Below, in pieces: positions 1-50,868 of a stretch of 50,868 bases of DNA (positions are counted from its first letter, which is position 1; each line of letters begins with the position of its first letter). The notes beneath the pieces are model-generated. The model ran no database searches and was not told where the DNA came from. It worked only from the letters and a program-made list of their open reading frames with translations. The DNA comes from Candidatus Nanoarchaeia archaeon (lineage in GTDB: Bacteria > Patescibacteriota > Microgenomatia > Woykebacterales > RBG-16-39-9b). A program made the position numbers and the translations under genes. The stretch is from assembly GCA_036514715.1 (NCBI GenBank), contig DATBWR010000006.1, forward strand, positions 1 through 50,868, in the 5' to 3' direction.

Positions 1-663
1 ACTCTTATTAACACCCCTGCTTGTGGCAACTTCCCAGAGTTTATCGGTGGTTGAGTGTCCAGTGTGCTCCCCACCACCTGGGGGAATTCGGTAGTAGGTA
101 GGGCTACCAATGGCGAACTGGTCAAAATCTTTTGCGCCAAAGGTCTTGCCAGCTAAACTCCTTACGTATTCGTTGCCTCCCCAATGAGAGTAAGCCCCTT
201 GATACTCAACCAACCAATCAAAGTAGTATTCACGCGCACTTCTAATTGGGCCAATTTGGCTACTTTGCGACAGATAGATAGCTAAAAATCTGGTGATATC
301 GCCTTCCGCCAAAGCTTCGTAAACAATATCGGCCCTGCTCAAACCTCGTTGTGGCCGGGCAACTATTGAGTTTTCAATCATTACTCCTAGTGGGACTCGG
401 TTGAAGATAACGTCTGCCTCACTTTTTTTGAAGAGAACTCCGTTAATTGGGTTAGGGAAGTTAGCCGGCTCTTCTGGTTTACCAGAGATTAACTTACCCT
501 TAGGAGAGAGGGCTTCATCACTACCAACAATCTTCTTGAAACCAAATTCATAGCCTGCCCAAGCGGAAAAACCAAGCAAAACAAGAGCAAGGGCACTCAC
601 CAGTAACTTCTTTACTATTGGTAAGGCGCTAAATTTCTCTTTTAAAGATTTTAAGGCTAACAT
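1..663 (-). CDS. DUF3048 (YerB-like) membrane-anchored protein, truncated at the window edge
   Basis: Not in the ORF track. Manual translation from ATG 663 gives an N-terminal TM segment, then PLGVMIENSIVARPQRGLSRADIVYEALAEGDITRF...IGPIRSAREYY, typical of DUF3048. Confidence 0.8.
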   Translation of the reverse strand, partial: MLALKSLKEKFSALPIVKKLLVSALALVLLGFSAWAGYEFGFKKIVGSDEALSPKGKLISGKPEEPANFPNPINGVLFKKSEADVIFNRVPLGVMIENSIVARPQRGLSRADIVYEALAEGDITRFLAIYLSQSSQIGPIRSAREYYFDWLVEYQGAYSHWGGNEYVRSLAGKTFGAKDFDQFAIGSPTYYRIPPGGGEHTGHSTTDKLWEVATSRGVNKS

Positions 664-789
664 TTTTCGCTATTTAGAGTAGCATACTTACTCAAAGTTG
701 CGCAAGCAGAGATTTATTATTATAATAGGCACCTTGCCACTTCTTAAATTGGTGTGTTAATATCAAGCCTGGATTTTTAAAATAGTTAA

Positions 790-1056
790 ATGCCAAAAAG
801 AACTCGGCAAGAAAAAATGGCGGCGCAGCTACGAAGGTTGCAAAGTCTTCAAAACCAACCTAAAAAACAAGACTCGCCGTCTTCACAAGAAGTTGTTGCC
901 TTGCCAAAGGTTTCTCTTGAGTTTGTACCAACCTCAACTCGCATCCAACCCCAAAACTTTAATTATACTTATGTTTTTGCCGATCTTCGCAAAACTTTGA
1001 TCTTTGCTGTTGCGGCGGTTATTTTTGAAATCGTTTTGAGTTTAACCATCCTTTAA
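790..1056 (+). CDS. Small hypothetical protein with basic N-terminus and C-terminal TM helix
   Basis: 88-aa ORF in intergenic space, ending in a hydrophobic segment (TLIFAVAAVIFEIVLSLTIL). Confidence 0.65.
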   Translation: MPKRTRQEKMAAQLRRLQSLQNQPKKQDSPSSQEVVALPKVSLEFVPTSTRIQPQNFNYTYVFADLRKTLIFAVAAVIFEIVLSLTIL

Positions 1057-1077
1057 CTAACCCAAAGCAAATTGTGC

Positions 1078-1106
1078 TTGACAGCCACGTACGGGTGTGC
1101 TAATCT
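1078..1106 (+). promoter_or_regulatory. Sigma70-type promoter for the DUF5679 gene
   Basis: TTGACA (1078-1083), 17-nt spacer, TGc-TAATCT (1101-1106). Confidence 0.7.
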
Positions 1107-1228
1107 GATTTCGAGGCTGCCTTAGCCTCAAGTTTTGTTTAATTATCCTTTTACCTCGAAAGGAGGTGACAAGTGTATCTTACCTGTACCGGTAGTACCT
1201 GCTACTCGGGTACCGGATACCCCTTATT

Positions 1229-1369
1229 ATGGCTTCAATGTATTGTGTAAAGTGTCGTGCAAAAAGAGAAGTTGCTAACCCTGAATCAGTCACCATGAAA
1301 AACGGCAAGAAAGCTCTCCGCGGAACTTGCCCGGTTTGTGGAACTAAAATGTTCAAAATTGGTGGTTAG
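1229..1369 (+). CDS. DUF5679 zinc-ribbon protein (46 aa)
   Basis: Not in the ORF track. MASMYCVKCRAKREVANPESVTMKNGKKALRGTCPVCGTKMFKIGG has two CxxC motifs and the DUF5679 pattern. Confidence 0.85.
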   Translation: MASMYCVKCRAKREVANPESVTMKNGKKALRGTCPVCGTKMFKIGG

Positions 1370-1381
1370 TAAATCAAGCAA

Positions 1382-1449
1382 CCCGCTTAAGAAAAGGCGG
1401 GATCCTGTTTTTTACCACAGAAAAGCTCCCTATCATGGGGGTTTTTCTG
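1382..1449. terminator. Two hairpins between convergent DUF5679 and dedA
   Basis: CCCGC/GCGGG stem followed by a T-run, and a CAGAAAAGCTCCC/GGGGGTTTTTCTG stem. Confidence 0.65.
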
Positions 1450-1454
1450 TTAGG

Positions 1455-2060
1455 CTAGTTTTTAAATTTAGATGAGAGAAGATGTACTACAGTTGGTAGG
1501 AGAGAAATTATTATAATAGAGAGCAGAATTGGCAGTAAGTACTTGTCAACGTCCGGAATTAGTCTACCTAAAAAGTAACCTGAAACTGTTACCCCCACAG
1601 CCCAAAGAAACCCACCAATTAAATTGTAAAAAAGGAAGGTTTGATAGTTCATTTTCCCAACCCCAGCGACAATTGGGGCGAAGGTTCGTACTATCGGCAA
1701 GAAACGGGCTAGAACTACGGCTTTGCCTCCATGCTTACGGTAGAAATTCTCCGCCTTCAGCAAGTGGTTCTTATGAAACCAGAAAGAATCCTCTTGGTTA
1801 AAAATTCTTGGTCCGATTCTTCGTCCGAAAGAATAGCCAACGTTGTCCCCTAAAACCGCAGCCAAAAAGCTTCCAAGACTTAAAAAGAATATGTTAAACA
1901 CACCTGCCGAGGCCAAAAAACCAGCTGTAAAAAGTAGCGAGTCTCCAGGTAAGACTATTCCAATTAAGAGTCCGGACTCGGCGAAAACCATAGCAAACAC
2001 TCCTAAGTACCCTACTGCTTCAATAATTGCCTTCAAGTCCAAATTCAGCAGGTTTTCCAT
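1455..2060 (-). CDS. DedA family (VTT domain) membrane protein
   Basis: FAESGLLIG..LPGDSLLF and ARFLPIVRTFAP motifs. Confidence 0.93.
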   Translation of the reverse strand: MENLLNLDLKAIIEAVGYLGVFAMVFAESGLLIGIVLPGDSLLFTAGFLASAGVFNIFFLSLGSFLAAVLGDNVGYSFGRRIGPRIFNQEDSFWFHKNHLLKAENFYRKHGGKAVVLARFLPIVRTFAPIVAGVGKMNYQTFLFYNLIGGFLWAVGVTVSGYFLGRLIPDVDKYLLPILLSIIIISLLPTVVHLLSSKFKN

Positions 2061-2096
2061 AATTTAAAACAACCTCGTTTTAGTTTTTAAAATGGC

Positions 2097-3608
2097 TCAA
2101 CCTTCCGCTGCCCGGTACTGAACCGCCTCTGCAATGTGGGCAGGACTAATCTCTTCCTCAGAAGATAGGTCGGCAATGGTTCTGGCAACTTTCAAAAGTC
2201 TAATATAACCCCGAGCCGAAATTTGGAAACGGTTAATAGCCGCTGATAGGAGCTTTTTGCAATCTTCCGAGAGTTTGCAAATTTCCTTCACTTGACGGGC
2301 AGTCATTTCTGAGTTGGCCATGAGTTTAAGGCTAGCGAGTCGCTTAGTTTGCCGGTCGCGAGCCTTTTGGACTCTTCCCCGAATTATTTTTGATTCTTCC
2401 CCAACCGGTAAATTGACCAGCTCTCTTGTTTTTACCGCCGGAACATTAACAAAAATATCAATCCTATCTAATATGGGACCGGAAAGCCGCTTTTGGTAAC
2501 GCGTTACTTGAGAGGGCAAACAGCTACAGGTTCTTGTAGTCTCGCCAAAATAACCACAAGGGCAGGGGTTGGCAGCAGCGACCAGTGTAAATCTAGCCGG
2601 AAAAGTAACGTTACTAGCCGCTCTGGAGACAGTTACGAAACCATCTTCCAGGGGTTGTCTTAAGGCTTCCAAAACGTGACGAGGAAATTCGGGAAACTCA
2701 TCCAGAAAAAGTACTCCACGGTGGGCTTGGGAAATTTCTCCTGGTTTGGGATTTGTACCACCACCAATAATCCCGACACTGCTAGCAGTATGGTGAGGAG
2801 CACGAAACGGTCTCGCCCGTATTAAACCCTCTTGCACGCTGCTAAGAACGGAATAAATTTTGGTGACTTCAACCGCTTCATCAAAGGTCAGCTTAGGTAA
2901 AATGGAGGGGAGGGAGCGGGCGAGCATTGTCTTACCTGCTCCAGGCGGCCCCTTAAGTAGAACATTGTGGCCACCGGAGGCAGCGATTTCCAAAGCTCTT
3001 TTGGCTTGTTCCTGACCCCGCACGTCTTTCATATCAAATTCCGAAAAGTTAAAGTCTTCGAACTTAAATTTTGCTTTCTTAAGGGCGGTAATCGGCTTGA
3101 TTTGTGAGAGGTGGTCAAAACACTCTTTGATACTCCCAGCAGGGAAAATTTTTAGCCCAGTAACGACCGAAGCTTCGATGGCGTTGGCAGAGGCAGTGAT
3201 TAAATTTTCAAACCCCTGCTCCTTTGCCATCGAGGCAAGTAACAGCGCGCCCCGGGTCGCATTGATCGACCCATCTAAAGAAAGTTCCCCAAAGACCAGT
3301 GTTTTAGGCAAATCGGCAGAAAGTTGTCCACTGGCAACCAAAATCCCCAAGGCAATTGGCAGGTCAAAACTAGGACCTTCTTTGGGTAGATCAGCCGGAG
3401 CTAAATTAACCGTGATCCTTTTGGCGGGAAAGTCCGCTCCGGTGTTCTTTATAGCCGCTCGAACCCGTTCCTTTGATTCTTCAACTGCCTTATCTGGTAA
3501 ACCGACAATGGTAAAAGAAGGTAAGCCTTGCGAGGCAATATCAACTTCAACTGTAATCGGAACTGCCTCTAAGCCAGCTAATGCACCAGAAAAAACTTTG
3601 GCAAGCAT
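2097..3608 (-). CDS. comM: YifB/ComM family Mg-chelatase-like AAA+ ATPase
   Basis: Lon-like N-terminus (GLPDKAVEES), Walker A GPPGAGKT, GEISQAHRGVLFLDE, AANPCPCG. Confidence 0.93.
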   Translation of the reverse strand: MLAKVFSGALAGLEAVPITVEVDIASQGLPSFTIVGLPDKAVEESKERVRAAIKNTGADFPAKRITVNLAPADLPKEGPSFDLPIALGILVASGQLSADLPKTLVFGELSLDGSINATRGALLLASMAKEQGFENLITASANAIEASVVTGLKIFPAGSIKECFDHLSQIKPITALKKAKFKFEDFNFSEFDMKDVRGQEQAKRALEIAASGGHNVLLKGPPGAGKTMLARSLPSILPKLTFDEAVEVTKIYSVLSSVQEGLIRARPFRAPHHTASSVGIIGGGTNPKPGEISQAHRGVLFLDEFPEFPRHVLEALRQPLEDGFVTVSRAASNVTFPARFTLVAAANPCPCGYFGETTRTCSCLPSQVTRYQKRLSGPILDRIDIFVNVPAVKTRELVNLPVGEESKIIRGRVQKARDRQTKRLASLKLMANSEMTARQVKEICKLSEDCKKLLSAAINRFQISARGYIRLLKVARTIADLSSEEEISPAHIAEAVQYRAAEG

Positions 3609-3616
3609 AGTTAGGA

Positions 3617-3639
3617 ATTATATCACGCAGTGATACAAG
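3617..3639 (-). promoter_or_regulatory. Hairpin-embedded -10 element (CTTGTA-TCAC-tgc-GTGA-TATAAT)
   Basis: TATAAT lies 8 nt before the comM ATG. One of eight copies in the window. Confidence 0.7.
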
Positions 3640-3642
3640 AGG

Positions 3643-4290
3643 TTAAGGAAGTTCGAAGCTAACTTCAGCGTTTTCGTAAATTAGTTTGAATTCCTTTTCC
3701 TTAGTGGGGACAATGTAGGCAACAGTAATGCGCGTGGTTTCGCCCGAGTTAAGGCTGTATAACACTGGCTTTTCGGCTTCGTACCCAGCGGTGTATTGGT
3801 TGTCGTCACTGTCTTTCAAGCGGAAGCTGGCTGGACTGTAAGTTACTGCTGTATCTTTTTTATTCTTAAGGGCAATCTTAACATTTAGCAAAGATTGGTT
3901 GAAATACTCATCTTGCAAGTAGGCAGACTGAGAAGCGTTTTTTTCGTAATAATCTCTTTGCTCCCCCTTTTGTTTTTCATACACTCCGTCGATTTCCGCT
4001 TTTTCTAAAGTAATACTAATCCCGCTAAGAGTTTCTATTTCCTCGTTAATCTCACCTTTGATGATGCCTGCTGGTTCGGCTGGCTTAGTAGCTACTTTTG
4101 CTTTTTTCTCAAGTTGACTGTCAGCGGTTTGCCCGCTACCTTTACCAAGAAAGTAAGCACCGATTAGGGCAGTGATTATTAACAACGAACCTATACCAAG
4201 AGTTAAATAAAGTGTTTGTTTCTTGATTTCTATTATTTTGGGTTTGGGATTGAGGTTAACTACCTCGTCAGTTGGCGTCTCTTCTGGCAT
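3643..4290 (-). CDS. Membrane-anchored DUF4352-like (Ig-fold) protein
   Basis: Single TM helix, then VKIALKNKKDTAVTYSPASFRLKDSDDNQY and LNSGETTRITVAY. Confidence 0.7.
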   Translation of the reverse strand: MPEETPTDEVVNLNPKPKIIEIKKQTLYLTLGIGSLLIITALIGAYFLGKGSGQTADSQLEKKAKVATKPAEPAGIIKGEINEEIETLSGISITLEKAEIDGVYEKQKGEQRDYYEKNASQSAYLQDEYFNQSLLNVKIALKNKKDTAVTYSPASFRLKDSDDNQYTAGYEAEKPVLYSLNSGETTRITVAYIVPTKEKEFKLIYENAEVSFELP

Positions 4291-4352
4291 TAATTTAAAT
4301 TATCAACCCGAAATTGCCTTTGTGTCAACCGCCACCTTAGTAGAGTCGCGAA

Positions 4353-5507
4353 TTAAACGACCTTTTTGTCGCGGGCTAAAAGGTAAGTATCTCTCTTGGT
4401 TAAAACCAGTGCGCCCAGCGAGAAAACTGTGGCAAGAAAAGTGGTTAGGCCACCGATGATTGGCAAAAGTGTTACTAAGGCGTAAACCGCTAAACCAACC
4501 AGCAAGGTTAAAACCTCATTAACCTTGGCTTGGGTCAGAAGTAATTGGCCAACCAGGTAGACCACAAAAACTCTTGAAAGAAAAATAGCTATTCCATAGA
4601 TGGCCAGTAACATCAAACCAAGTGGAACACCTACCACCGTGACCATCAATACCACCGCAGCAACCGGAACCAAAATTAGGGTTAAAGCTCCCACTCCAAA
4701 TGAAAGCCACGGTCTATTCCTAAGATTTGCGACCGCTGCAGTGTTAAAAACCGGGAAGAATTTGATCAAGATTAGACCAACAACAAGGAGAGTGAACAAA
4801 CTAAGCAGTTTCAAAAAGAGTGCAAAGCCGGTAAGGACTCCTAAAACTTTTTCTTTTGAGGGTACCTCTTCAGGAGCGGGTGAGTTCTTGGTTACTGAAC
4901 CTGTGACCGTGGCGCCAGAGGCAATTGAGGCATCTTCCGTGCTCCAGTAAGTAATATTACCGGCAACAACGGCGCTAGGGGTCAAACGCAACGAACCAAC
5001 CCAAGCCTCAACATCCCCACCTACCTCCCCAGAAAGAGTAACGTTGCCGGCTCCTATTCTTATGTCCCCACCAACCGGGGCATTCAAGTTAATATTGCCT
5101 GCCCCCGCAACCACCGAACCACCAATACTAGCACCTTTGGTAACTTCGACAGAGCCTCCACCAACGGTTAGGTTGCGACCGATTTTTCCACCGATGGTTA
5201 CTTGGCCCCCGCCAACTCGTACATCTTGGTTAACTTCACCGTTGATAGTTACTTGCCCCCCACCAACTATCAAGTCTCCGTTAATCTTGCCTTCAACCAA
5301 AACTATACCAGCACCAGCATAAACATCACCATTAACCGTCCCAAAAATTTCGACCCGTTCGTTAAAAACAAAGTAGTCTTTATTAACAGTTTCGCCCGCA
5401 TTTAGTGTTGTTACCTCGGGTTTTCGAGAACTATCCTTACCAGCCTGTACTGAAGGGGTAACAAAAAGTAGTGTCAGAGCAATAAAAAATAGTAATATTT
5501 TTCTCAC
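4353..5507 (-). CDS. Polymer-forming (bactofilin-like beta-helix) protein with C-terminal multi-TM domain
   Basis: Signal peptide from GTG 5507, repeated GDxxxGGGxVxIxG units, hydrophobic C-terminus. The track start at 5600 runs through the rnpB terminator and was rejected. Confidence 0.8.
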   Translation of the reverse strand: MRKILLFFIALTLLFVTPSVQAGKDSSRKPEVTTLNAGETVNKDYFVFNERVEIFGTVNGDVYAGAGIVLVEGKINGDLIVGGGQVTINGEVNQDVRVGGGQVTIGGKIGRNLTVGGGSVEVTKGASIGGSVVAGAGNINLNAPVGGDIRIGAGNVTLSGEVGGDVEAWVGSLRLTPSAVVAGNITYWSTEDASIASGATVTGSVTKNSPAPEEVPSKEKVLGVLTGFALFLKLLSLFTLLVVGLILIKFFPVFNTAAVANLRNRPWLSFGVGALTLILVPVAAVVLMVTVVGVPLGLMLLAIYGIAIFLSRVFVVYLVGQLLLTQAKVNEVLTLLVGLAVYALVTLLPIIGGLTTFLATVFSLGALVLTKRDTYLLARDKKVV

Positions 5508-5551
5508 TCGCCAATGGTAATACTTTACTTTACTGTCTGTCAAGGAGTTCA

Positions 5552-5589
5552 CAAACAAAAAGCCCCTAAGCTCTACAGCTCGGGGCCTT
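5552..5589 (-). terminator. Intrinsic terminator of rnpB
   Basis: GCCCCGAGCT-GTAG-AGCTTAGGGGC hairpin followed by TTTTTGTTTG on the minus strand. Confidence 0.75.
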
Positions 5590-5594
5590 ATGTT

Positions 5595-5994
5595 GTTCAA
5601 AGGTAGTTGGTAAGCCAGATTCTGTTTTCCGCCAGTTGGCGGAGATGGAAATCTATCTAAGTGTGATCAAAAATGGTCACTCTTTTCGCCTTTTTAAGGC
5701 GAATGCCCTCGACTTCGGCACTTAGCAAGCAGCGTCAACATGCCGTTCGGAGGTTACACCAAGGCGGATTGCCCGTTTCACCCTTCGACCAAACGCTAAG
5801 ATCGAAGGCTACGTCTCTGTTGCTCTCGGAAGCTGTCATTTCAACTTCCGTGTTGCCATTTGTTTTAGCTAAACATTTGGCAACCACGAGGCTTTACAGC
5901 TAACTGCTTGCGCAGTTCACTTTGCTTTTTGGTGTCTGGACTTTCCTCTATCCACGCTTTCACGCAGACAGTATCCATCCCTCTACCTTTGAAC
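5595..5994 (-). ncRNA. rnpB: RNase P RNA
   Basis: GAGGAAAGTCCAG near the 5' end, ACAGAATCTGGCTTAC near the 3' end, and a 12-bp terminal P1 pairing (5595-5606 with 5983-5994). Confidence 0.95.
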
Positions 5995-6001
5995 GAGGCT
6001 A

Positions 6002-6030
6002 AGTATACCATAAATCAAGCTAAATTTCAA
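6002..6030 (-). promoter_or_regulatory. rnpB promoter
   Basis: TTGAAA-17-TATACT with TG extension, ending 7 nt before the RNA. Confidence 0.75.
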
Positions 6031-6083
6031 GTACTACCTACTTACAAGAAGTCTCCCTTTTATAAGCACTCGGGAACCTCGCG

Positions 6084-6107
6084 CTTGTATCCTCGGAAGG
6101 ATATAAT
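6084..6107 (+). promoter_or_regulatory. Hairpin-embedded -10 element (CTTGTA-TCCT-cgga-AGGA-TATAAT)
   Basis: TATAAT lies 8 nt before ATG 6116. Confidence 0.7.
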
Positions 6108-6115
6108 TAAGGATA

Positions 6116-7081
6116 ATGCCGGAAATTATTGTCTTCATTATCGGGTTAGCCGCAGCTATCCGCGGGGCGGACTGGGTCGGGTCTGCGGCTGTTAAATGGG
6201 CAAAGCAGCAGGGAGTGTCTCAAATTGTCGTTGGTGCCACCCTGGTTTCGTTTGCCACCACCCTACCGGAAATCTCTATTGCCACGATAGGCGGCTTGAT
6301 AAATAAAGATCCTCTGGTTGCATTAGGGGCTGTACTGGGATCACCTTTGGTAAATTTGGGTGTTATTCTAGGTATTTTATTTATTTTTTCCCGACGCCGA
6401 CCCTCTACCGGTTATTATCTGCGCGCTCTTAATATTTTTTTGGTCACCTGTCTTGTACTTTTAATACTCTCTTTTTATCGCCCCTTGGGTAATACGGTAA
6501 GTTTATTGTTTATTGCTCTGGGAATAATGTTTCTAGTTCTGGAATTTATTATTGGGAAGAGATCAATCGGCTCAGCGGAAACTGCCTTAAATCGTTTTGA
6601 AGGCCTTTTAAGTTTGTTTAGTTTTACTCGCGATCGAGCCTTGTTACTTGAATTTGTTCTTGGCGTTATTCTTCTGGGGGTTGGAAGCAAATTTATGGTT
6701 GACTCAACTATCTCAATTGCCAGCCTTTTGAAAATTGATGAGTTTTTTATTTCTGTTACGCTAGTAGCCATTGGAACTTCACTACCCGAATTTATCACTG
6801 CTGTTAATTCGCTAATTTATAAACGGGAGAGTTTGTCAGTGGGTAATTTGGTTGGTGCTTCGGTTATTGATATTACTCTAGGAACTGGGTTGGCCACTTT
6901 ATTTAAAGGGGCTACTCTTAGCTACCCAATTAACCTCTACATTTTTATTCCAATGATTATTATCGGTATTTTGTGCCTAGCTGCACTTTGGAAAAAATTA
7001 CCACTTGCTTTGGTTGGGGTTTCCTTAGTTGTTACTGCCGCAGCTTCCCTAGCTTTGTTTTCTCTGCAGACAGTCTTTTAG
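6116..7081 (+). CDS. Na+/Ca2+ antiporter, CaCA family (YrbG-like)
   Basis: Two alpha repeats, ATTLPE and GTSLPE, with GSPLVN and GASVID; about 10 TM helices. Confidence 0.9.
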   Translation: MPEIIVFIIGLAAAIRGADWVGSAAVKWAKQQGVSQIVVGATLVSFATTLPEISIATIGGLINKDPLVALGAVLGSPLVNLGVILGILFIFSRRRPSTGYYLRALNIFLVTCLVLLILSFYRPLGNTVSLLFIALGIMFLVLEFIIGKRSIGSAETALNRFEGLLSLFSFTRDRALLLEFVLGVILLGVGSKFMVDSTISIASLLKIDEFFISVTLVAIGTSLPEFITAVNSLIYKRESLSVGNLVGASVIDITLGTGLATLFKGATLSYPINLYIFIPMIIIGILCLAALWKKLPLALVGVSLVVTAAASLALFSLQTVF

Positions 7082-7082
7082 C

Positions 7083-8084
7083 TTAAGGGCCCTTGCCGAC
7101 AAACTCCGCGATTAAAACTTGAACTATGGCTGCAGTGGGAACAGCCACAATCGCTCCTGCCAAACCAAAGAGGTTGGCGCCAATAAGGATGGAAACAATG
7201 GTTAACAGTGGGTCTAAACCCGTGGCGTTCTGCATAACTTTAGGTACAACGATATTATTCTCCAGTTGTTGGATTAAAATGTAGAGCAAACCGACACCAA
7301 TCGCTGAGATTGGGCTGATAGTCACGGTTATCAAAAGAGCTGGTACGGCTGATAAAATTGGGCCAACCACCGGAATTGCTTCTAAAAGTCCGGCGATAAT
7401 TGCCAGCGGCAGAGCGTATTCAACGCCTAGCAGTCGCAAACCAACGTAAGTGGCAACTCCAATGATAATCATCAACATCACCTCTCCCTTCAACCAATTT
7501 CCAAGCTGACGTTCGACCTTGTGGGCCAAGTTTGTCACTTGATCTTTAGGGAGGTTGGGGAAAAGTCTGAATAAATTATTTTTAATTCGATCTCTTTCAA
7601 GAAGCATGTAGAAACTGATTACGGCGATGGTAATAAAGTTGACGATGACGTTGACCGTACTAACAAGGAAACTGAGCGCGTTGCCAAGAATAGAGTCAAT
7701 TCGACTTGTTAGAATGGAGGCAATGTCGCGGTTATCGATACCAGGGATTTGGTTGTTAACGTAAAGGTAGGTAAAACGGTTTATATATTCGGGTAGGTTA
7801 TTTACGAACTCCCTAACCTGAACTATCAAAGGCGGAAAAATGAAAAAGATAGTTATCCCTAGGACTGATATAGAAAGTATGTAAGCTAGAACCGCCGAAG
7901 TGGTCTTTCCAAGACCTCTGGAATGCAAAAAATCAGCAAGAAGCGCAAAGCCGGTCATTAAAATAAAGGCAGTAAGCAGGGAAATAACGATGAAACGCAG
8001 CTTCCAGGCCAAAATAAAGGTAATAATGATGACAATAGTGACAACAACTGATCTAGGCGAAATTTCAACTTGAGTTGGCTTCAT
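7083..8084 (-). CDS. AI-2E (PerM/UPF0118) family transporter
   Basis: IPVVGP and IQQLENNIVVPKVM...GLDP motifs. Confidence 0.92.
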   Translation of the reverse strand: MKPTQVEISPRSVVVTIVIIITFILAWKLRFIVISLLTAFILMTGFALLADFLHSRGLGKTTSAVLAYILSISVLGITIFFIFPPLIVQVREFVNNLPEYINRFTYLYVNNQIPGIDNRDIASILTSRIDSILGNALSFLVSTVNVIVNFITIAVISFYMLLERDRIKNNLFRLFPNLPKDQVTNLAHKVERQLGNWLKGEVMLMIIIGVATYVGLRLLGVEYALPLAIIAGLLEAIPVVGPILSAVPALLITVTISPISAIGVGLLYILIQQLENNIVVPKVMQNATGLDPLLTIVSILIGANLFGLAGAIVAVPTAAIVQVLIAEFVGKGP

Positions 8085-8111
8085 GTATGATTATTCTAAC
8101 AAAACTAACGG

Positions 8112-9062
8112 CTATGTGCTAGTTTCCTCACTTAACCAATTTTTAACAAGGTCGCCTGTACGAAAAACTAAGTCAGTAGAGTTAAAGTCAAACCAATAAA
8201 TAGTCTTATCGCGCTTGTTCCAAGTCATCTGCCGCCGTACATAAGAATGGTGCTCGAATTTCATTCTTTGTTTGGCTTCTTCCAAACTTAGTTTGTGCTC
8301 AAGATACATTATTACTTGGCGATAACCTAATGACGTTAGGGCAGGTAGATTATGGTCGTACTTGGCAGCTAACCTGTCCACTTCTTCGACAAACCCTTGC
8401 TTAAACCACTGCTCAATCCGCTCGTCGATTTTTTGGTAAAGTTCCTCCCGACTGCCAGTCAAACCGGTTTTTAAAATATCAAAATCAGCCTTATATTTTT
8501 GTTGCAAAGCCGAGATAGGCTGGCCGGTCTGATAGTAAACTTCCAACGCGCGGGTAATTCGCCTTTTGTTATTTTTATCAATCCGCTCGAAAGTTGTTGG
8601 GTCAATCTTTTCCAAGTCGGAAAGTAGCAAGTCCAAAGATTTCTTTTCCAACTCACCCCGCAATCTCCAATCTGGGGCTGCCTTTGGTATCTTCAACCCT
8701 TCAGTAACTGCTTGGATATAAAGCCCTGTTCCACCCACAAGAATCGGCAACTTTCCCTGAGACTGAATCTCTTTTATCTTCTCCAGTGCCAACTGCTGAT
8801 AATCCGCCAAAGAGAATTTCTGGTCTGGGCTAACCACATCGTAAAGGTAAATAGGAATTCCGTTGACAGTCCACTTACCCAGTCCACTTTGAACTTTTAG
8901 CTTTGAGCTTTTGGCTTCTTTGCCGGTTCCAATGTTCATACCGACAAAGACTTGCCGGCTATCAGCACTCACTATCTCACCGTTGAATTTTTTGGCAAGT
9001 GAAAGCGCCAAAGCAGTTTTCCCAGTCCCGGTCGGACCAACAATCACTAAAAGTTTTTGCAT
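8112..9062 (-). CDS. miaA: tRNA dimethylallyltransferase
   Basis: GPTGTGKT, SADSRQV, VGGTGLY and YVRRQMTW motifs. Confidence 0.95.
   Translation of the reverse strand: MQKLLVIVGPTGTGKTALALSLAKKFNGEIVSADSRQVFVGMNIGTGKEAKSSKLKVQSGLGKWTVNGIPIYLYDVVSPDQKFSLADYQQLALEKIKEIQSQGKLPILVGGTGLYIQAVTEGLKIPKAAPDWRLRGELEKKSLDLLLSDLEKIDPTTFERIDKNNKRRITRALEVYYQTGQPISALQQKYKADFDILKTGLTGSREELYQKIDERIEQWFKQGFVEEVDRLAAKYDHNLPALTSLGYRQVIMYLEHKLSLEEAKQRMKFEHHSYVRRQMTWNKRDKTIYWFDFNSTDLVFRTGDLVKNWLSEETST
8882..8916 (-). repeat. Five degenerate heptamer repeats inside miaA
   Basis: agccaaa agctcaa agctaaa agttcaa agtggac, read as AKSSKLKVQSG. Confidence 0.7.
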
Positions 9063-9134
9063 GAGGATAATTTAACACAAATACGCAAGTTAAAAGCAGG
9101 CAACTCTCAGGTCGCAAGTGGTAAACTGTAACCA

Positions 9135-9962
9135 ATGGCTTTTAACCCAAATACGATTTGGCTTTCGCACTCTTCACTCAATGATTTTGAGAAGTGCCAC
9201 AAGCTTTACTATTTACGCAACCTCTACCGCGATAAACTTAAGGGTAACCGTTTCCGCATCCAAATTGCCAACCCTTATTTTTCGTTGGGGGAGGCGGTTC
9301 ACGATGCAATTGACCGGTTTGTAACTCGTTATCCGACTAGTGAGCGGGATAAAGACAAACTTTTTTATGAGTTTAAAAGAAGTTGGCAATTACGAGCTGG
9401 CAGGCGAGGCGGTTTTAAAGACAGCGCCCAAGAAGAATATTTTAAACAACGTGGGGAGGCTATGTTGGAAAGGTTTTACAAAAATTCAAGTTTTAGCAAA
9501 GGCCAAACTCTTAAAGTTGATTTCCCAAAATTGCCTTTAGTTGGTGAAGACGAAGTTGTTTTGGTGGGCAATTTTGATTGGCTGGAAAAAACATCTTCTG
9601 GTCTGCACATTCTGGATTTTAAAACTGGGACAAGTGAAGAGGAAGGTTCCCTACAGCTTCCAATTTACGCCCTTTTAGCTACCCATGTTTTAAAACTTCC
9701 AGTGGAAAAAGTAAGTTACTGGTATTTGGATCGGGATGATAAACCTAAAGAAGTGCCTCTGGGTGATTTAGACAGTGTTTTAGCTCAACTTAAGCAAAAG
9801 GCACAGGAAGTAGCTACGGTTATTGCCAAGCAAGATTTTACTGACAAGGCCCGGCCTTGTACAACTGATTGTGAAGCTTATCAAGCCGTGGTTGACGGTA
9901 AAGGTGAGTATCTTTTTACCGACTTCAACCGCAAACGCGAGGTTTTCTACCCAAATGTCTGA
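9135..9962 (+). CDS. PD-(D/E)XK nuclease superfamily protein (RecB-like)
   Basis: LSHSSLNDFEKC, GEAVHDA, GNFDWL...ILDFKTG and QLPIYAL motifs. Confidence 0.85.
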   Translation: MAFNPNTIWLSHSSLNDFEKCHKLYYLRNLYRDKLKGNRFRIQIANPYFSLGEAVHDAIDRFVTRYPTSERDKDKLFYEFKRSWQLRAGRRGGFKDSAQEEYFKQRGEAMLERFYKNSSFSKGQTLKVDFPKLPLVGEDEVVLVGNFDWLEKTSSGLHILDFKTGTSEEEGSLQLPIYALLATHVLKLPVEKVSYWYLDRDDKPKEVPLGDLDSVLAQLKQKAQEVATVIAKQDFTDKARPCTTDCEAYQAVVDGKGEYLFTDFNRKREVFYPNV

Positions 9963-10251
9963 TTATATTGTTGGATCTCGGCGGCCCAAGCCGGGTGACA
10001 GAGTGATTATTATTCAAAAGAAAAACTACGGTACTGAAAAATTTGACGAGGGAATAGTTACCAATGTCCTAACTTCTAAAGAGTTTCATCCGCGGGGACA
10101 TAAGGTACGTTTAACCAACGGAATCGTTGGGCGAGTTCAGAACTTTGCTGATCAAAAGGGTACAACTGCCCGACAACCCAAATACGAGAAAGAGGCCCAA
10201 ACAAACGACGAGCAGCCAAAGTACTTTCCAAGTGAAGATGATTTAGCCTGA
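9955..10251 (+). CDS. YwbE/DUF2196 family protein
   Basis: EGIVTNVLTSKEFHPRGHKVRLTNGIVGRV. Start reassigned to ATG 9955, overlapping the upstream stop. Confidence 0.85.
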   Translation: MSDYIVGSRRPKPGDRVIIIQKKNYGTEKFDEGIVTNVLTSKEFHPRGHKVRLTNGIVGRVQNFADQKGTTARQPKYEKEAQTNDEQPKYFPSEDDLA

Positions 10252-10261
10252 AAACCTACGT

Positions 10262-10330
10262 TTTGCACAAAGTGCAAAAGGCAAGCTTCTGAGAGAAATT
10301 TGCTAAACTAACTGAAAGCAAATTTCGAAC
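10262..10330. terminator. Two hairpins between convergent ywbE and hup
   Basis: TTTTGCAC/GTGCAAAA and GAAATTTGCT/AGCAAATTTC inverted repeats. Confidence 0.55.
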
Positions 10331-10336
10331 AGGTGC

Positions 10337-10612
10337 TTACTTGCGCACACTTTTCTTAATACTTTTGGCAGCAATAAACCCAATCGTGTTCATCTGCGGT
10401 AGCTGCAGAGATTGGCCAGTTTTTGGGTTTCGTCCAGTCCGCGCCTTTCTTCCTCGGATAACAAAGGTGCCGAAGCCGGAGATGACCACTTTCTCACCCT
10501 TTTTTAAGGAATCTTCAATAAAATCAAAGGTGGCATCAACCGACTCTTTAGCCGCTTTTCTAGTTAAACGAACCTCTTTGGCAACTTTTTCGATAATATC
10601 TACTTTTAACAT
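10337..10612 (-). CDS. hup: HU family DNA-binding protein
   Basis: GFGTF...RKARTGRNPKTG motif. Confidence 0.95.
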   Translation of the reverse strand: MLKVDIIEKVAKEVRLTRKAAKESVDATFDFIEDSLKKGEKVVISGFGTFVIRGRKARTGRNPKTGQSLQLPQMNTIGFIAAKSIKKSVRK

Positions 10613-10690
10613 TTTTCACCTCCCTTCGACTTGTTCAACAAGCCTTACTTTAACTCTACAGTAAATATCTTGTTAAATCAAGACAAATAA

Positions 10691-10714
10691 ATATATGAAT
10701 GTTTATTCATATAT
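10691..10714. repeat. 24-bp palindrome ATATATGAAT-GTTT-ATTCATATAT (copy 1 of 4)
   Basis: Perfect 10-4-10 inverted repeat, recurring at 19666, 46287 and 50292. Confidence 0.85.
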
Positions 10715-10728
10715 CGTGCTTGGGCGCG

Positions 10729-11520
10729 TTATTCAGGTATTAATTCATCGATCCTCTTGATCGCCTTAGCTTTCATCTTGCTTTCAGTTTCGATCAAAAC
10801 CGAGCGAAAAAGGGTTGGACCCTCCTCCACCCATTCAAATTTGACCGGCTCTGTGTCTTTCTGTTTTTTAATAATAATCTGGGGCTCTACCCCTAAAACT
10901 GAATGTAGTGCTCCGCTCATACCGATATCGGTCACAAAGGCAGTTCCACCCGGCATAATCCAAGGGTCAGCACTCGGAACATGGGTATGAGTTCCCAAAA
11001 CTGCCGTTACCCGACCGTCCAAAAACCACCCCATAGCAGCCTTTTCACTGGTTGCCTCGGCATGAAAATCGACAATTACAAAATCGGGTTTTTCCTTTTT
11101 CACCTGATCCAAAAGTATTGTATCAACAGTACGGTAAGGCTCCTCAGTTGGGCCTTCCATCCATTGCCTACCAATAATATTAATAACCAAAACTTTTTTT
11201 GTGCCGATCTTAACAATCGTAAAGCCAAACCCCGGGCTATCAGAGGGGTAGTTGGCCGGGCGGATCACGGTTGGATCGCTATCCAGAGTTTGGTTGAATT
11301 CAGGTTTAAACCAAATGTGGTTGCCACTAGTAAAAATATCCACTCCGTACTCCCGCAGTTCATCAACTCGCTCGGCTGTTGCCCCTTTACCATGAGAAAG
11401 ATTTTCGATATTGGCAATCACCAAATCGATTTTTTCTTTTTTACGCAAGTTAGGAAGCACTTCGGCTACTGCCTTACGGCCAAGTTTTGCAACTACATCA
11501 CCAATTATTAAAATCTTCAT
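10729..11520 (-). CDS. ymdB: YmdB/TIGR00282 metallophosphoesterase
   Basis: GDVV, NIENL, SGNHIW, DFHAEATSEK and GTHTHV motifs. Confidence 0.95.
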   Translation of the reverse strand: MKILIIGDVVAKLGRKAVAEVLPNLRKKEKIDLVIANIENLSHGKGATAERVDELREYGVDIFTSGNHIWFKPEFNQTLDSDPTVIRPANYPSDSPGFGFTIVKIGTKKVLVINIIGRQWMEGPTEEPYRTVDTILLDQVKKEKPDFVIVDFHAEATSEKAAMGWFLDGRVTAVLGTHTHVPSADPWIMPGGTAFVTDIGMSGALHSVLGVEPQIIIKKQKDTEPVKFEWVEEGPTLFRSVLIETESKMKAKAIKRIDELIPE

Positions 11521-11521
11521 C

Positions 11522-11587
11522 GATTTAGGATTTATGATCTAGGGTTTAAGATATCTAAAATCTGACATCTTAGATCTTCGATCTAAT
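11522..11587. repeat. Inverted heptamer tandem array filling the rny-ymdB spacer
   Basis: GATTTAG GATTTAT GATCTAG GGTTTAA GAT, then ATCTAAA ATCTGAC ATCTTAG ATCTTCG ATCTAAT. Confidence 0.7.
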
Positions 11588-13070
11588 GTGCTACTGACTC
11601 GGCTCTAGTTTCACGAATAACCGTTACTTTCACCTGTCCCGGATAGGTAATCGAGTCATGAATTTTCTCCGAAATATCGTGGGCCAGCACAGTAAGGGTA
11701 TCGTCATCAACCTGTTCCGGGTAAACTATTACCCGCACCTCACGTCCAGCAGCAATCGCGAAAGATTTATCAACACCTTTGAAGGAGCTGGCAACATTTT
11801 CGATTTCCGTCACGCGCTTGATGTAGTCTTCGACTGCTTCATGACGTGCACCAGGACGGCTGCCGGAAATAGCATCAGCAATCCAGACAATTACCGATTC
11901 CGGAGCGGAAAAGGGTTTATCCTCGTGGTGTTCGGCAACCGCGTTAATGACTTTCTGGTCGATATTGAATTTCTTAAGGTAGTCAACACCAAGTTGGACA
12001 TGGGTTCCTTCCTGCTCGCTGGTAAAAACTTTACCAATATCGTGGAAGAGACACCCAAGACGCACCATGTTAACATCAGCACCGATCATCCGGGCAATTG
12101 CCATACCAATTTTAGTTTCTTCTTCGGTGTGCTGGAGAAGGTTCTGACCATAAGAGAAACGCCATTTAAATCTCCCTAAGGTTTCAACAATTTCGTTGGG
12201 TAAGTTGTGCACCCCCACTGCAGCACAGAGTTTTTCTCCTTCGGCCCGTCGGATTTTCTCAAAGTCGGATCTCACTTGCTCGACAATTTCCTCAATTCGG
12301 GCCGGGTGAATTCGTCCATCCACCATCAGCTTTTCGAGGGCAACTTTAGCAACTTCTCTTCGTTCCCCGTCAAAAGAAGAAAGTCGAATTGTTCCCGGAG
12401 AGTCATCCAGATCTACATCAACTCCAGTAGAGAGTTCAAAAGCGCGGATATTTCTACCCTCACGACCGATAATCCTACCCTTCATATCTTCGTCCTCAAA
12501 GCGAACGATTGAGGTGGTGTATTCAGCAACGTAATCAGTCGCACCGTTTTTCATGGCATCAATCAAAATCGCTTTGGCTTTTTCATCCGCCTCTTTTTTA
12601 ACCGCCTCTTCCGCCTCCCTGATCCGCCGGGAAACTTCACTTTTAAGCTTGGTTTCCGTTGCTTCTAAAATAAGTTTTTTGGCTTCTTCCCTGGTTATTC
12701 CAGCGACTTTTTCCAGTTTGCCGGCTAACTCACCTTTTCCTTTTTCAATCTCTTCTTCCCTTAATTTGAAAGAGTTTTCCCTAGATTCAAGCTCGCTAAT
12801 TTTTTTATCAAGAGTCTCTTCTTTAGCAACCACCCTTGCCTCAAGCTGTAGAACCTCAGAACGTACCTTGCGGGTTTCCTCTTCGGCCTCACGCTTAATC
12901 TTAAACGCCTCATTTTTGGCATCAAGAATAATTTCCCGGGCATCGGTTGGTTCTTTGTCTTCTTTATCTTTTTTGGTTTGGGGAAGTCGGCCTTTAATTA
13001 CGTTCTGGTACGCGTAAGCTCCTGCCCCTCCGACTAAAAGGGCTACAATGGCTATTAAAACTGGGTCCAT
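11583..13070 (-). CDS. rny: Ribonuclease Y
   Basis: N-terminal TM and coiled coil, KH domain (KGRIIGREGRNIR), HD domain (LFHDIGK, HHE, DAISGSRPGAR). Confidence 0.97.
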   Translation of the reverse strand: MDPVLIAIVALLVGGAGAYAYQNVIKGRLPQTKKDKEDKEPTDAREIILDAKNEAFKIKREAEEETRKVRSEVLQLEARVVAKEETLDKKISELESRENSFKLREEEIEKGKGELAGKLEKVAGITREEAKKLILEATETKLKSEVSRRIREAEEAVKKEADEKAKAILIDAMKNGATDYVAEYTTSIVRFEDEDMKGRIIGREGRNIRAFELSTGVDVDLDDSPGTIRLSSFDGERREVAKVALEKLMVDGRIHPARIEEIVEQVRSDFEKIRRAEGEKLCAAVGVHNLPNEIVETLGRFKWRFSYGQNLLQHTEEETKIGMAIARMIGADVNMVRLGCLFHDIGKVFTSEQEGTHVQLGVDYLKKFNIDQKVINAVAEHHEDKPFSAPESVIVWIADAISGSRPGARHEAVEDYIKRVTEIENVASSFKGVDKSFAIAAGREVRVIVYPEQVDDDTLTVLAHDISEKIHDSITYPGQVKVTVIRETRAESVAH

Positions 13071-13218
13071 AAATTATTTTCACCTTTGACCTTTCTTGAG
13101 TAAATCACCAAATAGATTATAAGTTGCAGTCCGGGCAGGGGATAAATTAACAGGCAGGGCTTAGTCAATTAAAGAATTTACTTGTACTATCAGTCTAATT
13201 AACTAATCTACTTTTAAA

Positions 13219-13884
13219 CTATTCTAACTCTTTACGGGACAAACTGTCAACGACTTTTTTGATAATTTCCCAGTCAAAACCTTTTGAAGCTAGATACCGG
13301 CTCATTTTTAATCTAAATTCTTTTGCGTTAAGGTTCTTGTAAGCGGAAAGTTTCTTTTGGGCTGCTTGCTTAGCGGTTTCGAGGGGGTCGGCAGTGTTTT
13401 CTTTCAGAACTTCGTCGATAATGTCTTTCTCAACACCTTTTTGGAAAAGTTCGCTTTTGATAATACGGGGAGAGGCTTTTCTAAATTTTGTCCTTTGTTC
13501 CACCCACCAAGTTGTAAATTCCCTGTCGTTTATTTGCCCGATCTTTTCCAAGCGTTTCAAAACACTTTCCACTGATTTTTCAAAGGATTTTTTCTCCTCC
13601 TCTCCTTTGTCGCTTAACCGCAGTTTCTGGAGAAGGTAGTTGCTAATTTCTCTTTGGGAACGTGGTCGGTAGGAGAGAAACTTGATAGCTTTTTCGAACA
13701 AACGGTCAGTTTGATCGGCAAAAATGAGTTCCTCAACTTTTTTTTGAGAAACTTGTTCACCAATTTTTAACTTATTGAGAATTTTAATTTCAAGAGAGAC
13801 TGCAAAAGCAAACTGCCCGTCAAGGTAAACATTAACCCGTCTTGGGTCTTTTTTACCGGGTTGGATATCAGTAATTAGCGGCAT
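13219..13884 (-). CDS. recX: RecX regulatory protein
   Basis: LSYRPRS..E, INDREF, ELFQKGV and YLASKGF motifs; directly downstream of recA. Confidence 0.92.
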   Translation of the reverse strand: MPLITDIQPGKKDPRRVNVYLDGQFAFAVSLEIKILNKLKIGEQVSQKKVEELIFADQTDRLFEKAIKFLSYRPRSQREISNYLLQKLRLSDKGEEEKKSFEKSVESVLKRLEKIGQINDREFTTWWVEQRTKFRKASPRIIKSELFQKGVEKDIIDEVLKENTADPLETAKQAAQKKLSAYKNLNAKEFRLKMSRYLASKGFDWEIIKKVVDSLSRKELE

Positions 13885-13889
13885 TAAAC

Positions 13890-14930
13890 TTACTCTTCGG
13901 CTTCTTCGTCTTCGGCTTCTTTCATTTCCATCACCGCTTTACCGTTAGCAAAGGCCTCTTTTACCTTTTTTTCGACTTCGGCAAACACTTTCGGGTTTTC
14001 TTGTAGGTAACTTTTGGCAGCTTCCCGACCTTGGGCAATCTTTTGTTTTTCGTATTCAAACCAAGCGCCTGATTTGGCAATGACCCCGGTTTCCACTGCA
14101 GCATCAAGTAGAGAACCTTCGGCACTAATTCCCCTGTCGAACATAATGTCAAATTCTACAGTACGGAAAGGCGGGGCAACTTTATTTTTAACAACTTTAA
14201 CTTTAACTCGGTTGCCTACTACTCGGTCACCTTCGGTAATATTTTCTGTTCGGCGCACATCCAGCCGTACTGATGAGTAAAATTTGAGAGCCCGCCCGCC
14301 CGGAGTAACTTCCGGATTACCAAACATTATTCCAACTTTTTCACGCAATTGATTGATAAAAATCACCAAGGTATTAGATTTAGAAATAGCACTAGCTAGT
14401 TTTCGCATCGCTTGGCTCATAAGACGAGCTTGTAAACCAATGAAGGAATCTCCCATTTCCCCTTCCACTTCGGCTCTTGGTACAAGAGCAGCCACGCTAT
14501 CAACAACTACCACATCGACTGCTCCACTTCTTACTAAGGTCTCAACAATTTCCAAAGCCTGCTCACCGGTGTCCGGTTGGGAAATTAACAGTTCCTTAAT
14601 ATCAACTCCAATTGAGGCTGCCCGCTGTGGATCCAGAGCGTGCTCAGCATCCACAAAAGCAGCTACCCCACCTTTTTTCTGACCCTCCTTTACAACATGC
14701 AAGGCAAGGGTTGTTTTACCGCCACCTTCTGGGCCAAAAATTTCAACAACTCGCCCACGCGGCAAACCACCAACTCCAAGAGCTAGATCCAAACCCATTA
14801 CACCAGTGGAAATTACCTCGACATTCATTTTGTCGCCGGTTTCCCCTAACTTCATAATCGCGCCCTTACCAAATTGTTTTTCAATTTGACCCATGGCGGC
14901 TTTTATAGCTTCTAGTTTGTTACTATCCAT
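13890..14930 (-). CDS. recA: Recombinase RecA
   Basis: [28 protein letters not shown] and GGRALKFY motifs; no intein. Confidence 0.99.
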
Positions 14931-15071
14931 TAAAAATTTCCCTTTCGGGCAAGTGTATTTTGTCGGACATTAATGACACCATAGCACAAAGAAAAAGGTC
15001 AGACAACGGCCTCTTTTTGGGTCAAACTACTACTACTTTTGGTGTATAAAACTCTTCGCAAAAGCTCGACT

Positions 15072-15095
15072 CTTGTATCTCTGACGCGATATAAT
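15072..15095 (+). promoter_or_regulatory. Hairpin-embedded -10 element upstream of tRNA-Pro
   Basis: CTTGTA-TCTCTGACGCGA-TATAAT, 9 nt before the tRNA. Confidence 0.7.
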
Positions 15096-15104
15096 TAGCG
15101 AATT

Positions 15105-15178
15105 CGGGGAGTAGTATAGTGGTAATACACCGCGCTGGGGGTGCGGTATCGGGAGTTCAATCCTCCCCTCCCCGACCA
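15105..15178 (+). tRNA. tRNA-Pro(GGG)
   Basis: Acceptor CGGGGAG/CTCCCCG, anticodon loop CT-GGG-GG, T-loop GTTCAAT, encoded CCA. Confidence 0.95.
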
Positions 15179-15179
15179 T

Positions 15180-15240
15180 GTAGGTTCGAAGCCGTCTTCG
15201 GCGCAGAGCGCGAAGCGATCTATTCCTATCACCCCGACCA
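15180..15240 (+). pseudogene. tRNA 3'-end fragment (T-arm plus acceptor) interrupted by a ~32-nt hairpin element
   Basis: GTAGG-TTCGA...ATT-CCTAT-CACCCCGACCA, with AGCCGTCTTCGGCGCAGAGCGCGAAGCGATCT in the T-loop. Confidence 0.65.
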
Positions 15241-15242
15241 GT

Positions 15243-15539
15243 TTAGTTTTTCCTGTATAACCAAATTTGATAAAGGATTATTCCAGTTGTGATAACTCCA
15301 ATTCCTTGTCCAATTACTAAAACGGAATCTTTTTGCAAAAGTCCGTGAAGTGTCCAAAGAACATAAGCTATAAAAGAAAGGACCATAAAAGTTGTAGATA
15401 ATCCTTTCGTTGACTTTCTTTGAAGGTTATTTCTTATTTGAGCGGGAAAACCAATAACTTTTACCACAACCCCAAAGATTATAGTTAAGATGCCAACAAT
15501 TGCTGCAATATCAAATCCTGAAAGGTTCATAGCTGCCAA
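15243..15539 (-). CDS. SemiSWEET / PQ-loop family transporter
   Basis: GFPAQI...KSTKGLS...LWTLHG; three TM helices. Confidence 0.85.
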   Translation of the reverse strand: MAAMNLSGFDIAAIVGILTIIFGVVVKVIGFPAQIRNNLQRKSTKGLSTTFMVLSFIAYVLWTLHGLLQKDSVLVIGQGIGVITTGIILYQIWLYRKN

Positions 15540-15577
15540 TTTAGAACGTAGTGATAAAATATCATCCGTAGGAAGTT

Positions 15578-15601
15578 ATTTTAGCACTTTGGTGTTAGAA
15601 T
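15578..15601. promoter_or_regulatory. Back-to-back extended -10 promoter
   Basis: ATTTTAGCA-CTTTGG-TGTTAGAAT gives TGtTAGAAT on + (7 nt before ATG 15609) and TGcTAAAAT on -. Confidence 0.6.
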
Positions 15602-15608
15602 TCGAACT

Positions 15609-16019
15609 ATGAGTAAGGAAAATAAACTAGTAGTTGAGATTAATAAGTCTCCAAAAGAGGTTTTTGAATTTTCTCTTAATCCTGCCAATACTCCTAAGTG
15701 GTTAGATTTTATAGTTAAAGAAGAAACCAACGAATGGCCAGTAAAAATAGGGACTATTTACAGAAACCAAAACAAAGAAGGAGTTTGGACGAAGTATGTT
15801 GTTACAGAATTTAAAGAAAATGAAATGTTCGTCCTAACCCCAAAAGATGGAAACTATCAAGTTAAATACACTCTAAAACCACTTGGGAAAAATAAAACTG
15901 AGTTGGAATACTACGAATGGGTCGATGAAGGTGAGCTTGAAGAACCTTTTACCATAGAGGTATTGAATAAGTTAAGGTCAGTTATGCAAGGAGAAAGCGA
16001 TTTAGGTTCTCAGGGCTGA
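15609..16019 (+). CDS. SRPBCC/START-like family protein
   Basis: [14 protein letters not shown]...NTPKW pattern typical of polyketide-cyclase-like folds. Confidence 0.7.
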
Positions 16020-16149
16020 AATTGAAACTATTCATTTGAGGCCAGAGGTTCCGTGGCTTGCCCTGCGAAGCTTTAGCGAAGAAGGGTCCAGCCAGGCTAA
16101 CCAAGATTTATTGACAATTACTTTAATATCGATTAAGTTGATCAAACAT

Positions 16150-16572
16150 ATGTCAACAGATAACAAGAAAGTCAAGGGATTCACGGACGAGGAACGAGAC
16201 GCGATGAAGGAGCGTATCCTAGAGCTGAGGGCGGACAAGGCGGACGAGGAAAGCGCCGTGCTCGCAAAGATCGAGGCGATGCCGGAACCGGATCGCACCA
16301 TGGGTAAGCGGCTCCATGCTATCATCAAAGCCAACGCGCCAGAACTCTCACCAAAAACCTGGTACGGGATGCCCGCGTACGCCAAGGACGGCAAGGTCGT
16401 CTGCTTCTTCCAAAGCGCACATAAGTTCAAATATAGGTACGCGTCGTTTGGCTTCAACGACACGGCGAACCTCGACGAAGGCGCCATGTGGCCGGTCGCC
16501 TTCGCGCTGAAGGAATTGACAGACAGCGAAGAGGCAAAGATCGGCGCGCTCGTAAAGAAAGCGGTGAGCTGA
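16150..16572 (+). CDS. DUF1801 (YdhG-like) protein
   Basis: [23 protein letters not shown]...RYASFGF. Start set at ATG 16150; visibly GC-richer than its neighbours. Confidence 0.88.
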
Positions 16573-16589
16573 GACCAGAAGCTCCGTAT

Positions 16590-16618
16590 TCCGCCATTCG
16601 CCAACTGGCGAAGGCGGA
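16590..16618. terminator. Long hairpin between convergent genes
   Basis: TCCGCC-a-TTCGCCA-ac-TGGCGAA-GGCGGA. Confidence 0.55.
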
Positions 16619-16629
16619 GTCCAACAAAG

Positions 16630-16818
16630 TCAAAGATCGAAACAACTTTGGCATTCCCAGTACTCTGCTTTCTGGATTCTATTATTACCTAACTTTCCAA
16701 AATAATGCCCGCCGGAATAGATTTTGTCTGAATGGATAATTACAGAAATTTCCTTGCCGCAAACAGCACAGACGCGATTAATTATTTTAGTTATATTAGT
16801 TTCGGTGGTTATATCCAT
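16630..16818 (-). CDS. Small hypothetical protein with two CxxC motifs
   Basis: MDITTETN...CAVC...WECQSCFDL from ATG 16818; the track extends it to 16977. Confidence 0.6.
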   Translation of the reverse strand: MDITTETNITKIINRVCAVCGKEISVIIHSDKIYSGGHYFGKLGNNRIQKAEYWECQSCFDL

Positions 16819-16885
16819 AGCTGAAATTCTAGCACCAAGAAAAAGAAAAGGACACTCCTTAGGAATGCCCTTTTGTCGACCGTTG

Positions 16886-17098
16886 CTACCTCCTTTCCCT
16901 TTTGAAGTAAAACCAAAGTCCCTCAAGGTAAGTTCCACCGCTAATTTCATTTCCTTCCCCGTAGACTGAGCCTTCAATGTCGGAAATAACTGTTATTAAT
17001 TCCCAACCATTTGCAACCCAGCCTCCAAGAAAGCCTTTCTGCCTCTCTGTGCTGATACCGGATCTACCACTTTCAAGGTACACTATCTCGTATTCCAA
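16886..17098 (-). CDS. DUF4177-like small protein
   Basis: MEYEIV...GWVANGWELITV...YFKRE; GGAGG SD before the TTG start. Confidence 0.7.
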   Translation of the reverse strand: MEYEIVYLESGRSGISTERQKGFLGGWVANGWELITVISDIEGSVYGEGNEISGGTYLEGLWFYFKRERR

Positions 17099-17110
17099 CT
17101 TCTCCTCCAG

Positions 17111-17426
17111 TTAAACAGCTTTCGGGACGGGCAACTTCTTTAACATCTCGAGAAGGTCCTCCCATTTTTCCCGCTTGTCTCTACCGTACCAGTAGAAATA
17201 GTTCGGGGGCAGTTTGGTAAGAGTTACCTCAAGAAAACCCACCGACCAAACATAACCCACGTTGCCTAGAAAACTCTCTTCGGTGAAACGAAAGGTCTCG
17301 GCCTCCTCTTGAGAGTCTAAGGCTTGCCGAAGCGACTCGATGAAACGAAAGGGTTACCTCTCCGTCCTTCCAGTCAGCCTCAATTGTTCCCCAATCAGGA
17401 AAGCTCCCAATGTTTAGCTGAGTCAT
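17111..17426 (-). pseudogene. Probable frameshifted hypothetical gene (~105 codons)
   Basis: The ATG 17426 frame stops at 17229. A shifted frame is open 17353-17111 (...WEDLLEMLKKLPVPKAV*) and ends just before the next SD. The 316-nt span is 3n+1. A TTGCAT-17-TAAAAT promoter lies upstream. Confidence 0.5.
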
Positions 17427-17533
17427 AATGGCCTTTCTTCCTATTCAAGTGTTTGGTGAATTTTAACAGAAAGTAGCCTAAAATGCAACTATAGGATAAT
17501 TTCTAGGGGCTTGTTAAGATTGTTTATACTGAG

Positions 17534-17572
17534 ATAGATCGCTAAAGCGCTCTGCAAACTTTGTTTTTCGAA
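17534..17572. repeat. REP-like element ATAG-ATCGCT-AAA-GCGCT-CTGC plus hairpin
   Basis: Same core as the copies at 15203-15223 (opposite strand) and 25711-25731. Confidence 0.7.
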
Positions 17573-17599
17573 AGAGTTCATCTGAGGCCAGCCGTGTAC

Positions 17600-17788
17600 C
17601 TAAGCTAGGCGCATGGTACATGGCCAAAGGTCCCTGATATCGTCCAATAAAAAGCCGGCCAAGGTTTTTGAAGCTAAATTTCCCTTTAACCCTAAAATAT
17701 TATCGGACTTTAAGACAAAAAGAAAAGGCCCAAGAAGAATTTCTTCAAGGACCTTTATAAAGCTCGCTATTCTTTGTTGGCTACTCAA
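17600..17788 (-). CDS. Hypothetical protein
   Basis: 62-aa ORF whose TTG overlaps the upstream TGA by 4 nt. Confidence 0.35.
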   Translation of the reverse strand: MSSQQRIASFIKVLEEILLGPFLFVLKSDNILGLKGNLASKTLAGFLLDDIRDLWPCTMRLA

Positions 17789-18195
17789 CTCTTCGGTCTT
17801 ACAACCTCAAAGTCAACGAGAATCTCCTGACGTGCAGCAACCCTAGCAATTAGGGTGGAAAAGTCCTCCCAAGCCTTAACTACAGCGAAAACAAACTCCT
17901 TGGGAGCTACCGGATTTTCCCTAAACGCTAGGAAACTTTTACCTAGCAACACGGACAGCATAAATAGAGATCGTTGTTCCTGATCCTCGTTCTGCTCGTT
18001 AAGAACTTCCCATTCCTCCAGAACTTTTAGTCTGTCAACAGGAATAGTTGGATCCCCATCTATAACAGTCACATTCATTGTGGGAGGGGTATTTGAGTTC
18101 AACCAGAGGAATGTGGGTTGATGGTCGATAACGCTACCGGCAGTTAGCTGACCCCTTCGTTTACTAAGCCAGCGTTCAATTAGGCTCTCCTGCAC
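17785..18195 (-). CDS. Hypothetical protein
   Basis: 136-aa ORF with no recognised motif. Confidence 0.55.
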   Translation of the reverse strand: MQESLIERWLSKRRGQLTAGSVIDHQPTFLWLNSNTPPTMNVTVIDGDPTIPVDRLKVLEEWEVLNEQNEDQEQRSLFMLSVLLGKSFLAFRENPVAPKEFVFAVVKAWEDFSTLIARVAARQEILVDFEVVRPKS

Positions 18196-18343
18196 TTTCC
18201 CTCTCCTTAACTTGTTAAAGCAAATAGCTTAGTTTTGGCTTTCAATTTTGTGGCTGGATTATACCACTCGAAGCTAATTTAAGCAAATTGAGAGAAACGA
18301 TTTAGGTTCGCCACCGACACTAGATTGAACATCACAATTTTTC

Positions 18344-18772
18344 TCATTCTGTCGTCTGTTCCTTGAAAGGTGGGATATCTTTCCATAATTGGCTCTTATC
18401 GTCTGGATCCCCAGAGTTGTAATTGACTGTAATCTCCTCATCCTTGTTTATATCCTTAATTGCTCCAAACTCTATTACCTTGTCTTTTGAAATCTTTTTG
18501 TATGTGGCGTTGGGTTTGTAAGAGTGGTTGTAAAGAGCACCGAAACCCAAAGCTATGACAAGTAGATCTTTGTTATCTTCAAAAGAAAAATAATATTTCA
18601 CGAGAATACTTTCCTTCAAATTAGATAAATCATCCATTGGTACCTCGATAACAGGGCAGATTTCGATAACTTCATTCTTTTTTATATCTTTGGAGGCAAA
18701 AACCCCTCTTCCCGCGTTTTTTATTTTTGATTTCGATAAATATATTTTCTTAGATGGATAGAAGGTTTTCAT
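18344..18772 (-). CDS. SET domain-containing protein
   Basis: GRGVFASKDI, LYNHSYKPN and EEITVNY motifs. Start set at ATG 18772, 7 nt after the -10 box. Confidence 0.92.
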   Translation of the reverse strand: MKTFYPSKKIYLSKSKIKNAGRGVFASKDIKKNEVIEICPVIEVPMDDLSNLKESILVKYYFSFEDNKDLLVIALGFGALYNHSYKPNATYKKISKDKVIEFGAIKDINKDEEITVNYNSGDPDDKSQLWKDIPPFKEQTTE

Positions 18773-18779
18773 AGCTGAC

Positions 18780-18803
18780 ATTCTAGCACTCTGGTGGTAA
18801 AAT
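18780..18803. promoter_or_regulatory. Back-to-back extended -10 promoter (SET / nnrD)
   Basis: ATTCTAGCA-CTCTGG-TGGTAAAAT; each -10 box is exactly 7 nt from a start codon. Confidence 0.7.
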
Positions 18804-18810
18804 CAAAAAC

Positions 18811-19614
18811 GTGGACGAAAGAGAAATTTTAGCAGCTGATTTAAAGGATCTTTACCAACCACCAACTGTTTCCCGCAAAGGTGAGAACGGAAAGGTTTTT
18901 ATTATCGGCGGCAACGAGCATTATCATGGTGCTCCCCTTTTTTGTGCAAAAATTGCCAGCAAAATTGTTGATCTGGTCTTTTTCTCCTCAGTTGCCGAAA
19001 ATAACGTCTTAGTAAGAAAAATGAGATCGGGGCTAGCTGATTTTATTGTGATTGATAGAGCCGACGTTTATGACGAAGCAGCGAGAGTAGATGTTATTTT
19101 AATCGGCCCGGGTATGGGCACCGGAGACGACACTAAAGAAATAACCGATGGGCTACTGAAAAAATTCCCTGATAAAAAATTTGTGCTGGATGCCGACGCC
19201 CTGCGGGTTTTAGATAAGTCTCTGCTAAATAAAAACTGTGTTGTTACTCCCAACCGACAGGAGTTTAAGATTTTGTTTGGTCAGGATGCTGCCAAAGTAA
19301 CAACGCAAGAGGCAGCAAAAAAATATAATTGTATTGTAGTTGCCAAAGGACCCGAGACTTATGTCAGCGACGGTGAAAGCTTGAGAATTAACCAAACTGG
19401 TAACGCTGGTATGACCAAGGGTGGAACTGGCGACGTGCTAGCCGGCTTGATTGCAGGGCTCTCTTGCAAAAACGACTTATTTTTAGCCTCGTGTGCTGCT
19501 GTGTTCATCAACGGAACCGCTGCCGATGCCCTCAAGGAAAAGGTTTCCTATTATTTCAACGCCAGCGATTTGATCGAAGAAATTCCTGCAACCATGAAAA
19601 AATTACTCACCTAG
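18811..19614 (+). CDS. nnrD: NAD(P)H-hydrate dehydratase (YjeF C-terminal domain only)
   Basis: IGPGMG, VLDADAL, VVTPNRQEF and GMTKGGTGDVLAG motifs. Confidence 0.92.
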   Translation: MDEREILAADLKDLYQPPTVSRKGENGKVFIIGGNEHYHGAPLFCAKIASKIVDLVFFSSVAENNVLVRKMRSGLADFIVIDRADVYDEAARVDVILIGPGMGTGDDTKEITDGLLKKFPDKKFVLDADALRVLDKSLLNKNCVVTPNRQEFKILFGQDAAKVTTQEAAKKYNCIVVAKGPETYVSDGESLRINQTGNAGMTKGGTGDVLAGLIAGLSCKNDLFLASCAAVFINGTAADALKEKVSYYFNASDLIEEIPATMKKLLT

Positions 19615-19663
19615 GCTTCCATTTCCAGATGTCTAACAAAATATTCAACATTCCAAGCGCTAA

Positions 19664-19691
19664 AGATATATGAATGATTATTCATATATCT
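19664..19691. repeat. Palindrome AG-ATATATGAAT-GATT-ATTCATATAT-CT (copy 2 of 4)
   Basis: Perfect 12-4-12 inverted repeat. Confidence 0.85.
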
Positions 19692-19849
19692 AGAGTTTGT
19701 TAAATTCTTGCTGGCATTTTAGCACTTTGAGACAAAGTACGTCAGTGGTTTTAACCACCAAGAAGCCTTGCGGTGTGCACAATCACGATAATTACTCACA
19801 CACCGCGACCGTGACAGTCAACTAGCCTTTGTAATATAATTTCCAGAGT

Positions 19850-20776
19850 GTGGAAATACTCTTTCTTCTCCTTACAGTCTTAGGTCTTTCTCTTTTTGAG
19901 ATTATTACCAGCATCGATAACGCCATCATCAACGCTGAGGTGCTCGGTGGTATGAGCCAAAGAGCGCGGCGGTGGTTTTTGCTTTGGGGCTTTTTGTTTG
20001 CGGTTTTTGTCGTTCGGGGCTTGCTTCCTTTTCTCATTGTCTGGATCGCCAATCCCACGATTGGTCCGATCGGAGTCATTACCGCTGCTTTTTCTAACGA
20101 CCCAGCGATAATAGAGGCAATCGAAGCTTCCTCACCGCTCTTACTAATCGGTGGAGGGGTTTTCCTCGTCTTTCTCTTTTTCAACTGGATTTTTTTGGAA
20201 CCAAAAAGCTACGGATTAAAGGGTGAAGCGTTTTTTCATGCCCAAGGAGCCTGGTTTTTTGCAGTTGTCTCTATTTTACTCACAATTATTGTCTGGTTTG
20301 CGCTCCAGAAGGGGCCGATGCTAGGGTTTGCCGCGGTAGTTGGTTCGACTGCCTTTTTCATAATTCACGGGTTTCGACAGTTTGCTGAAGAGCAAGAGAA
20401 AAGACTTATGAGCGGTAACATGTCAGACGTCGCCAAAATTGCTTACTTAGAAGTTCTTGATTCGACTTTTTCAATCGATGGAGTGATCGGCGCTTTTGCC
20501 TTTACCTTTTTAGTCCCGTTAATCTTAGTCGGTAACGGATTAGGAGCCTTAGTTTTGAGAAAGTTAACAGTCAGTAACATTGAGAGAATTAAACGCTATA
20601 AATATCTGAAGAACGGGGCAATGTATTCTATCCTTTTCCTAGGCACAATTATGATCTTAGACAGCTTTGGTTTTCATTTTCCGCCTTGGTTTTCACCGCT
20701 AATCACTTTTGGAACAGTTGGTTATTTCTTTTATAAATCAAAAGTCGCTTTGGCAAAAGTGGAAGAAGCGGTATAG
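19850..20776 (+). CDS. DUF475 (TerC-related) membrane protein
   Basis: SIDNAIINAEVL, YLEVLDSTFSIDGVIGAFA and YLKNGAMYSI motifs. Confidence 0.9.
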   Translation: MEILFLLLTVLGLSLFEIITSIDNAIINAEVLGGMSQRARRWFLLWGFLFAVFVVRGLLPFLIVWIANPTIGPIGVITAAFSNDPAIIEAIEASSPLLLIGGGVFLVFLFFNWIFLEPKSYGLKGEAFFHAQGAWFFAVVSILLTIIVWFALQKGPMLGFAAVVGSTAFFIIHGFRQFAEEQEKRLMSGNMSDVAKIAYLEVLDSTFSIDGVIGAFAFTFLVPLILVGNGLGALVLRKLTVSNIERIKRYKYLKNGAMYSILFLGTIMILDSFGFHFPPWFSPLITFGTVGYFFYKSKVALAKVEEAV

Positions 20777-20878
20777 GTCTTCGACTCTTGTACCGCTGCA
20801 CGGTATAAGCATCTTCAATTCTTGTATCGTAGGAACGATATAATCATCTTCGACGCTTGTATCTCGATGCGATATAAT
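20777..20878 (+). repeat. Three tandem ~35-bp units, each ending in a CTTGTA-hairpin-TATAA(T/G) element
   Basis: Elements at 20787-20809, 20821-20844 and 20856-20878; the last TATAAT is 7 nt before ATG 20886. Confidence 0.85.
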
Positions 20879-20885
20879 AGAGTTA

Positions 20886-21413
20886 ATGAACTCTTTTAAG
20901 GGTTTTAGTTCTTCAACCTACATCATCGCTGTTTTATTTGTACTGGTTCTGATTTCCGCCGGGCTTTACACCCTAAACTTTAGAGAGGGAGAGCCAGAAC
21001 CCCTTGCTCAAACTCCGCCGGAAACCAATAGTGAGTCTGAAAGCGCGTCGCAAACTGCCAGCGAGCCAGAGACTACACCTACACAACCCCAAGAAGGAGC
21101 AAAAACAACTCCTGAAGTCCCACCAGCATCTCAAGTCCCTTCAACCTCTGCACTAATAACCTTTAATGGAGATGGTTTCTCCCCCTCTTACGTTGCTATA
21201 AGTGCGGGTGGGACGTTGAGTGTCCGAAATGCCTCGGGAAACTCTTTGGCCTTTCAAAGTGATCCGCACCCAACCCACGATTGCAACCCGGAACTTAACT
21301 TGGGAAATGTTTATCCCGGACAGACTGTTTCAGTCACTTTGACTGCAGTTAAAGCTTGCGGAGTCCACAACCACTTTAACCCAACTCAGACGGCAACAGT
21401 AACTGTAAGTTAG
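20886..21413 (+). CDS. Membrane-anchored cupredoxin-like domain protein
   Basis: TM helix, P/T/E-rich linker, then FSPSYVAISAGGTLSVRN...HPTH...CGVHNH. Confidence 0.65.
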   Translation: MNSFKGFSSSTYIIAVLFVLVLISAGLYTLNFREGEPEPLAQTPPETNSESESASQTASEPETTPTQPQEGAKTTPEVPPASQVPSTSALITFNGDGFSPSYVAISAGGTLSVRNASGNSLAFQSDPHPTHDCNPELNLGNVYPGQTVSVTLTAVKACGVHNHFNPTQTATVTVS

Positions 21414-21437
21414 CGACATTTGCTCGAGGACTCGCAA

Positions 21438-22082
21438 ATGGAAACTTTTGAAAAAACTCGGCGCTCTTTTGCAGAAAAAGTAATCAAACCAACCGGAGTT
21501 TCCCCAAAAGTACTCAAGGCTTTTCTTTCAGTCCCAAGAGAAAAATTTGTTTTACCAGAGTACAAAAATCAAGCTTATTCGGACATGGCTCTACCAATTA
21601 AAGAAGGGCAAACTATCAGCCAACCATCACTAGTGGCGATCATGACCCACCTTCTCAACTTGACTGGAAAAGAAATCGTCCTAGAAATAGGGACTGGCTC
21701 TGGGTATCAGGCAGCAATTCTTTCAAAATTATCTAAGGAAGTTCACACTGTGGAAAGAATTAGCAGTCTTGCTGCCAAAGCTGGGAAGCTCTTCAATGAA
21801 CTCGGGCTTAAAAACATTGAAAGTTATGTAGCCGACGGTACTTTGGGGTTACCCAAGAAAGCCCCGTACGACGCTATTATTGTTACTGCTGGTGCAAGAC
21901 AACTTCCAGGAGCGCTAGTTGATCAGCTTAAAGTTGGTGGGAGGATGGTAATCCCGGTGCATAAAGATGGGTCGCAAAAGTTGCAACTTGTTGTAAAAGA
22001 AAAGACCGGCATTAAGATAACTGATATTGAAAACGTCGCCTTCGTCCCTTTGATCGGCCGGTACAGTAAAAACAATGGCTAA
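21438..22082 (+). CDS. pcm: Protein-L-isoaspartate O-methyltransferase
   Basis: VPREKF, QTISQP, VLEIGTGSGYQAA and PYDAIIVTAGA motifs; start set at ATG 21438. Confidence 0.95.
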   Translation: METFEKTRRSFAEKVIKPTGVSPKVLKAFLSVPREKFVLPEYKNQAYSDMALPIKEGQTISQPSLVAIMTHLLNLTGKEIVLEIGTGSGYQAAILSKLSKEVHTVERISSLAAKAGKLFNELGLKNIESYVADGTLGLPKKAPYDAIIVTAGARQLPGALVDQLKVGGRMVIPVHKDGSQKLQLVVKEKTGIKITDIENVAFVPLIGRYSKNNG

Positions 22083-22488
22083 AGCTTGGTTTGGAGTGCA
22101 TAAGTTTTGGGGTTGGTACCCGATTACTTGGGAAGCTTACCTCTTGATTGCTTTGATGTTTTTTGGGGTAGGTTTTAGTGTTTTTACCGCCGATCTAAAT
22201 TCGCACTCAGTTAGTGATACTTTAACAACTGCCTTTCCCTTTGCAAGCTTAATTGTTTCCGTCACGATTTTAGTTACCTCTCTCAAAGGGGTGAGACCGA
22301 AATTTGGCAAAAAGACAAGCGCAAACTACAGTTCAGACAATCCGAAGGCGTATTTGGTTTTGCCATTTTTAGTTCTACCGGTAATAATTTATTATTTTGC
22401 TTCTGGGGGTTATTTAGGAGCAGGGCTTTTGTTTATGGTTTTCTTAACACTTCTGGGAGTTTATCGAAATTTACAAAAAAGAAGTTGA
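22075..22488 (+). CDS. Hypothetical membrane protein
   Basis: WFG...GWYPITWE followed by four hydrophobic segments; overlaps the pcm stop. Confidence 0.7.
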   Translation: MAKAWFGVHKFWGWYPITWEAYLLIALMFFGVGFSVFTADLNSHSVSDTLTTAFPFASLIVSVTILVTSLKGVRPKFGKKTSANYSSDNPKAYLVLPFLVLPVIIYYFASGGYLGAGLLFMVFLTLLGVYRNLQKRS

Positions 22489-22554
22489 CGCTCGATGAGT
22501 TTTTAATCTCATCTCTGGCGGGGCCAGCCGGGCGCGTCATTTCCGGGAAGTACT

Positions 22555-22809
22555 CTACTTGATTGGCCTCATGCTCCATTCATCAATGTCTCGGATGCCG
22601 AGAAGTCCTTTCAGAATGATGAGACAGAAGCCGGCGACCAACAGGACAATTCCGCCGATGAAGGCAAAAATCCACAGTGGGTCGTCTTCAACCAGAACCG
22701 GCTCGGTAACGTACCTAAAGAGGAACGACCCAAGCACAATGCTGATCAGTCCGTAGACTACGTAGAGGACTCGGCTGCGAAGACCAAGGCGAGTTGATCT
22801 CCTTTTCAC
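22555..22809 (-). CDS. Small two-TM hypothetical protein
   Basis: AAAGGAG SD before the GTG start; two hydrophobic helices. Confidence 0.65.
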   Translation of the reverse strand: MKRRSTRLGLRSRVLYVVYGLISIVLGSFLFRYVTEPVLVEDDPLWIFAFIGGIVLLVAGFCLIILKGLLGIRDIDEWSMRPIK

Positions 22810-22822
22810 TTTGCTCTCCTTT

Positions 22823-22990
22823 CTACAAGAGCTGAACTGCGATGTACACGAGGATGGTGGTCACACCAACCCCCACAATGATCTTCCGAACCAGTACGTT
22901 CTTCGCCACTAGGTCCGTAATGGGTACAAAGTCCCTCTCCTTCTGGAAAGGAACTTCCCTACCGATGGTAGGGAAAGGAATTACTCTCAA
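22823..22990 (-). CDS. 55-aa hypothetical protein with C-terminal TM helix
   Basis: Not in the track. GAGGAGG SD and TTG start; MRVIPFPTIGREVPFQKERDFVPITDLVAKNVLVRKIIVGVGVTTILVYIAVQLL. Confidence 0.6.
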   Translation of the reverse strand: MRVIPFPTIGREVPFQKERDFVPITDLVAKNVLVRKIIVGVGVTTILVYIAVQLL

Positions 22991-23018
22991 CTCGAACCTC
23001 CTCTATTTGATGCCCTAT

Positions 23019-23047
23019 AGTATAGCACGTTCAGCTTCCAAAGTCAA
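23019..23047 (-). promoter_or_regulatory. Sigma70-type promoter for the 22990/22809 pair
   Basis: TTGACT-17-TATACT with TG extension. Confidence 0.7.
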
Positions 23048-23096
23048 GTGCGGTGGGGTTGACAAGAAGTAGTCATAAAAACTACGATGAGGTTAA

Positions 23097-23294
23097 ATGT
23101 ACGAAGGGAATCGTTTTAATAGCCCCTTGGTAAAATTAAAAAACACCAGCCCTTTAGTGTGGGCGATTATTTTACTGGCTTTGGCTGGACTTTTTGCTCT
23201 GATCCCATTGCAGTTTTTCAAAATCCTAACTATCCCCCCTTTGTTACTAGGAGGTTTACTTTTTTACCAAGCAGTTTTTAAGAATAAATACTAA
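23097..23294 (+). CDS. Small two-TM hypothetical protein
   Basis: 65-aa hydrophobic ORF convergent with rpsI. Confidence 0.55.
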   Translation: MYEGNRFNSPLVKLKNTSPLVWAIILLALAGLFALIPLQFFKILTIPPLLLGGLLFYQAVFKNKY

Positions 23295-23296
23295 CT

Positions 23297-23761
23297 TTAA
23301 CGCTTTGGAGATTGTTTGCGGGCGCGGGCTTTTCCGGCTCGGCCGTATTTGCGTCTTTCTTTAACACGAGAGTCTCGGGTCAATAACTTCCGCTTTGAAA
23401 GGCCAGACCGCATTGTTTCATCGTAGGCCAAAAGGGCTCGGGAAATACCGTGTAAAACCGCTCCAGCCTGAGCTACTAACCCGCCGCCTTCCACCTTGAT
23501 CTCACCCTCCATTTGCCCGAGTCGGTTAACCACCCTGAAAGGCTCTTCCAGTTGTTTTGAATTTTTTAGGCTGGCGAAATATTCTTCCATGGGTTTGCCG
23601 TTGACCGAAATTGCTCCTTTTCCCAATTTCAGCCAGACACGGGCAATCGCCCTTTTCCGGCGCCCGACTGCTCGATATAAATCATTACCGCTTTTTGCTT
23701 TGGGTTTAACTTCTTCAACAACTTCCTCTTTTTCAACTAGCGCCTTGGCTTTTTTCGGCAT
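23297..23761 (-). CDS. rpsI: 30S ribosomal protein S9
   Basis: AVGRRKRAIARV and ERRKYG..KAR motifs. Confidence 0.97.
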   Translation of the reverse strand: MPKKAKALVEKEEVVEEVKPKAKSGNDLYRAVGRRKRAIARVWLKLGKGAISVNGKPMEEYFASLKNSKQLEEPFRVVNRLGQMEGEIKVEGGGLVAQAGAVLHGISRALLAYDETMRSGLSKRKLLTRDSRVKERRKYGRAGKARARKQSPKR

Positions 23762-23762
23762 C

Positions 23763-24206
23763 TTAAACCTCGATTTTTTCTACTTTCTGAGCCTGGTGTG
23801 GGTGTTCTTCACCGGCATAAACAAACAATTTCTTAGCTAAAGAGCGCCCCAACTTCGTTTTTGGCAACATGCCGACTACTGCATGCTCAATAATTTCTTG
23901 GGGCTTCTCGCTTCTTAAAATCTTTAAAGTCCTAGTATGCAACCCTCCAGGATAACCGGAATAGCGGTAGTATTTTTTATTTTCTTCTTTCCGCCCAGTT
24001 GTCTCAATTTTAGCGGCGTTAATAATTACCACGTAGTCACCTTTATCTGCTTCGGGTACAAACTCGACATTATTTTTACCCCGTAAAATTGCCGCAACTT
24101 TAGTTGCCAACCTACCCAAGACTTTACCTCTGGCATCAACCAGAAACCATTTTTTAATATCTTCTTCTTGACTAACAATTTTTTCTTTAACTTTCTGACT
24201 TGGCAT
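23763..24206 (-). CDS. rplM: 50S ribosomal protein L13
   Basis: WFLVDA...LGRLAT, YSGYPGG and GMLPK motifs; start set at ATG 24206. Confidence 0.97.
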   Translation of the reverse strand: MPSQKVKEKIVSQEEDIKKWFLVDARGKVLGRLATKVAAILRGKNNVEFVPEADKGDYVVIINAAKIETTGRKEENKKYYRYSGYPGGLHTRTLKILRSEKPQEIIEHAVVGMLPKTKLGRSLAKKLFVYAGEEHPHQAQKVEKIEV

Positions 24207-24693
24207 CTTTTTCCTTTTTGGCTTTTGTAATTCTAACCTTTTTCGCCTTTTTCTTTTCGACTCCCTTTTCATCAACTTTTGCGCTTACCAACTTTTTTAC
24301 TTTCCCTTCGATTTTCTTCGGGACCACAACAGCGCTCGGTGCTTCCACAAACATTAGTGAAACTAGGCTTGCCTTATCCCCAGAACGTGTTCCAACTTTG
24401 ACGATCCGGGTGTAACCACCGGGGCGATCTTTAAACTTGGGACCGATCAATTCTATCATTTTTTTGACCGAGTTTTCCGAAACTAGCGCTTTTTGTAAAA
24501 GTCGGCGTGAGTGCAAACTGGAATCCTTAGCGCGGGTTACAAGTTTTTCCACCAAAGGTCTCACTGCTTTGGCTTTAGCTTCAGTAGTAGTTATTTTCTC
24601 GTTTAAAATTAACTGATTAGTAAGAGCCCTGAACAGGGCCTTTCTTTGACCAGTGTTTCTACCTAATTTTCTGCCTGCTACGTGATGCAACAT
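24187..24693 (-). CDS. rplQ: 50S ribosomal protein L17 with Lys-rich tail
   Basis: TTEAKAK and RPGGYTRI motifs. Confidence 0.97.
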   Translation of the reverse strand: MLHHVAGRKLGRNTGQRKALFRALTNQLILNEKITTTEAKAKAVRPLVEKLVTRAKDSSLHSRRLLQKALVSENSVKKMIELIGPKFKDRPGGYTRIVKVGTRSGDKASLVSLMFVEAPSAVVVPKKIEGKVKKLVSAKVDEKGVEKKKAKKVRITKAKKEKDAKSES

Positions 24694-24702
24694 CTTTGTA
24701 AA

Positions 24703-25608
24703 TTACTTGGTTAGACCTTTCTCTTTAAGCTTTTCCTCAATATCGGATAACGACTTGGCTCCCATGTTCTTAAGTTTAACGAGTTTTTCTTTTGGAGCCT
24801 CAAGAAGGTCGTTGACTGTCTCGATACCAGCGTTTTTGAGAGAGTTAGTAATTCGAGTAGAAAGTTCTAGTTCCTCGACACTGGCTGTTTTTTCGATTTT
24901 TGGTCTGACTTGAGTTTCTTCTTTTTCTTTCTTAGGTGGCTTTTTCTGCTCGAAAAGGACTTGAAAAAAGTCAGTTAAAATTTTGGCAGCTTCCTTAACG
25001 GCCTCAGCGGGAGTAACGGTTCCGTCGGTATCAATTTCAAAGGTAAGTTTATCGAAGTTCGTAATTTGTCCGACACGAGTTGCTTCAACCCGGTAATTAA
25101 CTTTAAGTATGGGGGTGAAGTTAGCGTCCAATGGGATTACACCGATACCAAGACCACGTCTACCCTCCACTGGTACGTAGCCCACTCCTTTTTCAGCAGT
25201 CATTTCAATTTCTAGCTTAGTCTTGTTGTCAGAGAGTGTCGCGATCAGTTGCGCAGGGTTGGCAATCTTCATGCCAGCAGGAAGTTTGATATCGGAAGCT
25301 TTTACTTCTTTAGGGCCTTTCTCTTCAAGTGTGAGTTTTACCGGTTTGTCACCCTCAATCTGTAACCTAATTCTTTTTAAATTGAGAAGGATTTCAACCA
25401 CGTCTTCTTTGACTCCCTTGATCGTGGAGTATTCGTGAGCAACTCCAGGGATCTTCACTTGGGTAATTGCCGACCCCGGAAGTGAGGAGAGTAACACCCG
25501 ACGCAGCGCGTTACCTAAGGTCATACCGTAACCCTGGGGAAGGGGCTCCACGGTAATGGAACCGCTTTGAGGGCTTCCTTCCTGAGTAATTCTAATTTGA
25601 TCAACCAT
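24703..25608 (-). CDS. rpoA: RNA polymerase subunit alpha
   Basis: EPLPQGYGMTLGNALRRVLLSS, HEYSTI.GVKED and alpha-CTD. Confidence 0.98.
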   Translation of the reverse strand: MVDQIRITQEGSPQSGSITVEPLPQGYGMTLGNALRRVLLSSLPGSAITQVKIPGVAHEYSTIKGVKEDVVEILLNLKRIRLQIEGDKPVKLTLEEKGPKEVKASDIKLPAGMKIANPAQLIATLSDNKTKLEIEMTAEKGVGYVPVEGRRGLGIGVIPLDANFTPILKVNYRVEATRVGQITNFDKLTFEIDTDGTVTPAEAVKEAAKILTDFFQVLFEQKKPPKKEKEETQVRPKIEKTASVEELELSTRITNSLKNAGIETVNDLLEAPKEKLVKLKNMGAKSLSDIEEKLKEKGLTK

Positions 25609-25694
25609 TTTTACCTCCTAAATATACTTTCAAAAACTTTCTAAAAATTTCCAAAGGCAGATATTAGTTTAGCGCTAATAAACCCCTTTGGGGA

Positions 25695-25803
25695 CTGCTC
25701 GCTAACGCGAGTAGATCGCTTTGCGCTCTGCAGCCTACCGGCTGTAGAATTCGACAACAGTCATCTGCGAGTTCTGCTCCCTATCGGGAGTAGAATTCGA
25801 CAA
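25695..25803. repeat. REP-like mosaic of three CTGC-N4-TANC-N4'-GTAG hairpins overlapping the rpsD stop
   Basis: Hairpins at 25695-25714, 25728-25747 and 25774-25793; exact 14-nt duplication GTAGAATTCGACAA at 25744 and 25790. Confidence 0.8.
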
Positions 25804-26410
25804 TTGCTTGTTCGTTTATATCCTGACCAATTTCTTCTCTTGAAGGCAATCTTTTAATTTTGCCCACCAAAGCTTTTCTTTCTAACCATTCAGTTAATTT
25901 TTCCTCATCAATACTGGAAGCTGCTTCTTTAACAAAACCGAAGTTGGCGGCTTTCCCTCGCAAACTGATAACATCGCCCGGCTTTACCTTGTAAGAAGGG
26001 ACGTTAACCCTCTGGCCGTTTACCAAAACATGACCGTGGTTGGTCAACTGCCGAGATTGGGCACGGGAGGCGGCAAACCCAAGACGGTAAACAACGTTAT
26101 CGAGTCTTGTCTCCAGTAGCTGAAGTAGGGTCTCACCAGTGGCTCCCTTTTTCTTAGCCGCTTCTTGATAGTATTTTCTAAATTGTCTTTCTAAAAGTCC
26201 GTACATTCTTTTCACTTTTTGCTTTTCTCTAAGCTGAGATCCATAGTCGGATAGTTTTTTTTTCAACGCCCTCTGCCCATGCTGACCAGGGGGAACAGCC
26301 CCCTTTTTATTAATTGGATGTTTTGGTGAGGCACTTCTTTTGCCTTTCAAGAAAAGGTTCGTTCCTTCTCTTCTATCCAGTCTGAATTTTGGTCCAGTGT
26401 AACGTGCCAT
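25781..26410 (-). CDS. rpsD: 30S ribosomal protein S4
   Basis: PPGQHG, QLREKQK, LETRLDNVVYRLG and IVEFYSR motifs. Confidence 0.98.
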   Translation of the reverse strand: MARYTGPKFRLDRREGTNLFLKGKRSASPKHPINKKGAVPPGQHGQRALKKKLSDYGSQLREKQKVKRMYGLLERQFRKYYQEAAKKKGATGETLLQLLETRLDNVVYRLGFAASRAQSRQLTNHGHVLVNGQRVNVPSYKVKPGDVISLRGKAANFGFVKEAASSIDEEKLTEWLERKALVGKIKRLPSREEIGQDINEQAIVEFYSR

Positions 26411-26484
26411 AATTAATTCTTATTAAATATATCGTGCGCATAAAATTTCATAATATTTTTCGAAATTACCTTTAGCACGATATT

Positions 26485-26859
26485 TTACACTCTCCTTCTT
26501 TTTCTAGATCGCGGTCCGTTGTGGGGTATCGGCGTCACATCCGCGATTGCTTTAATGGCTAGTCCAGAGTTTTTCAGTGCTCGGATCGAAGCGTCTCGGC
26601 CGGAGCCTGGTCCTTTAATAAAAACTTCTACTTCTCTTAAACCTTGGTTCATTAATTTTTTGGCTAAGTTCTCTACTGCCGAGGAAGCCGCGTATGGGGT
26701 TGCTTTGCGCGCGCCTTTAAAACCGACCGCGCCGGCACTACTCCAACCTAAAGCGTTACCAGCTTCATCAGTGATAGTGACGAGAGTGTTGTTAAAAGTC
26801 GCGTTAACGTAAACCTTTCCACTAGTAACTTCTTTAGTTGTTTTATTTTTTTTCTCCAC
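26485..26859 (-). CDS. rpsK: 30S ribosomal protein S11
   Basis: ATFNNTLVT and DVTPIPHNG motifs. Confidence 0.98.
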
Positions 26860-26861
26860 GG

Positions 26862-27293
26862 CTATGGTTGTTTACCTCCTGCGGCGGCAGCGTCTTTGGC
26901 TACAGCTGTTTCCAACTTGGCGGCAATTTCTTTCTTAATTGCTCCGACGGTTAGGCGTTTCCCTCGTAGGGTGCGGGCGTTGCTTCTGGTTCTTTGGCCC
27001 CGAGACGGTAAGTTTTTACGGTGTCGTAAACCCCGGTAAGTACCAATCTCTTCCAAACGACGAATGTTTTGTTGAACAATTCTCCTTAAATCACCTTCAA
27101 CCACTATTGAATCCACACCTTTTTGCAATTTAGAGATTTCACTGTCAGAAAGATCTTTAACTCTTTTATCTGAGTCAACCTTTACTTCGTCCAAAATCTT
27201 CTTCGCTAAAGTCGGTCCGATACCGTAAACGTACGGAAGGGCAAAAAGGATTTTTTTATTCGAAGGTAACTCAATTCCACTTATTCTAGCCAT
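26862..27293 (-). CDS. rpsM: 30S ribosomal protein S13
   Basis: YGIGPT and [22 protein letters not shown] motifs. Confidence 0.98.
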
Positions 27294-27295
27294 GG

Positions 27296-27409
27296 TTAAC
27301 CTTGCCTCTGCTTGTGGCGAGGGTTGTCACAAATAACAAACAGCACGCCGCGGCGCTTGACAATTTTACACTTTATACAACGTCTTTTGATTGATGCTTG
27401 TACTTTCAT
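27296..27409 (-). CDS. rpmJ: 50S ribosomal protein L36 (Zn-binding form)
   Basis: Not in the track. [37 protein letters not shown]. Confidence 0.97.
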
Positions 27410-27420
27410 GTTTGTTTAAA

Positions 27421-27675
27421 CTATCTTTCCCGATACACTATACGACCTTTGGTCAAATCGTAAGGACTAATTTGCACCCGAACATTATCTCCTGGTAAAA
27501 TCCGAATATAATGCATCCGCATTTTTCCGGCTACGTGGCAAAGAATAACTTTGTCAATTAAGCTCTCAGGAGCCTTTTTACCAACCTCCACCCGAAAAAG
27601 GGTGTTCGGTAGGGCCTCTAAAACTTTGCCGACTACTTCAATATTCTCCTGGGCTGTATTATTTTCTTCAACCAT
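27421..27675 (-). CDS. infA: Translation initiation factor IF-1
   Basis: [24 protein letters not shown] and YDLTKGRI motifs. Confidence 0.97.
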
Positions 27676-27708
27676 AAATCATAAACGAGGGATATTTTAA
27701 CAGAAACC

Positions 27709-28455
27709 TCATTCAGCCGTCAACACTACAGGCCCTTTCCTAGTTACTGCTACTGTTTTCTCAAATAAACCAGCTAGGGAACCGTCGGCGGTGGTAATGG
27801 TCCAGCCGTCGGGTAGCATTACTACCTTTGGTTTGCCCTGGTTGTAAATAACTTCAATCGCAATTACCAAGCCTTCTTCTAAAACCCCTCCCGTACCTCT
27901 CCTTCCCCGACCGGGTATCATCGGGTCTTCATGCAAGGTTTTACCAACTCCATGGCCAACAAGTTCTTTTACCACACTAAAACCTGCCCCCTCGATACTT
28001 TCTTGGATTGTGCTACTGATATCACCAACCCGGTTGCCAACTTTCGCTTGTTCGATCGCCTTCCAAAGTGTTTCTTGCCCAACTTTCAGAAATTTTTCAA
28101 CTTCGGGGGTCACTCTTCCAACTGCAAAGGTTTGGGCCATATCAGAATTGTAGCCACTGAGGCTACACCCAAGATCAATACCGATAATATCTCCTTCTTT
28201 TAGCTTGTAGTCGCTGGGTAAACCATGCACAACCTGCTCATTAGGTGTTACACAAATCGAGTACTGGTAGTTGTCGACTTTCTTGAAAGCAGCCTCTACC
28301 TTGTTTTCTTTAAAAACCCCCTCGACAATATCATCTAATTGTTTGGTTGTTACCCCAGGCCGGATGTTTTTGGCAACTTGCTTCATCGCCAACGCACTGA
28401 TCCTACCAGCTTGCTGCATAACCTCAATTTCCCGTTTGTTTTTTAAGTAGCTCAT
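27709..28455 (-). CDS. map: Methionine aminopeptidase type I
   Basis: VVHGLP, LVGHGVG..LHEDP and AIE motifs; start set at ATG 28455. Confidence 0.96.
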   Translation of the reverse strand: MSYLKNKREIEVMQQAGRISALAMKQVAKNIRPGVTTKQLDDIVEGVFKENKVEAAFKKVDNYQYSICVTPNEQVVHGLPSDYKLKEGDIIGIDLGCSLSGYNSDMAQTFAVGRVTPEVEKFLKVGQETLWKAIEQAKVGNRVGDISSTIQESIEGAGFSVVKELVGHGVGKTLHEDPMIPGRGRRGTGGVLEEGLVIAIEVIYNQGKPKVVMLPDGWTITTADGSLAGLFEKTVAVTRKGPVVLTAE

Positions 28456-28969
28456 CAATTTCCTTTTGCACCTCTTCGATCGGTGGTTCGTTGCTGACAA
28501 CAAAGATAGGTATGCCACTTTTTTTATAGTACTCAATAACCGGCAAAGTTTTTTCTTTGAATAACTTCAACCGTTGGTGAATTATTTCGAGACTATCATC
28601 GTGGCGCCCACGTTTGTGTAACCTCTCAACAGCTGTTTTTTCGCCTAAAACAAATTCAAAGACCATACTAACCGGATAAGGAACCAATTCCACTTGTGAG
28701 GTAGTTCTAGGAAAGCCCTCCAACACAAAGCTATCCTTTATTTGATTATCATCCAAATACTTTTTAAAGGCATCAACTGTAATGTCGTCAGGAACAATAA
28801 AACCTTTGGATATTAAGTCTTTGACCTTGCGGCCCAACTCGGTAGGCTCTTCCTGTATCTTCCTCAGAATTTCTCCGGTCGAAACGTAGGGTAGACCTAG
28901 TTTATTCGCAATGTAATGTGCGTGAGTGGTTTTCCCAGAACCTTGACTGCCAAAAACTAAAATTATCAT
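28424..28969 (-). CDS. adk: Adenylate kinase (short LID)
   Basis: [21 protein letters not shown] and RGRHDD motifs; follows secY. Confidence 0.9.
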
Positions 28970-30246
28970 CGGTTTAGGAAACCCTCATAGGAACGCATAA
29001 CCAGTTGGGATTCAAGCTGTTTGGTAGTTTCCAAGACTACTGAGACTACGATTAACAGCCCAGTACCACCAAAAGCAACCACACTGATGTTGGTAATTTC
29101 TTGCATGACAAAGGGCAAAACTGCGATTGTTCCTAAAAAGACAGCGCCAACCAAAGTAATTCGATTAACAATAAAAGAAAGGTAGTCAGCGGTAGCTCTG
29201 CCGGGTCGAATACCAGGAACAAAACCGCCATACTTTTTAATTTCGTCGGAAACTTTAGTTGGGTTAAAAATTACCGAAGTGTAGAAATAGGTAAAAATCA
29301 CCACCAAAACAAAGTAAACGCTGCTGTAAGCGGGCACGTTTTGCGAAAAACCTACTAGGGCATCGGCAATGCTTTTAGTCACCCCAGAAGAATTAGATAA
29401 AAGCGTACCAAAAACCCCTGGGAGTAGTATTAAAGAAACCGCAAAGATAATTGGGATCACCCCAGCCTGGTTAATCCGGATCGGCAAATGGGTTGTTTGC
29501 CCTCCGTATAACCGGTTTCCTCGTATCCGCCGAGCGTATTGCACCAAAATTTTTCTTTGACCTTCAGTCCCAATTACCACACCCATAATTATGAAGAGCC
29601 CGGCAACAAGCAAAGCGGCAAAGGTTAAGATGTTTTCCGCGTTAATTACTTGTGCAGACTGCCCAACGGTAACCGGAAGCCTTCCGACAATACCCACAAA
29701 AATCAGCATAGAAATACCGTTACCAAGGCCGTGTTCGGTAATTAATTCACCCAGCCACATAATTAAAATTGTCCCGGCCGTCATTGTGAGCATAATGGCC
29801 AGTGTTTCAAGTAAATTTAATTTACCAATCACCCCGGTTTCGCCTCTTGTAAGGAAGGTTATCACCGCATAAGATTGGACAAAAGCCAAAGGTACTGTCA
29901 AATAACGCGTGTATTGGTTGATCTTGGCCCGGCCGTACTCACCTTCTTTTTGCAGTTCCTCAATTTTTGGGACAACCATTCCTAAAAGCTGCATGACAAT
30001 TGAGGCGTTGATGTAAGGGTTCAAACCCAGAGCAATAATAGAAAAATTGAATAAAGTACCGCCGGTAAACAAATCGAGCAGTTGCAAAAGTTGGCTGCCG
30101 GAGAAAAGGTTTTTTAAAGCATCGGGATCAACTCCAGGAACAGGGACGTGGGCAATCAGTCTAAAAACAAAAATGATGCCCAGGGTAAAAAGGACCTTAT
30201 TGCGTAAATCCGGCGTTCTTAAAATATCCTGCAAGATCTTAAACAT
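28966..30246 (-). CDS. secY: Preprotein translocase subunit SecY
   Basis: [25 protein letters not shown]-like VPGIRPG and GGTGLLIVV motifs; start set at ATG 30246. Confidence 0.98.
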
Positions 30247-30709
30247 TAACAGCCGCTTCCTTCCGTTCCACGAGAGACTCAACAACTTCACCTTTTGCTT
30301 TTTCAATTAATTTTTTAGCTTCCCGAGTTGTTTTTACTTTTACTGTAAGTGGTTGGGTAAGCCCGCCCTTGGCGACAATTTTCACAATACTTGGGAGGGC
30401 GGTTTTGCCGATCAAACCTTTTTTGATTAAGGATCCAATATCAACTGTTTCATGGGCCTTGTAAACTTTAAGTTGGTCTAAAGTTACTACTAGAGAGCCC
30501 TTTGCAGGAGCGTTACCAACACCTCTTTTAAAAGGTAGGCGTTTGATGAGGGGAAGTTGCCCACCTTCAAAACCAAGTCGGACTTTGCCACGGGCTTTTT
30601 GGCCTTTGCTGCCTCGTCCCGCAGTTTTTCCTTTTCCGGAAGATTCTCCACGACCAACCCGCTTTTTAGCTTTTATATTCTTTATTTTTAATAAGTTGTT
30701 TAGTTCCAT
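30239..30709 (-). CDS. rplO: 50S ribosomal protein L15
   Basis: [15 protein letters not shown] and FEGGQLPL motifs. Confidence 0.97.
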
Positions 30710-30730
30710 ATTACTTGCCTACTTGCCGAC

Positions 30731-31216
30731 TTATTTTTCGTCTTTCTCTTTTTCCTTCTTGGTTTCTTCCAAACTAGGTCTTAACCGACGTAAGGCGTCC
30801 ATGGTTGCGTAAACATTTGAAGCTTTGTTGGATGTACCTAAAACTTTGGAAAGAATATCGTGGATACCAGCTGCATCTGCAACCGCCCGAACTGCTCCAC
30901 CGGCAATTACTCCGGTACCCACTGAAGCAGGCTTCAACATTATCCTAGCTGCACCTAATTTCACATTAACTGGGTGGGGTATAGTTGTTCCTTTCATGGG
31001 AACGGTGATCAAATGTTTTTTGGCGTAAGTAACTGCCTTTTTGATGGACGATTGGACATCAGGGGCTTTACCCAAACCTACTCCCACTTGGCCTTTTTGG
31101 TCCCCAACCACAACCAGTACGGAAAAACCAATTTTGTTACCGCCTTTGGTTTTTTTAGAAACCCGGTTAACCTGAATAATTTTTTCTTTAAATTCGCTTT
31201 CTTCAAAATAACGCAT
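30731..31216 (-). CDS. rpsE: 30S ribosomal protein S5
   Basis: RVSKKTKGG and GTGVIAGG motifs. Confidence 0.98.
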   Translation of the reverse strand: MRYFEESEFKEKIIQVNRVSKKTKGGNKIGFSVLVVVGDQKGQVGVGLGKAPDVQSSIKKAVTYAKKHLITVPMKGTTIPHPVNVKLGAARIMLKPASVGTGVIAGGAVRAVADAAGIHDILSKVLGTSNKASNVYATMDALRRLRPSLEETKKEKEKDEK

Positions 31217-31217
31217 C

Positions 31218-31565
31218 TTAGAAGTTTAAACCTCCTGCTCGGGCACCTTCTGCCAAAGCTTTCACCCGACCGTGGTATAAGTAGCCAGCCCGATCAAAAA
31301 CTACTTTACTGATTTTTTCTTTTTTAGCTTTTTCAGCCAGCAGCTTTCCGACACTTTCAGCTTTCTCGGTCTTAGTTAAATTCTTGTTTTCTAAATTTTT
31401 GTCTGAAACCGAAAGAATGGTTTTACCAACCGCATCATCAACCAACATTCCGTAAATGTGTAGGTTGGAGCGGAAAACTACTAATCTTGGCCGCTCTTGG
31501 CTTCCTTTGACTTTTGATCTAATTTTTAGATGTCTTTTTGCTTTTCTTTCACTTTTCTTTTTCAT
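31218..31565 (-). CDS. rplR: 50S ribosomal protein L18
   Basis: RPRLVVFRSN and FDRAGYLYHGRV motifs. Confidence 0.98.
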   Translation of the reverse strand: MKKKSERKAKRHLKIRSKVKGSQERPRLVVFRSNLHIYGMLVDDAVGKTILSVSDKNLENKNLTKTEKAESVGKLLAEKAKKEKISKVVFDRAGYLYHGRVKALAEGARAGGLNF

Positions 31566-31567
31566 TT

Positions 31568-32116
31568 TTAAGCAGTCCCAACCGCTTTAGCAGCTTTACC
31601 AGCTTTTCTTCTAATCACTTCGCCTTCGTATTTGATACCTTTACCTTTGTAAGGTTCTGCTTTGCGCACTTTTCTAATTCTACTGGCTATTTCGCCCACT
31701 AAAGCCTTGTCAATGCCAGAAACAGTGATTTTGTTCTCGGCCACCCGAAAACTAATCCCGCTGGGAGCCTCGACTTCAACTGGGTGAGAAAAACCGATGT
31801 TCAAAACTAATTTTTGGCCCTCAACAGAAGCTCTGAACCCAACCCCAGAAAGTTCCAGAGTTTTTTCAAAACCTTTTTCCACACCTTCGACCATATTAGC
31901 AACAAGAGTCCGGGTTAAACCGTGAATTGCTTTTGCGCGGTCGCTATCGTCTCTACGTTCAATAGTAACTACTCCGGGAACTAAAGTGGCTTTAACTTCT
32001 TCTGCTAAACGAAGGGTCAGTTGCCCTTTTGGGCCGACAACTTTAACAGTCGAGCCTTCTTGGCTGACTTGAACTCCTGCTTCATATTTAACTGGCAGCT
32101 TTCCAATTTTGCTCAT
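31568..32116 (-). CDS. rplF: 50S ribosomal protein L6
   Basis: MSKIGKLP and EPYKGKG motifs; start set at ATG 32116. Confidence 0.98.
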   Translation of the reverse strand: MSKIGKLPVKYEAGVQVSQEGSTVKVVGPKGQLTLRLAEEVKATLVPGVVTIERRDDSDRAKAIHGLTRTLVANMVEGVEKGFEKTLELSGVGFRASVEGQKLVLNIGFSHPVEVEAPSGISFRVAENKITVSGIDKALVGEIASRIRKVRKAEPYKGKGIKYEGEVIRRKAGKAAKAVGTA

Positions 32117-32120
32117 GATT

Positions 32121-32510
32121 TTACCAAACCTCACAGATTATTTCCCCGCCGACCTGCTTTTTCCTGGCCTCTTTATCAGTAAGCAGTCCAACGTTAGTAG
32201 AAATAATCGCATGGCCTAAACCTCCGTAGACGCCTTGAAGATGTTTTTTTCCACGATAAATTCTCAAGCCCGGCTTGGAAACTCTTTTCAGACCTTCAAT
32301 CTCCGGCCGGCCTTTTTCGTAATGCAAGTCAATTTTGATAACTTTCCGCTGACCGTCTTGGTCTTCTTCAACTTTACTTAGATAGCCGAGGGTCTGGAGT
32401 TTGTCGGCTAAAGTTCTTTTAAGTTTAGAATAGGGAACAACTACCTCATTTTTGGAGGCTAAATACCCGTTTCTAATACTAGTTAACATGTCTGCAATTG
32501 GATCAGTCAT
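32121..32510 (-). CDS. rpsH: 30S ribosomal protein S8
   Basis: MTDPIADML and SKPGLRIY motifs. Confidence 0.98.
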   Translation of the reverse strand: MTDPIADMLTSIRNGYLASKNEVVVPYSKLKRTLADKLQTLGYLSKVEEDQDGQRKVIKIDLHYEKGRPEIEGLKRVSKPGLRIYRGKKHLQGVYGGLGHAIISTNVGLLTDKEARKKQVGGEIICEVW

Positions 32511-32515
32511 AGAAA

Positions 32516-32701
32516 TTACCAACTTGCCTTGATAACACCAGGCAATTCTCCTTTATGGGCAAGTTTCCTAAAACAAATTCTGCACACTCCAAATTTTCTC
32601 ATGTAGGCCCGAGACCGGCCGCAAATACCACAGCGGTTTTTCGCCCGTGACGAAAATTTAGGTTCCTTTTTTGCTTTTACAATCATTGCAAGTCTAGCCA
32701 T
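32516..32701 (-). CDS. rpsN: 30S ribosomal protein S14 type Z
   Basis: RCGICGR...CRICFR four-Cys zinc form. Confidence 0.97.
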
Positions 32702-32706
32702 CTGTT

Positions 32707-33252
32707 TTAACTCCTTATTTTTCTAAAAGGGATTCCTACCCCTTCAAGTAAGGCTTTTGCCTTCTCGTTGGTTTTAGCGTTAGTTACCAAAGTGACTTCA
32801 ACACCCCCTTGAAGCTCTCCTTTCGAAAACTCAATTTCCGGAAAAACGGTTAGTTCTTTAAAGCCTAAGGTGTAATTCCCGGCTCCGTCAAAAGAAGTTT
32901 CGCTGACTCCACGGAAATCGCGCACTCTGGGCAAAACTACAGCGGTAAGCTTATCTAGAAAGTCATACATTTTTCGACCCCGCAGCGTAACTTGGGCACC
33001 AACTGGTTGCCCGGCTCGTATCTTAAAAGAGGCGATCGCTTTTTTTGCAGCTCGTACCGAAGGTTTTTGACCAGTGATACGGTTTAAGTTAACCATAATC
33101 TGCCCCCAAGCTTTTTCATCGCTAGCCAGCTTTCCGAAACCTGTGTTGACCACCACTTTAGTAATTTTTGGCACTGCGAGAGTATTACCTATTGAAAAGG
33201 TTTTTTGCAAAGCCTCTTTTACTTGTTGGTTATACTTTTCTTTTACTAACAT
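32707..33252 (-). CDS. rplE: 50S ribosomal protein L5
   Basis: ITGQKP and LPRVRDFRG motifs. Confidence 0.98.
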
Positions 33253-33564
33253 TTAGTCCACCATTTGATCACATTTTTTGCAAATGCGAGCCTTTTTATC
33301 TGCCTTGATAACATAGCCGACCCGTGTGGGCAACTTACACTTTGGACAAGTAAAAGTAACGTTGGCTACTGCAATTGGCTTAACAATATCAATTATTCCA
33401 CCACGCTTGCTTGTTCCAGAGCTCTTCAGATTTCGTTTGTACAAATTAATCCCGGTTACTACAACCCGCGCTTCGCGTGGCAAAACCCGCTCAATTTTTC
33501 CGCTTTTTCCCTTGTCTTTACCGGCCGTTATTAAAACTTGATCACCAACTTTAAGCTTTAGCAT
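33253..33564 (-). CDS. rplX: 50S ribosomal protein L24
   Basis: KOW motif GDQVLITAGKDKGK. Confidence 0.97.
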   Translation of the reverse strand: MLKLKVGDQVLITAGKDKGKSGKIERVLPREARVVVTGINLYKRNLKSSGTSKRGGIIDIVKPIAVANVTFTCPKCKLPTRVGYVIKADKKARICKKCDQMVD

Positions 33565-33932
33565 TAAACTACCTCCGGAGCTAAAGAAACAATTTTTAAA
33601 AATCCTGACTCTCTTATTTCCCGAGCAACTGGGCCAAAAATTCGCGTTCCCCGAGGATTACCGCTTGAATCAATTATCACCGCCGCGTTATCGTCAAAGC
33701 GTACGTAAGAACCGTCGGCTCGTCTGGTCTCTTTACTAGCGCGTACCAAAACTGCCTTCACTATTTCTGACTCTTTTACTGCTCCGTTTGCGTCGGCTTT
33801 TTTAACTACCGCGGTAATCACTTGGCCAAGCCCAGCAAAATGCTGACGGCTTCTGGCGGGTTGGCCAATCATCATCAAACTTTTGGCCCCGCTATTATCT
33901 GCGACATTAAGAAGAGTGCGATGTTGGATCAT
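33564..33932 (-). CDS. rplN: 50S ribosomal protein L14
   Basis: [15 protein letters not shown] and [11 protein letters not shown] motifs. Confidence 0.98.
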
Positions 33933-34168
33933 TTTTTCACTACCCCTCTCTCGGTAATCACTTTTTTAACTATAAAGTTCTTAGTTTTTGAAAAAGGCTT
34001 AGTTTGCCCCAGTTCCACAATATTTCCAATCTCCACCGGTAACTCGTTGTGAGCTGAGAGTTTCTTAGTGCGCTTCATCCTTTTTTTGTAAATAGGATGT
34101 ACAACCCATCTTTCGATTTCAACAACAACGGTTTTATTCATTTTGGTACTAACAACTTTACCCTGCAT
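33929..34168 (-). CDS. rpsQ: 30S ribosomal protein S17
   Basis: [14 protein letters not shown]...HPIYKK motif. Confidence 0.97.
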
Positions 34169-34358
34169 TAGTCAACTCCTTAGCTCGTATAAAAGTTAAA
34201 ATAGAGGCAATTTCCTTTTTCTTGTGGGCGATACTTTTAACGTTCTTAAGCTTCCTCTGAGCATTTTCTGCTCTTAAATTAATTAGTTCCTTCCGAGCCT
34301 CTTTCAGGCTTTTTTGTAATTCTGTTATTGAACTAACCTTTAACTCATCTTTTTTCAC
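34158..34358 (-). CDS. rpmC: 50S ribosomal protein L29
   Basis: Position between rplP and rpsQ; ELINLR...KKEIASILT. Confidence 0.93.
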   Translation of the reverse strand: MKKDELKVSSITELQKSLKEARKELINLRAENAQRKLKNVKSIAHKKKEIASILTFIRAKELTNAG

Positions 34359-34772
34359 CTAAAGGTTACTCCGATCCACAAAACGGGTACCAAGAGGAAT
34401 TTTCCTACCAGCTAGCCTCATTGCTTCTTCAGCTACCTCTTTGGAAATACCACCCATTTCAAAAAGAACAGTTCCCGGTTTAACTACGGCTACGTAGTGG
34501 TCAGTGGCACCTTTTCCTGACCCCATTCTGGTTTCCGGTGGTTTTTTACTAACCGGCTTATCAGGAAAAACCCTAATCCAAATTCTCCCGCCTCTTTTGG
34601 TGTGATGAGTCATAGCACGGCGAGCTGCTTCGATTTGACGGGCGGAAATCCAACCAGCACTTAGGACTTTAAGCCCAAACTCACCAAACTCCACGTTAGC
34701 ACCACGTGTAGCCACACCTGCCCGCGCTCCTCGAAAAGCTCGTCTGTATTTAACTCTTTTGGGTTGCAACAT
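34359..34772 (-). CDS. rplP: 50S ribosomal protein L16
   Basis: [16 protein letters not shown] and RMGSGKG motifs. Confidence 0.98.
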
Positions 34773-34779
34773 TACTAGC

Positions 34780-35442
34780 CTACCTTCTGATGAAAGAGGT
34801 ATCGCTTACCTCTTCCTTAGCTTCAGGTTTATAAATCCACACTTTAACTCCAGTCACCCCGGCAGTTAAAGTTTTGGCTGGAACACACGCATAATCAATG
34901 TCGGCTCGCAAAGTGTGCAGCGGGATAGACCCTGTTACTCTTTTTTCGTAGCGGGCAATTTCAGATCCACCCAACCGTCCCGAACAAATTATTTTTACAC
35001 CACGGGCCCCGCTTCTCATCACTCGATCGGCTGCCTGTACCATAATTCTTTTTACACCCATTCTTTTTTCAATCTGATCAGCGAGACTCCGGGCGACTAA
35101 ATAGGAATTTAAGTCCGGGCGCTTAATTTCTTCCACGTTGATTGAAATCTTCTCTCCGGTTAACTTTTCAAGGTTTTTTCGAAGCTCTTCAATACCTGAT
35201 CCACTTCTACCAATCACCACACCGGGACGGGAAACAAAGACAGTTATACTGAGCTTATTGATCGACCTTTCAATTAAAACCCGGGCGACACCGGCAACTT
35301 TAAGTTTTTCCATAACAAACTCTCTAATTTTGATATCGCTTGCCAAAAGCTCTTTATAGCGATTTTTGCCCGCAAACCAGCGGCTGCTCCAATCGCGATT
35401 TATTCCTAACCTAAAGGCTAGTGGATTAACTTTCTGACCCAT
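34780..35442 (-). CDS. rpsC: 30S ribosomal protein S3
   Basis: [15 protein letters not shown] and [11 protein letters not shown] motifs. Confidence 0.98.
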
Positions 35443-35778
35443 CTAGTTTGCTCCTTCCAAAACCACCTTGATGTGAGAACTTTTCTTCACAATCGGGTGG
35501 GCCATACCTCGGCTCCTCGGCCGAAATCTTTTTAAATCTTGACCTTCGTTAACGATAACTTCTTTGATAATTAACTTTTTTTCGTCCAACTTATTATTTT
35601 GGGTAGCGTTAGCAATCGCCGATTTTAATACTTTCGCAATTTGCATTCCGGCTTTTTTAGGCTCAAACCTTAGTGTTTCCAAAACAGCCGCAGCCGACCT
35701 ACCACTTAAGGTTTTAGCTACCAAACGCGCCTTGCGGGTAGAAATTCTGGCATTTTTTGCTTCTGCGACAACTAACAT
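35443..35778 (-). CDS. rplV: 50S ribosomal protein L22
   Basis: RISTRKARLV, SAIANA and RPRSRG motifs. Confidence 0.97.
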   Translation of the reverse strand: MLVVAEAKNARISTRKARLVAKTLSGRSAAAVLETLRFEPKKAGMQIAKVLKSAIANATQNNKLDEKKLIIKEVIVNEGQDLKRFRPRSRGMAHPIVKKSSHIKVVLEGAN

Positions 35779-35783
35779 AAGCT

Positions 35784-36068
35784 TTAAGTGGGCGAAATTG
35801 TCCGCTCGGTCACCCTTCCATGACTTCTGAACGTTCTGGTTGGCGCAAACTCACCCAAGCGGTGGCCAACCATAGGTTCAGTTATAAAAACATTTATAAA
35901 GTTCTTGCCGTTATGAATGCTCAAGGTCAGCCCCACCATTTCCGGAGAAATCTGGGAAGCTCTGGCCCAAGTTTTAATCGGCGTACGGGCGTCTTCGCTT
36001 TTGGCTTTTTTCACTTTTTCCATTAGCTTGGTATCTAAGTAAGGGCCCTTCTTCAAAGATCGGCTCAT
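35784..36068 (-). CDS. rpsS: 30S ribosomal protein S19
   Basis: MSRSLKKGP and [11 protein letters not shown] motifs. Confidence 0.98.
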
Positions 36069-36892
36069 GAGCGTTTCCTTTCAGTAACAATCATCTTGTT
36101 ACCACGTCTTGCTTTTCGCGTTTTCTTGAAAGCCTTTTTACCCCAAGGAGTTTTAGGCGAGCTCATACCGATACCACTTCTTCCTTCTCCGCCACCATGA
36201 GGATGGGAGTCTGGGTTCATAGCTACCCCGCGGACGGTAGGACGGATACCCATGCGACGACGTCTCCCGGCCGTTCCAAAAGTAATGTTTTTCCAATCCG
36301 GGTTGCTTAAAGTACCCATAGTTGCCAGACTGTTTAAACTAACCCGTCGGATCTCGGTCGAAGGCAACCTCAAATGAGCGAAGTTTTCCTCTTTAGCCAT
36401 TAAGGTGGCTGAGGATCCTGCCGATCTCACGATCGCGCCGCCTTTTCCCGGAATAAGTTCGATATTGTGCACTACTGTCCCAATCGGAATGTTCTTCAAA
36501 GGCATAGCATTGCCGGTTTTAACTTCCACTTTCTCGCCCGAAACAACTTCGTCGCCAATTTCTAGTCCGAAGGGGGCTAAAATATAACGTTTTTCACCGT
36601 CCGAATAGTTAATCTGGGCGATAAAAGTGGATCGGTTAGGATCGTATTCTAAGGACATCACTTTACCCGGAACGTCAAACTTGTCTCGTTTGAAGTCAAC
36701 AGTTCTATAAAGACGCTTGTGACGGCCGCCAATATGGCGGGTACTAACATGTCCGGAACTGTCACGACCGCCGGTTTTAGTCAGCACGGAAGTTAAGGAT
36801 TTAACCTTCTTTTTTCTAGAGCTTGTTTCTTCTCTGACAGCAGTCATGAAACGTCGCCCGGGAGTTGTACCGCCTAGTCGTTTAATAGCCAT
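36065..36892 (-). CDS. rplB: 50S ribosomal protein L2
   Basis: YDPNRS and [16 protein letters not shown] motifs. Confidence 0.98.
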
Positions 36893-36989
36893 TTTCGTCT
36901 TCGAAAATATCGACCGTAATATAAATTTTTACTATCTTCTTAGATTGCATCCTGTTTCTCAAAAACAACTTCTTGGTCGATATAATTTC

Positions 36990-37289
36990 TCATTTGCTTT
37001 CCTTCACTTCAAAAATATCAATTTTCTGCTCTTTCCCTACCTTCACTGTCGCTTTTTTAACCGGTCCAAGTTTTGCCCTTCGAGAAGTACGCAAAATTCG
37101 CCTGTGCCGGTTTTTAATTACTCGTGTCTTTATCCTAACTACGTCAACTTCGTACATTTCCTTGACTGCCTTGGCGATTTCGGCTTTGGTTGCTTTTTTA
37201 TCAACCTCAAAAGTATACTCGCCACCCTCGGCTTCACTTAAGGCTTTCTCGGTAATCACTGGTTTTTTTATCACTTTCAAACTTTGCAT
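36990..37289 (-). CDS. rplW: 50S ribosomal protein L23
   Basis: KPVITEKA, YTFEVD..ATKAEI and KKATV motifs. Confidence 0.96.
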   Translation of the reverse strand: MQSLKVIKKPVITEKALSEAEGGEYTFEVDKKATKAEIAKAVKEMYEVDVVRIKTRVIKNRHRRILRTSRRAKLGPVKKATVKVGKEQKIDIFEVKESK

Positions 37290-37293
37290 TCTT

Positions 37294-38007
37294 TTATGCT
37301 CCTAGTAATTTTTCGATTGCTTCCACTCCGCTTTTAGTTATTAAAAGCTTCTTTGTATTAAGTACTTCGTAAGTATTCAAATCGGCAGTTTTTAACAACC
37401 TAATTTCTTTTAGATTTCTCAAAGCTTTAGTTTCTTTTTCGCCGAATTCTGGCAGGGTTACTAAACTTTTAGCGCTGACATTTAAATTCTTCAGCATAAG
37501 AGCAGCCTCTTTGGTTTTTGGTTCTTTAAAATTAATATCGTTCAAAATAACTAGCCCGCCTTCTTTAACTTTATCGGAAAGGGCTGAGACCAAGGCCTTC
37601 TGTTTCATTTTTTTCGGCAGCTCTAAGCTAAAGTCCCGACGTTGGGGGCCGTGAACCACACCACCTCCGCGCCACAGCGGACTACGAATTGAGCCGGCCC
37701 GGGCTCGTCCGGTCCCTTTTTGGCGCCAAGGTTTGCGACCACCGCCTCGCACCTCTCCGCGAGTTTTCGCACTAGCGTTTCCCAGACGTTGGTTAGCCAG
37801 ATAAACTCTAACTGCCTGGGACATTAAGCTTTTGTTAGGAACAGCTCCAAAAACTTCTTTGGAAAGTTTAATTCTCCCGACAACTTTGCCACTGACATCA
37901 AAGACTTCGACAGTTAAACCGGTCTCCTTTTTAGTTACTGCTTTAGTTTTCGGAGCCGCCTTTGTCTTTGTTTCTTTAGTTTTTGGAGACTTAGTTATCT
38001 TTTCCAT
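37294..38007 (-). CDS. rplD: 50S ribosomal protein L4 with Lys/Thr-rich N-terminal extension
   Basis: KTRGEVRGGGRKPWRQKGTGRARAGS motif; start set at ATG 38007. Confidence 0.97.
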   Translation of the reverse strand: MEKITKSPKTKETKTKAAPKTKAVTKKETGLTVEVFDVSGKVVGRIKLSKEVFGAVPNKSLMSQAVRVYLANQRLGNASAKTRGEVRGGGRKPWRQKGTGRARAGSIRSPLWRGGGVVHGPQRRDFSLELPKKMKQKALVSALSDKVKEGGLVILNDINFKEPKTKEAALMLKNLNVSAKSLVTLPEFGEKETKALRNLKEIRLLKTADLNTYEVLNTKKLLITKSGVEAIEKLLGA

Positions 38008-38794
38008 CCCCTTGACCTTCCTTTTCTTCTTTAGCCGCAACAGGAGCTTGACCACCAGTTTCGGAGCTCAGGCCTTCCGCTATCCCTTGGGTTTCACTTT
38101 CAGTTTTTTCCTCACCGCCACCGCCAATTTGTGGAACAGCAGGTATTTCCGGCTCGTGATAGGCAGCTTTCTTTTTAGTTGATTTTTTAATTATTAAGCT
38201 TTCTCCAATTGATCCAGGCACTGAACCTTTAACCAGTAGGGTGTTTTCATCTTTGTTCACTTCCATTACTTCTAAACCCAGAACACTTACTTGCTGACTC
38301 CCTAAACGTCCGGCCATTTTCAGACCCTTTTGGACTCTTCCAGGAGTGGTGCCCGAACCGATTGAACCAGCTGCTCGGTGACGATCCGACTGACCATGAG
38401 TCTTAGGACCACCATGGAAACCATAGCGTTTAATTACTCCGGCAAACCCTTTACCCTTGGAAGTGCCCACTACGTCAACCAAAGAGCCTTTATGAAAAAC
38501 CTCGTCAACAGTTATCTCCTGACCAGCTTTTATATCGCCCTCAAAATCTACTTCGCGGACTAGAGAAGGAGCAATTTTCAGTTTGGCTTTGTCAAAGTGC
38601 CCTTTCAGAGGTTTGGTTGGTTTCTTTTGGTTACCAACACCAACCTGAGCCGCCTTGTAGCCATCGGTATCTTTATCCTTCAAAATAACCACGGTGTTAG
38701 GCTCAACCGAAAGTTTAGTTACCGGTGTTACCCGACCATGGCTGTCCCAAACTTGGGACATATTCAATTTTCGACCAATTAATGCTTTTAACAT
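37991..38794 (-). CDS. rplC: 50S ribosomal protein L3 with acidic C-terminal extension
   Basis: SKGKGFAG..KR, HRAAGSIG and KMAG motifs. Confidence 0.97.
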   Translation of the reverse strand: MLKALIGRKLNMSQVWDSHGRVTPVTKLSVEPNTVVILKDKDTDGYKAAQVGVGNQKKPTKPLKGHFDKAKLKIAPSLVREVDFEGDIKAGQEITVDEVFHKGSLVDVVGTSKGKGFAGVIKRYGFHGGPKTHGQSDRHRAAGSIGSGTTPGRVQKGLKMAGRLGSQQVSVLGLEVMEVNKDENTLLVKGSVPGSIGESLIIKKSTKKKAAYHEPEIPAVPQIGGGGEEKTESETQGIAEGLSSETGGQAPVAAKEEKEGQGDGKDN

Positions 38795-38826
38795 ATTTCC
38801 ATGCAGTAGCGACTATTCCAAACACG

Positions 38827-38850
38827 AAAAAAAGCCTTTTTTAGGCTTTT
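38827..38850 (-). terminator. Terminator-like hairpin between rpsJ and rplC
   Basis: AAAAGCC-TAAAAAA-GGCTTTTTTT on the minus strand. Confidence 0.5.
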
Positions 38851-38880
38851 CTCTAGAGAGACTTATCGCTTAACCCTAAG

Positions 38881-39189
38881 TTACATCTTTATTTCAATGT
38901 CAACTCCGGCCGGAAGCTCTAAATGCATAAGAGCGTCCAAAGTTTTCGGAGTCGGTTCGATAATATCAATGAGTCTCTTGTGAGTCCTAATCTCAAATTG
39001 TTCCCGAGCATCTTTATCTACATGGGGAGAAGTGGTTACCGTAAAACGTTCCTTATCCGTAGGTAAGGGGACCGGACCGGCTACCTTGGCACCAGTGCGG
39101 ATAGCGGTATCCAAAATCTCTTCTGCAGAGTCGTCGATGACTCTGGAATCATATGACTTTAAACGTACTCGAATACGACCTTTTGGCAT
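38881..39189 (-). CDS. rpsJ: 30S ribosomal protein S10
   Basis: [17 protein letters not shown] and [14 protein letters not shown] motifs. Confidence 0.98.
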
Positions 39190-39203
39190 ATAAAGTTCTT
39201 CTC

Positions 39204-39237
39204 AAAAAAGGCGCTCCGCTTCTAAAAAGCGGAGTGT
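39204..39237 (-). terminator. Intrinsic terminator after tuf
   Basis: ACACTCCGCTT-TTTAG-AAGCGGAGCGC followed by CTTTTTT on the minus strand. Confidence 0.75.
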
Positions 39238-39240
39238 TCC

Positions 39241-40431
39241 TTAGGCAATTATTTTGGTCACAACCCCTGCACCAACTGTGTGACCACCCTCTCGAATTGC
39301 GAAACGAAGTCCTTCTTCGAGAGCAATTGGTCCAATAAGCTTAGCCTTCATCTTGGTGTTGTCACCGGGCATAACCATCTCTGTTCCTTCGGCCAAAGTT
39401 ACCTCACCGGTAACATCGGTCGTTCGCAGGTAAAACTGTGGTCGGTACCCAGAGAAAAACGGAGTGTGACGTCCACCTTCTTCTTTGGTCAAAACATAAA
39501 CTTCAGCTTCAAATTCAGTGTGCGGCTTAATCGATCCGGGTGCGGCCACCACTTGCCCACGCTCGACATCATCTTTTTCGATGCCACGCAAAAGGAGCCC
39601 AACGTTATCACCGGCCTGACCTTCATCAAGCAGCTTGCGGAACATTTCTACACCGGTAACTACGCTTGAAGTAGTCTTCTCACGAATTCCGACAATTTCA
39701 ACTGTCTCATTAACTTTCACTTTACCACGCTCAATACGCCCAGTAACCACAGTTCCACGACCTTTAATTGAGAAAACATCTTCCACCGGCATCAAGAAGG
39801 GCTTATCAAGTTCGCGGGTTGGGGTGGGAATGTATTCGTCAACTGCCTTCATTAACTCTTCAATAGCTTTTACGCTTTCAGCATCTCCTTCCAAAGCTTT
39901 TAGAGCGCTCCCTCGGATAACCGGAACGTCTTTACCTGGGTATTCGTACTTAGTCAAAAGCTCGCGGACTTCTTCTTCAACCAAATCAAGCAAGTCTTTG
40001 TCGTCAACAGTGTCAACCTTATTCATAAAAACAACAATTGCCGGCACACCAACCTGGCGAGCTAGCAAAATGTGTTCTCGGGTCTGAGGCATTGGGCCAT
40101 CGGCAGCGCTGACCACTAAAATCGCTCCGTCCATTTGCGCAGCACCGGTGATCATGTTCTTAACATAATCAGCGTGTCCCGGAGCATCAATGTGGGCGTA
40201 GTGCCTTTTTTCAGTCTCATACTCAACGTGCGCCAAAGCAATGGTAATACCCCGCTGTTTTTCTTCCGGAGCGTTGTCAATTGAGTCAAACGCTCGGAAT
40301 TCCGCCATACCTTTGCCGGAAAGGACTTTGGTAATTGCGGCTGTTAATGTAGTCTTACCGTGGTCAACGTGACCAATAGTTCCCACGTTAACGTGGGGCT
40401 TACTTCTTTCAAATTTCTTTGCTTCTGCCAT
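39241..40431 (-). CDS. tuf: Elongation factor Tu
   Basis: [22 protein letters not shown] and GAAQMD motifs. Confidence 0.99.
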
Positions 40432-40544
40432 GTATTTTTAATCCTCCTAAATATTTTTAATAATTTTAGCTTCAAGTCGAAGCTAGATTTTTACAACACA
40501 TGTATTCTAACAGATTAAGTCAACAAGTACAGCCCTTAGTTTGC

Positions 40545-42659
40545 TTAAGAGCTCTCTTGCCTACTACTTTTAGAAATTAAACTGTTAGTTACACTACTCG
40601 GCGCCTCCTGGTAGTGCGATGGTTCCATGTTGGAACTGGCTCGACCTTGGCTCATACTGCGCAGAGTTGTCACATAACCGAACATTTCCGCAAGAGGCGC
40701 CAAAGCGCGCACCACACGCACATTACTTCTTTGTTCAGTCCCTTCAATTTGGGCACGTTTGCTGGATAAATCACCGATAACATCACCCAAAAACTCTTCC
40801 GGCGTGATCACTTCGACTTTCATAATCGGCTCAAGGATCACCGGGTTGGCTGCTTTTGTCGCATCTTTCAGAGCCATAGAACCGGCAATTTTGAAGGCAA
40901 ATTCGCTACTATCAACTTCATGGAAAGACCCGTCGTAAACTGCTACTTTCATATCCACCATAGGATAACCGGCCAGGACACCAGTGTCCATGGCTTCTTT
41001 AACGCCTTTTTCAATCGGGTTAATAAATTCTTTCGGAATCGCTCCACCGACAACTTCGCTGACAAATTCGTAACCTTCACCTCTGGCCTTTGGTTCAACT
41101 CTCAGGAAACAATGGCCGTATTGGCCCCGGCCGCCGGATTGGCGGATGTATTTGCCTTCTCCTTGGGCAACCTTCTGCACAGTTTCTTTGTAGGCTACTT
41201 GCGGTCGCCCAACATTAGCCTCAACACTAAACTCTCGCTTCATCCGGTCCACAATAATTTCCAGATGCAGTTCTCCCATACCGGAAATAATCGCCTGCCC
41301 GGTTTCCTGATTAGTTTTGACATTAAAAGTGGGGTCTTCCTCGGAAAGTTTGGCCAGTGCCAAACCCATTTTTTCCTGATCGCTTTTAGTTTTAGGCTCA
41401 ATCGCTAGGGAAATAACCGGCTCCGGAAAAGTAATTTTTTCCAAAACCACTGGTCTTGCCTCATCACAAAGTGTGTCTCCAGTAAAAGTTTCTTTCAAAC
41501 CAACCGCCGCACCAATTTCCCCTGACCCAATTTCGTTAATTTCTTCCCGATTGTTAGCATGCATGAGGAGAATTCGCCCCAAACGCTCTTTAACATTTTT
41601 TGTAGCGTTGTAGAGATAGCTCCCAGCGGTAGTTTTTCCGGAATAAACTCTAAAGTAGGTCAGCCGCCCGACAAAAGGGTCGGTCATAACTTTGAAAGCA
41701 AAGGCGGCAAAAGGTTCACTGTCGTCGGTTTTGCGAACTTCTTCACCTTCAGTTTTGGGGTTAACCCCTTTTACTGAGGGGACATCCAGAGGAGAGGGGA
41801 GATAATCAATCACGGCATCAAGCAGAGGTTGGACACCTTTGTTTTTCAAAGCGCTTCCGGCCAGTACCGGCACGATTTTGTAGCCAATTGTAGCGGCCCG
41901 CAACCCGGTAACCAACTCTTCTTCAGTTAAATCTTGCCCGCCCAGATATTTTTCTAAGAGGTCGTCGTTTTGTTCGGCAACTGCTTCAACCAGTTGCGAG
42001 CGGTATTTCTCAACCTCGTCTTTCATGTCAGCGGGTACTTCCCCACTTTGTGGTTCTTTACCCAGATCTTCAGTATAGATAATTGCCTTGCGGCGGATAA
42101 GATCAACCACTCCTTTAAAGCCGTTTTCAGTTCCAATCGGAAGTTGAATTGGGTGGGCATTGGCACCAAGTCTTTCTTTAATAGAAGCGAGCGACATGTA
42201 AAAATCGCCTCCGATAGCATCCAGTTTGTTAATAAAACAGATACGCGGAACGTGGTATTTATCCGCTTGGCGCCAGACAGTTTCGGACTGGGGCTCCACT
42301 CCCATTTTGCCGTCGAAAACCACTATCCCACCGTCCAAAACCCGCAAAGACCGCTCCACCTCAGCCGTAAAATCTACGTGTCCAGGCGTATCAATTATAT
42401 TAATGCGGTGTCTTTGATTCTTGTTGGGGCCTGTCTGTGTGGTCCAAAAAGTAGTGGTCGCTGCACTAGTAATGGTAATACCCCGCTCTCTCTCTTGGGC
42501 CATCCAGTCCATAACTGCTTCACCTTTGTGCACCTCACCGATTTTGTAAGTGCGACCAGTGTAAAACAAAATACGCTCAGTCACGGTAGTCTTACCCGCG
42601 TCAATATGCGCTATGATACCTATATTTCTAATTTTGTCTAAGCTTAAGTCCTTTGCCAT
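40545..42659 (-). CDS. fusA: Elongation factor G
   Basis: [15 protein letters not shown] and DTPGHVDF motifs; start set at ATG 42659. Confidence 0.99.
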
Positions 42660-42673
42660 TAGTTTTTCTTTCC

Positions 42674-42696
42674 AAAAAAGCACCCTTCCGGTGCTT
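42674..42696 (-). terminator. Terminator-like hairpin between rpsG and fusA
   Basis: AAGCACC-GGAAG-GGTGCTT-TTTT on the minus strand. Confidence 0.5.
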
Positions 42697-42722
42697 AGGG
42701 GCAGTTTATTTAACTACCCTAC

Positions 42723-43199
42723 TTACCATCTAAAGTGTGCAAATGCCTTGTTAGCTTCGGCCATGCGGTGAGTATCGTCGCGCCTCTTAATTGCTAAGCC
42801 AGTGTTGTTAGCTGCATCCATAAATTCGGCAGCCAGCTTATCGGCAGTGGTTTTATAGTCTGTACTGGGTCGGCTCTTGGCCGCAGTAATGATCCAGCGG
42901 ATTGCCAAAGCTTCTTTTCGATCGCCCCTTACTTCCAGTGGGACTTGGTAGCTGGCTCCACCAATCCGTCGGGGTTTAACTTCCATGCGTGGGGAAACGT
43001 TTTTCAGGGCGTTTTCGAAAACTTCCAGAGGATTTTGTTTCTTTTCCTCGATTTTTTTAAGAGCGTCGTACAAAACTTTTCGGGCCGTGCTTTTCTTACC
43101 AGCGGACATTAAGCGGTTGGTGAAGCGGGCAATCAAGCGACTGCCATAAACAGGGTCTCCTTCAACTTTTCTTTTTACTACTCGTCCGCTTCTTGGCAT
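42723..43199 (-). CDS. rpsG: 30S ribosomal protein S7
   Basis: RIGGASYQVP and HRMAEANKAFAH motifs. Confidence 0.98.
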   Translation of the reverse strand: MPRSGRVVKRKVEGDPVYGSRLIARFTNRLMSAGKKSTARKVLYDALKKIEEKKQNPLEVFENALKNVSPRMEVKPRRIGGASYQVPLEVRGDRKEALAIRWIITAAKSRPSTDYKTTADKLAAEFMDAANNTGLAIKRRDDTHRMAEANKAFAHFRW

Positions 43200-43200
43200 T

Positions 43201-43617
43201 TTACTTTTCCTTCATCCTTTTGGCCCCGTATAAGCTACGGCCCTGCTTACGACTGGCCACGCCGCTGGTATCGTAATGACCGCGAATAACATGATACTTT
43301 ACTCCCGGCAAATCCTTGACTCGGCCGCCTCTTACTAAAACAATGGAGTGTTCCTGCAATTCATGGCCAATTCCCGGAATGTAGGCAGTCACCTCTTTCC
43401 GGTTGGAAAGGCGAACACGGGCAACTTTCCGCAGAGCCGAATTTGGTTTTTTCGGAGTCATGGTTTTGACGATCACGCAAACTCCCCGTTTTTGCGGGTT
43501 GAAAGTGGCAACCGGCCGGCGTTCCCTAGTGTTGAAACTGGAACGCAAGGCAGTAGCCTTAATTTTTTTAGCAGCGTGTGTACGTCCCTTACGGACTAAT
43601 TGTGCAATTGTAGGCAT
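43201..43617 (-). CDS. rpsL: 30S ribosomal protein S12
   Basis: [11 protein letters not shown] and [12 protein letters not shown] motifs. Confidence 0.99.
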
Positions 43618-43629
43618 AGTACGTGGAGA

Positions 43630-43735
43630 ATTATAACCTTCTTAGGTTACAAGACCCGAAGGGGATTATACCATTTCTGACGGTACAAGCGCCCTGAACG
43701 AGGGTGATTATATCTGGAGTGAGCCTAACTGTCAA
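43630..43735 (-). promoter_or_regulatory. str operon promoter: canonical TTGACA-17-TATAAT plus two tandem hairpin -10 elements
   Basis: TTGACA at 43735-43730 and TATAAT at 43712-43707; CTTGTA...TATAAT units at 43665-43689 and 43630-43653. Confidence 0.8.
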
Positions 43736-43771
43736 CAGCTTTAGTATGGAAAATCTGTCAGGGAAAGTTTT

Positions 43772-43927
43772 TTAGTCTTCTTTACTTGTTTGGGAAACTG
43801 ATTTGCTAAAAATGCGCCGGCACATTTGGCAGCGGTAGGTAACAGTGGTAGACAGGGTAGCCGCAGGCACTACGGATAAATCTTTGGAGTTACAATAAGG
43901 GCATTTAACTTCAACTTCGTCGGCCAT
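43772..43927 (-). CDS. 51-aa zinc-ribbon protein
   Basis: Not in the track. MADEVEVKCPYCNSKDL...YRCQMCRRIFS; ATG directly follows the upstream TAA. Confidence 0.7.
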   Translation of the reverse strand: MADEVEVKCPYCNSKDLSVVPAATLSTTVTYRCQMCRRIFSKSVSQTSKED

Positions 43928-43993
43928 TTACTTTTTCTTGTCTTTCTTGGGTTTTTTAACTTCGCGTTTCTGCTTGCCTTGGGAATGGGCCAT
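43928..43993 (-). CDS. 21-aa Lys-rich microprotein
   Basis: MAHSQGKQKREVKKPKKDKKK, tightly packed between the GIY-YIG gene and the zinc-ribbon ORF. Confidence 0.45.
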   Translation of the reverse strand: MAHSQGKQKREVKKPKKDKKK

Positions 43994-43998
43994 AAGAA

Positions 43999-44247
43999 TT
44001 AGTTCTTTAACTTTATCATATTTAGCTTATTCTTGCGGGATAAATTTTTAATTCGGGCTTCTTCTTTGGAAGCAATCGAGCGGTCAACAAATTCTTTGGA
44101 AAAAGTAAGTTTTACCGGTCTGCGACCGCGGGTATATCTGGAACCCAAATCCGAAGAATTATGCTCGGCTACTCTGCGGACTAAATCAACGGTAATTCCA
44201 GTATAAAGCGTTCCGTCAGAACATTTGAGAATATAAAGATAGTACAT
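43999..44247 (-). CDS. GIY-YIG nuclease (YhbQ/UPF0213-like)
   Basis: YYLYILKCSDGTLYTGIT.DL.RR...H...YTRGRRPV...EARIK. Confidence 0.92.
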   Translation of the reverse strand: MYYLYILKCSDGTLYTGITVDLVRRVAEHNSSDLGSRYTRGRRPVKLTFSKEFVDRSIASKEEARIKNLSRKNKLNMIKLKN

Positions 44248-44287
44248 ATTTATTTTTTATTCTTGTTTGGAAAATCTGTCAAGAAAT

Positions 44288-44665
44288 TTAACGGGTGTGT
44301 TTTTTAATCCACTCGGTAATTTTTTCAATAGTTGGCTTCTTGTTTTCCACCCACAGCGCAAAATCAACAATTTCTTTATTTTCAGCTTCAAATTTTCTGT
44401 CGTTCAAAATTAGAAACTCGATCATACAAACTGTGGCAGTTCTCTTGTTACCATCGGCGAACATATGGTTAAGCAAGAGTGAGTGGGTTAAGGCAGCTGC
44501 TTTTAACTCTAAACTCGGGTAAAGATCCTCATCGCCAAAGGTAGCTTGAGGACGCGCGGCTGCCGATTCCAATAACCCTAAATCGCGCAAACCGTGCAAA
44601 CCACCAGTGGCTTCAACTATCTCAAAATGGATTTGAATAATATCCTGCGGAGAAAGATATCTCAC
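44288..44665 (-). CDS. Death-on-curing (Fic/Doc) toxin
   Basis: GLRDLGLLESA..RP and HMFADGNKRTA motifs. Confidence 0.92.
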   Translation of the reverse strand: MRYLSPQDIIQIHFEIVEATGGLHGLRDLGLLESAAARPQATFGDEDLYPSLELKAAALTHSLLLNHMFADGNKRTATVCMIEFLILNDRKFEAENKEIVDFALWVENKKPTIEKITEWIKKHTR

Positions 44666-44670
44666 AGTCG

Positions 44671-44919
44671 CTACTTATTAGCAAGTTCTTCCAAAGCCGG
44701 GCGGTATTGCTTGATAATTTTTTGTGTAAGGTCGTGAATTTCACGATCAACAGCACCAATGGAAGCTTGGTTTTTGGTGTTTTTAGAGTTTTTTTGAATA
44801 TGCTCTTCAAGAGCACGGTTAACCACCGCTTGCAAAGTGGTGTCTTGCTCAAGCGCCTCAAGTTCAGCACTTTTTTTGAGGTCTGTATCTATTCTTAAAG
44901 TGGTTTTAACTAGTTTCAT
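44671..44919 (-). CDS. Ribbon-helix-helix-type antitoxin
   Basis: KTTLRIDTDLKKSA...LQAVVNRALEE, directly upstream of doc; start set at ATG 44919. Confidence 0.75.
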   Translation of the reverse strand: MKLVKTTLRIDTDLKKSAELEALEQDTTLQAVVNRALEEHIQKNSKNTKNQASIGAVDREIHDLTQKIIKQYRPALEELANK

Positions 44920-44926
44920 AAAAACT

Positions 44927-44950
44927 ATCTTGCCATAAATATGGCAAGAT
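44927..44950. promoter_or_regulatory. Probable TA operator palindrome
   Basis: ATCTTGCCAT-AAAT-ATGGCAAGAT between a minus-strand TTGACA and the antitoxin ATG. Confidence 0.7.
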
Positions 44951-45009
44951 GTCAAGTGTGGATTGAGGGTGTGGAAGTGTAGGAATTTTAGGGTTGTTTG
45001 GAAAATCTG

Positions 45010-45393
45010 TCAAGAAAAGTATTTAGCTAACCTTTTATCAAAAGTTTTGAAAGATCTAGCTTTTTTGCTTTTGGCAAAGGCCAAATTGTAGCAATCTTCT
45101 AAGCTTAAGTTGCTGCCCGCAAACATTTTCAGGGCGGTTTTCAATATCTCATGCTCCTCGAGAAAAATAAACTCCATTTCCAGAATCTGCTCTAGAGTAC
45201 TGGCCGTATCTGGCTTGTTTTGTTTGTAAAAAGAGCTCAAAACCCAGTAGATTTCGAAGTAAACAATAATCGAGGTAAAAAGTTTGACTCTGCCTTCGGC
45301 AGCTTGGCTAAAAAGGCTCTTAACTTCCTGAAACTGCCCCTTATTATCAGCCAAGAGAAATCTTAGAAAAAAATTGGTATCGACAAAGATCAT
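45010..45393 (-). CDS. PIN-domain (VapC-like) toxin
   Basis: IFVDTNFFLR, E, SLEDC and TFDKRL motifs. Confidence 0.9.
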   Translation of the reverse strand: MIFVDTNFFLRFLLADNKGQFQEVKSLFSQAAEGRVKLFTSIIVYFEIYWVLSSFYKQNKPDTASTLEQILEMEFIFLEEHEILKTALKMFAGSNLSLEDCYNLAFAKSKKARSFKTFDKRLAKYFS

Positions 45394-45647
45394 TTCCTGC
45401 TTTTGGCGGTAAAGTATTCGGCTTTTGATTCTTCAATGATTGCTTCTAGGTCTTTGCCTTTCCAAGCAGTCGGCATTTTCAGGGAACCCGCAAGGTGCTC
45501 CACTAGACTAATGGCCGGGGTGATTACCAAGCGGTTTTTTTCTTGTGAAATGATAACCTTCTTATTTTTATCAAGGTTAGCAGCTTTGAAAAGTTTAATA
45601 GGTATGGTGATTTGGCGTTTGCCGGTAATAGTAGCGACTTTGTTCAT
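45390..45647 (-). CDS. AbrB/MazE-type antitoxin
   Basis: ATITGKRQITIP motif; ATGA overlap with the PIN gene. Confidence 0.88.
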   Translation of the reverse strand: MNKVATITGKRQITIPIKLFKAANLDKNKKVIISQEKNRLVITPAISLVEHLAGSLKMPTAWKGKDLEAIIEESKAEYFTAKSRK

Positions 45648-45681
45648 ACAAGGAGATTGTATCTAAACAATTCATCTCTGT

Positions 45682-45715
45682 CAATTCAAGGAATTTATTT
45701 TATTTCCTTGAATTG
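45682..45715. promoter_or_regulatory. Probable operator of the AbrB-PIN operon
   Basis: 12-bp inverted repeat CAATTCAAGGAA / TTCCTTGAATTG. Confidence 0.65.
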
Positions 45716-45771
45716 GTGGTAATTAACTGAGAGTATGTGGTGGTGAGAATAGGGTTGGTTTGGAAAATCTG

Positions 45772-46241
45772 TTAAGAAATCGGCACAAGTGTTAACAAAA
45801 CAATCTCTGTTTTGAAATATTTTTCTATTCCGGAAAAAAACCCTTTTTGGTTTTCCTGTAGTTTATCCCTTGGACCCTTAACCTCCACAAAGAAAAACTT
45901 TTTATCTTTATAAACAAATAAATCCGGTGGTTGGGTACGGTTAGTTTTTATTTGGGACCTTAAGAAGTTAATCCCTTCGGTACCAATTAACTTCTCTAAC
46001 AACCCCAGTTTCCTTTTGTGGGGTTGGTAGATATACTGCTCAATTAAAACATTAAAGCCCAAGCCAAAATAGTGAAGAGCGGCTATCCATTCATAAAAAT
46101 GAAATTGCGGTTGGGAAAGAGCAATTCTTAAATCTTCTTCGTCAAAAAGGTCAGGGTATTCTCTCTTCCATTTAATGAGTAGTTTTCCAGAAGTCCATTC
46201 TTGTTTGAGAGTGGGTCAAAGAGAAGTTCTTCATTTTTCAT
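45772..46241 (-). pseudogene. VRR-NUC domain nuclease with a frameshift near the 5' end
   Basis: PPDLFV...FFVEVKGPRDKLQENQ motif. The catalytic frame is open from about 46215, but ATG 46241 is out of frame (span 3n+2). A TTGACT-17-TAAAAT promoter lies upstream. Confidence 0.7.
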
Positions 46242-46284
46242 TCGGAGGGATTTTAGGCCTGTTTGCCTGAAGAGTCAAGGTAAA

Positions 46285-46312
46285 AGATATATGAATAGTC
46301 ATTCACATATCT
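46285..46312. repeat. Palindrome AG-ATATATGAAT-AGTC-ATTCACATAT-CT (copy 3 of 4)
   Basis: One mismatch; abuts the junction repeat at 46317. Confidence 0.8.
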
Positions 46313-46566
46313 TTAGGTTTGGAAAAGGTGTCAAGAAGTTTAATTCTTAGGAATTTCTGGAAGAAAAAAGCGGCAAGAGGTCTTTTATAAACATTTGCTA
46401 AGTCTCTTAGTTGAGGGATTGAAACTTTTGCATCACCGTTTTCTATCTTATCAATAAATTCTTCAGAGACTTTTAGTCTAGAGGCAACTTCAGACTTACT
46501 TTTATTAAAACTTTCTCTTGCCCACTTTAAAAGGTTTGAATTTATTTTTGCTTCAATATTAGGCAT
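46303..46566 (-). pseudogene. XRE/HTH regulator N-terminal fragment (likely truncated XRE-ImmA/IrrE fusion)
   Basis: LLKWARES...VASRL...IENGDAKVSIPQLRDLANVYKRPLAAFF; the ORF then reads through the junction repeat into the palindrome. Confidence 0.65.
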
Positions 46567-46684
46567 AAACGGAGTTTACTATTTTACTATTTTGTCTACA
46601 ACGCTACTAAGTATAATCTATACTCTCATTTTCTCTCTAAATTAATCCGTAAGGTTGTAAACCCTTTGGTCAACTTTAATATTA

Positions 46685-47786
46685 TTAAAAACTGGAAAAA
46701 CCAAAATCCTCACCAACCGGTTTGAGTCGATCGTCCCCTACCATCGCCACTCCAATTTTCAAACTGTTAATAAAACTTACGTATCTATTGTCTTGCGGTG
46801 TTTGTGAAGGAACAATTAATTTATGTTTTTGGTCAAAGTTTAGGCTATTGTCTTCTGCAAATTTCTGAACATCAAAATATTCATATTCAAATAGCTGGGC
46901 AATTCCTTTCCGTGCTTGAGTTCGGAAATTGTTATTTTCCGTACTCTTTACCTCGAAAAGAAACGCATTTTTATCGTTGTGAGCAAACAGGTCAACAGTT
47001 CGGCTGTTACGGGTATCGTAACCGTGTTTTCTAAACAAATCTATGAGTTGTTGGAGAATTGACTGGTGCGTTAAGTTTGCACGGTCAAGAATTTCATTGT
47101 CGCGAATATACTGCGAAGTAGGCTCACGAATAACTCTAGTTTTCACACTATCGAAAATCTTCAATGTGTCTGCGTAACGCAAGGCTTCATCTGCATTTTT
47201 AATCTCGTACGACTGTCTGTCAGCTTCCTCAATTTTTAAGCCTAGCTTGAGTCTAGACGAGTCAACATTTTCATAACCAGAATAAAGATAAAGTGGTCTT
47301 TTGTCGAAAAGTATTTTATTTGAGACTTCCGGTCTGACCGAGGAAAAACTTCCCATTTTTGGGAACTCTGGAATTTGGCCTAAGGGGATGTAGTTTTCAA
47401 GTAATTTGTCGACTAGTATCGTTGTTTCTGCAGTATTTTGTGATGTCGGGTTTTGCCATGTGCTAGGATCAGGTAATTCGCTGAAAAGGTAAATTTCTGA
47501 AAGTGGTACTAGAAGTGGCCAACGATTTGTATTGTTAACAGTTTCGTAAAACCATAATGGGTTCTTCTTTTCAGAAAACCCTGGTCCTACAACACCCAAT
47601 CCTATGATGCCTGATCTCGCGTTTTTAAACGCAGAATTTTGGGTGCTGTGAATAAAGAATATATCATCCGGCCTTATTCTTATCCACTGGTCTCTTAACT
47701 CCTCTTGTAACCCCCACGTCATGTATTTTACGGCTGTTAACCAATGTTCCGGTGGTCCAGTAAATCTAAAAAAGCTCTTTTTTCAT
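46685..47786 (-). CDS. Putative EVE/PUA-like plus PD-(D/E)XK nuclease fusion with a 5' homopolymer frameshift
   Basis: N-terminal WG...W..IRPDDIFFIH and C-terminal VDLF...LFEVKS...IAQLFEY. The track ORF starts at 47722, but the frame is open to about 47782 and ATG 47786 is off by one at A6/T6 runs. Confidence 0.55.
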
Positions 47787-47811
47787 AATATAGAATCAAA
47801 ATCCATAATAT

Positions 47812-48489
47812 TTAACTAGTTTCAAAAAGCTGTGGTTTTACACTCGCAAAACTAAAGTAATTGTCACCAGCAACAATAATATGATCTAGTATATTAATAC
47901 CTAAAACTTGCCCAGCGTTAATTAATTGTTTAGTAACAGTCTCATCTTCTCTACTTGGTGATACATCTCCTGATGGATGATTATGAGAGATAATGATCTG
48001 AGCAGCTACGTGTTTCACTGCTGGCTCAAATACTTCCCTTGGGTGTATAAGGTTAACATTTAGCGAACCTACCGCTATAGTTTCCCGCTTAATTTCTTGG
48101 TTACGTGTGTCAAGAAAGAAAACAATAAAATGTTCTTTTTTATTATCTCGTATATCTTTTAACTCTTCCCAAACATCCTTTGGTGTAAGAATCAATGAAG
48201 TTTGCTTATTTTTCAGCAGTCGACGAGCTAATTCAAAGCTAGCCACAATACTTGAAGCTTTAGCACTTCCCAAACCGAAGGTACCTTTTAACTCTTTTAC
48301 GTCGGCAATTGAAAGATTGTTGCCAGCAAATTTATGAAGTATTTTTCTTGAGAGTTCAATCGCGTTTAATTCTTTAGTACCTGAACCTACTAGAATGGCC
48401 AAAAGCTCAGAATTAGATAGTTTTTCTGGGCCGTATTTCTCTAACTTCTCTCTAGGCCTCTCAATTTTCGTAAGCTCTTTAATCTTCAT
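47812..48489 (-). CDS. radC: RadC/JAB domain protein
   Basis: RPREKL, LIHPREVF and SHNHPSGD...PSRED...LDHII motifs. Confidence 0.95.
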   Translation of the reverse strand: MKIKELTKIERPREKLEKYGPEKLSNSELLAILVGSGTKELNAIELSRKILHKFAGNNLSIADVKELKGTFGLGSAKASSIVASFELARRLLKNKQTSLILTPKDVWEELKDIRDNKKEHFIVFFLDTRNQEIKRETIAVGSLNVNLIHPREVFEPAVKHVAAQIIISHNHPSGDVSPSREDETVTKQLINAGQVLGINILDHIIVAGDNYFSFASVKPQLFETS

Positions 48490-48493
48490 ATAT

Positions 48494-48871
48494 TTAAAGT
48501 TTATTATATTTCGTGTGCTTTCCCTTCGCTTTTTTGACTGGGTATTTTTTCTCGTTTATCTTCTGTTTTTTGTTGAACTCTTTAACAATATCTATCTCTA
48601 AATCGTGGCTTATTAAGAGAATCCAATATAAAACATCTGCCAACTCTTCACCAATCTCGCTTTTGTGTTTCTTCACATAATCTTCAATTTCCTGAGTATT
48701 TTTCCACTGAAAATGCTCCAAAACTTCAGCTGCTTCCAAAACCAAGGAAAGTGCGGTGTCTTTCGGGTTGTGAAACTGCCGCCAATCTCTGGCGTCCCGA
48801 AACTTGATTATTTTTTCTTGTAGATCCTTTATTGTCTGGGTTGTTTTATTCATAAGGAAGCTGAAATTCAT
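48494..48871 (-). CDS. MazG-like nucleotide pyrophosphohydrolase
   Basis: FRDARDWRQFHNPKD...EAAEVLEHFQW...EELADV motif. Confidence 0.92.
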   Translation of the reverse strand: MNFSFLMNKTTQTIKDLQEKIIKFRDARDWRQFHNPKDTALSLVLEAAEVLEHFQWKNTQEIEDYVKKHKSEIGEELADVLYWILLISHDLEIDIVKEFNKKQKINEKKYPVKKAKGKHTKYNKL

Positions 48872-49079
48872 CCATCAAAGCGTCGTAAAGGTTATCTTTT
48901 TCTTTAAAAATGGGTCTTAATTTTGCGTATTTATTCCAAATATCTTCTACAAAAAGTTCAATTGCTTTGGCACTTGTTTCCGAAACATGTAACTTAAATT
49001 CTCTTGCCAGGGCCTTTATTAACGACAATTTACTTATAACAGGGCCGTTTAAAATTTCTTCAACTGTTGGTTCTTCCAT
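48846..49079 (-). CDS. Hypothetical protein
   Basis: 77-aa ORF co-oriented and tightly packed. Confidence 0.55.
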   Translation of the reverse strand: MEEPTVEEILNGPVISKLSLIKALAREFKLHVSETSAKAIELFVEDIWNKYAKLRPIFKEKDNLYDALMDEFQLPYE

Positions 49080-49082
49080 AAC

Positions 49083-49382
49083 TTAAAAAACTTTCTTGTA
49101 ATAAAGGTTACTTATGGGATCTCCAATCAAACTCCCTAAAATACCCTCTATTTTTAGTAACAATCTCTTGTCTTCAGATCTAATGCTTGCACTTACTTCA
49201 GAACCACGCTTTGTTTTACAAAGAAGTTTTAGGGCTTTCCCATGGCTCCCAATTTCGGTTCCGTTGAGAAAAATATTGTTCCATCCACTTTCCATATCAT
49301 CAATATTAGTTCCACCAAAACCGCTGGGTAATTTAAGCAGGCCTTCTCTTTTAAGATCATTAAGACTTCTTTTTGGTTCCAT
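49083..49382 (-). CDS. Hypothetical protein
   Basis: 99-aa ORF with TGG-TATAAT upstream at about 49411-49419. Confidence 0.55.
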   Translation of the reverse strand: MEPKRSLNDLKREGLLKLPSGFGGTNIDDMESGWNNIFLNGTEIGSHGKALKLLCKTKRGSEVSASIRSEDKRLLLKIEGILGSLIGDPISNLYYKKVF

Positions 49383-49487
49383 AAAAACCTACTTTTCATT
49401 AGGCACGCGGATTATACCACCAAGCAGGCTAAAAATCTAACCTACTGACAGGTTGGCGAATGTTATAGGACAAAGATTAACTTTTTA

Positions 49488-49724
49488 TTAAACTGGGGTG
49501 AGGAATTGTTCTTTAATCTTCTCGGGGAGATTCTTAAGTGAGGTATTGAAGTTTTTTGAGGCCTCAAAGATTTCCAGGTAAACCGGTTTATCGGCCTTAT
49601 CCACATGCATAATTGCATGAGGCTCCACGTCAAAGGAATCATCAACTTTTTCTTTGGAGAAGAAAACGTTTAAAACATCTTCCTCAGGTTCATATTTTAT
49701 TTCTAACACGTCAAGGTTTTGCAT
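49488..49724 (-). CDS. DUF2283 family putative antitoxin
   Basis: IKYEPEEDVLNV...LEIFEAS pattern. Confidence 0.8.
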   Translation of the reverse strand: MQNLDVLEIKYEPEEDVLNVFFSKEKVDDSFDVEPHAIMHVDKADKPVYLEIFEASKNFNTSLKNLPEKIKEQFLTPV

Positions 49725-49968
49725 AGCGGCCTTTCCTGGCTACATGAAAGGTAATTACCGAAATTATATCATCTCTAACCTCATACACAACCCTTAACAC
49801 GTGGTCTTGGTCTATTGATTTTATGGCTGTTGGTTGATGATATTTAGTTTGCCCTTGAAATTCCGGGTTATTTATCGCGCCTTCTACCAAATCTAAACTT
49901 ATATCCCAACCTAGTTCTCTCAAGAATTCTTGTTTATTAAGAGCGTGTCTTGTAAAGGTAACCTTCAT
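49711..49968 (-). CDS. DUF4258-like (RelE/BrnT-fold) putative toxin
   Basis: FTRHAL...LRVVYE...VITF; overlaps DUF2283, toxin-first order. Confidence 0.75.
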   Translation of the reverse strand: MKVTFTRHALNKQEFLRELGWDISLDLVEGAINNPEFQGQTKYHQPTAIKSIDQDHVLRVVYEVRDDIISVITFHVARKGRYAKP

Positions 49969-50036
49969 CTATTCTGATTTTACAAGGTTGGCAGCTAAAA
50001 TTCGACTTTTTAGACTGATCCCTTGTTTATTAGCTT

Positions 50037-50249
50037 TTGTGGAGTACACTTGAAAGAGTGACTGAAAACGTTAGTAATTTTATTTCTTTTCATAACGCCA
50101 ACATAATCAGCACGGACTTAACCGCAAGCTTTGAAACTCTTTCTGCTTTTGCGGCCAAAAAATCCATCGCCTTAGACGATCTCTCCATAGAAAAGCACCG
50201 CCTGCCTTTCATCAACTGGCTCACCGGCCTGGTTAGTCCCCAAATCTAA
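50037..50249 (+). pseudogene. Possible gene fragment
   Basis: 70-aa ORF with no clear start context, opposite to the island orientation. Confidence 0.25.
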
Positions 50250-50291
50250 ATTACTAAGTAAAATAAAGATTAGTTTTGATTATTAGATAAA

Positions 50292-50315
50292 ATATATGAA
50301 TAGTTATTCATATAT
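50292..50315. repeat. Palindrome ATATATGAAT-AGTT-ATTCATATAT (copy 4 of 4)
   Basis: Perfect 10-4-10 inverted repeat, followed by TATTTGTCTTG as in copy 1. Confidence 0.85.
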
Positions 50316-50389
50316 TATTTGTCTTGTGGAAAAAGAAAAGCGGCTTGGTGTATAGAACATCAAACCGCCCTGAGTTTGGCGTGTCTCCT

Positions 50390-50836
50390 TTAAACCTCGA
50401 CGACCGATACACGTGCGCTGCCAATCCGATCGAGTAGGTCACCCAGACCGTGGCCCGTTGTGGTGATGATTTTGTAACCGGCTCGGAACGCAACTGTGTC
50501 AGCATCCCAGAGATCGAAATGATCGCGGATCGAAGTCCAGAACATCCCGCGTATGACGGTGGCCTTACTTTGTAAATCCGCGAACTTGACTTTTGCCTCG
50601 TCCCGTTCGGCCTTACTAACAGCTAGTGTGGAGCTTGACTTCGCTACCACGGCACCATGGGCCAAAAGGCGCCAGAGGGTAAGGAGTACTTTCTGGTCAT
50701 CGGTCATCTCACCAACGACCTTCTCTGTCTCCTCGTCGACTTCCCCATCGGGCTGATAGAGGTTCCTCTCGATCTCCTCCTGCGTGTAGGGGACTTTGAA
50801 CGGCAGATGCTCCACCAAAGAACTGGTCATTACCAC
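50390..50836 (-). CDS. Hypothetical protein, GC-richer, strong SD
   Basis: 148-aa ORF preceded by AAAGAAAGGAG. Confidence 0.65.
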   Translation of the reverse strand: MVMTSSLVEHLPFKVPYTQEEIERNLYQPDGEVDEETEKVVGEMTDDQKVLLTLWRLLAHGAVVAKSSSTLAVSKAERDEAKVKFADLQSKATVIRGMFWTSIRDHFDLWDADTVAFRAGYKIITTTGHGLGDLLDRIGSARVSVVEV

Positions 50837-50868
50837 TTGTCTCCTTTCTTTGAACTATTAGAGGCGGG

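Follow-up and report, generated by a model that had tools for sequence, protein, structure and literature searches.

A species-specific family of short palindromes carrying a putative −10 box in an uncultured CPR bacterium

In the 50,868-nt stretch of DNA analysed here (the window; contig DATBWR010000006.1), eight short palindromes have a −10-like hexamer, TATAAT in all but one of them, as one arm of a hairpin. The question is whether these copies represent a special class of promoter or ordinary promoters that carry a palindrome for another reason.

Eight units with fixed arms and covarying stems

All eight copies of the original prediction were recovered on the predicted strands and within 1 nt of the predicted coordinates, with stems as described, including the TCTC/GCGA stem that occurs twice with a T·C mismatch (Table 1). 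Units measure 23-25 nt, or 35-45 nt with their linker, and consist of 9-bp stems and unconserved loops of 3-5 nt. Every copy is oriented directly towards a gene, with the predicted distance of 7-12 nt between the proximal TATAAT and the gene, and copies are found on both strands of one replichore. The 175-aa ORF at 20886-21413, which had been labelled cupredoxin-like, has no Pfam or NCBIfam hit. Because samples from ENA, Logan and JGI, assembled independently, contain identical copies, the cassette sequence is not an assembly artefact.

Table 1. Units, linkers and neighbouring promoter elements in the window, with covariance-model scores in bits.
Feature	Position	Strand	Sequence	Bits	Context
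comM unit	3617..3639	-	CTTGTA-TCAC-TGC-GTGA-TATAAT	35.2	TATAAT 8 nt before comM (YifB) ATG at 3608; fills 34-nt gap after co-directional DUF4352 gene
Older −10-like hexamer, CaCA	6061..6066	+	TATAAG		context CTTTTATAAG, common to relative L164
Linker, 17 nt	6067..6083	+	CACTCGGGAACCTCGCG		before CaCA unit; begins CAC and ends GCG, as does linker before rpsL unit a
CaCA unit	6084..6107	+	CTTGTA-TCCT-CGGA-AGGA-TATAAT	36.8	TATAAT 8 nt before ATG (6116) of Ca2+/Na+ antiporter gene
Older −10-like hexamer, tRNA-Pro	15045..15050	+	TATAAA		context TGTATAAAA
Linker, 21 nt	15051..15071	+	ACTCTTCGCAAAAGCTCGACT		before tRNA-Pro unit; contains TCGACT (4/6 −35), 18 bp from unit's TATAAT
tRNA-Pro unit	15072..15095	+	CTTGTA-TCTC-TGAC-GCGA-TATAAT	36.0	TATAAT 9 nt before 5′ end of tRNA-Pro(GGG), 15105; T·C mismatch
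Divergent extended −10 pair, non-member	15578..15601	.	ATTTTA-GCACTTTGGTGT-TAGAAT		TAGAAT 7 nt before ATG at 15609
Divergent extended −10 pair, non-member	18780..18803	.	ATTCTA-GCACTCTGGTGG-TAAAAT		both hexamers 7 nt from start codon (GTG 18811 on +, ATG on −)
−10-like hexamer	20772..20777	+	TATAGG		overlaps TAG stop codon of upstream TerC-family gene
Linker, 9 nt		+	TCTTCGACT		directly after TATAGG
Array unit a	20787..20809	+	CTTGTA-CCG-CTGCA-CGG-TATAAG	30.3	sole copy whose hexamer ends in G
Linker, 11 nt	20810..20820	+	CATCTTCAATT		between array units a and b
Array unit b	20821..20844	+	CTTGTA-TCGT-AGGA-ACGA-TATAAT	39.1	
Linker, 11 nt	20845..20855	+	CATCTTCGACG		between array units b and c; C-G at positions 7-8 after hexamer; TCGACG (4/6 −35), 17 bp from unit c TATAAT
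Array unit c (proximal)	20856..20878	+	CTTGTA-TCTC-GAT-GCGA-TATAAT	32.3	TATAAT 7 nt before ATG of ORF 20886-21413; T·C mismatch
rpsL unit b (proximal)	43630..43653	-	CTTGTA-ACCT-AAGA-AGGT-TATAAT	35.8	then TCTCCACG-TACT-ATG; TATAAT 12 nt before rpsL
Linker, 11 nt	43654..43664	-	CCCCTTCGGGT		between rpsL units a and b
rpsL unit a	43665..43689	-	CTTGTA-CCGT-CAGAA-ATGG-TATAAT	32.4	one G·T in stem CCGT/ATGG
Linker, 17 nt	43690..43706	-	CACCCTCGTTCAGGGCG		between P1 and rpsL unit a
P1, putative ancestral rpsL promoter	43707..43737	-	TGTTGACA-N17-TATAAT		perfect consensus hexamers

The pattern CTTGTA-N10-14-TATAA has eight exact matches, against 0.16 ± 0.39 expected and a maximum of 2 in 100 dinucleotide shuffles. 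In the inner stem, four positions flanked by the fixed arms, 29 of 32 cells are paired versus 12.7 ± 2.6 after spacer shuffling (0 of 100,000 shuffles reach this value), so complementarity exceeds chance as predicted. Across the family alignment 95.8% of cells pair, and pairing falls to 25-47% when the partner is shifted by 1-3 columns. Each of the three variable stem pairs has changes on both sides; compensatory cells at these pairs number 10 versus 3.5 ± 1.3, which none of 500 column shuffles equalled, and such changes are not explained by an ordinary operator, in line with the earlier argument from pairing without conserved sequence. As controls, 90 sequences from unrelated viral contigs that fit the outer pattern by chance form on average 1.5 of the 4 inner pairs, and one-mismatch look-alikes within the window form 0-1. 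In a covariance model the eight copies score 30-39 bits and all else at most 16 bits; two proposed weaker relatives (6024-6048 and 40504-40527) score below 9.8 bits, have no inner pairing and are not members.

Outside the fixed arms the copies diverge strongly, and 14 bases are all that they share invariantly. These include a pair that had not been described before, namely the C at position 8 with the G located 2 nt before TATAAT. CTTGTA is constant in all eight copies; because this constancy extends to the G at stem position 3, which pairs only by wobble (G·T), and to the unpaired base C, it argues for sequence-specific recognition of CTTGTA by something. Hairpin pairing, whichever strand is functional, is also maintained at a second, unrelated tandem site, the 3′ end of rpsD.

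The TATAAT arm and the corresponding loci in relatives

The relatives sampled were Microgenomates near Woykebacteria (RecA 86-88%, S12 89-91% and ComM 75-81% identical). Their orthologous genes are preceded by a similarly placed plain −10, at a distance of 8-17 nt. The CaCA gene has TATAAT 8-14 nt ahead of its ATG, the syntenic tRNA-Pro has TGTATAAT or TGATATAAT 13 nt upstream, and neither has a hairpin. In the window, TAnnnT hexamers stand 6, 7 and 8 nt before the start codons of 3, 5 and 5 genes, respectively, versus about 1 gene per offset elsewhere; this leaderless −10 geometry is found in 13 of 62 genes, three family units among them. Because the geometry is common to other window genes and the relatives' orthologues have a plain −10, the TATAAT of the family is very probably a working −10, as predicted. 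The hexamers inside the arrays are each followed by a pyrimidine-rich 7-mer with C-G or C-A at positions 7-8, which is a start-site context.

That the units have no good −35, as originally stated, holds for half of them; of the other four, the comM unit has TTAACC at 18 bp and three units have TCGACT or TCGACG at 17-18 bp, each a 4/6 match. Extended −10 promoters are the ordinary kind in this genome and such a −35 is present in half of the units, so the short-spacer promoter that had been offered as one option is unneeded.

Neither the nearest relatives nor the Microgenomates loci surveyed (80 for rpsL and 80 for comM) contain a family copy; the hairpin-cassette pattern is real and specific to one uncultured species. 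At three loci (rpsL, CaCA and tRNA-Pro), the units separate an older −10-like hexamer from the sequence that ancestrally followed it. The hexamers and spacing of P1 are conserved in relatives L262 and L264, and in relatives TCCCCACG directly follows the P1 TATAAT; in the window, 77 nt (two units) separate P1 from TCTCCACG, which matches 7 of 8 bases of TCCCCACG. The CaCA locus reads CTTTTATAAG-TATAAT-N8-ATG in L164 and CTTTTATAAG-(35 nt)-TATAAT-N8-ATG in the window. The gap from recA to tRNA-Pro is 174 nt versus 129 and 136 nt in relatives, and that from DUF4352 to comM is 34 nt versus 9 nt in the closest relative, L164. These comparisons, which set three loci of a single strain against distant relatives with poorly alignable intergenic DNA, suggest that 35-45-nt cassettes bounded by TATAAT were added beside older −10 boxes, twice in tandem.

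This placement beside older hexamers and the absence from relatives favour, of the three options first proposed, the tiny promoter-carrying mobile element. The divergence of the copies outside the fixed arms is, however, unlike a recently active mobile element, their placement on both strands of one replichore is unlike the lagging-strand-biased insertion of IS200/IS605, and the 66 kb available for this species yielded neither a transposase or HUH enzyme nor any other candidate factor.

Other readings of the hairpin

Hexamer-N12-hexamer with a mirrored G−14 is the geometry of this genome's divergent promoters, which the original prediction overlooked. Four true back-to-back −10 pairs at N12-13 are present (15578-15601, 18780-18803, 17460 and 49977), with another at L258:9129 in a relative, and they resemble the family in hexamer spacing, mirrored G−14 and a TAnAAT 7 nt from the start codon. 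The units could thus be decayed divergent pairs, ordinary promoters in which mirrored elements merely look like a hairpin, and in two true pairs the mirrored TG motif indeed gives a CAC…GTG pairing that is exactly the inner stem of the comM unit. Yet CTTGTA reads TACAAG on the other strand, a mirror −10 lacking the essential last T that is invariant rather than decaying; comM, ORF 20886 and rpsL, three of the five loci, have no divergent gene to serve; and the units are chained in tandem. Positions that polymerase does not contact covary in the family: −13, −15 and −16 are paired with compensatory changes, unlike in true divergent pairs; at −13, which is free, those have unpaired G·T, G·G or C·A, and the family is Watson-Crick in 8/8 with three pair types. 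Divergent-pair geometry does not explain this extra covariation, nor eight matches against 0.16 expected, and the reading, extremely improbable in our estimate, is largely refuted. We also regard as very unlikely that negative supercoiling extrudes a hairpin or cruciform that switches the embedded −10 on or off, the supercoiling- or ssDNA-sensitive class proposed earlier, which would here serve growth-related genes (r-proteins, tRNA). The −10 does lie within a covarying stem, the genes concerned include the str/S10 operon and a tRNA, both of kinds that respond to supercoiling in model bacteria, and the comM unit has no obvious transcription route except read-through. However, the units fold weakly as ssDNA (0 to −5.3 kcal/mol, two copies at about 0), which speaks against a stable cruciform; both strands would have to fold in a cruciform, and the complementary strand carries A·C where the sense strand has its fixed G·T; 9-bp mismatched stems are short for extrusion; and pairing buries the −10 bases that sigma must capture. 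The promoters of the N4 virion RNA polymerase, to which the units had been likened, also combine a DNA hairpin, a conserved base and a variable stem at transcription start regions, but they serve a dedicated phage single-subunit polymerase, lack a sigma-70 −10 hexamer and have a 5-7-bp stem with conserved bases in a 3-nt loop. With longer stems, unconserved loops and a perfect TATAAT in the stem, the family departs from these defining features.

The main rival, which we consider unlikely, places the hairpin in RNA, where it would be selected in transcripts from the hexamer one unit upstream or in read-through of a co-directional gene. A start G about 8 nt after the upstream hexamer, 3-4 nt before the stem, would yield a 5′-proximal mRNA-stabilising stem-loop or a processing site before an SD-less start codon, and the 3′ arm would double as the next −10. 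Seven of eight units do lie downstream of a −10-like hexamer with C-G/C-A start context or of a co-directional gene, the sense strand pairs better (the fixed G·U plus one more versus A·C), and RNA folding gives −3.8 to −10 kcal/mol, stronger than the DNA values. The rpsL mRNA of relatives would open with a stem-loop (CTACC…GGTAG) at the predicted start, and at the 3′ end of rpsD the two tandem hairpins have compensatory changes under coding constraint. Against this, the leaderless transcript of a proximal promoter would not contain the hairpin, at single-unit loci the upstream hexamer is without its final T (TATAAG, TATAAA, TATAGG) or, at comM, absent, the variable stem shows no wobble bias (one G·T versus three non-wobble mismatches), and Rfam gave no match for the family. 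Pure pairing would also permit TTATA, TTGTG and the like, whereas CTTGTA is invariant together with its unpaired C, and the exact placement at −10 hexamers is left unexplained. That invariance, wobble-only G included, is what a protein-recognised box would account for: CTTGTA, 12 ± 1 bp from the −10, might be the binding site of an activator, repressor or alternative sigma factor peculiar to this lineage, with palindromy secondary. T4 MotA middle promoters use such −30-box logic, the spacing tolerance of 11-13 resembles that of −35/−10, half of the units have no usable −35, and membership of the family is all-or-none, as with a regulon signal. We nevertheless think this quite unlikely, since it does not explain covariation at three positions, nothing evident links the functions of the five transcription units, the window holds no candidate factor, and the units appear as added blocks rather than evolved in place.

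Known counterparts and a proposed cassette

Promoter-bearing repeats and putative mobile promoters (Correia/CREE, ERIC, REPIN; PMPs of Matus-Garcia, Nijveen and van Passel; PMC3575422, PMC2649163) are, like the family, short repeated intergenic units that give promoter elements to unrelated genes, species-restricted, hairpin-capable when single-stranded and able to rewire expression. The family differs in size (Correia elements measure about 100-155 nt), in having 14 invariant bases versus at least 80% identity over 50 nt, in the absence of terminal inverted repeats and TA duplication, in using the −10 itself as a stem arm, and in the uniform orientation of its copies towards genes. REP/BIME elements, recognised as folded ssDNA by TnpAREP (RAYT), are likewise intergenic, often tandem palindromes of 20-50 nt with a conserved short 5′-foot sequence and conserved stem mismatches (PMC8266576). 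They are mostly at 3′ ends, whereas the family lies at gene 5′ ends with promoter geometry, has TTGTA followed by T, C or A and no GTAG tetranucleotide, and lacks the alternating REP/iREP arrangement; no tnpAREP gene was seen in 66 kb of this species, whose genome is incomplete. The IS200/IS605 ends, as in IS608, share an imperfect hairpin on one strand only and a short sequence 5′ of it that is complementary to a site 3′ (PMC3201880), and the family units similarly have a short fixed sequence (TATAAT, TATAAG, TATAAA) directly on their 5′ side. In the family, however, "guide" pairs with "site" in one uninterrupted Watson-Crick stem in place of a distant non-canonical network (PMC3201880), each unit has one hairpin rather than two ends, no transposase gene was seen in the 66 kb, and the copies are diverged and lack lagging-strand bias.

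In the mechanism that we propose, TATAAT with the invariant G at −14 before it would act as the −10 box and launch leaderless mRNAs at comM, the CaCA antiporter and ORF 20886, an mRNA with a 5-nt leader for the rpsL operon, and a nearly leaderless tRNA-Pro, while the left hexamer, fixed as the dead box TACAAG, would let the cassette fire one way only. Cassettes of 35-45 nt would have been added directly after pre-existing −10 hexamers, leaving the old hexamer upstream and preserving the −10-to-start distance, and would have been chained in tandem at rpsL (two units) and ORF 20886 (three units). The hairpin would be dispensable for initiation and would matter while the cassette is single-stranded, for copying and upkeep. 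It may stimulate replication template-switching at TATAAT microhomology, while intrastrand quasi-palindrome correction maintains the complementarity of the arms, although such correction does not explain the invariant G (G·T) and base C. Alternatively, a hairpin-recognising HUH-type enzyme may act on it, with CTTGTA as a guide-like sequence paired to a TATAA cleavage or target site, in the manner of hairpin transposases with their guide and cleavage site (PMC3201880, PMC8266576). Selection against an antisense promoter might keep the mismatches at the stem base.

A new way of starting transcription is not proven. We hold only tentatively that the hairpin of a duplex promoter cassette serves its copying or maintenance as single-stranded DNA; the copies themselves are probably species-specific short palindromic promoter cassettes that, in duplex DNA, would act as ordinary sigma-70-type core promoters.

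Pattern, pairing and boundaries of the family

A scan of the 50,868-nt window with the pattern CTTGTA-N10-14-TATAA recovered all eight copies of the original prediction, with the same coordinates and strands (see the table), and these eight exact matches compare with 0.16 ± 0.39 in dinucleotide shuffles. In every unit CTTGTA is followed by an arm of 3-4 nt, a loop of 3-5 nt, the arm's complement and a hexamer, which is TATAAT in seven copies and TATAAG, lacking T6, in one distal array copy; the 5′ foot has the form (T/G)CTTGTA. The hairpins measure 23-25 nt and are all intergenic, occupying both strands of one replichore. Outside 14 fixed bases the copies are strongly diverged, and where they stand in tandem they are all in direct orientation with a period of 34-36 nt.

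That the arms differ in sequence and yet stay complementary was borne out: 29 of 32 inner positions are paired, versus 12.7 ± 2.6 with shuffled spacers (0 of 100,000 shuffles). On an alignment of the eight copies, 95.8% of the cells are paired, and the three variable pairs are each altered on both sides, giving 10 compensated cells versus 3.5 ± 1.3 in column-preserving shuffles (0 of 500). When the 3′ partner was shifted by 1-3 columns, pairing fell to 25-47%. An additional invariant pair joins the C at position 8 to the G two bases upstream of TATAAT. As a control, 90 outer-pattern matches in unrelated viral contigs (84 chance loci) averaged 1.5 of 4 inner pairs, and one-mismatch look-alikes within the window had 0-1.

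A covariance model was made from the eight copies and used to scan the window with filters off. The copies scored 30-39 bits and the next matches, at most 16 bits, were the copies' own reverse strands; no degenerate member was found at 16-30 bits in the window, and the model found none in approximately 15 kb of extra same-species flank or in all nearest relatives. Membership is thus all-or-none, and neither of the weaker relatives proposed at 6024-6048 and 40504-40527 belongs to the family. The window forms one end of a metagenomic contig of 194 kb, and approximately 66 kb of the species' genome was read. The species falls in the Microgenomates group of the CPR/Patescibacteria, closest to 'Candidatus Woykebacteria'. 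Because the family sequences are 100% identical in independent ENA, Logan and JGI assemblies, an assembly artefact is ruled out; all extra contigs were the same strain at 100% identity and showed no population variation. The family is real and statistically solid.

Coordinates of the units and of further features in the window and in further contigs, including those of relatives (L numbers)
Feature	Coordinates	Strand	Remark
Unit, comM	3617-3639	minus	
Unit, CaCA antiporter	6084-6107	plus	
Unit, tRNA-Pro	15072-15095	plus	
Unit, ORF 20886 array	20787-20809	plus	
Unit, ORF 20886 array	20821-20844	plus	
Unit, ORF 20886 array	20856-20878	plus	
Unit a, rpsL	43665-43689	minus	
Unit b, rpsL	43630-43653	minus	
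P1, ancestral rpsL promoter	43737-43707	minus	TGTTGACA-N17-TATAAT, perfect; kept in L262 and L264
17-nt linker, CaCA	6067-6083		CAC start, GCG end
17-nt linker, rpsL unit a	43690-43706	minus	CAC start, GCG end
TATAAT to tRNA-Pro(GGG) 5′ end	15096-15105		
Divergent −10 pair, palindromic	15578-15601		
Divergent −10 pair, palindromic	18780-18803		
Divergent −10 pair, palindromic	L258:9129		
Divergent −10 pair	17460-17484		no inner pairing
Divergent −10 pair	49977-50001		no inner pairing
RNase P RNA gene, bacterial class A	5595-5990	minus	91.4 bits, E=1.6e-28, full model covered
Bacterial SET-domain protein gene	18344-18781		
ORF 20886	20886-21413		no Pfam or NCBIfam match
rpsD 3′ end and rpsD-rpoA spacer	25726-25795		tandem 46-nt duplication
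Low-GC (36-38%) island	43,900-50,868		directly upstream of rpsL
Low-GC (36-38%) island	L255 7,000-14,000		
Shortened comM and serine recombinase gene	L165-L167 ~8,360-11,450		ComM 77% identical

The probable −10 box and the older promoter sites

In the window, TAnnnT hexamers pile up 6, 7 and 8 nt upstream of start codons (3, 5 and 5 genes versus approximately 1 per offset elsewhere), so spaced in 13 of 62 genes, and many genes look leaderless from this spacing; tuf, rpoA and HU have a normal Shine-Dalgarno leader. The usual promoter form is an extended −10, TGnTA(A/G)AAT, with TTGACA at 17-18 bp in some cases. The units fit the predicted distance of 7-12 nt between TATAAT and the gene: 8 nt for comM and for the CaCA antiporter, 7 for ORF 20886 (the former cupredoxin-like gene, a label that found no support), 12 for rpsL, which implies a 5-nt leader, and 9 to the mature 5′ end of tRNA-Pro(GGG). 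This last distance would leave the tRNA-Pro primary transcript a leader of just 0-2 nt; in relatives it is 13-17 nt. At position −14, where an extended −10 has its key base, all units have the invariant G. The claim that the units have no good −35 is only half right: four have a 4/6 match (TCGACT or TCGACG at 17-18 bp in three units, TTAACC at 18 bp in the comM unit), and the rest match poorly. Inside the arrays, a 7-mer rich in pyrimidines comes after each hexamer, and positions 7-8 are C-G (5 of 7) or C-A, a plausible start context. The 11-nt linkers, the spacers between a hexamer and the next unit, share the pattern CAYCTTCGRSK, and the 17-nt linkers could form 4-bp mini-hairpins (CGGG-AAC-CTCG, CCCT-CGTTC-AGGG).

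Relatives carry plain boxes at the orthologous sites. Their CaCA gene has TATAAT 7-14 nt before the ATG, their syntenic tRNA-Pro(GGG) has TGTATAAT or TGATATAAT 13 nt upstream (L258, L259) or CATATAAT 17 nt upstream (L260), and comM in L168 and L170 is preceded by −10-like hexamers at 7-8 nt. These orthologous boxes support the reading of the units' TATAAT as a −10 box, which is well supported at the sequence level, and show that the hairpin form is derived in the lineage of the window. The motif was absent from 80 Microgenomates rpsL loci scanned in genome contigs and from 80 comM loci in metagenome contigs, all distant relatives, and also from the nearest relatives reached, namely L164, L168 and L170 (ComM 75-81% identical), L258-L261 (RecA 86-88%) and L262 and L264 (S12 89-91%). 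Hairpins that embed a −10 were likewise rejected as a general class in Microgenomates, the matches being sporadic and forming no family.

At the rpsL locus, L262 and L264 have P1, then TCCCCACG, a leader hairpin and the ATG. The window has 77 nt after P1, made up of linker, unit a, linker and unit b, and then TCTCCACG (7/8 identical to TCCCCACG) and TACT-ATG; exactly two units thus stand between the conserved −35 side and the conserved start-region side. For the CaCA gene, the L164 sequence is CTTTTATAAG-TATAAT-N8-ATG and that of the window CTTTTATAAG-[35 nt: linker, CTTGTA and stem-loop]-TATAAT-N8-ATG. At tRNA-Pro the window has kept TGTATAAAA (compare TGTATAAT in L259) and has a 45-nt unit next to it, and the recA-tRNA gap is 174 nt versus 129 and 136 in relatives; the DUF4352-comM gap is 34 nt versus 9 in L164. 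The upstream −10-like hexamers left at the single-unit loci (TATAAG, TATAAA, TATAGG) lack the last T. From these comparisons, made with distant genomes whose intergenic DNA aligns poorly, TATAAT-bounded cassettes (unit plus linker) of 35-45 nt appear to have been added right behind −10 boxes that were already present, and to have multiplied in tandem.

In L262 and L264 a conserved CTACC-N6-7-GGTAG lies 45-57 nt upstream of rpsL, directly after P1, and the predicted rpsL mRNA of these relatives begins with a 5′ stem-loop and has no Shine-Dalgarno sequence; this leader is lost in the window species. An origin of the unit from the leader hairpin was rejected: the ACCTA-G-AAGGT similarity is not significant (p ~0.02 in 2 of 14 tests), and random window-wide matches score higher.

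Several neighbouring features were recorded in passing. The RNase P RNA gene, divergent to the CaCA gene, scores slightly below the Rfam gathering score of 100 and was missed by the default gathering scan; its 5′ block (GTATCCATCC…GAACGAG, plus strand) is kept in all relatives. The rpsD duplication includes the last codons and the stop (…VEFYSR*) and forms a 10-bp hairpin per copy, in which the outer arms are the same and the inner arms differ with full compensation (TCCC/GGGA versus AGCC/GGCT); on the left arm the change exchanges one Ser codon for another (TCC to AGC) and is synonymous. The plus strand folds more strongly (−43 versus −33 kcal/mol), and on it both hairpins have TAGAAT at their end and TCGACAA after that. 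The low-GC island upstream of rpsL holds small genes (GIY-YIG, Fic, MazE/PIN, VRR-NUC, an HTH_3 regulator, RadC, MazG-like, DUF2283) and looks like a defence or mobile island, at the place where many Microgenomates have rpoB/rpoC; in L264 a heliorhodopsin gene lies immediately upstream of rpsL. In L165-L167, comM is short at the N-terminal side (482 aa), and a gene for a serine recombinase of 564 aa overlaps it. This arrangement sits at the edge of an approximately 10-kb island encoding a DNA methylase, an AAA_15/AAA_21 ATPase and an HTH protein; the island looks as if it had integrated into the comM 5′ end.

What the stem may be for

A scan for −10-like hexamers in hairpin arms returned the three palindromic pairs of the table. 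These are, as read from sequence, putative back-to-back divergent extended −10 promoters, ATTnTA-N12-TAnAAT, and each hexamer lies 7 nt from its own start codon. At the 18780 pair, where this holds for both hexamers, the spacing indicates that the likely start of the SET-domain gene is the ATG 9 nt inside the longest ORF. With the two pairs that have no inner pairing, the four window pairs (ATTnTA-N12-13-TAnAAT) reach approximately 4.6 times the density in 2.3 Mb of related genomes, where a histogram of hexamer-Nk-mirror-hexamer has at most a weak bump at k=12-13. The CTTGTA family shares the N11-13 geometry and the mirrored G−14 with such pairs, and on the other strand its left arm reads TACAAG, which resembles a −10 but lacks the essential final T; its outer complementarity, C-G pair and spacing are explained in this way without structure. 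TACAAG is present in 8 of 8 copies and is not decaying; nor is there a divergent gene at comM, ORF 20886 and rpsL, three of the five loci. Divergent-pair geometry does not explain the invariant TACAAG, these three loci, the chaining or the covariation. Position −13, which is free of promoter contacts, is Watson-Crick in all eight copies with three pair types, whereas the true divergent pairs have G·T, G·G and C·A there.

For initiation itself we see no need for the hairpin: in duplex DNA the unit would act as an ordinary −10 promoter. The units fold as single-stranded DNA at 0 to −5.3 kcal/mol (two copies at approximately 0), and the sense strand has a fixed G·T plus a C·T at the stem base, the complementary strand an A·C at the fixed wobble position. 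The cruciform promoter originally favoured is unlikely in view of these weak folds and of the A·C. Covariation nevertheless means that one strand must fold at some stage, and our tentative proposal, held at somewhat less than even confidence, is that the stem acts at the DNA level in the copying and upkeep of the cassette. A replication template switch at the TATAAT microhomology might be aided by the hairpin, with the arms held complementary by quasi-palindrome correction; or an HUH-type enzyme might recognise the hairpin, a version suggested by a layout that recalls IS200/IS605 and REP logic (PMC3201880, PMC8266576), in which a conserved 5′ foot complements a site 3′ of the hairpin, the unit lies right after a fixed short sequence and the stem has a conserved mismatch. 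Against a DNA-level copying role stand the lack of GTAG, the lack of a transposase in 66 kb of species DNA, and the divergence of the copies and their spread over two strands.

The main rival is a 5′-proximal stem-loop in RNA, in transcripts from an upstream unit or from read-through; it would accord with RNA folds of −3.8 to −10 kcal/mol and with array leaders that outfold shuffles (z −3.0 and −2.3), and we nonetheless consider it unlikely. We doubt still more that CTTGTA is a protein-recognised −30 box, which would account for its invariance but leave the covariation unexplained; among the unknown ORFs no trans-factor was found, the matches being a SET domain, SWEET-like, cyclase-like and NAD(P)H-hydrate dehydratase. 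An operator for a dimeric regulator with degenerate half-sites was rejected on the column-preserving shuffles (0/500) and on the right half, which deviates consistently from the mirror of the left. Also slim is the chance of a minimal self-targeting single-stranded DNA element, in which an HUH-type enzyme would use CTTGTA as a guide pairing with TATAA, insert at −10 boxes and regenerate a −10 at the element's own 3′ end, or of a stem read by RNA polymerase itself in structure-dependent sigma-70 initiation.

Known systems and significance

N4 hairpin promoters serve a dedicated single-subunit phage RNA polymerase and have a 5-7-bp stem, a 3-nt loop with conserved bases and no −10 hexamer. The family differs in its 9-bp stems, its loops of 3-5 nt without conserved sequence and its perfect TATAAT in the 3′ arm, and no N4-type single-subunit RNA polymerase was found in 66 kb of species DNA. 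Like REP/BIME sequences, the units are intergenic palindromes within 20-50 nt. REP elements carry a conserved GTAG tetranucleotide 5′ of the palindrome (PMC8266576), which the family's 5′ foot lacks; there are no inverse REP/iREP pairs. REP elements come with a tnpAREP gene and hundreds of copies per genome; the approximately 66 kb of species DNA read contain eight copies and no such gene. As in IS200/IS605, an imperfect hairpin would be functional on one strand. In those elements the site to be cleaved or targeted is base-paired by a guide located 5′ of the hairpin foot, and the element inserts 3′ of a short, fixed target that is not duplicated (PMC3201880). Here TTGTA complements TATAA, and, judged against distant comparison genomes, units lie directly 3′ of TATAAT, TATAAG or TATAAA (rpsL, CaCA, tRNA-Pro). 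Unlike in IS200/IS605, guide and site form one continuous stem, the copies are not near-identical, and the species DNA read contains no Y1 HUH TnpA. Correia-like MITEs have terminal inverted repeats, TA duplication and approximately 100-155 bp, whereas the inserted block here is 35-45 nt without terminal inverted repeats; its flanking TATAA repeats could alternatively be taken for a duplication.

No Rfam 15 family reached the gathering threshold, and what appeared around the arrays at E<=10 was noise. An intrinsic terminator was rejected, there being no T run after the stem on either strand. Terminators, type III toxin-antitoxin repeats, a CRISPR-like array and attC were rejected on anatomy (no U tract, single copies at three loci), and no associated genes were found. 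Mobile promoters are known as a concept (PMC3575422), and we found no described precedent for the family in the literature.

We file the units as a kind of promoter-bearing small palindromic repeat. They appear unusual in combining a species-specific, sharply bounded, covarying palindromic promoter cassette with probable copying onto existing −10 boxes and tandem stacking. If this is true, they would be the smallest promoter-carrying repeat that we are aware of and among the cleanest: a 35-nt block with its own −10 that lands at existing −10 boxes, preserving the start site and allowing tandem chaining, placed before the most highly expressed operon of an unculturable reduced-genome CPR bacterium. 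Should the self-targeting reading prove true, a mobile element would home to promoters without breaking them and build tandem promoter arrays. The family would also supply a natural, compact series of promoters with orthogonal stems for relating spacer palindromes to initiation, and a test bed for separating sources of non-coding covariation that are usually conflated, namely RNA structure, recognition of single-stranded DNA hairpins and quasi-palindrome correction in replication. For streamlined genomes that depend on leaderless transcripts, it would illustrate how duplication and rewiring of core promoters come about.

Follow-up and report, generated by a model that had tools for sequence, protein, structure and literature searches.

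Tandem stop-codon hairpins copied from the rpsD gene end in the rpsD-rpoA spacer of a Woykebacteria-like bacterium

Bacterial genes are, to our knowledge, rarely regulated from their 3′ side, and we know of very few cis-regulatory RNAs from bacteria of the Candidate Phyla Radiation (CPR). In Escherichia coli, REPs shield upstream mRNA from 3′ exonucleases and bring about differential expression within an operon. These palindromes occur as tens to hundreds of dispersed copies, carry GTAG on their 5′ side and are linked to RAYT transposases. Integrative elements, for their part, duplicate the 3′ end of the gene they target, as at the att sites of tRNA and tmRNA genes. Ribosomal protein S4 acts as a repressor of the operon discussed here in E. 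coli and of rpsD in Bacillus, and several unrelated S4 leader RNAs have been described (PMC7247131, PMC3616713, PMC3849166). Another relevant system is the L17 downstream element (RF01708; Weinberg et al., 2010; PMC2864571), a conserved structured RNA that follows a ribosomal-protein gene and has been suggested to take part in feedback from the 3′ side.

The locus described here lies in a 50.9-kb window, meaning the whole stretch of DNA that was analysed, from an uncultured groundwater/soil bacterium. The minus strand of this window encodes the end of an spc/alpha cluster with the order infA, rpmJ, rpsM, rpsK, rpsD, rpoA, rplQ, rplM, rpsI, in which rpsD and rpoA are separated by a spacer of 172 nt (Table 1). 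On the coding strand rpsD ends with ATT GTC GAA TTC TAC TCC CGA TAG, and all of its homologues share the YSR terminus. The spacer then contains GTT GTC GAA TTC TAC AGC CGG TAG followed by ATC TAC TCG CGT TAG. The original prediction was that Y-S-R-stop is encoded in three hairpins of one shape with different stems, and this is borne out by three exact matches in the window to the pattern CTAC-N3-CGNTAG-N3-GCAG (CTACNNNCGNTAGNNNGCAG), all on the strand of rpsD. Dinucleotide shuffles contained a mean of 0.00 matches and none of 100 reached three; allowing two mismatches yielded no extra site in the window. The 14-nt exact duplication that had also been claimed is present as the direct repeat TTGTCGAATTCTAC, which is embedded in a 31-nt repeat of 84% identity. 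Its second copy shares with the first the GAA synonymous variant, which is found only in this genome.

Table 1. Features at the rpsD-rpoA junction, in window coordinates.
Feature	Position	Strand	Description	Evidence
rpsD	25781..26410	-	S4, 209 aa, ends ...IVEFYSR-TAG	ORF; Pfam Ribosomal_S4 and S4 on identical protein
14-nt repeat TTGTCGAATTCTAC, first copy	25790-25803	-	codons for I-V-E-F-Y of rpsD	repeat family D2
Unit 1 (u1)	25769..25798	-	GAATTCT-A-CTCCC-GATA-GGGAG-C-AGAACTC	pattern match; covariance model R1, 41.9 bits, E 6e-11
Pattern match 1	25774-25793	-	CTACTCCCGATAGGGAGCAG; contains true rpsD stop	exact match to CTACNNNCGNTAGNNNGCAG
14-nt repeat TTGTCGAATTCTAC, second copy	25744-25757	-	5′ flank of u2	repeat family D2
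Unit 2 (u2), non-coding	25723..25752	-	GAATTCT-A-CAGCC-GGTA-GGCTG-C-AGAGCGC	pattern match; covariance model, 38.4 bits, E 9e-10
Pattern match 2	25728-25747	-	CTACAGCCGGTAGGCTGCAG	exact match to CTACNNNCGNTAGNNNGCAG
Unit 3 (u3), non-coding	25690..25719	-	...ATCT-A-CTCGC-GTTA-GCGAG-C-AG...	pattern match; covariance model, 34.0 bits, E 2.5e-8
Pattern match 3	25695-25714	-	CTACTCGCGTTAGCGAGCAG	exact match to CTACNNNCGNTAGNNNGCAG
Fourth, unrelated stem-loop	25651..25691	-	CCCCAAAGG...CCUUUGG; between array and rpoA ribosome-binding site	inverted repeat I1; in MFE and centroid folds
rpoA Shine-Dalgarno AGGAGG	25614-25619	-	ATG at 25606-25608	read from sequence
rpoA	24703..25608	-	RNA polymerase alpha subunit, 301 aa, next cistron	ORF; Pfam RNA_pol_L, RNA_pol_A_bac, RNA_pol_A_CTD on identical gene

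Each pattern match forms the core of a stem-loop of about 30 nt, composed of seven outer pairs, an A.C mismatch, five inner pairs and a GNUA loop. The outer stem of 7 bp pairs GAGTTCT with AGARCTY, and in the conserved mismatch the Tyr-codon A faces the C of GCAG. The inner stem of 5 bp has the form C-NNN-C with G-NNN-G, where NNN is the Ser codon, while the loop G-N-U-A holds the TA of TAG. The Arg codon thus contributes the closing C and the first loop G, and the stop codon contributes the loop U and A, with its G starting the 3′ arm. Because the Arg and stop codons supply the closing pair, the hairpin needs CGN followed by TAG. In u1 the 5′ arm consists of the last six rpsD codons, and the true stop (TAG, 25781-25783) extends from the loop into the 3′ arm by one base. 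The non-coding u2 lies 46 nt from u1 and spells E F Y S R stop with AGC as its serine codon; u3 spells I Y S R stop and lies 33 nt past u2, in frame with it. The spacers had also been proposed to pair in an alternative GTAG/CTGC register. This pairing is the outward extension of each stem, in the form of C-G and U-A pairs around the A.C mismatch; the outer arms of neighbouring units are also mutually complementary. A possible role as a structural switch between rpsD and rpoA had been suggested as well.

The stems covary. In a set of 14 units from the window and its relatives, pair 10-21 is AU in seven units and UA in seven; pair 11-20 is CG in seven, GC in five and GU in two; and at 12-19 five kinds of pair occur, with a single mismatch. 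Of all cells, 81% are paired, and sliding the partners lowers this to 36-44%. The 81% is optimistic, since the units were picked as intact, a choice that leaves the double-sided changes unaffected. The covariation score is 0.416 versus 0.197, with 0 of 500 shuffles reaching the observed value and slid controls at 0.04-0.12. The three inner pairs therefore combine double-sided changes with almost no unpaired cells, the kind of compensatory change by which structured RNA is recognised. Where the unit is coding, its non-coding 3′ arm changes in step with the synonymous third position of the Ser codon (TCC/GGA, TCA/TGA, TCG/CGA, TCT/AGA, AGC/GTT, AGT/GTT).

Conservation of the non-coding copies is equally informative. 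The four-fold degenerate sites of rpsD differ by 55-76% between lineages and are thus saturated, and the linkers between units cannot be aligned across lineages. The 21-nt core of the non-coding u2 is nevertheless 71-95% identical among six lineages, and u2 is conserved beyond neutral expectation. Loop positions G14, U16 and A17 and the closing pair C13-G18 are invariant, and the A8.C23 mismatch is present in 13 of the 14 units, non-coding ones included. The conserved loop, closing pair and mismatch suggest, at the level of sequence, recognition by a specific partner beyond bare stability. The conserved C of the mismatch is an oddity in itself, as a U at that position would pair.

A further peculiarity is that 10 of 12 non-coding units keep a serine codon, mostly of the other class than that of the neighbouring unit. 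The exceptions, AAT and TTT, are each one step away from a serine codon. The flips involved, T-A to A-T and C-G to G-C, allow no wobble intermediates. These statistics are weak because the copies share ancestry, with perhaps two or three independent events among them. Candidate explanations are a minor-groove read-out that is blind to the flipped pair, a past in which each unit served as the real gene end, and selection against lethal in-register deletions.

The rpsD-rpoA junction was recovered from ten further lineages. In all seven whose S4 is 78-82% identical to that of the window (L163, L164, L166, L169, L170, L172 and L174, all Microgenomates/Woykebacteria-like), the same hairpin stands at a CGN-TAG rpsD end. 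The module occupies the same place in one to three copies, and each of the seven has one or two extra Y-x-R-stop copies downstream of the rpsD stop. The modal spacing is 33 nt (L169, L172 twice, L174 and u2-u3 of the window), with other spacings ranging over 26-48 nt. An AGY-type u2 is orthologous in L163, L169, L172 and L174. An intact second unit is present in the window, L174 and L169 and a nearly intact one in L163, but in L164, L166, L170 and L172 it has decayed; u3 is intact only in the window and has decayed counterparts in L163, L164 and L172. Copy number thus varies among relatives, as had been predicted, and so does the state of decay. The CTGCCTTTGG motif of the fourth stem-loop recurs in L163, L164 and L169.

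Beyond this group the module changes or disappears. L176 (S4 74% identical) has a re-shaped hairpin around AGG-TAG together with a second hairpin, and the whole module is absent from L178 (75%) and L180 (66%), both of which end in TAA. Because the extra units are decayed in four of eight lineages and the module is absent from neighbouring clades, the extra copies are dispensable. All eight hairpin-bearing lineages combine CGN with TAG; since 65% of the genome's Arg codons are CGN, the use of CGN for the last Arg is by itself unremarkable, and the uniform TAG stop is the sole suggestive part of this codon choice. Among about 170 more distant bacteria, a single hairpin of similar build was found at the S4 stop in three CPR-type contigs (L086, L099 and L050), only the first of which fell below E 0.01 in a broad search. 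It follows that the hairpin capping the stop may predate the tandem array, the latter being confined to this clade. The placement of the organism as a CPR bacterium near Woykebacteria (Microgenomates) is based on the names that its S4 homologues carry and on the best matches in a species-representative set, which belong to Curtissbacteria and Daviesbacteria (56-59% identity). The spacer is identical in two independent assemblies of this strain, and two identical Logan contigs come from two further metagenome runs. A search for strain-level copy-number variation covered contigs of the same strain from eight metagenome runs and found no indels or joints. None of the sequencing runs that contain the region is an RNA run.

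The three local hairpins appear in both the MFE and centroid folds and dominate the predicted structure of the spacer (216 nt, -66.9 kcal/mol, z -3.25). A comparison of 60 gene ends across the window ranks the hairpin at the rpsD stop as the most stable stop-spanning structure (-15.4 kcal/mol; the runner-up has -11.1). No other comparable stop-spanning hairpin was found at these 60 ends, nor any other downstream copy of the last codons beyond chance. A scan for intrinsic terminators listed none of the three units, which are followed by GCAGA... with no T-run. Lacking a U-tract, the hairpins do not qualify as classical terminators. A search of the spacer for promoters and terminators returned only weak, lineage-specific matches.

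The strand on which the array acts deserves separate consideration. An improbable alternative is that the array works at the DNA level, as a cruciform or single-stranded hairpin targeted in recombination, replication or by a nuclease, or else as an antisense transcript. In the window the plus (antisense) strand of the array folds at -58.9 kcal/mol (z -7.2) and the mRNA strand at -43.7 kcal/mol (z -3.45), and u1 alone at -20.2 antisense and -12.5 sense. The antisense strand folds better here because the conserved A.C mismatches turn into G.U pairs on it. Across lineages, however, neither strand is consistently better, and the sense strand folds as well or better in L166, L169, L163 and L174. 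Outside the conserved mismatch, 19 sense-strand G.U pairs against 8 A.C/C.A pairs favour the sense strand. Moreover, neither a gene nor a convincing promoter was found for antisense transcription through the array, and dimeric DNA-binding proteins do not read their operators through covarying arms. Transcription of the sense strand as part of the operon mRNA is certain, and the sense mRNA is probably the acting molecule.

How could such an array arise? The 33-nt in-register period and the shared 5′ flank of E-F-Y codons point to tandem duplication of the gene end. A module of about 33 nt, comprising the E-F-Y-S-R-stop codons and about 14 downstream bases, would have been duplicated in register in the ancestor of the Woykebacteria-like clade, to yield as many as three tandem units. 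In any one genome u1 and u2 have flanks that evolve in concert, with GAA/GAA in the window only and GAG/GAG in L174. In the latter, the 9-nt 5′ flanks and the 10-nt 3′ flanks of the units are identical, whereas their inner stems disagree at all variable positions. The sister lineages L172 and L166, whose S4 proteins differ by 21 amino acids, carry the serine codons TCT-AGC-TCA and AGC-TCT, respectively; therefore a different unit closes rpsD in each. Judging from these sequences, the real rpsD end has been replaced without damage when units were lost or exchanged in register. The notion that integration never disrupts the gene is accordingly half right: the rearrangement is harmless, as the exchange between L172 and L166 illustrates, but unequal recombination or slippage takes the place of insertion.

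The same evidence could be read as the trace of a purely mutational by-product, in which slippage and template switching at a quasi-palindrome copy the hairpin, its arms stay complementary, and the extra copies decay without function. The in-register period, the identical 14-nt flanks, their concerted change within genomes, the many decayed copies, the patchy distribution with sister clades that lack the module, and the ability of both strands to fold all agree with this account. It is still rather unlikely, since u2 keeps an AGY-type stem of its own with 71-95% identity in the face of saturated synonymous sites, and since templating of one arm on the other would not maintain the unpaired loop bases or the A.C mismatch, both of which are conserved. 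The bias of G.U pairs towards the sense strand also speaks against it. If the extra copies are functionless, the locus is a well-documented tandem gene-end duplication of limited wider interest.

The original prediction had explained the copies by repeated insertion of a REP-like or miniature mobile hairpin at the rpsD end, each copy bringing its own Ser-Arg-stop. Palindromes with CTAC/GTAG-like tetranucleotide flanks at a gene 3′ end, and the fact that every copy restores the end of the reading frame, are what such an element would leave behind. The motif was then sought beyond the locus, as the prediction itself had proposed, and no copies were found within the sequence searched. A covariance model built from the units (R1), run on the 50.9-kb window with filters off, recovered only the three rpsD copies, the next best match (E 0.02) being the reverse strand of u1. 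In about 45 kb of relatives' flanks and about 0.8 Mb of other loci, it matched only at rpsD ends. A scan of 2.9 million viral contigs in IMG/VR for TTCTACNNNCGNTAGNNNGCAGA gave one chance match, which lies inside a phage ORF and forms no hairpin. The copies are instead orthologous at a single site across lineages, and their 33-nt period is typical of tandem duplication. The tetranucleotide also stands on the wrong side for a REP: on the strand where GTAG is present it lies 3′ of the palindrome, pairing with CTGC as part of the stem. None of 30 non-ribosomal ORFs scanned in the window encodes a transposase, RAYT, IS200-type protein or reverse transcriptase. Repeated insertion is thus very improbable. 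A diversity-generating retroelement, which has a template repeat of about 100 nt that differs from the variable repeat at adenines and a reverse transcriptase nearby, was likewise rejected: the repeats here are 30 nt, their differences are paired stem flips that are not A-specific, and there is no reverse transcriptase among the ORFs scanned.

Taken together, the covariation and the conservation of u2 tentatively favour, as close to an even call, a lineage-specific and selectively maintained tandem array that may be recognised by a factor and affect stability, processing or feedback, acting on the operon mRNA at the rpsD-rpoA boundary. Under this model, the hairpins would fold once the ribosome leaves the rpsD stop and would be read in their folded form by a specific factor. 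They would thereby punctuate the operon between the ribosomal-protein cistrons and rpoA-rplQ-rplM-rpsI. Punctuation could operate through protection of upstream mRNA 3′ ends after endonucleolytic cleavage, through blocking of exonucleases or ribosomes, or both. In this way the array would adjust how strongly S13/S11/S4 are expressed relative to the alpha subunit. Both the binding of a factor and the effect on expression are the presumed parts of this model. Genes for RNase Y and YmdB are located in the window. A precedent is the L17 downstream element, which also follows a ribosomal-protein gene of this operon type.

The identity of the putative factor leads to a more specific possibility, namely an autogenous operator in which S4, or another protein of the operon, binds the hairpins at its own stop and hinders termination or ribosome passage, or alters downstream expression or decay. 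Conservation of the loop, closing pair and mismatch in non-coding units suggests a sequence-specific ligand, and several tandem sites would suit cooperative binding. The repressor role of S4, its several unrelated leader RNAs and the feedback proposed for the L17 downstream element implicate S4 through guilt by association. Known S4 targets, however, are 5′ leaders with pseudoknots or multi-helix junctions and not simple hairpins, and no Rfam S4 leader or Alpha_RBS matches here. A ribosome finishing rpsD would also displace a protein from u1. Mimicry of rRNA was examined with R1 against the E. coli rrsH-rrlH-rrfH operon, and the best match had 6.9 bits (E 2.8); no similar site was found upstream of rpsM in the window either. 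An S4 operator is therefore possible but doubtful. A 16S fragment around CCUACGGGAGGCAGCAG was dismissed as a candidate, for it resembles only the u1 stem of the window, which is variable in relatives.

Another proposal is that the copies are translated as back-up ends, with the second E-F-Y-S-R-stop being reached after UAG read-through or a frameshift, or u2 being expressed as the mini-ORF MTVVEFYSR. In L164, L169, L170, L172 and L174, u2 is in frame with the real stop (at 27, 33 or 48 nt); the window and L172 also have u3 in frame with u2; and an ATG precedes u2 in the window. Spacings of 46 nt in the window, 26 nt in L163 and 32 nt in L166 nonetheless put u2 out of frame, and a 33-nt duplication gives in-frame spacing automatically. 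The ATG is conserved in no relative, and TAG is an ordinary stop here, used by 14 of 60 genes. Back-up ends are accordingly hardly credible. The MTVVEFYSR mini-ORF and the other small ORFs of the spacer were discarded, as they are not conserved in relatives.

A bolder version of the favoured reading joins function to turnover. In this version, which is distinctly unlikely, the array would be a new kind of gene-end device: an operator with several sites on the 3′ side, at the stop codon of rpsD itself, to which S4 or some other factor binds, made of Y-S-R-stop units whose in-register gain and loss swap the end of an essential gene harmlessly. Feedback in a ribosomal-protein operon would then come from the 3′ side. 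If it is true, unit swapping explains how the terminal serine moves between TCN and AGY among close relatives, and the non-coding copies stay coding-competent through selection against lethal in-register deletions. Exchange of tandem units suggests, in any case, a simple route by which a serine can switch codon class between TCN and AGY. The favoured array itself would be an example of a non-coding regulatory element built by copying the last codons of an essential gene. The element is compact (30 nt), is backed by covariation and yields clear testable predictions.

Comparison with described systems would place the array, as a putative regulator, among cis-acting RNAs of ribosomal-protein operons. 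It matches no described RNA family in Rfam: at the gathering threshold the whole window contains only a tRNA, and at E<=10 the region 25550-25850 gives two chance-level matches (sX8, 13 bits; sR47, 10.5 bits). As a putative regulatory element it is unusual in lying on the 3′ side, in overlapping the stop codon and in being built from gene-end copies. The att sites of tRNA and tmRNA genes resemble it in that a gene 3′ end is present more than once and the gene is intact after rearrangement. In the local anatomy here, however, no integrated element or integrase is seen, the units are only 33 nt apart, and the stems carry compensatory changes. REP/BIME sequences and intercistronic stabiliser stem-loops are likewise short GC-rich palindromes just past a stop and between cistrons, but REPs are dispersed, whereas this motif occupies one locus in the sequence searched, where no transposase was seen.

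S4-binding RNAs offer a further parallel. The E. coli Alpha_RBS pseudoknot, the Bacillus rpsD leader and the leaders of Bacteroidia, Clostridia, Flavobacteria and Fusobacteriales are, like the array, cis RNAs of the rpsM-rpsK-rpsD-rpoA-rplQ operon. They are also narrowly distributed and evolved independently in different phyla. These RNAs are nevertheless 5′ leaders with complex folds, while the array consists of simple hairpins at the rpsD 3′ end that do not match them. The L17 downstream element differs in that it follows rplQ, has another structure, belongs to Lactobacillales and Listeria, is not tandem and does not overlap a coding end. In common with the array, it lies directly 3′ of a ribosomal-protein gene in the same type of operon, is restricted to a lineage and has no obvious rRNA mimicry.

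Across window positions 25685-25805, which hold the three tandem stem-loop units at the end of rpsD, the + strand (antisense to rpsD) has a predicted fold of -58.9 kcal/mol (z -7.2) and the mRNA strand one of -43.7 kcal/mol (z -3.45). The far better fold of the + strand is due to u1, the unit spanning the rpsD stop: its two A.C mismatches in the sense strand are G.U pairs in the antisense. This advantage is inconsistent among relatives. Beyond them, L086, a more distant CPR contig whose S4 is 55% identical, carries one matching hairpin at the S4 stop, TAT TCT CGA TAG AGA (within 2592-2660), and 22 nt downstream a second Y-S-R-stop, TAT TCA AGA TAA, that lacks a hairpin. This repetition may reflect a duplication that is very old or arose independently.

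A fourth stem-loop separates the array from the ribosome-binding site of rpoA. The CTGCCTTTGG motif upstream of rpoA also occurs in the spacers of three relatives (L163, L164 and L169), with a different pairing partner in each. In the rpsD-rpoA spacers of the sister lineages L172 (~3185-3225) and L166 (~1615-1650), a sigma-70-like site (TTGACA/TTGAAA, 17 nt, TAAAGT) was spotted by eye, directly following the decayed third unit and overlapping it. The match is a hint of an internal promoter for rpoA in this sub-lineage. In L173, an ENA contig, rpoA is divided into two ORFs of 236 and 84 aa (3270-4183), and is intact in the otherwise identical Logan contig L172; the split is probably an assembly frameshift.

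Upstream, rpsK and rpsD abut or overlap in the relatives (spacing of at most 6 nt), whereas the window genome alone has a spacer of 74 nt (26411-26484, - strand). An inverted repeat of 9 bp (AUAUCGUGC...GCACGAUAU) lies within this spacer, and rpsD is not preceded by any obvious Shine-Dalgarno sequence. Small defence/toxin-type genes adjoin the ribosomal cluster (44288-46062, - strand).

Features annotated in the window
Feature	Position	Strand	Remark
Fourth stem-loop, CCCCAAAGG...CCUUUGG	25651-25691	-	
rpmJ (L36)	27296-27409	-	Intact ORF, 37 aa; between infA and rpsM
recA and recX	13219-14930		Just upstream of RNase Y gene
RNase Y gene	11583-13070	-	
ymdB	10729-11520	-	Directly after RNase Y gene
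SET-domain protein	18344-18781	-	
Fic/DOC	44288-44665	-	Defence/toxin-type
PIN	45010-45393	-	Defence/toxin-type
VRR-NUC	45772-46062	-	Defence/toxin-type

The gene calls of identical Logan contigs skip rpmJ. The pairing of the RNase Y gene with ymdB is known from Bacillus, and the two are likewise paired here.

What the first reader, a model, noticed from the sequence alone, without database searches (positions are those of the whole stretch)
43744..46566. Integron-like cassette array delimited by a conserved 21-bp junction repeat upstream of rpsL
Seen: TTCTTGACAGATTTTCCAAAC (minus strand) recurs five times at intervals of about 521, 731, 762 and 559 bp. Each interval holds one co-oriented module: [GIY-YIG + microproteins], [RHH-Doc], [AbrB-PIN], [VRR-NUC], then a truncated XRE gene. 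Upstream genes end at the repeat: the PIN TGA and VRR-NUC TAA lie inside it, the doc stop is 2 nt away, and the XRE gene is cut there. The repeat starts with TTGACA, and one copy has TAAAAT 17 nt later. However, the conserved part is the spacer, which promoters normally do not conserve, and the TA and VRR-NUC modules have their own promoters or operators. There is no attC structure, and no integrase lies in the window. Established: integron arrays and tandem att-site islands accumulate TA and defence cassettes. Inference: iterative site-specific insertion at a non-tRNA att site next to the str promoter, possibly an undescribed cassette-capture system in CPR.
Basis: partly seen in the sequence, partly recalled or inferred. 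Interest (0 to 1): 0.8.

Follow-up and report, generated by a model that had tools for sequence, protein, structure and literature searches.

The report
Reused promoter repeat joining accessory-gene modules
Five near-identical copies of a 21-24 bp promoter-like sequence sit at every junction of a small toxin-antitoxin and nuclease gene array just upstream of rpsL in a Woykebacteria-like (CPR) bacterium. Relatives carry the same junction core between differently ordered modules, so it is best read as a reused promoter that also marks recombination joints, not an integron.

Summary
(T)TTCTTGACAGATTTTCCAAAC occurs five times on the minus strand (43744, 44265, 44996, 45758, 46317) and nowhere else in 50.9 kb.

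- **What the repeat is.** It is a sigma-70-type promoter family: TTTCTTGACA, 17 nt, TAAAAT, then ATG 6-9 nt later. Its -35 hexamer contains the TGA/TAA stop of the preceding gene.
- **Relatives.** Related contigs L102, L103, L107, L092 and L093 carry the same about 12-nt core at junctions between homologous modules (AbrB-PIN, Doc, PDDEXK, CYTH, GIY-YIG). The module order differs between contigs. PIN and Doc families natively end in ...TTT/ATT TCT TGA.
- **Core versus spacer.** The core is equally conserved within and between genomes (0.80 vs 0.83). The spacer is genome-specific (0.69 vs 0.35, permutation p<1e-4).
- **Flanking pairs.** AbrB-PIN is flanked by a direct pair of the element in three genomes. 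R5 and R1, which bound the whole array, look like sister copies.
- **What is absent.** There is no attC-like hairpin, no integrase in the window, and no exact copy in the public scans.

Best reading: a propagated promoter whose copies are the joints at which small modules are inserted, excised and shuffled. The enzyme is unknown. "Integron-like" is supported for the modular architecture, but membership fails. Array decay is visible: a truncated XRE gene, a disrupted VRR-NUC gene, and a foreign 10-nt remnant at the doc 3' end.

The parts
43744..43765 (-). R1, a degenerate copy (TTCCCTGACAGATTTTCCATAC). It lies 8 nt upstream of the rpsL -35 and has no -10 at 17 nt.
   Evidence: It is a sister of R5: both share the left flank AAACTT, a 4-5-nt spacer deletion and CTAAAG.
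44265..44286 (-). R2, the probable native promoter of GIY-YIG. The -35 is at 44277-44282, the -10 (TAAAAA) at 44254-44259, and the ATG at 44247, which gives a leaderless-type geometry.
   Evidence: CCAAAC(AAG) lies at the same distance from the GIY-YIG ATG in L093 (13/18 identity to R) and in L098. The left flank CACCCGTTAA matches the 3' end of the 177-aa gene in L093.
44996..45017 (-). R3. It contains the PIN stop (TGA, 45010-45012). It forms a full promoter, TTGACA-17-TAAAAT (45013 to 44985), upstream of the RHH-like antitoxin and doc.
   Evidence: 11/12 consensus. The PIN 3' end ...KYFS/KYFP is native to the family. The orthologous PIN-R junction is present in L102.
45758..45779 (-). R4 (TTAACA variant). 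It contains the VRR-NUC stop (TAA). TATTCT lies 18 nt downstream. It pairs with R3 to flank AbrB-PIN.
   Evidence: R4 and R3 share ...CCAAAC(C)AACCCTA... beyond the 21-mer.
46317..46338 (-). R5, a degenerate copy (CTTCTTGACACCTTTTCCAAAC) lying inside the tail of the truncated XRE ORF. It has no -10 at 17 nt.
43707..43735 (-). rpsL promoter, TTGACA-17-TATAAT.
   Evidence: 12/12 consensus. It is conserved in L091, L092, L093 and L097.
43772..44247 (-). Module 1: GIY-YIG (43999-44247), a basic microprotein MAHSQGKQKREVKKPKKDKKK (43928-43993) and a 51-aa Zn-ribbon protein (43772-43927).
   Evidence: Pfam. The trio is conserved in L098, L093 and L102, and GIY-YIG is fused to the microprotein in several homologues.
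44288..44950 (-). Module 2: an RHH-like antitoxin (44671-44919), Doc/Fic toxin (44288-44665) and an operator palindrome (44927-44950).
   Evidence: Pfam Fic 9e-19. Doc and the antitoxin C-terminus are homologous to L102 and L103 at 72-74%.
45010..45719 (-). Module 3: an inverted-repeat operator (45683-45714), promoter (45656-45684), AbrB/MazE antitoxin (45390-45647) and PIN toxin (45010-45393).
   Evidence: Pfam, promoter 11/12. The homology block has the same edges in L107 (85%), L102 (80%) and L103 (74%).
45772..46278 (-). Module 4: promoter TTGACT-17-TAAAAT (46250-46278) and a disrupted VRR-NUC gene. A 37-aa ORF (46128-46241) is followed by the VRR-NUC domain in another frame, 45772-46062.
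46303..46566 (-). N-terminal HTH fragment of an XRE-family gene whose relatives are about 390 aa. The last 15 codons run through R5.
   Evidence: Pfam HTH_3. The best homologues are 380-405 aa and match only query residues 3-72.

Best explanation
The repeat (R) is a member of a lineage-specific family of sigma-70-type promoters that serve small accessory genes in these Woykebacteria-like genomes.

**Anatomy.** The element reads (A/T)TTTCTTGACA (-35 with a T-rich upstream edge), a 17-nt spacer, TAAAAT, then an ATG 6-9 nt later, so the transcript has no or almost no leader. Genes are packed tightly. The TGA inside TTGACA (TAA in the TTAACA variant) serves as the stop codon of the upstream gene.

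**Role in rearrangement.** Many unrelated modules end in, or begin with, the same core. The copies are therefore the places where modules are joined, duplicated, deleted and re-ordered. In the window, one promoter variant (spacer GATTTTCCAAAC) has been copied to five junctions.
- R5 and R1 look like the pair left by placing the whole block next to the rpsL promoter.
- R4 and R3 are the pair flanking AbrB-PIN.
- R2 is the resident GIY-YIG promoter.

**Mechanism.** The most likely process is recombination between promoter copies: Campbell-type excision and integration of small circles, or unequal exchange. This would be RecA- or short-homology-driven rather than run by a dedicated integrase. Selection would then keep outcomes that preserve a stop codon for the upstream gene and a promoter for the downstream gene.

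**Shown versus inferred.**
- Shown: the repeat, its promoter-like anatomy, conservation of the core at module edges in several genomes, genome-specific spacers, and different module orders.
- Inferred: promoter activity, leaderless starts, the recombination mechanism and the order of events.
For: - **Five copies, non-random, confined to 2.6 kb**.
- **Promoter geometry.** R3 scores 11/12 and R4 9/12 in the consensus scan. R2 has TAAAAA at 17 nt, 6 nt before the GIY-YIG ATG.
- **Same architecture upstream of other genes.** It precedes PDDEXK in L102, L103 and L092, CYTH in L103 and L093, and GIY-YIG in L093 and L098, always with the -10 element 6-9 nt before the ATG.
- **Native gene ends.** PIN homologues at 77-87% identity all end KYFS or KYFP. 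Doc in L102 and L103 ends ATT TC(C/T) TGA, and PF1765-like ends ATT TCT TGA.
- **Homology blocks end or start at the core.** The AbrB-PIN right edge lies at the PIN stop/-35. The PDDEXK block starts at TTTTCTTGACA in three contigs. The PF1765-MazE-Doc right edge lies in the core.
- **Gene order differs** among the window, L102, L103 and L107.
- **Core versus spacer.** Core identity is 0.80 within and 0.83 between genomes. Spacer identity is 0.69 within and 0.35 between, permutation p<1e-4.
- **Direct pairs flank AbrB-PIN** in the window, L107 and L102, with different lengths.
- **An imprecise join.** The doc 3' end carries CACCCGTTAA, identical to the end of an unrelated 177-aa gene that precedes an R-like element in L093.
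- **No integrase, no attC-like fold**.
- **Precedent.** Promoter reuse upstream of unrelated genes is a described phenomenon (PMC3575422).
Against: - No transcription data exist, so promoter activity is inferred from consensus only.
- R1 and R5 lack a -10 at the right spacing. R4, R5 and R1 each sit 8-74 nt upstream of a separate, better promoter, so at least three copies are not needed as promoters.
- Identity drops sharply after 22-24 nt in R2 versus R3. That is unusual for RecA-mediated exchange, which normally needs and leaves longer homology, and fits a site-specific or target-duplicating process better.
- Homogenised genome-specific spacers resemble the species-specific attC sites of chromosomal integrons.
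- Only about 53 kb of this genome was visible (the window plus about 2.7 kb beyond it), so a recombinase elsewhere cannot be excluded.
- It is unknown whether the relatives' modules are vertical or horizontally transferred.
Confidence: 0.55

Rival explanations
1. R is the recombination site of a dedicated, still unidentified site-specific cassette system, analogous to an integron. Small modules would circulate as circles carrying one R and be integrated at resident R sites by a recombinase encoded elsewhere. The promoter-like sequence would be a by-product, or a device that reconstitutes a promoter at each junction.
For: - Identity edges are sharp, and copies R2 and R3 are 100% identical over 24 nt.
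- Spacers are genome-specific and homogenised while the core is universal, like species-specific attC sites or the overlap regions of recombinase sites.
- The same core lies at module edges in at least 5 contigs with shuffled order.
- Stop codons sit inside the site, as in many integron cassettes.
- AbrB-PIN is flanked by a direct pair in three genomes.
Against: - No integrase or transposase domain was found in the window or in any related array locus seen.
- The site has no dyad symmetry or hairpin.
- Direct-repeat length varies between genomes.
- At least one junction lies outside R and looks like a microhomology join.
- R-type elements are stably associated with particular downstream genes (PDDEXK, CYTH, GIY-YIG) across genomes, as ordinary promoters are.
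- No exact copies were found elsewhere in the public scans.
- All contigs of this population show one fixed arrangement.
Confidence: 0.22
2. R is an operator. The conserved spacer (GATTTTCCAAAC in this genome) would be the binding site of a lineage-specific regulator, for example a stress or SOS-type repressor, that co-regulates toxin-antitoxin and nuclease genes. Within-genome identity would then reflect selection for binding, not common descent of the copies.
For: - The spacer is invariant (TTTTCCA in all five copies), while the -35 hexamer varies in two copies.
- The spacer differs between genomes and is shared within them.
- The genes involved (GIY-YIG, PDDEXK, VRR-NUC, NUDIX, TA modules) are typical damage- or stress-responsive genes, and LexA genes lie near homologous arrays in L103 and L099.
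- R2, and the PDDEXK and CYTH promoters, contain CTTG-N14-CAAG.
Against: - Only five sites exist in 50.9 kb, and all lie in one 2.6-kb array.
- Three copies are not at the working promoter of the next gene.
- The dyad is absent from R1, R3, R4 and R5.
- Changing several orthologous sites together with a regulator in each lineage is less parsimonious than copying one site.
- Sister-copy relationships that extend into the flanks (R5/R1, R4/R3) indicate duplication.
Confidence: 0.15
3. The copies are independent ordinary promoters that converged on the same sequence, and the array is a fixed ancestral gene cluster with no history of insertion.
For: - TTGACA with a T-rich upstream edge is close to the generic consensus, and rpsL promoters in the clade also read TGTTGACAG.
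- The PF1765-like gene ends ATC AAC TAA in L093 where L102 and L103 have ATT TCT TGA. That shows such ends could arise by point mutation.
Against: - A spacer of 12-18 nt identical in five copies cannot be convergent.
- The nearest relatives lack the array upstream of rpsL and carry different genes there.
- Module order differs between genomes.
- GC content drops across the island.
Confidence: 0.03

Closest known systems
Putative mobile promoters / promoter reuse (Matus-Garcia, Nijveen and van Passel 2012; PMC3575422)
   Same: Near-identical promoter sequence lies upstream of unrelated genes within one genome, and related copies occur in other genomes. No associated IS element is present, and how the copies spread is unknown.
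   Different: - Here the shared segment is only 22-45 nt; the published screen required at least 50 nt at 80% identity or more.
- All copies are clustered in one co-oriented array.
- The -35 overlaps the upstream stop codon.
- The copies coincide with the edges of modules that are re-ordered between genomes.
Chromosomal integron cassette arrays and CALINs (attC clusters without an integrase)
   Same: - Small co-oriented modules of 0.5-0.8 kb, rich in toxin-antitoxin genes.
- Each module is followed by a repeat into which the stop codon can extend.
- Repeats are homogeneous within a genome and different between genomes.
- No integrase lies nearby, as in CALINs.
   Different: - The repeat is 21-24 bp (up to about 45 bp with the -10 region) and single-stranded folding shows no structure, whereas attC sites are 55-140 bp imperfect palindromes with R''/L''-L'/R' boxes.
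- No IntI, attI or Pc is present.
- Modules carry their own promoters, and the repeat itself is a promoter.
pdif modules of Acinetobacter plasmids (Xer-dependent modules)
   Same: Small modules, often toxin-antitoxin pairs, are bounded by short (28 bp) sites and found in varied orders. They are moved by a host recombinase that is not encoded next to them.
   Different: pdif sites have an 11-6-11 dyad structure and flank modules in inverted orientation. R has no dyad, and all copies are direct.
Tandem genomic islands at a shared att site (for example at tRNA/tmRNA 3' ends)
   Same: Direct repeats of about 20 bp delimit successive insertions at one chromosomal position next to a conserved gene.
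   Different: Such islands are kilobases long and encode (or once encoded) their own integrase, and the repeat is the 3' end of an RNA gene. Here the modules are too small to encode an integrase, and the repeat is a promoter.
Correia/ERIC-type promoter-bearing miniature elements
   Same: They are short repeated sequences that supply promoters to neighbouring genes.
   Different: Those elements are 100-150 bp with terminal inverted repeats and short target duplications, and they are dispersed genome-wide. R has no inverted termini and is local.

Membership tests
Integron / CALIN | attC sites: 55-140 bp imperfect palindromes (R''-L''...L'-R') that fold as single-stranded hairpins. | tested here: not met
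   Both strands of 111-nt stretches around all five copies were folded as DNA. The repeat is unpaired in every fold, with z-scores from -1.5 to +0.8. The only local inverted repeats are the TA operators.
Integron / CALIN | An IntI-type tyrosine recombinase with attI and Pc at one end of the array (not required for CALINs). | tested here: not met
   No recombinase, integrase or transposase domain was found in 38 window ORFs scanned against Pfam. None appears in the precomputed Pfam list for the locus and 2.7 kb beyond it. The rest of the genome was not visible.
Integron / CALIN | Co-oriented small cassettes, each bounded by the repeat, with repeats homogeneous within an array. | tested here: met
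   Four co-oriented modules of 521-762 bp are present. Spacer identity is 0.69 within genomes and 0.35 between.
Integron / CALIN | Cassette gain, loss and re-ordering between related genomes, with junction sites retained. | tested here: inconclusive
   Module order differs between the window, L102, L103 and L107, with the core at the edges. These are different species-level lineages, however. All contigs of the window's own population have one arrangement.
Sigma-70-type promoter | -35 TTGACA and -10 TATAAT-like hexamers, 16-18 nt apart, upstream of a gene. | tested here: met
   R3 scores 11/12 and R4 9/12. R2 is TTGACA-17-TAAAAA. Homologues in L102, L103, L092 and L093 read TTGACA-17-TAAAAT/TAAGCT. 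R1 and R5 fail, with the -10-like hexamer at 12-13 nt.
Sigma-70-type promoter | Transcription initiates downstream of the element. | not testable with these tools
   No transcriptome data or assay was available.
Putative mobile promoter (PMP, as defined in PMC3575422) | At least 80% identity over at least 50 nt upstream of non-homologous genes in one genome. | tested here: not met
   Shared length is 22-34 nt. It reaches about 55 nt with gaps for R4/R3 only. The concept fits, but the published operational threshold is not reached.
Xer/dif-type module (pdif) | A 28-bp site with two 11-bp arms of partial dyad symmetry, with sites in alternating orientation. | tested here: not met
   All copies are direct. 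There is no dyad, except TTCTTG...CAAGAA in R2 only.
Type II toxin-antitoxin modules | An adjacent small antitoxin and toxin pair with a recognised toxin domain and an upstream operator/promoter. | tested here: met
   PIN scores 4e-15 with AbrB/MazE at 5e-6, and Fic/Doc scores 9e-19. Palindromes overlap their promoters. The Doc antitoxin has no Pfam hit.
Transposon with a fixed target-site duplication | Terminal inverted repeats and a duplication of constant length. | tested here: not met
   Modules have no terminal inverted repeats. The flanking direct-repeat length differs between genomes: about 16 nt in L102, about 30 nt in L107 and at least 34 nt in the window.

The most novel reading that the evidence does not exclude
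The junction element is a promoter-embedded recombination site of an undescribed cassette system in CPR bacteria.

- Each module would carry the left half (gene end plus TTTCTTGACA) at its 3' side and the right half (spacer, -10 and leaderless start) at its 5' side.
- Recombination in the genome-specific spacer would then insert, excise and re-order modules.
- Every junction would automatically rebuild a working promoter for the next module and a stop codon for the previous one.
- The recombinase would be encoded elsewhere in the genome.
Probability: 0.2. Interest if true: 0.8.

Novelty: new variant of a known kind. Interest (0 to 1): 0.5.

Why it matters
CPR (Patescibacteria) genomes are tiny and poor in classical mobile elements. 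How they acquire and shuffle defence and addiction genes is largely unknown.

Here a short promoter marks the edges of interchangeable toxin-antitoxin and nuclease modules. It also supplies the upstream stop codon and the downstream leaderless start. This would be a very economical way to build and express accessory islands.

It also gives a concrete, searchable signature: TTTCYTGACA at gene ends, followed by TAAAAT and an ATG. That signature could be used to map such islands across the clade.

If a dedicated enzyme is behind it, this would be an integron-like system of a new type. If not, it is a clear natural example of promoter propagation driving modular genome rearrangement.

Tried and rejected
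- **Exact-motif scans.**
  - Viral contigs gave 5 single hits.
  - GTDB species genomes gave 69 single hits in unrelated taxa, about the chance expectation for an 18-mer in 596 Gb.
  - JGI metagenome contigs gave 9 single hits.
  - No second locus and no multi-copy locus was found.
  - The metagenome scan did not return the source population's own contigs, so absence there is weak evidence.
- **attC-like structure.** Rejected by folding both strands of all five copies.
- **Integrase or transposase.** None was found in the window.
- **'Fusion' proteins.** PIN+antitoxin (240 aa) and XRE+VRR-NUC (264 aa) in public clusters looked like junction variants. They are gene calls that read TGA as Trp. 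Contig L006, which carries the same kind of long call, differs from the window at only two bases, neither in the repeat.
- **Strain-level variation.** All 7 contigs shown, out of 13 carrying the identical S12, have the same arrangement.
- **Closest relatives by EF-G (85-89% identity).** L091, L092, L093 and L097 have no R within 5 mismatches upstream of rpsL. Their gene content there differs.
- **Known RNA families.** Nothing was found in 43300-46800.
- **Phage and plasmid collections.** No DNA similarity to the array was found.
- **PADLOC.** No hit for the island's unknown proteins.
- **Resemblance to Hin/Gin hix sites.** The similarity (TTCTTGA...) was considered from memory only. The dyad is present only in R2 and no serine recombinase was seen, so it was not pursued.
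- **CRISPR-like, DUS/USS-like, REP/MITE-like readings.** Rejected on spacing, copy number and lack of palindromes.

Full report
**1.

The 21-mer TTCTTGACAGATTTTCCAAAC occurs five times on the minus strand: 43744-43764 (3 mismatches), 44265-44285 (0), 44996-45016 (0), 45758-45778 (1) and 46317-46337 (2). Spacings are 521, 731, 762 and 559 bp. None of 100 shuffles reached five matches. A scan allowing up to 7 mismatches found nothing else better than 7.

Identity covers 22-24 nt (TTTCTTGACAGATTTTCCAAACAA in copies 2 and 3) and then ends abruptly. I number the copies R1 (next to rpsL) to R5.

Pfam confirms most of the modules. They are a Zn-ribbon protein, GIY-YIG, Doc/Fic, PIN, AbrB/MazE, VRR-NUC and an XRE HTH protein. 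The Doc antitoxin has no hit.

The PIN TGA and the VRR-NUC TAA lie inside R3 and R4. The doc TAA ends 2 nt before R2, followed by an in-frame TGA. The single G-to-A difference in R4 keeps a stop codon.

The same sequence was assembled independently in at least 7 contigs from three data sources. This is therefore not an assembly artefact.

**2. Setting.**

EF-G places the organism next to Candidatus Woykebacteria, in the CPR.

GC content falls from about 0.45 to about 0.36 across 44-50 kb. The closest relatives with usable contigs have different genes upstream of a conserved rpsL promoter:
- L091 has rpoBC-PPIase-DUF192-rpsL.
- L092 has about 6 kb of other genes.
- L093 has another gene set.
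- L097 has NUDIX, a 300-aa gene, a response regulator and then rpsL.

The stretch between the conserved 416-aa/NUDIX genes and rpsL is therefore a hypervariable spot. The R array is the rpsL-proximal 2.6 kb of a roughly 6.5-kb island.

No integrase, transposase or other recombinase domain (apart from RecA) is present in the window or in the 2.7 kb beyond it.

**3. What the repeat is.**

*GIY-YIG promoter.* Upstream of GIY-YIG, R2 reads TTGACA, 17 nt, TAAAAA, 6 nt, ATG.
- The orthologous gene in L093 has TTGAAAGCGATGCCAAAC, which is 13/18 identical to R. CCAAAC lies at the same distance from the ATG, and TAAGAT lies 6 nt before it.
- L098 has CACCAAACAAGTAAAAT 7 nt before the ATG.

R2 is therefore the resident GIY-YIG promoter region.

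*PIN homologues.* These were decisive. Proteins at 77-87% identity are all 127 aa and end KYFS or KYFP, so TAC TTT TCT TGA is the native PIN end.

*Contig L102.* Its PIN is 87% identical. The PIN stop is followed by CACTTTTCTCAAACAAGCCTAAAATTCTCACAA and then the ATG of a PDDEXK gene. This is a full TTGACA-17-TAAAAT promoter that is homologous to R3 through the -10 element. In the same contig the core recurs at other gene ends:
- PemK is followed by TTTTCTTGACAC.
- PF1765-like ends ATT TCT TGA CAT.
- Doc ends ATT TCC TGA CAC.

*Contig L103.* Two nearly identical copies, TTTCTTGACACCTCAG(A/G)TCAACAAGCCTAAAAT, precede PDDEXK and CYTH. Doc again ends ATT TCT TGA.

*Other contigs.*
- In L107, TTTCCTTGACACAGTTCAG(T/C)TCGA flanks AbrB-PIN on both sides.
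- L092 has TTTCTTGACAGCTTAAACAAGCAGGCATAAAAT before PDDEXK.
- L093 has TTTTTCTTGACAC...TAAGCT before CYTH.

In every productive case the -10 element lies 6-9 nt before the ATG and there is no Shine-Dalgarno sequence. That is the geometry of leaderless messages.

The consensus scan scores R3 at 11/12 and R4 at 9/12. R1 and R5 share a 4-5-nt spacer deletion and have no -10 at the right distance.

*Conclusion.* R belongs to a promoter family whose -35 hexamer doubles as the stop codon of the preceding gene.

**4. The copies mark module edges.**

Pairwise BLAST gives discrete homology blocks:
- **AbrB-PIN.** Window 45713/45719 to 45008/44983 matches L107 (85%), L102 (80%) and L103 (74%). The left edge is constant, just upstream of the operator. 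The right edge lies at the PIN stop/-35.
- **PDDEXK.** The block begins at TTTTCTTGACA in L102, L103 and L092.
- **PF1765-MazE-Doc.** The block ends in the core in L102 and L103.

Module order differs between contigs:
- L102: PemK-TA | AbrB-PIN | PDDEXK | PF1765 | MazE-Doc | 429 aa.
- L103: 127 aa | PDDEXK | AbrB-PIN | PF1765 | MazE-Doc | CYTH.
- L107: Cupin | AbrB-PIN | Phd-YafQ.
- Window: XRE' | VRR-NUC' | AbrB-PIN | RHH-Doc | GIY-YIG-microprotein-Zn | rpsL.

Across 15 elements, the 12-nt core is as similar between genomes (0.83) as within them (0.80). The 14-nt spacer is much more similar within a genome (0.69) than between genomes (0.35), with a label-permutation p below 1e-4. The window, L103 and L107 drive this result; L102 does not show it.

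**5. History readable in the window.**
- R4 and R3, which flank AbrB-PIN, share sequence beyond the 21-mer (...CCAAAC(C)AACCCTA..., then a C/A-rich stretch).
- R5 and R1, which bound the whole array, share the left flank AAACTT, a spacer deletion and CTAAAG. They look like sister copies.
- The doc gene ends CAC ACC CGT TAA ATT TCT TGA. In L102 and L103 it ends CA(C/T) ATT TC(C/T) TGA.
- The extra CACCCGTTAA is identical to the 3' end of an unrelated 177-aa gene in L093. There it is followed by ATTTCCTTGATTTCCAAAG, an R-like element with an indel.
- That junction was therefore made by an imprecise join just outside R. It also shows that R already existed in the common ancestor with L093.
- The XRE ORF matches only residues 3-72 of relatives that are mostly 380-405 aa, so it is an N-terminal fragment.
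- VRR-NUC has lost its reading frame upstream of the domain.

The array is thus being built and eroded by insertion, duplication and deletion.

**6. Mechanism.**

*Shown.* There is a promoter-like element with a universal core and genome-specific spacers. It sits at module edges in several genomes, and it forms direct pairs around AbrB-PIN in three of them.

*Inferred.* The copies arise when modules are inserted or exchanged by recombination between promoter copies. I favour a process without a dedicated enzyme, such as small circles or unequal exchange, followed by selection for outcomes that keep a stop codon and a promoter. The reasons are:
- Flanking repeat length varies, from about 16 nt to more than 34 nt.
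- One junction lies outside R.
- The elements stay with particular downstream genes across genomes, as ordinary promoters do.
- No recombinase accompanies any of the arrays seen.

Several features point the other way and keep a site-specific system alive as a rival at about 0.2:
- The 24-nt identity of R2 and R3 has sharp edges.
- Spacers are homogenised within genomes.
- Several copies (R1, R4, R5) are not needed as promoters.

An operator reading, in which the spacer is bound by a lineage-specific regulator, cannot be excluded. It explains the flank-sharing sister copies poorly.

**7. Comparison with known systems.**

The architecture resembles a chromosomal integron or CALIN: small co-oriented modules rich in toxin-antitoxin genes, array-specific repeats, and stops inside the repeat. 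Membership fails on the defining features, because there is no attC structure and no IntI.

It also differs from three other known kinds:
- pdif modules, which have dyad sites in inverted orientation.
- Tandem att islands, which carry their own integrase.
- Correia/ERIC elements, which have terminal inverted repeats.

The closest described concept is promoter reuse, or 'putative mobile promoters' (PMC3575422). The shared length here is below that study's 50-nt threshold. The coupling of promoter copies to module edges and to stop codons is not part of that description.

Searches of the held literature for Patescibacteria together with integron and attC found only resistome surveys.

**8. Verdict.**

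This is a real and unusual local repeat. Its identity as a promoter family is well supported by comparative sequence. Its role as the joint of a shuffling module array is supported by comparison with four related contigs. Its enzymology is open.

I rate it a new variant of known kinds (promoter propagation, cassette arrays) with moderate interest (0.5). The cassette-system reading has a probability of about 0.2 and would be of high interest if shown.

**Limits.**
- Only about 53 kb of this genome was visible.
- All relatives are metagenomic contigs.
- No expression data were available.

Noticed in passing
window 45772-46302 (-): The VRR-NUC gene is disrupted. A promoter (46250-46278) and a 37-aa ORF (46128-46241) are followed by the nuclease domain in another frame, preceded by two in-frame TGA codons. 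The only in-frame start is a TTG at 46062. The sequence is identical in independent assemblies.
   Followed up: partly
window 44286-44296 (-); L093 6506-6545: The doc 3' end carries CACCCGTTAA, identical to the last 10 nt of an unrelated 177-aa gene in L093. In L093 that gene is followed by an R-like element (ATTTCCTTGATTTCCAAAG). This looks like the footprint of a deletion that fused doc to the end of a lost gene.
   Followed up: partly
window 43928-44247 (-); L098 3935-4440; L093 3487-4631; L102 6288-7414: GIY-YIG (82 aa), a 21-aa lysine-rich microprotein (MAHSQGKQKREVKKPKKDKKK) and a 51-aa Zn-ribbon protein form a conserved trio. In several homologues (P0139, P0143-P0146, P0200) GIY-YIG and the microprotein are one reading frame. 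In L093 and L102 the order is permuted (microprotein-Zn ... GIY-YIG). The closest GIY-YIG relatives (about 82% identity) are annotated as Paceibacteria or Moranbacteria.
   Followed up: partly
window 43618-43706 (-); L091, L092, L093, L097 upstream of rpsL: The rpsL leader contains a conserved hairpin, GCTACCT-loop-AGGTAGT, in four relatives. In the window it reads GTAACCT-AAGA-AGGTTAT, which by eye keeps the stem through two paired changes (the automatic alignment counted none). The window's leader is about 25 nt longer. There is no Rfam match. It may be an undescribed ribosomal-protein leader.
   Followed up: partly
proteins P0127, P0129, P0131, P0134; locus L006 gene 2-628: Public protein sets contain artificial 'fusion' proteins from this locus: PIN+antitoxin (240 aa), XRE+VRR-NUC (264 aa) and AbrB+9 aa. 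They were made by gene callers that translated TGA as Trp on short contigs.
   Followed up: yes
R2 in the window (44254-44282); L102 1546-1585; L103 5778-5818 and 8212-8251; L092 5725-5764; L093 7079-7117: In the productive promoters of this family the -10 hexamer ends 6-9 nt before the ATG, with no Shine-Dalgarno sequence. This suggests that many small accessory genes in this clade are expressed as leaderless mRNAs.
   Followed up: partly
window 44000-50868 and L001 1-3650: The whole stretch between the conserved 416-aa/NUDIX genes and rpsL is a low-GC island (about 0.36 versus 0.45). It holds RadC, a MazG-like protein, a DUF2283 pair, a 345-aa protein and several small proteins without any Pfam or PADLOC hit. 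Relatives have unrelated genes at this position.
   Followed up: partly
window 44263-44288 (-); L103 5775-5800 and 8209-8234; L102 1543-1568: R2 and the PDDEXK and CYTH promoters contain an outer dyad, (TT)CTTG-N14-CAAG(AA). It spans the -35 and the spacer and is absent from R1, R3, R4 and R5. It could be an operator.
   Followed up: no
L102 740-760: A run of nine G lies inside an insertion of about 125 nt that separates the -35 half of an R-like element from the AbrB-PIN module. It may be an assembly oddity or a real insertion.
   Followed up: no
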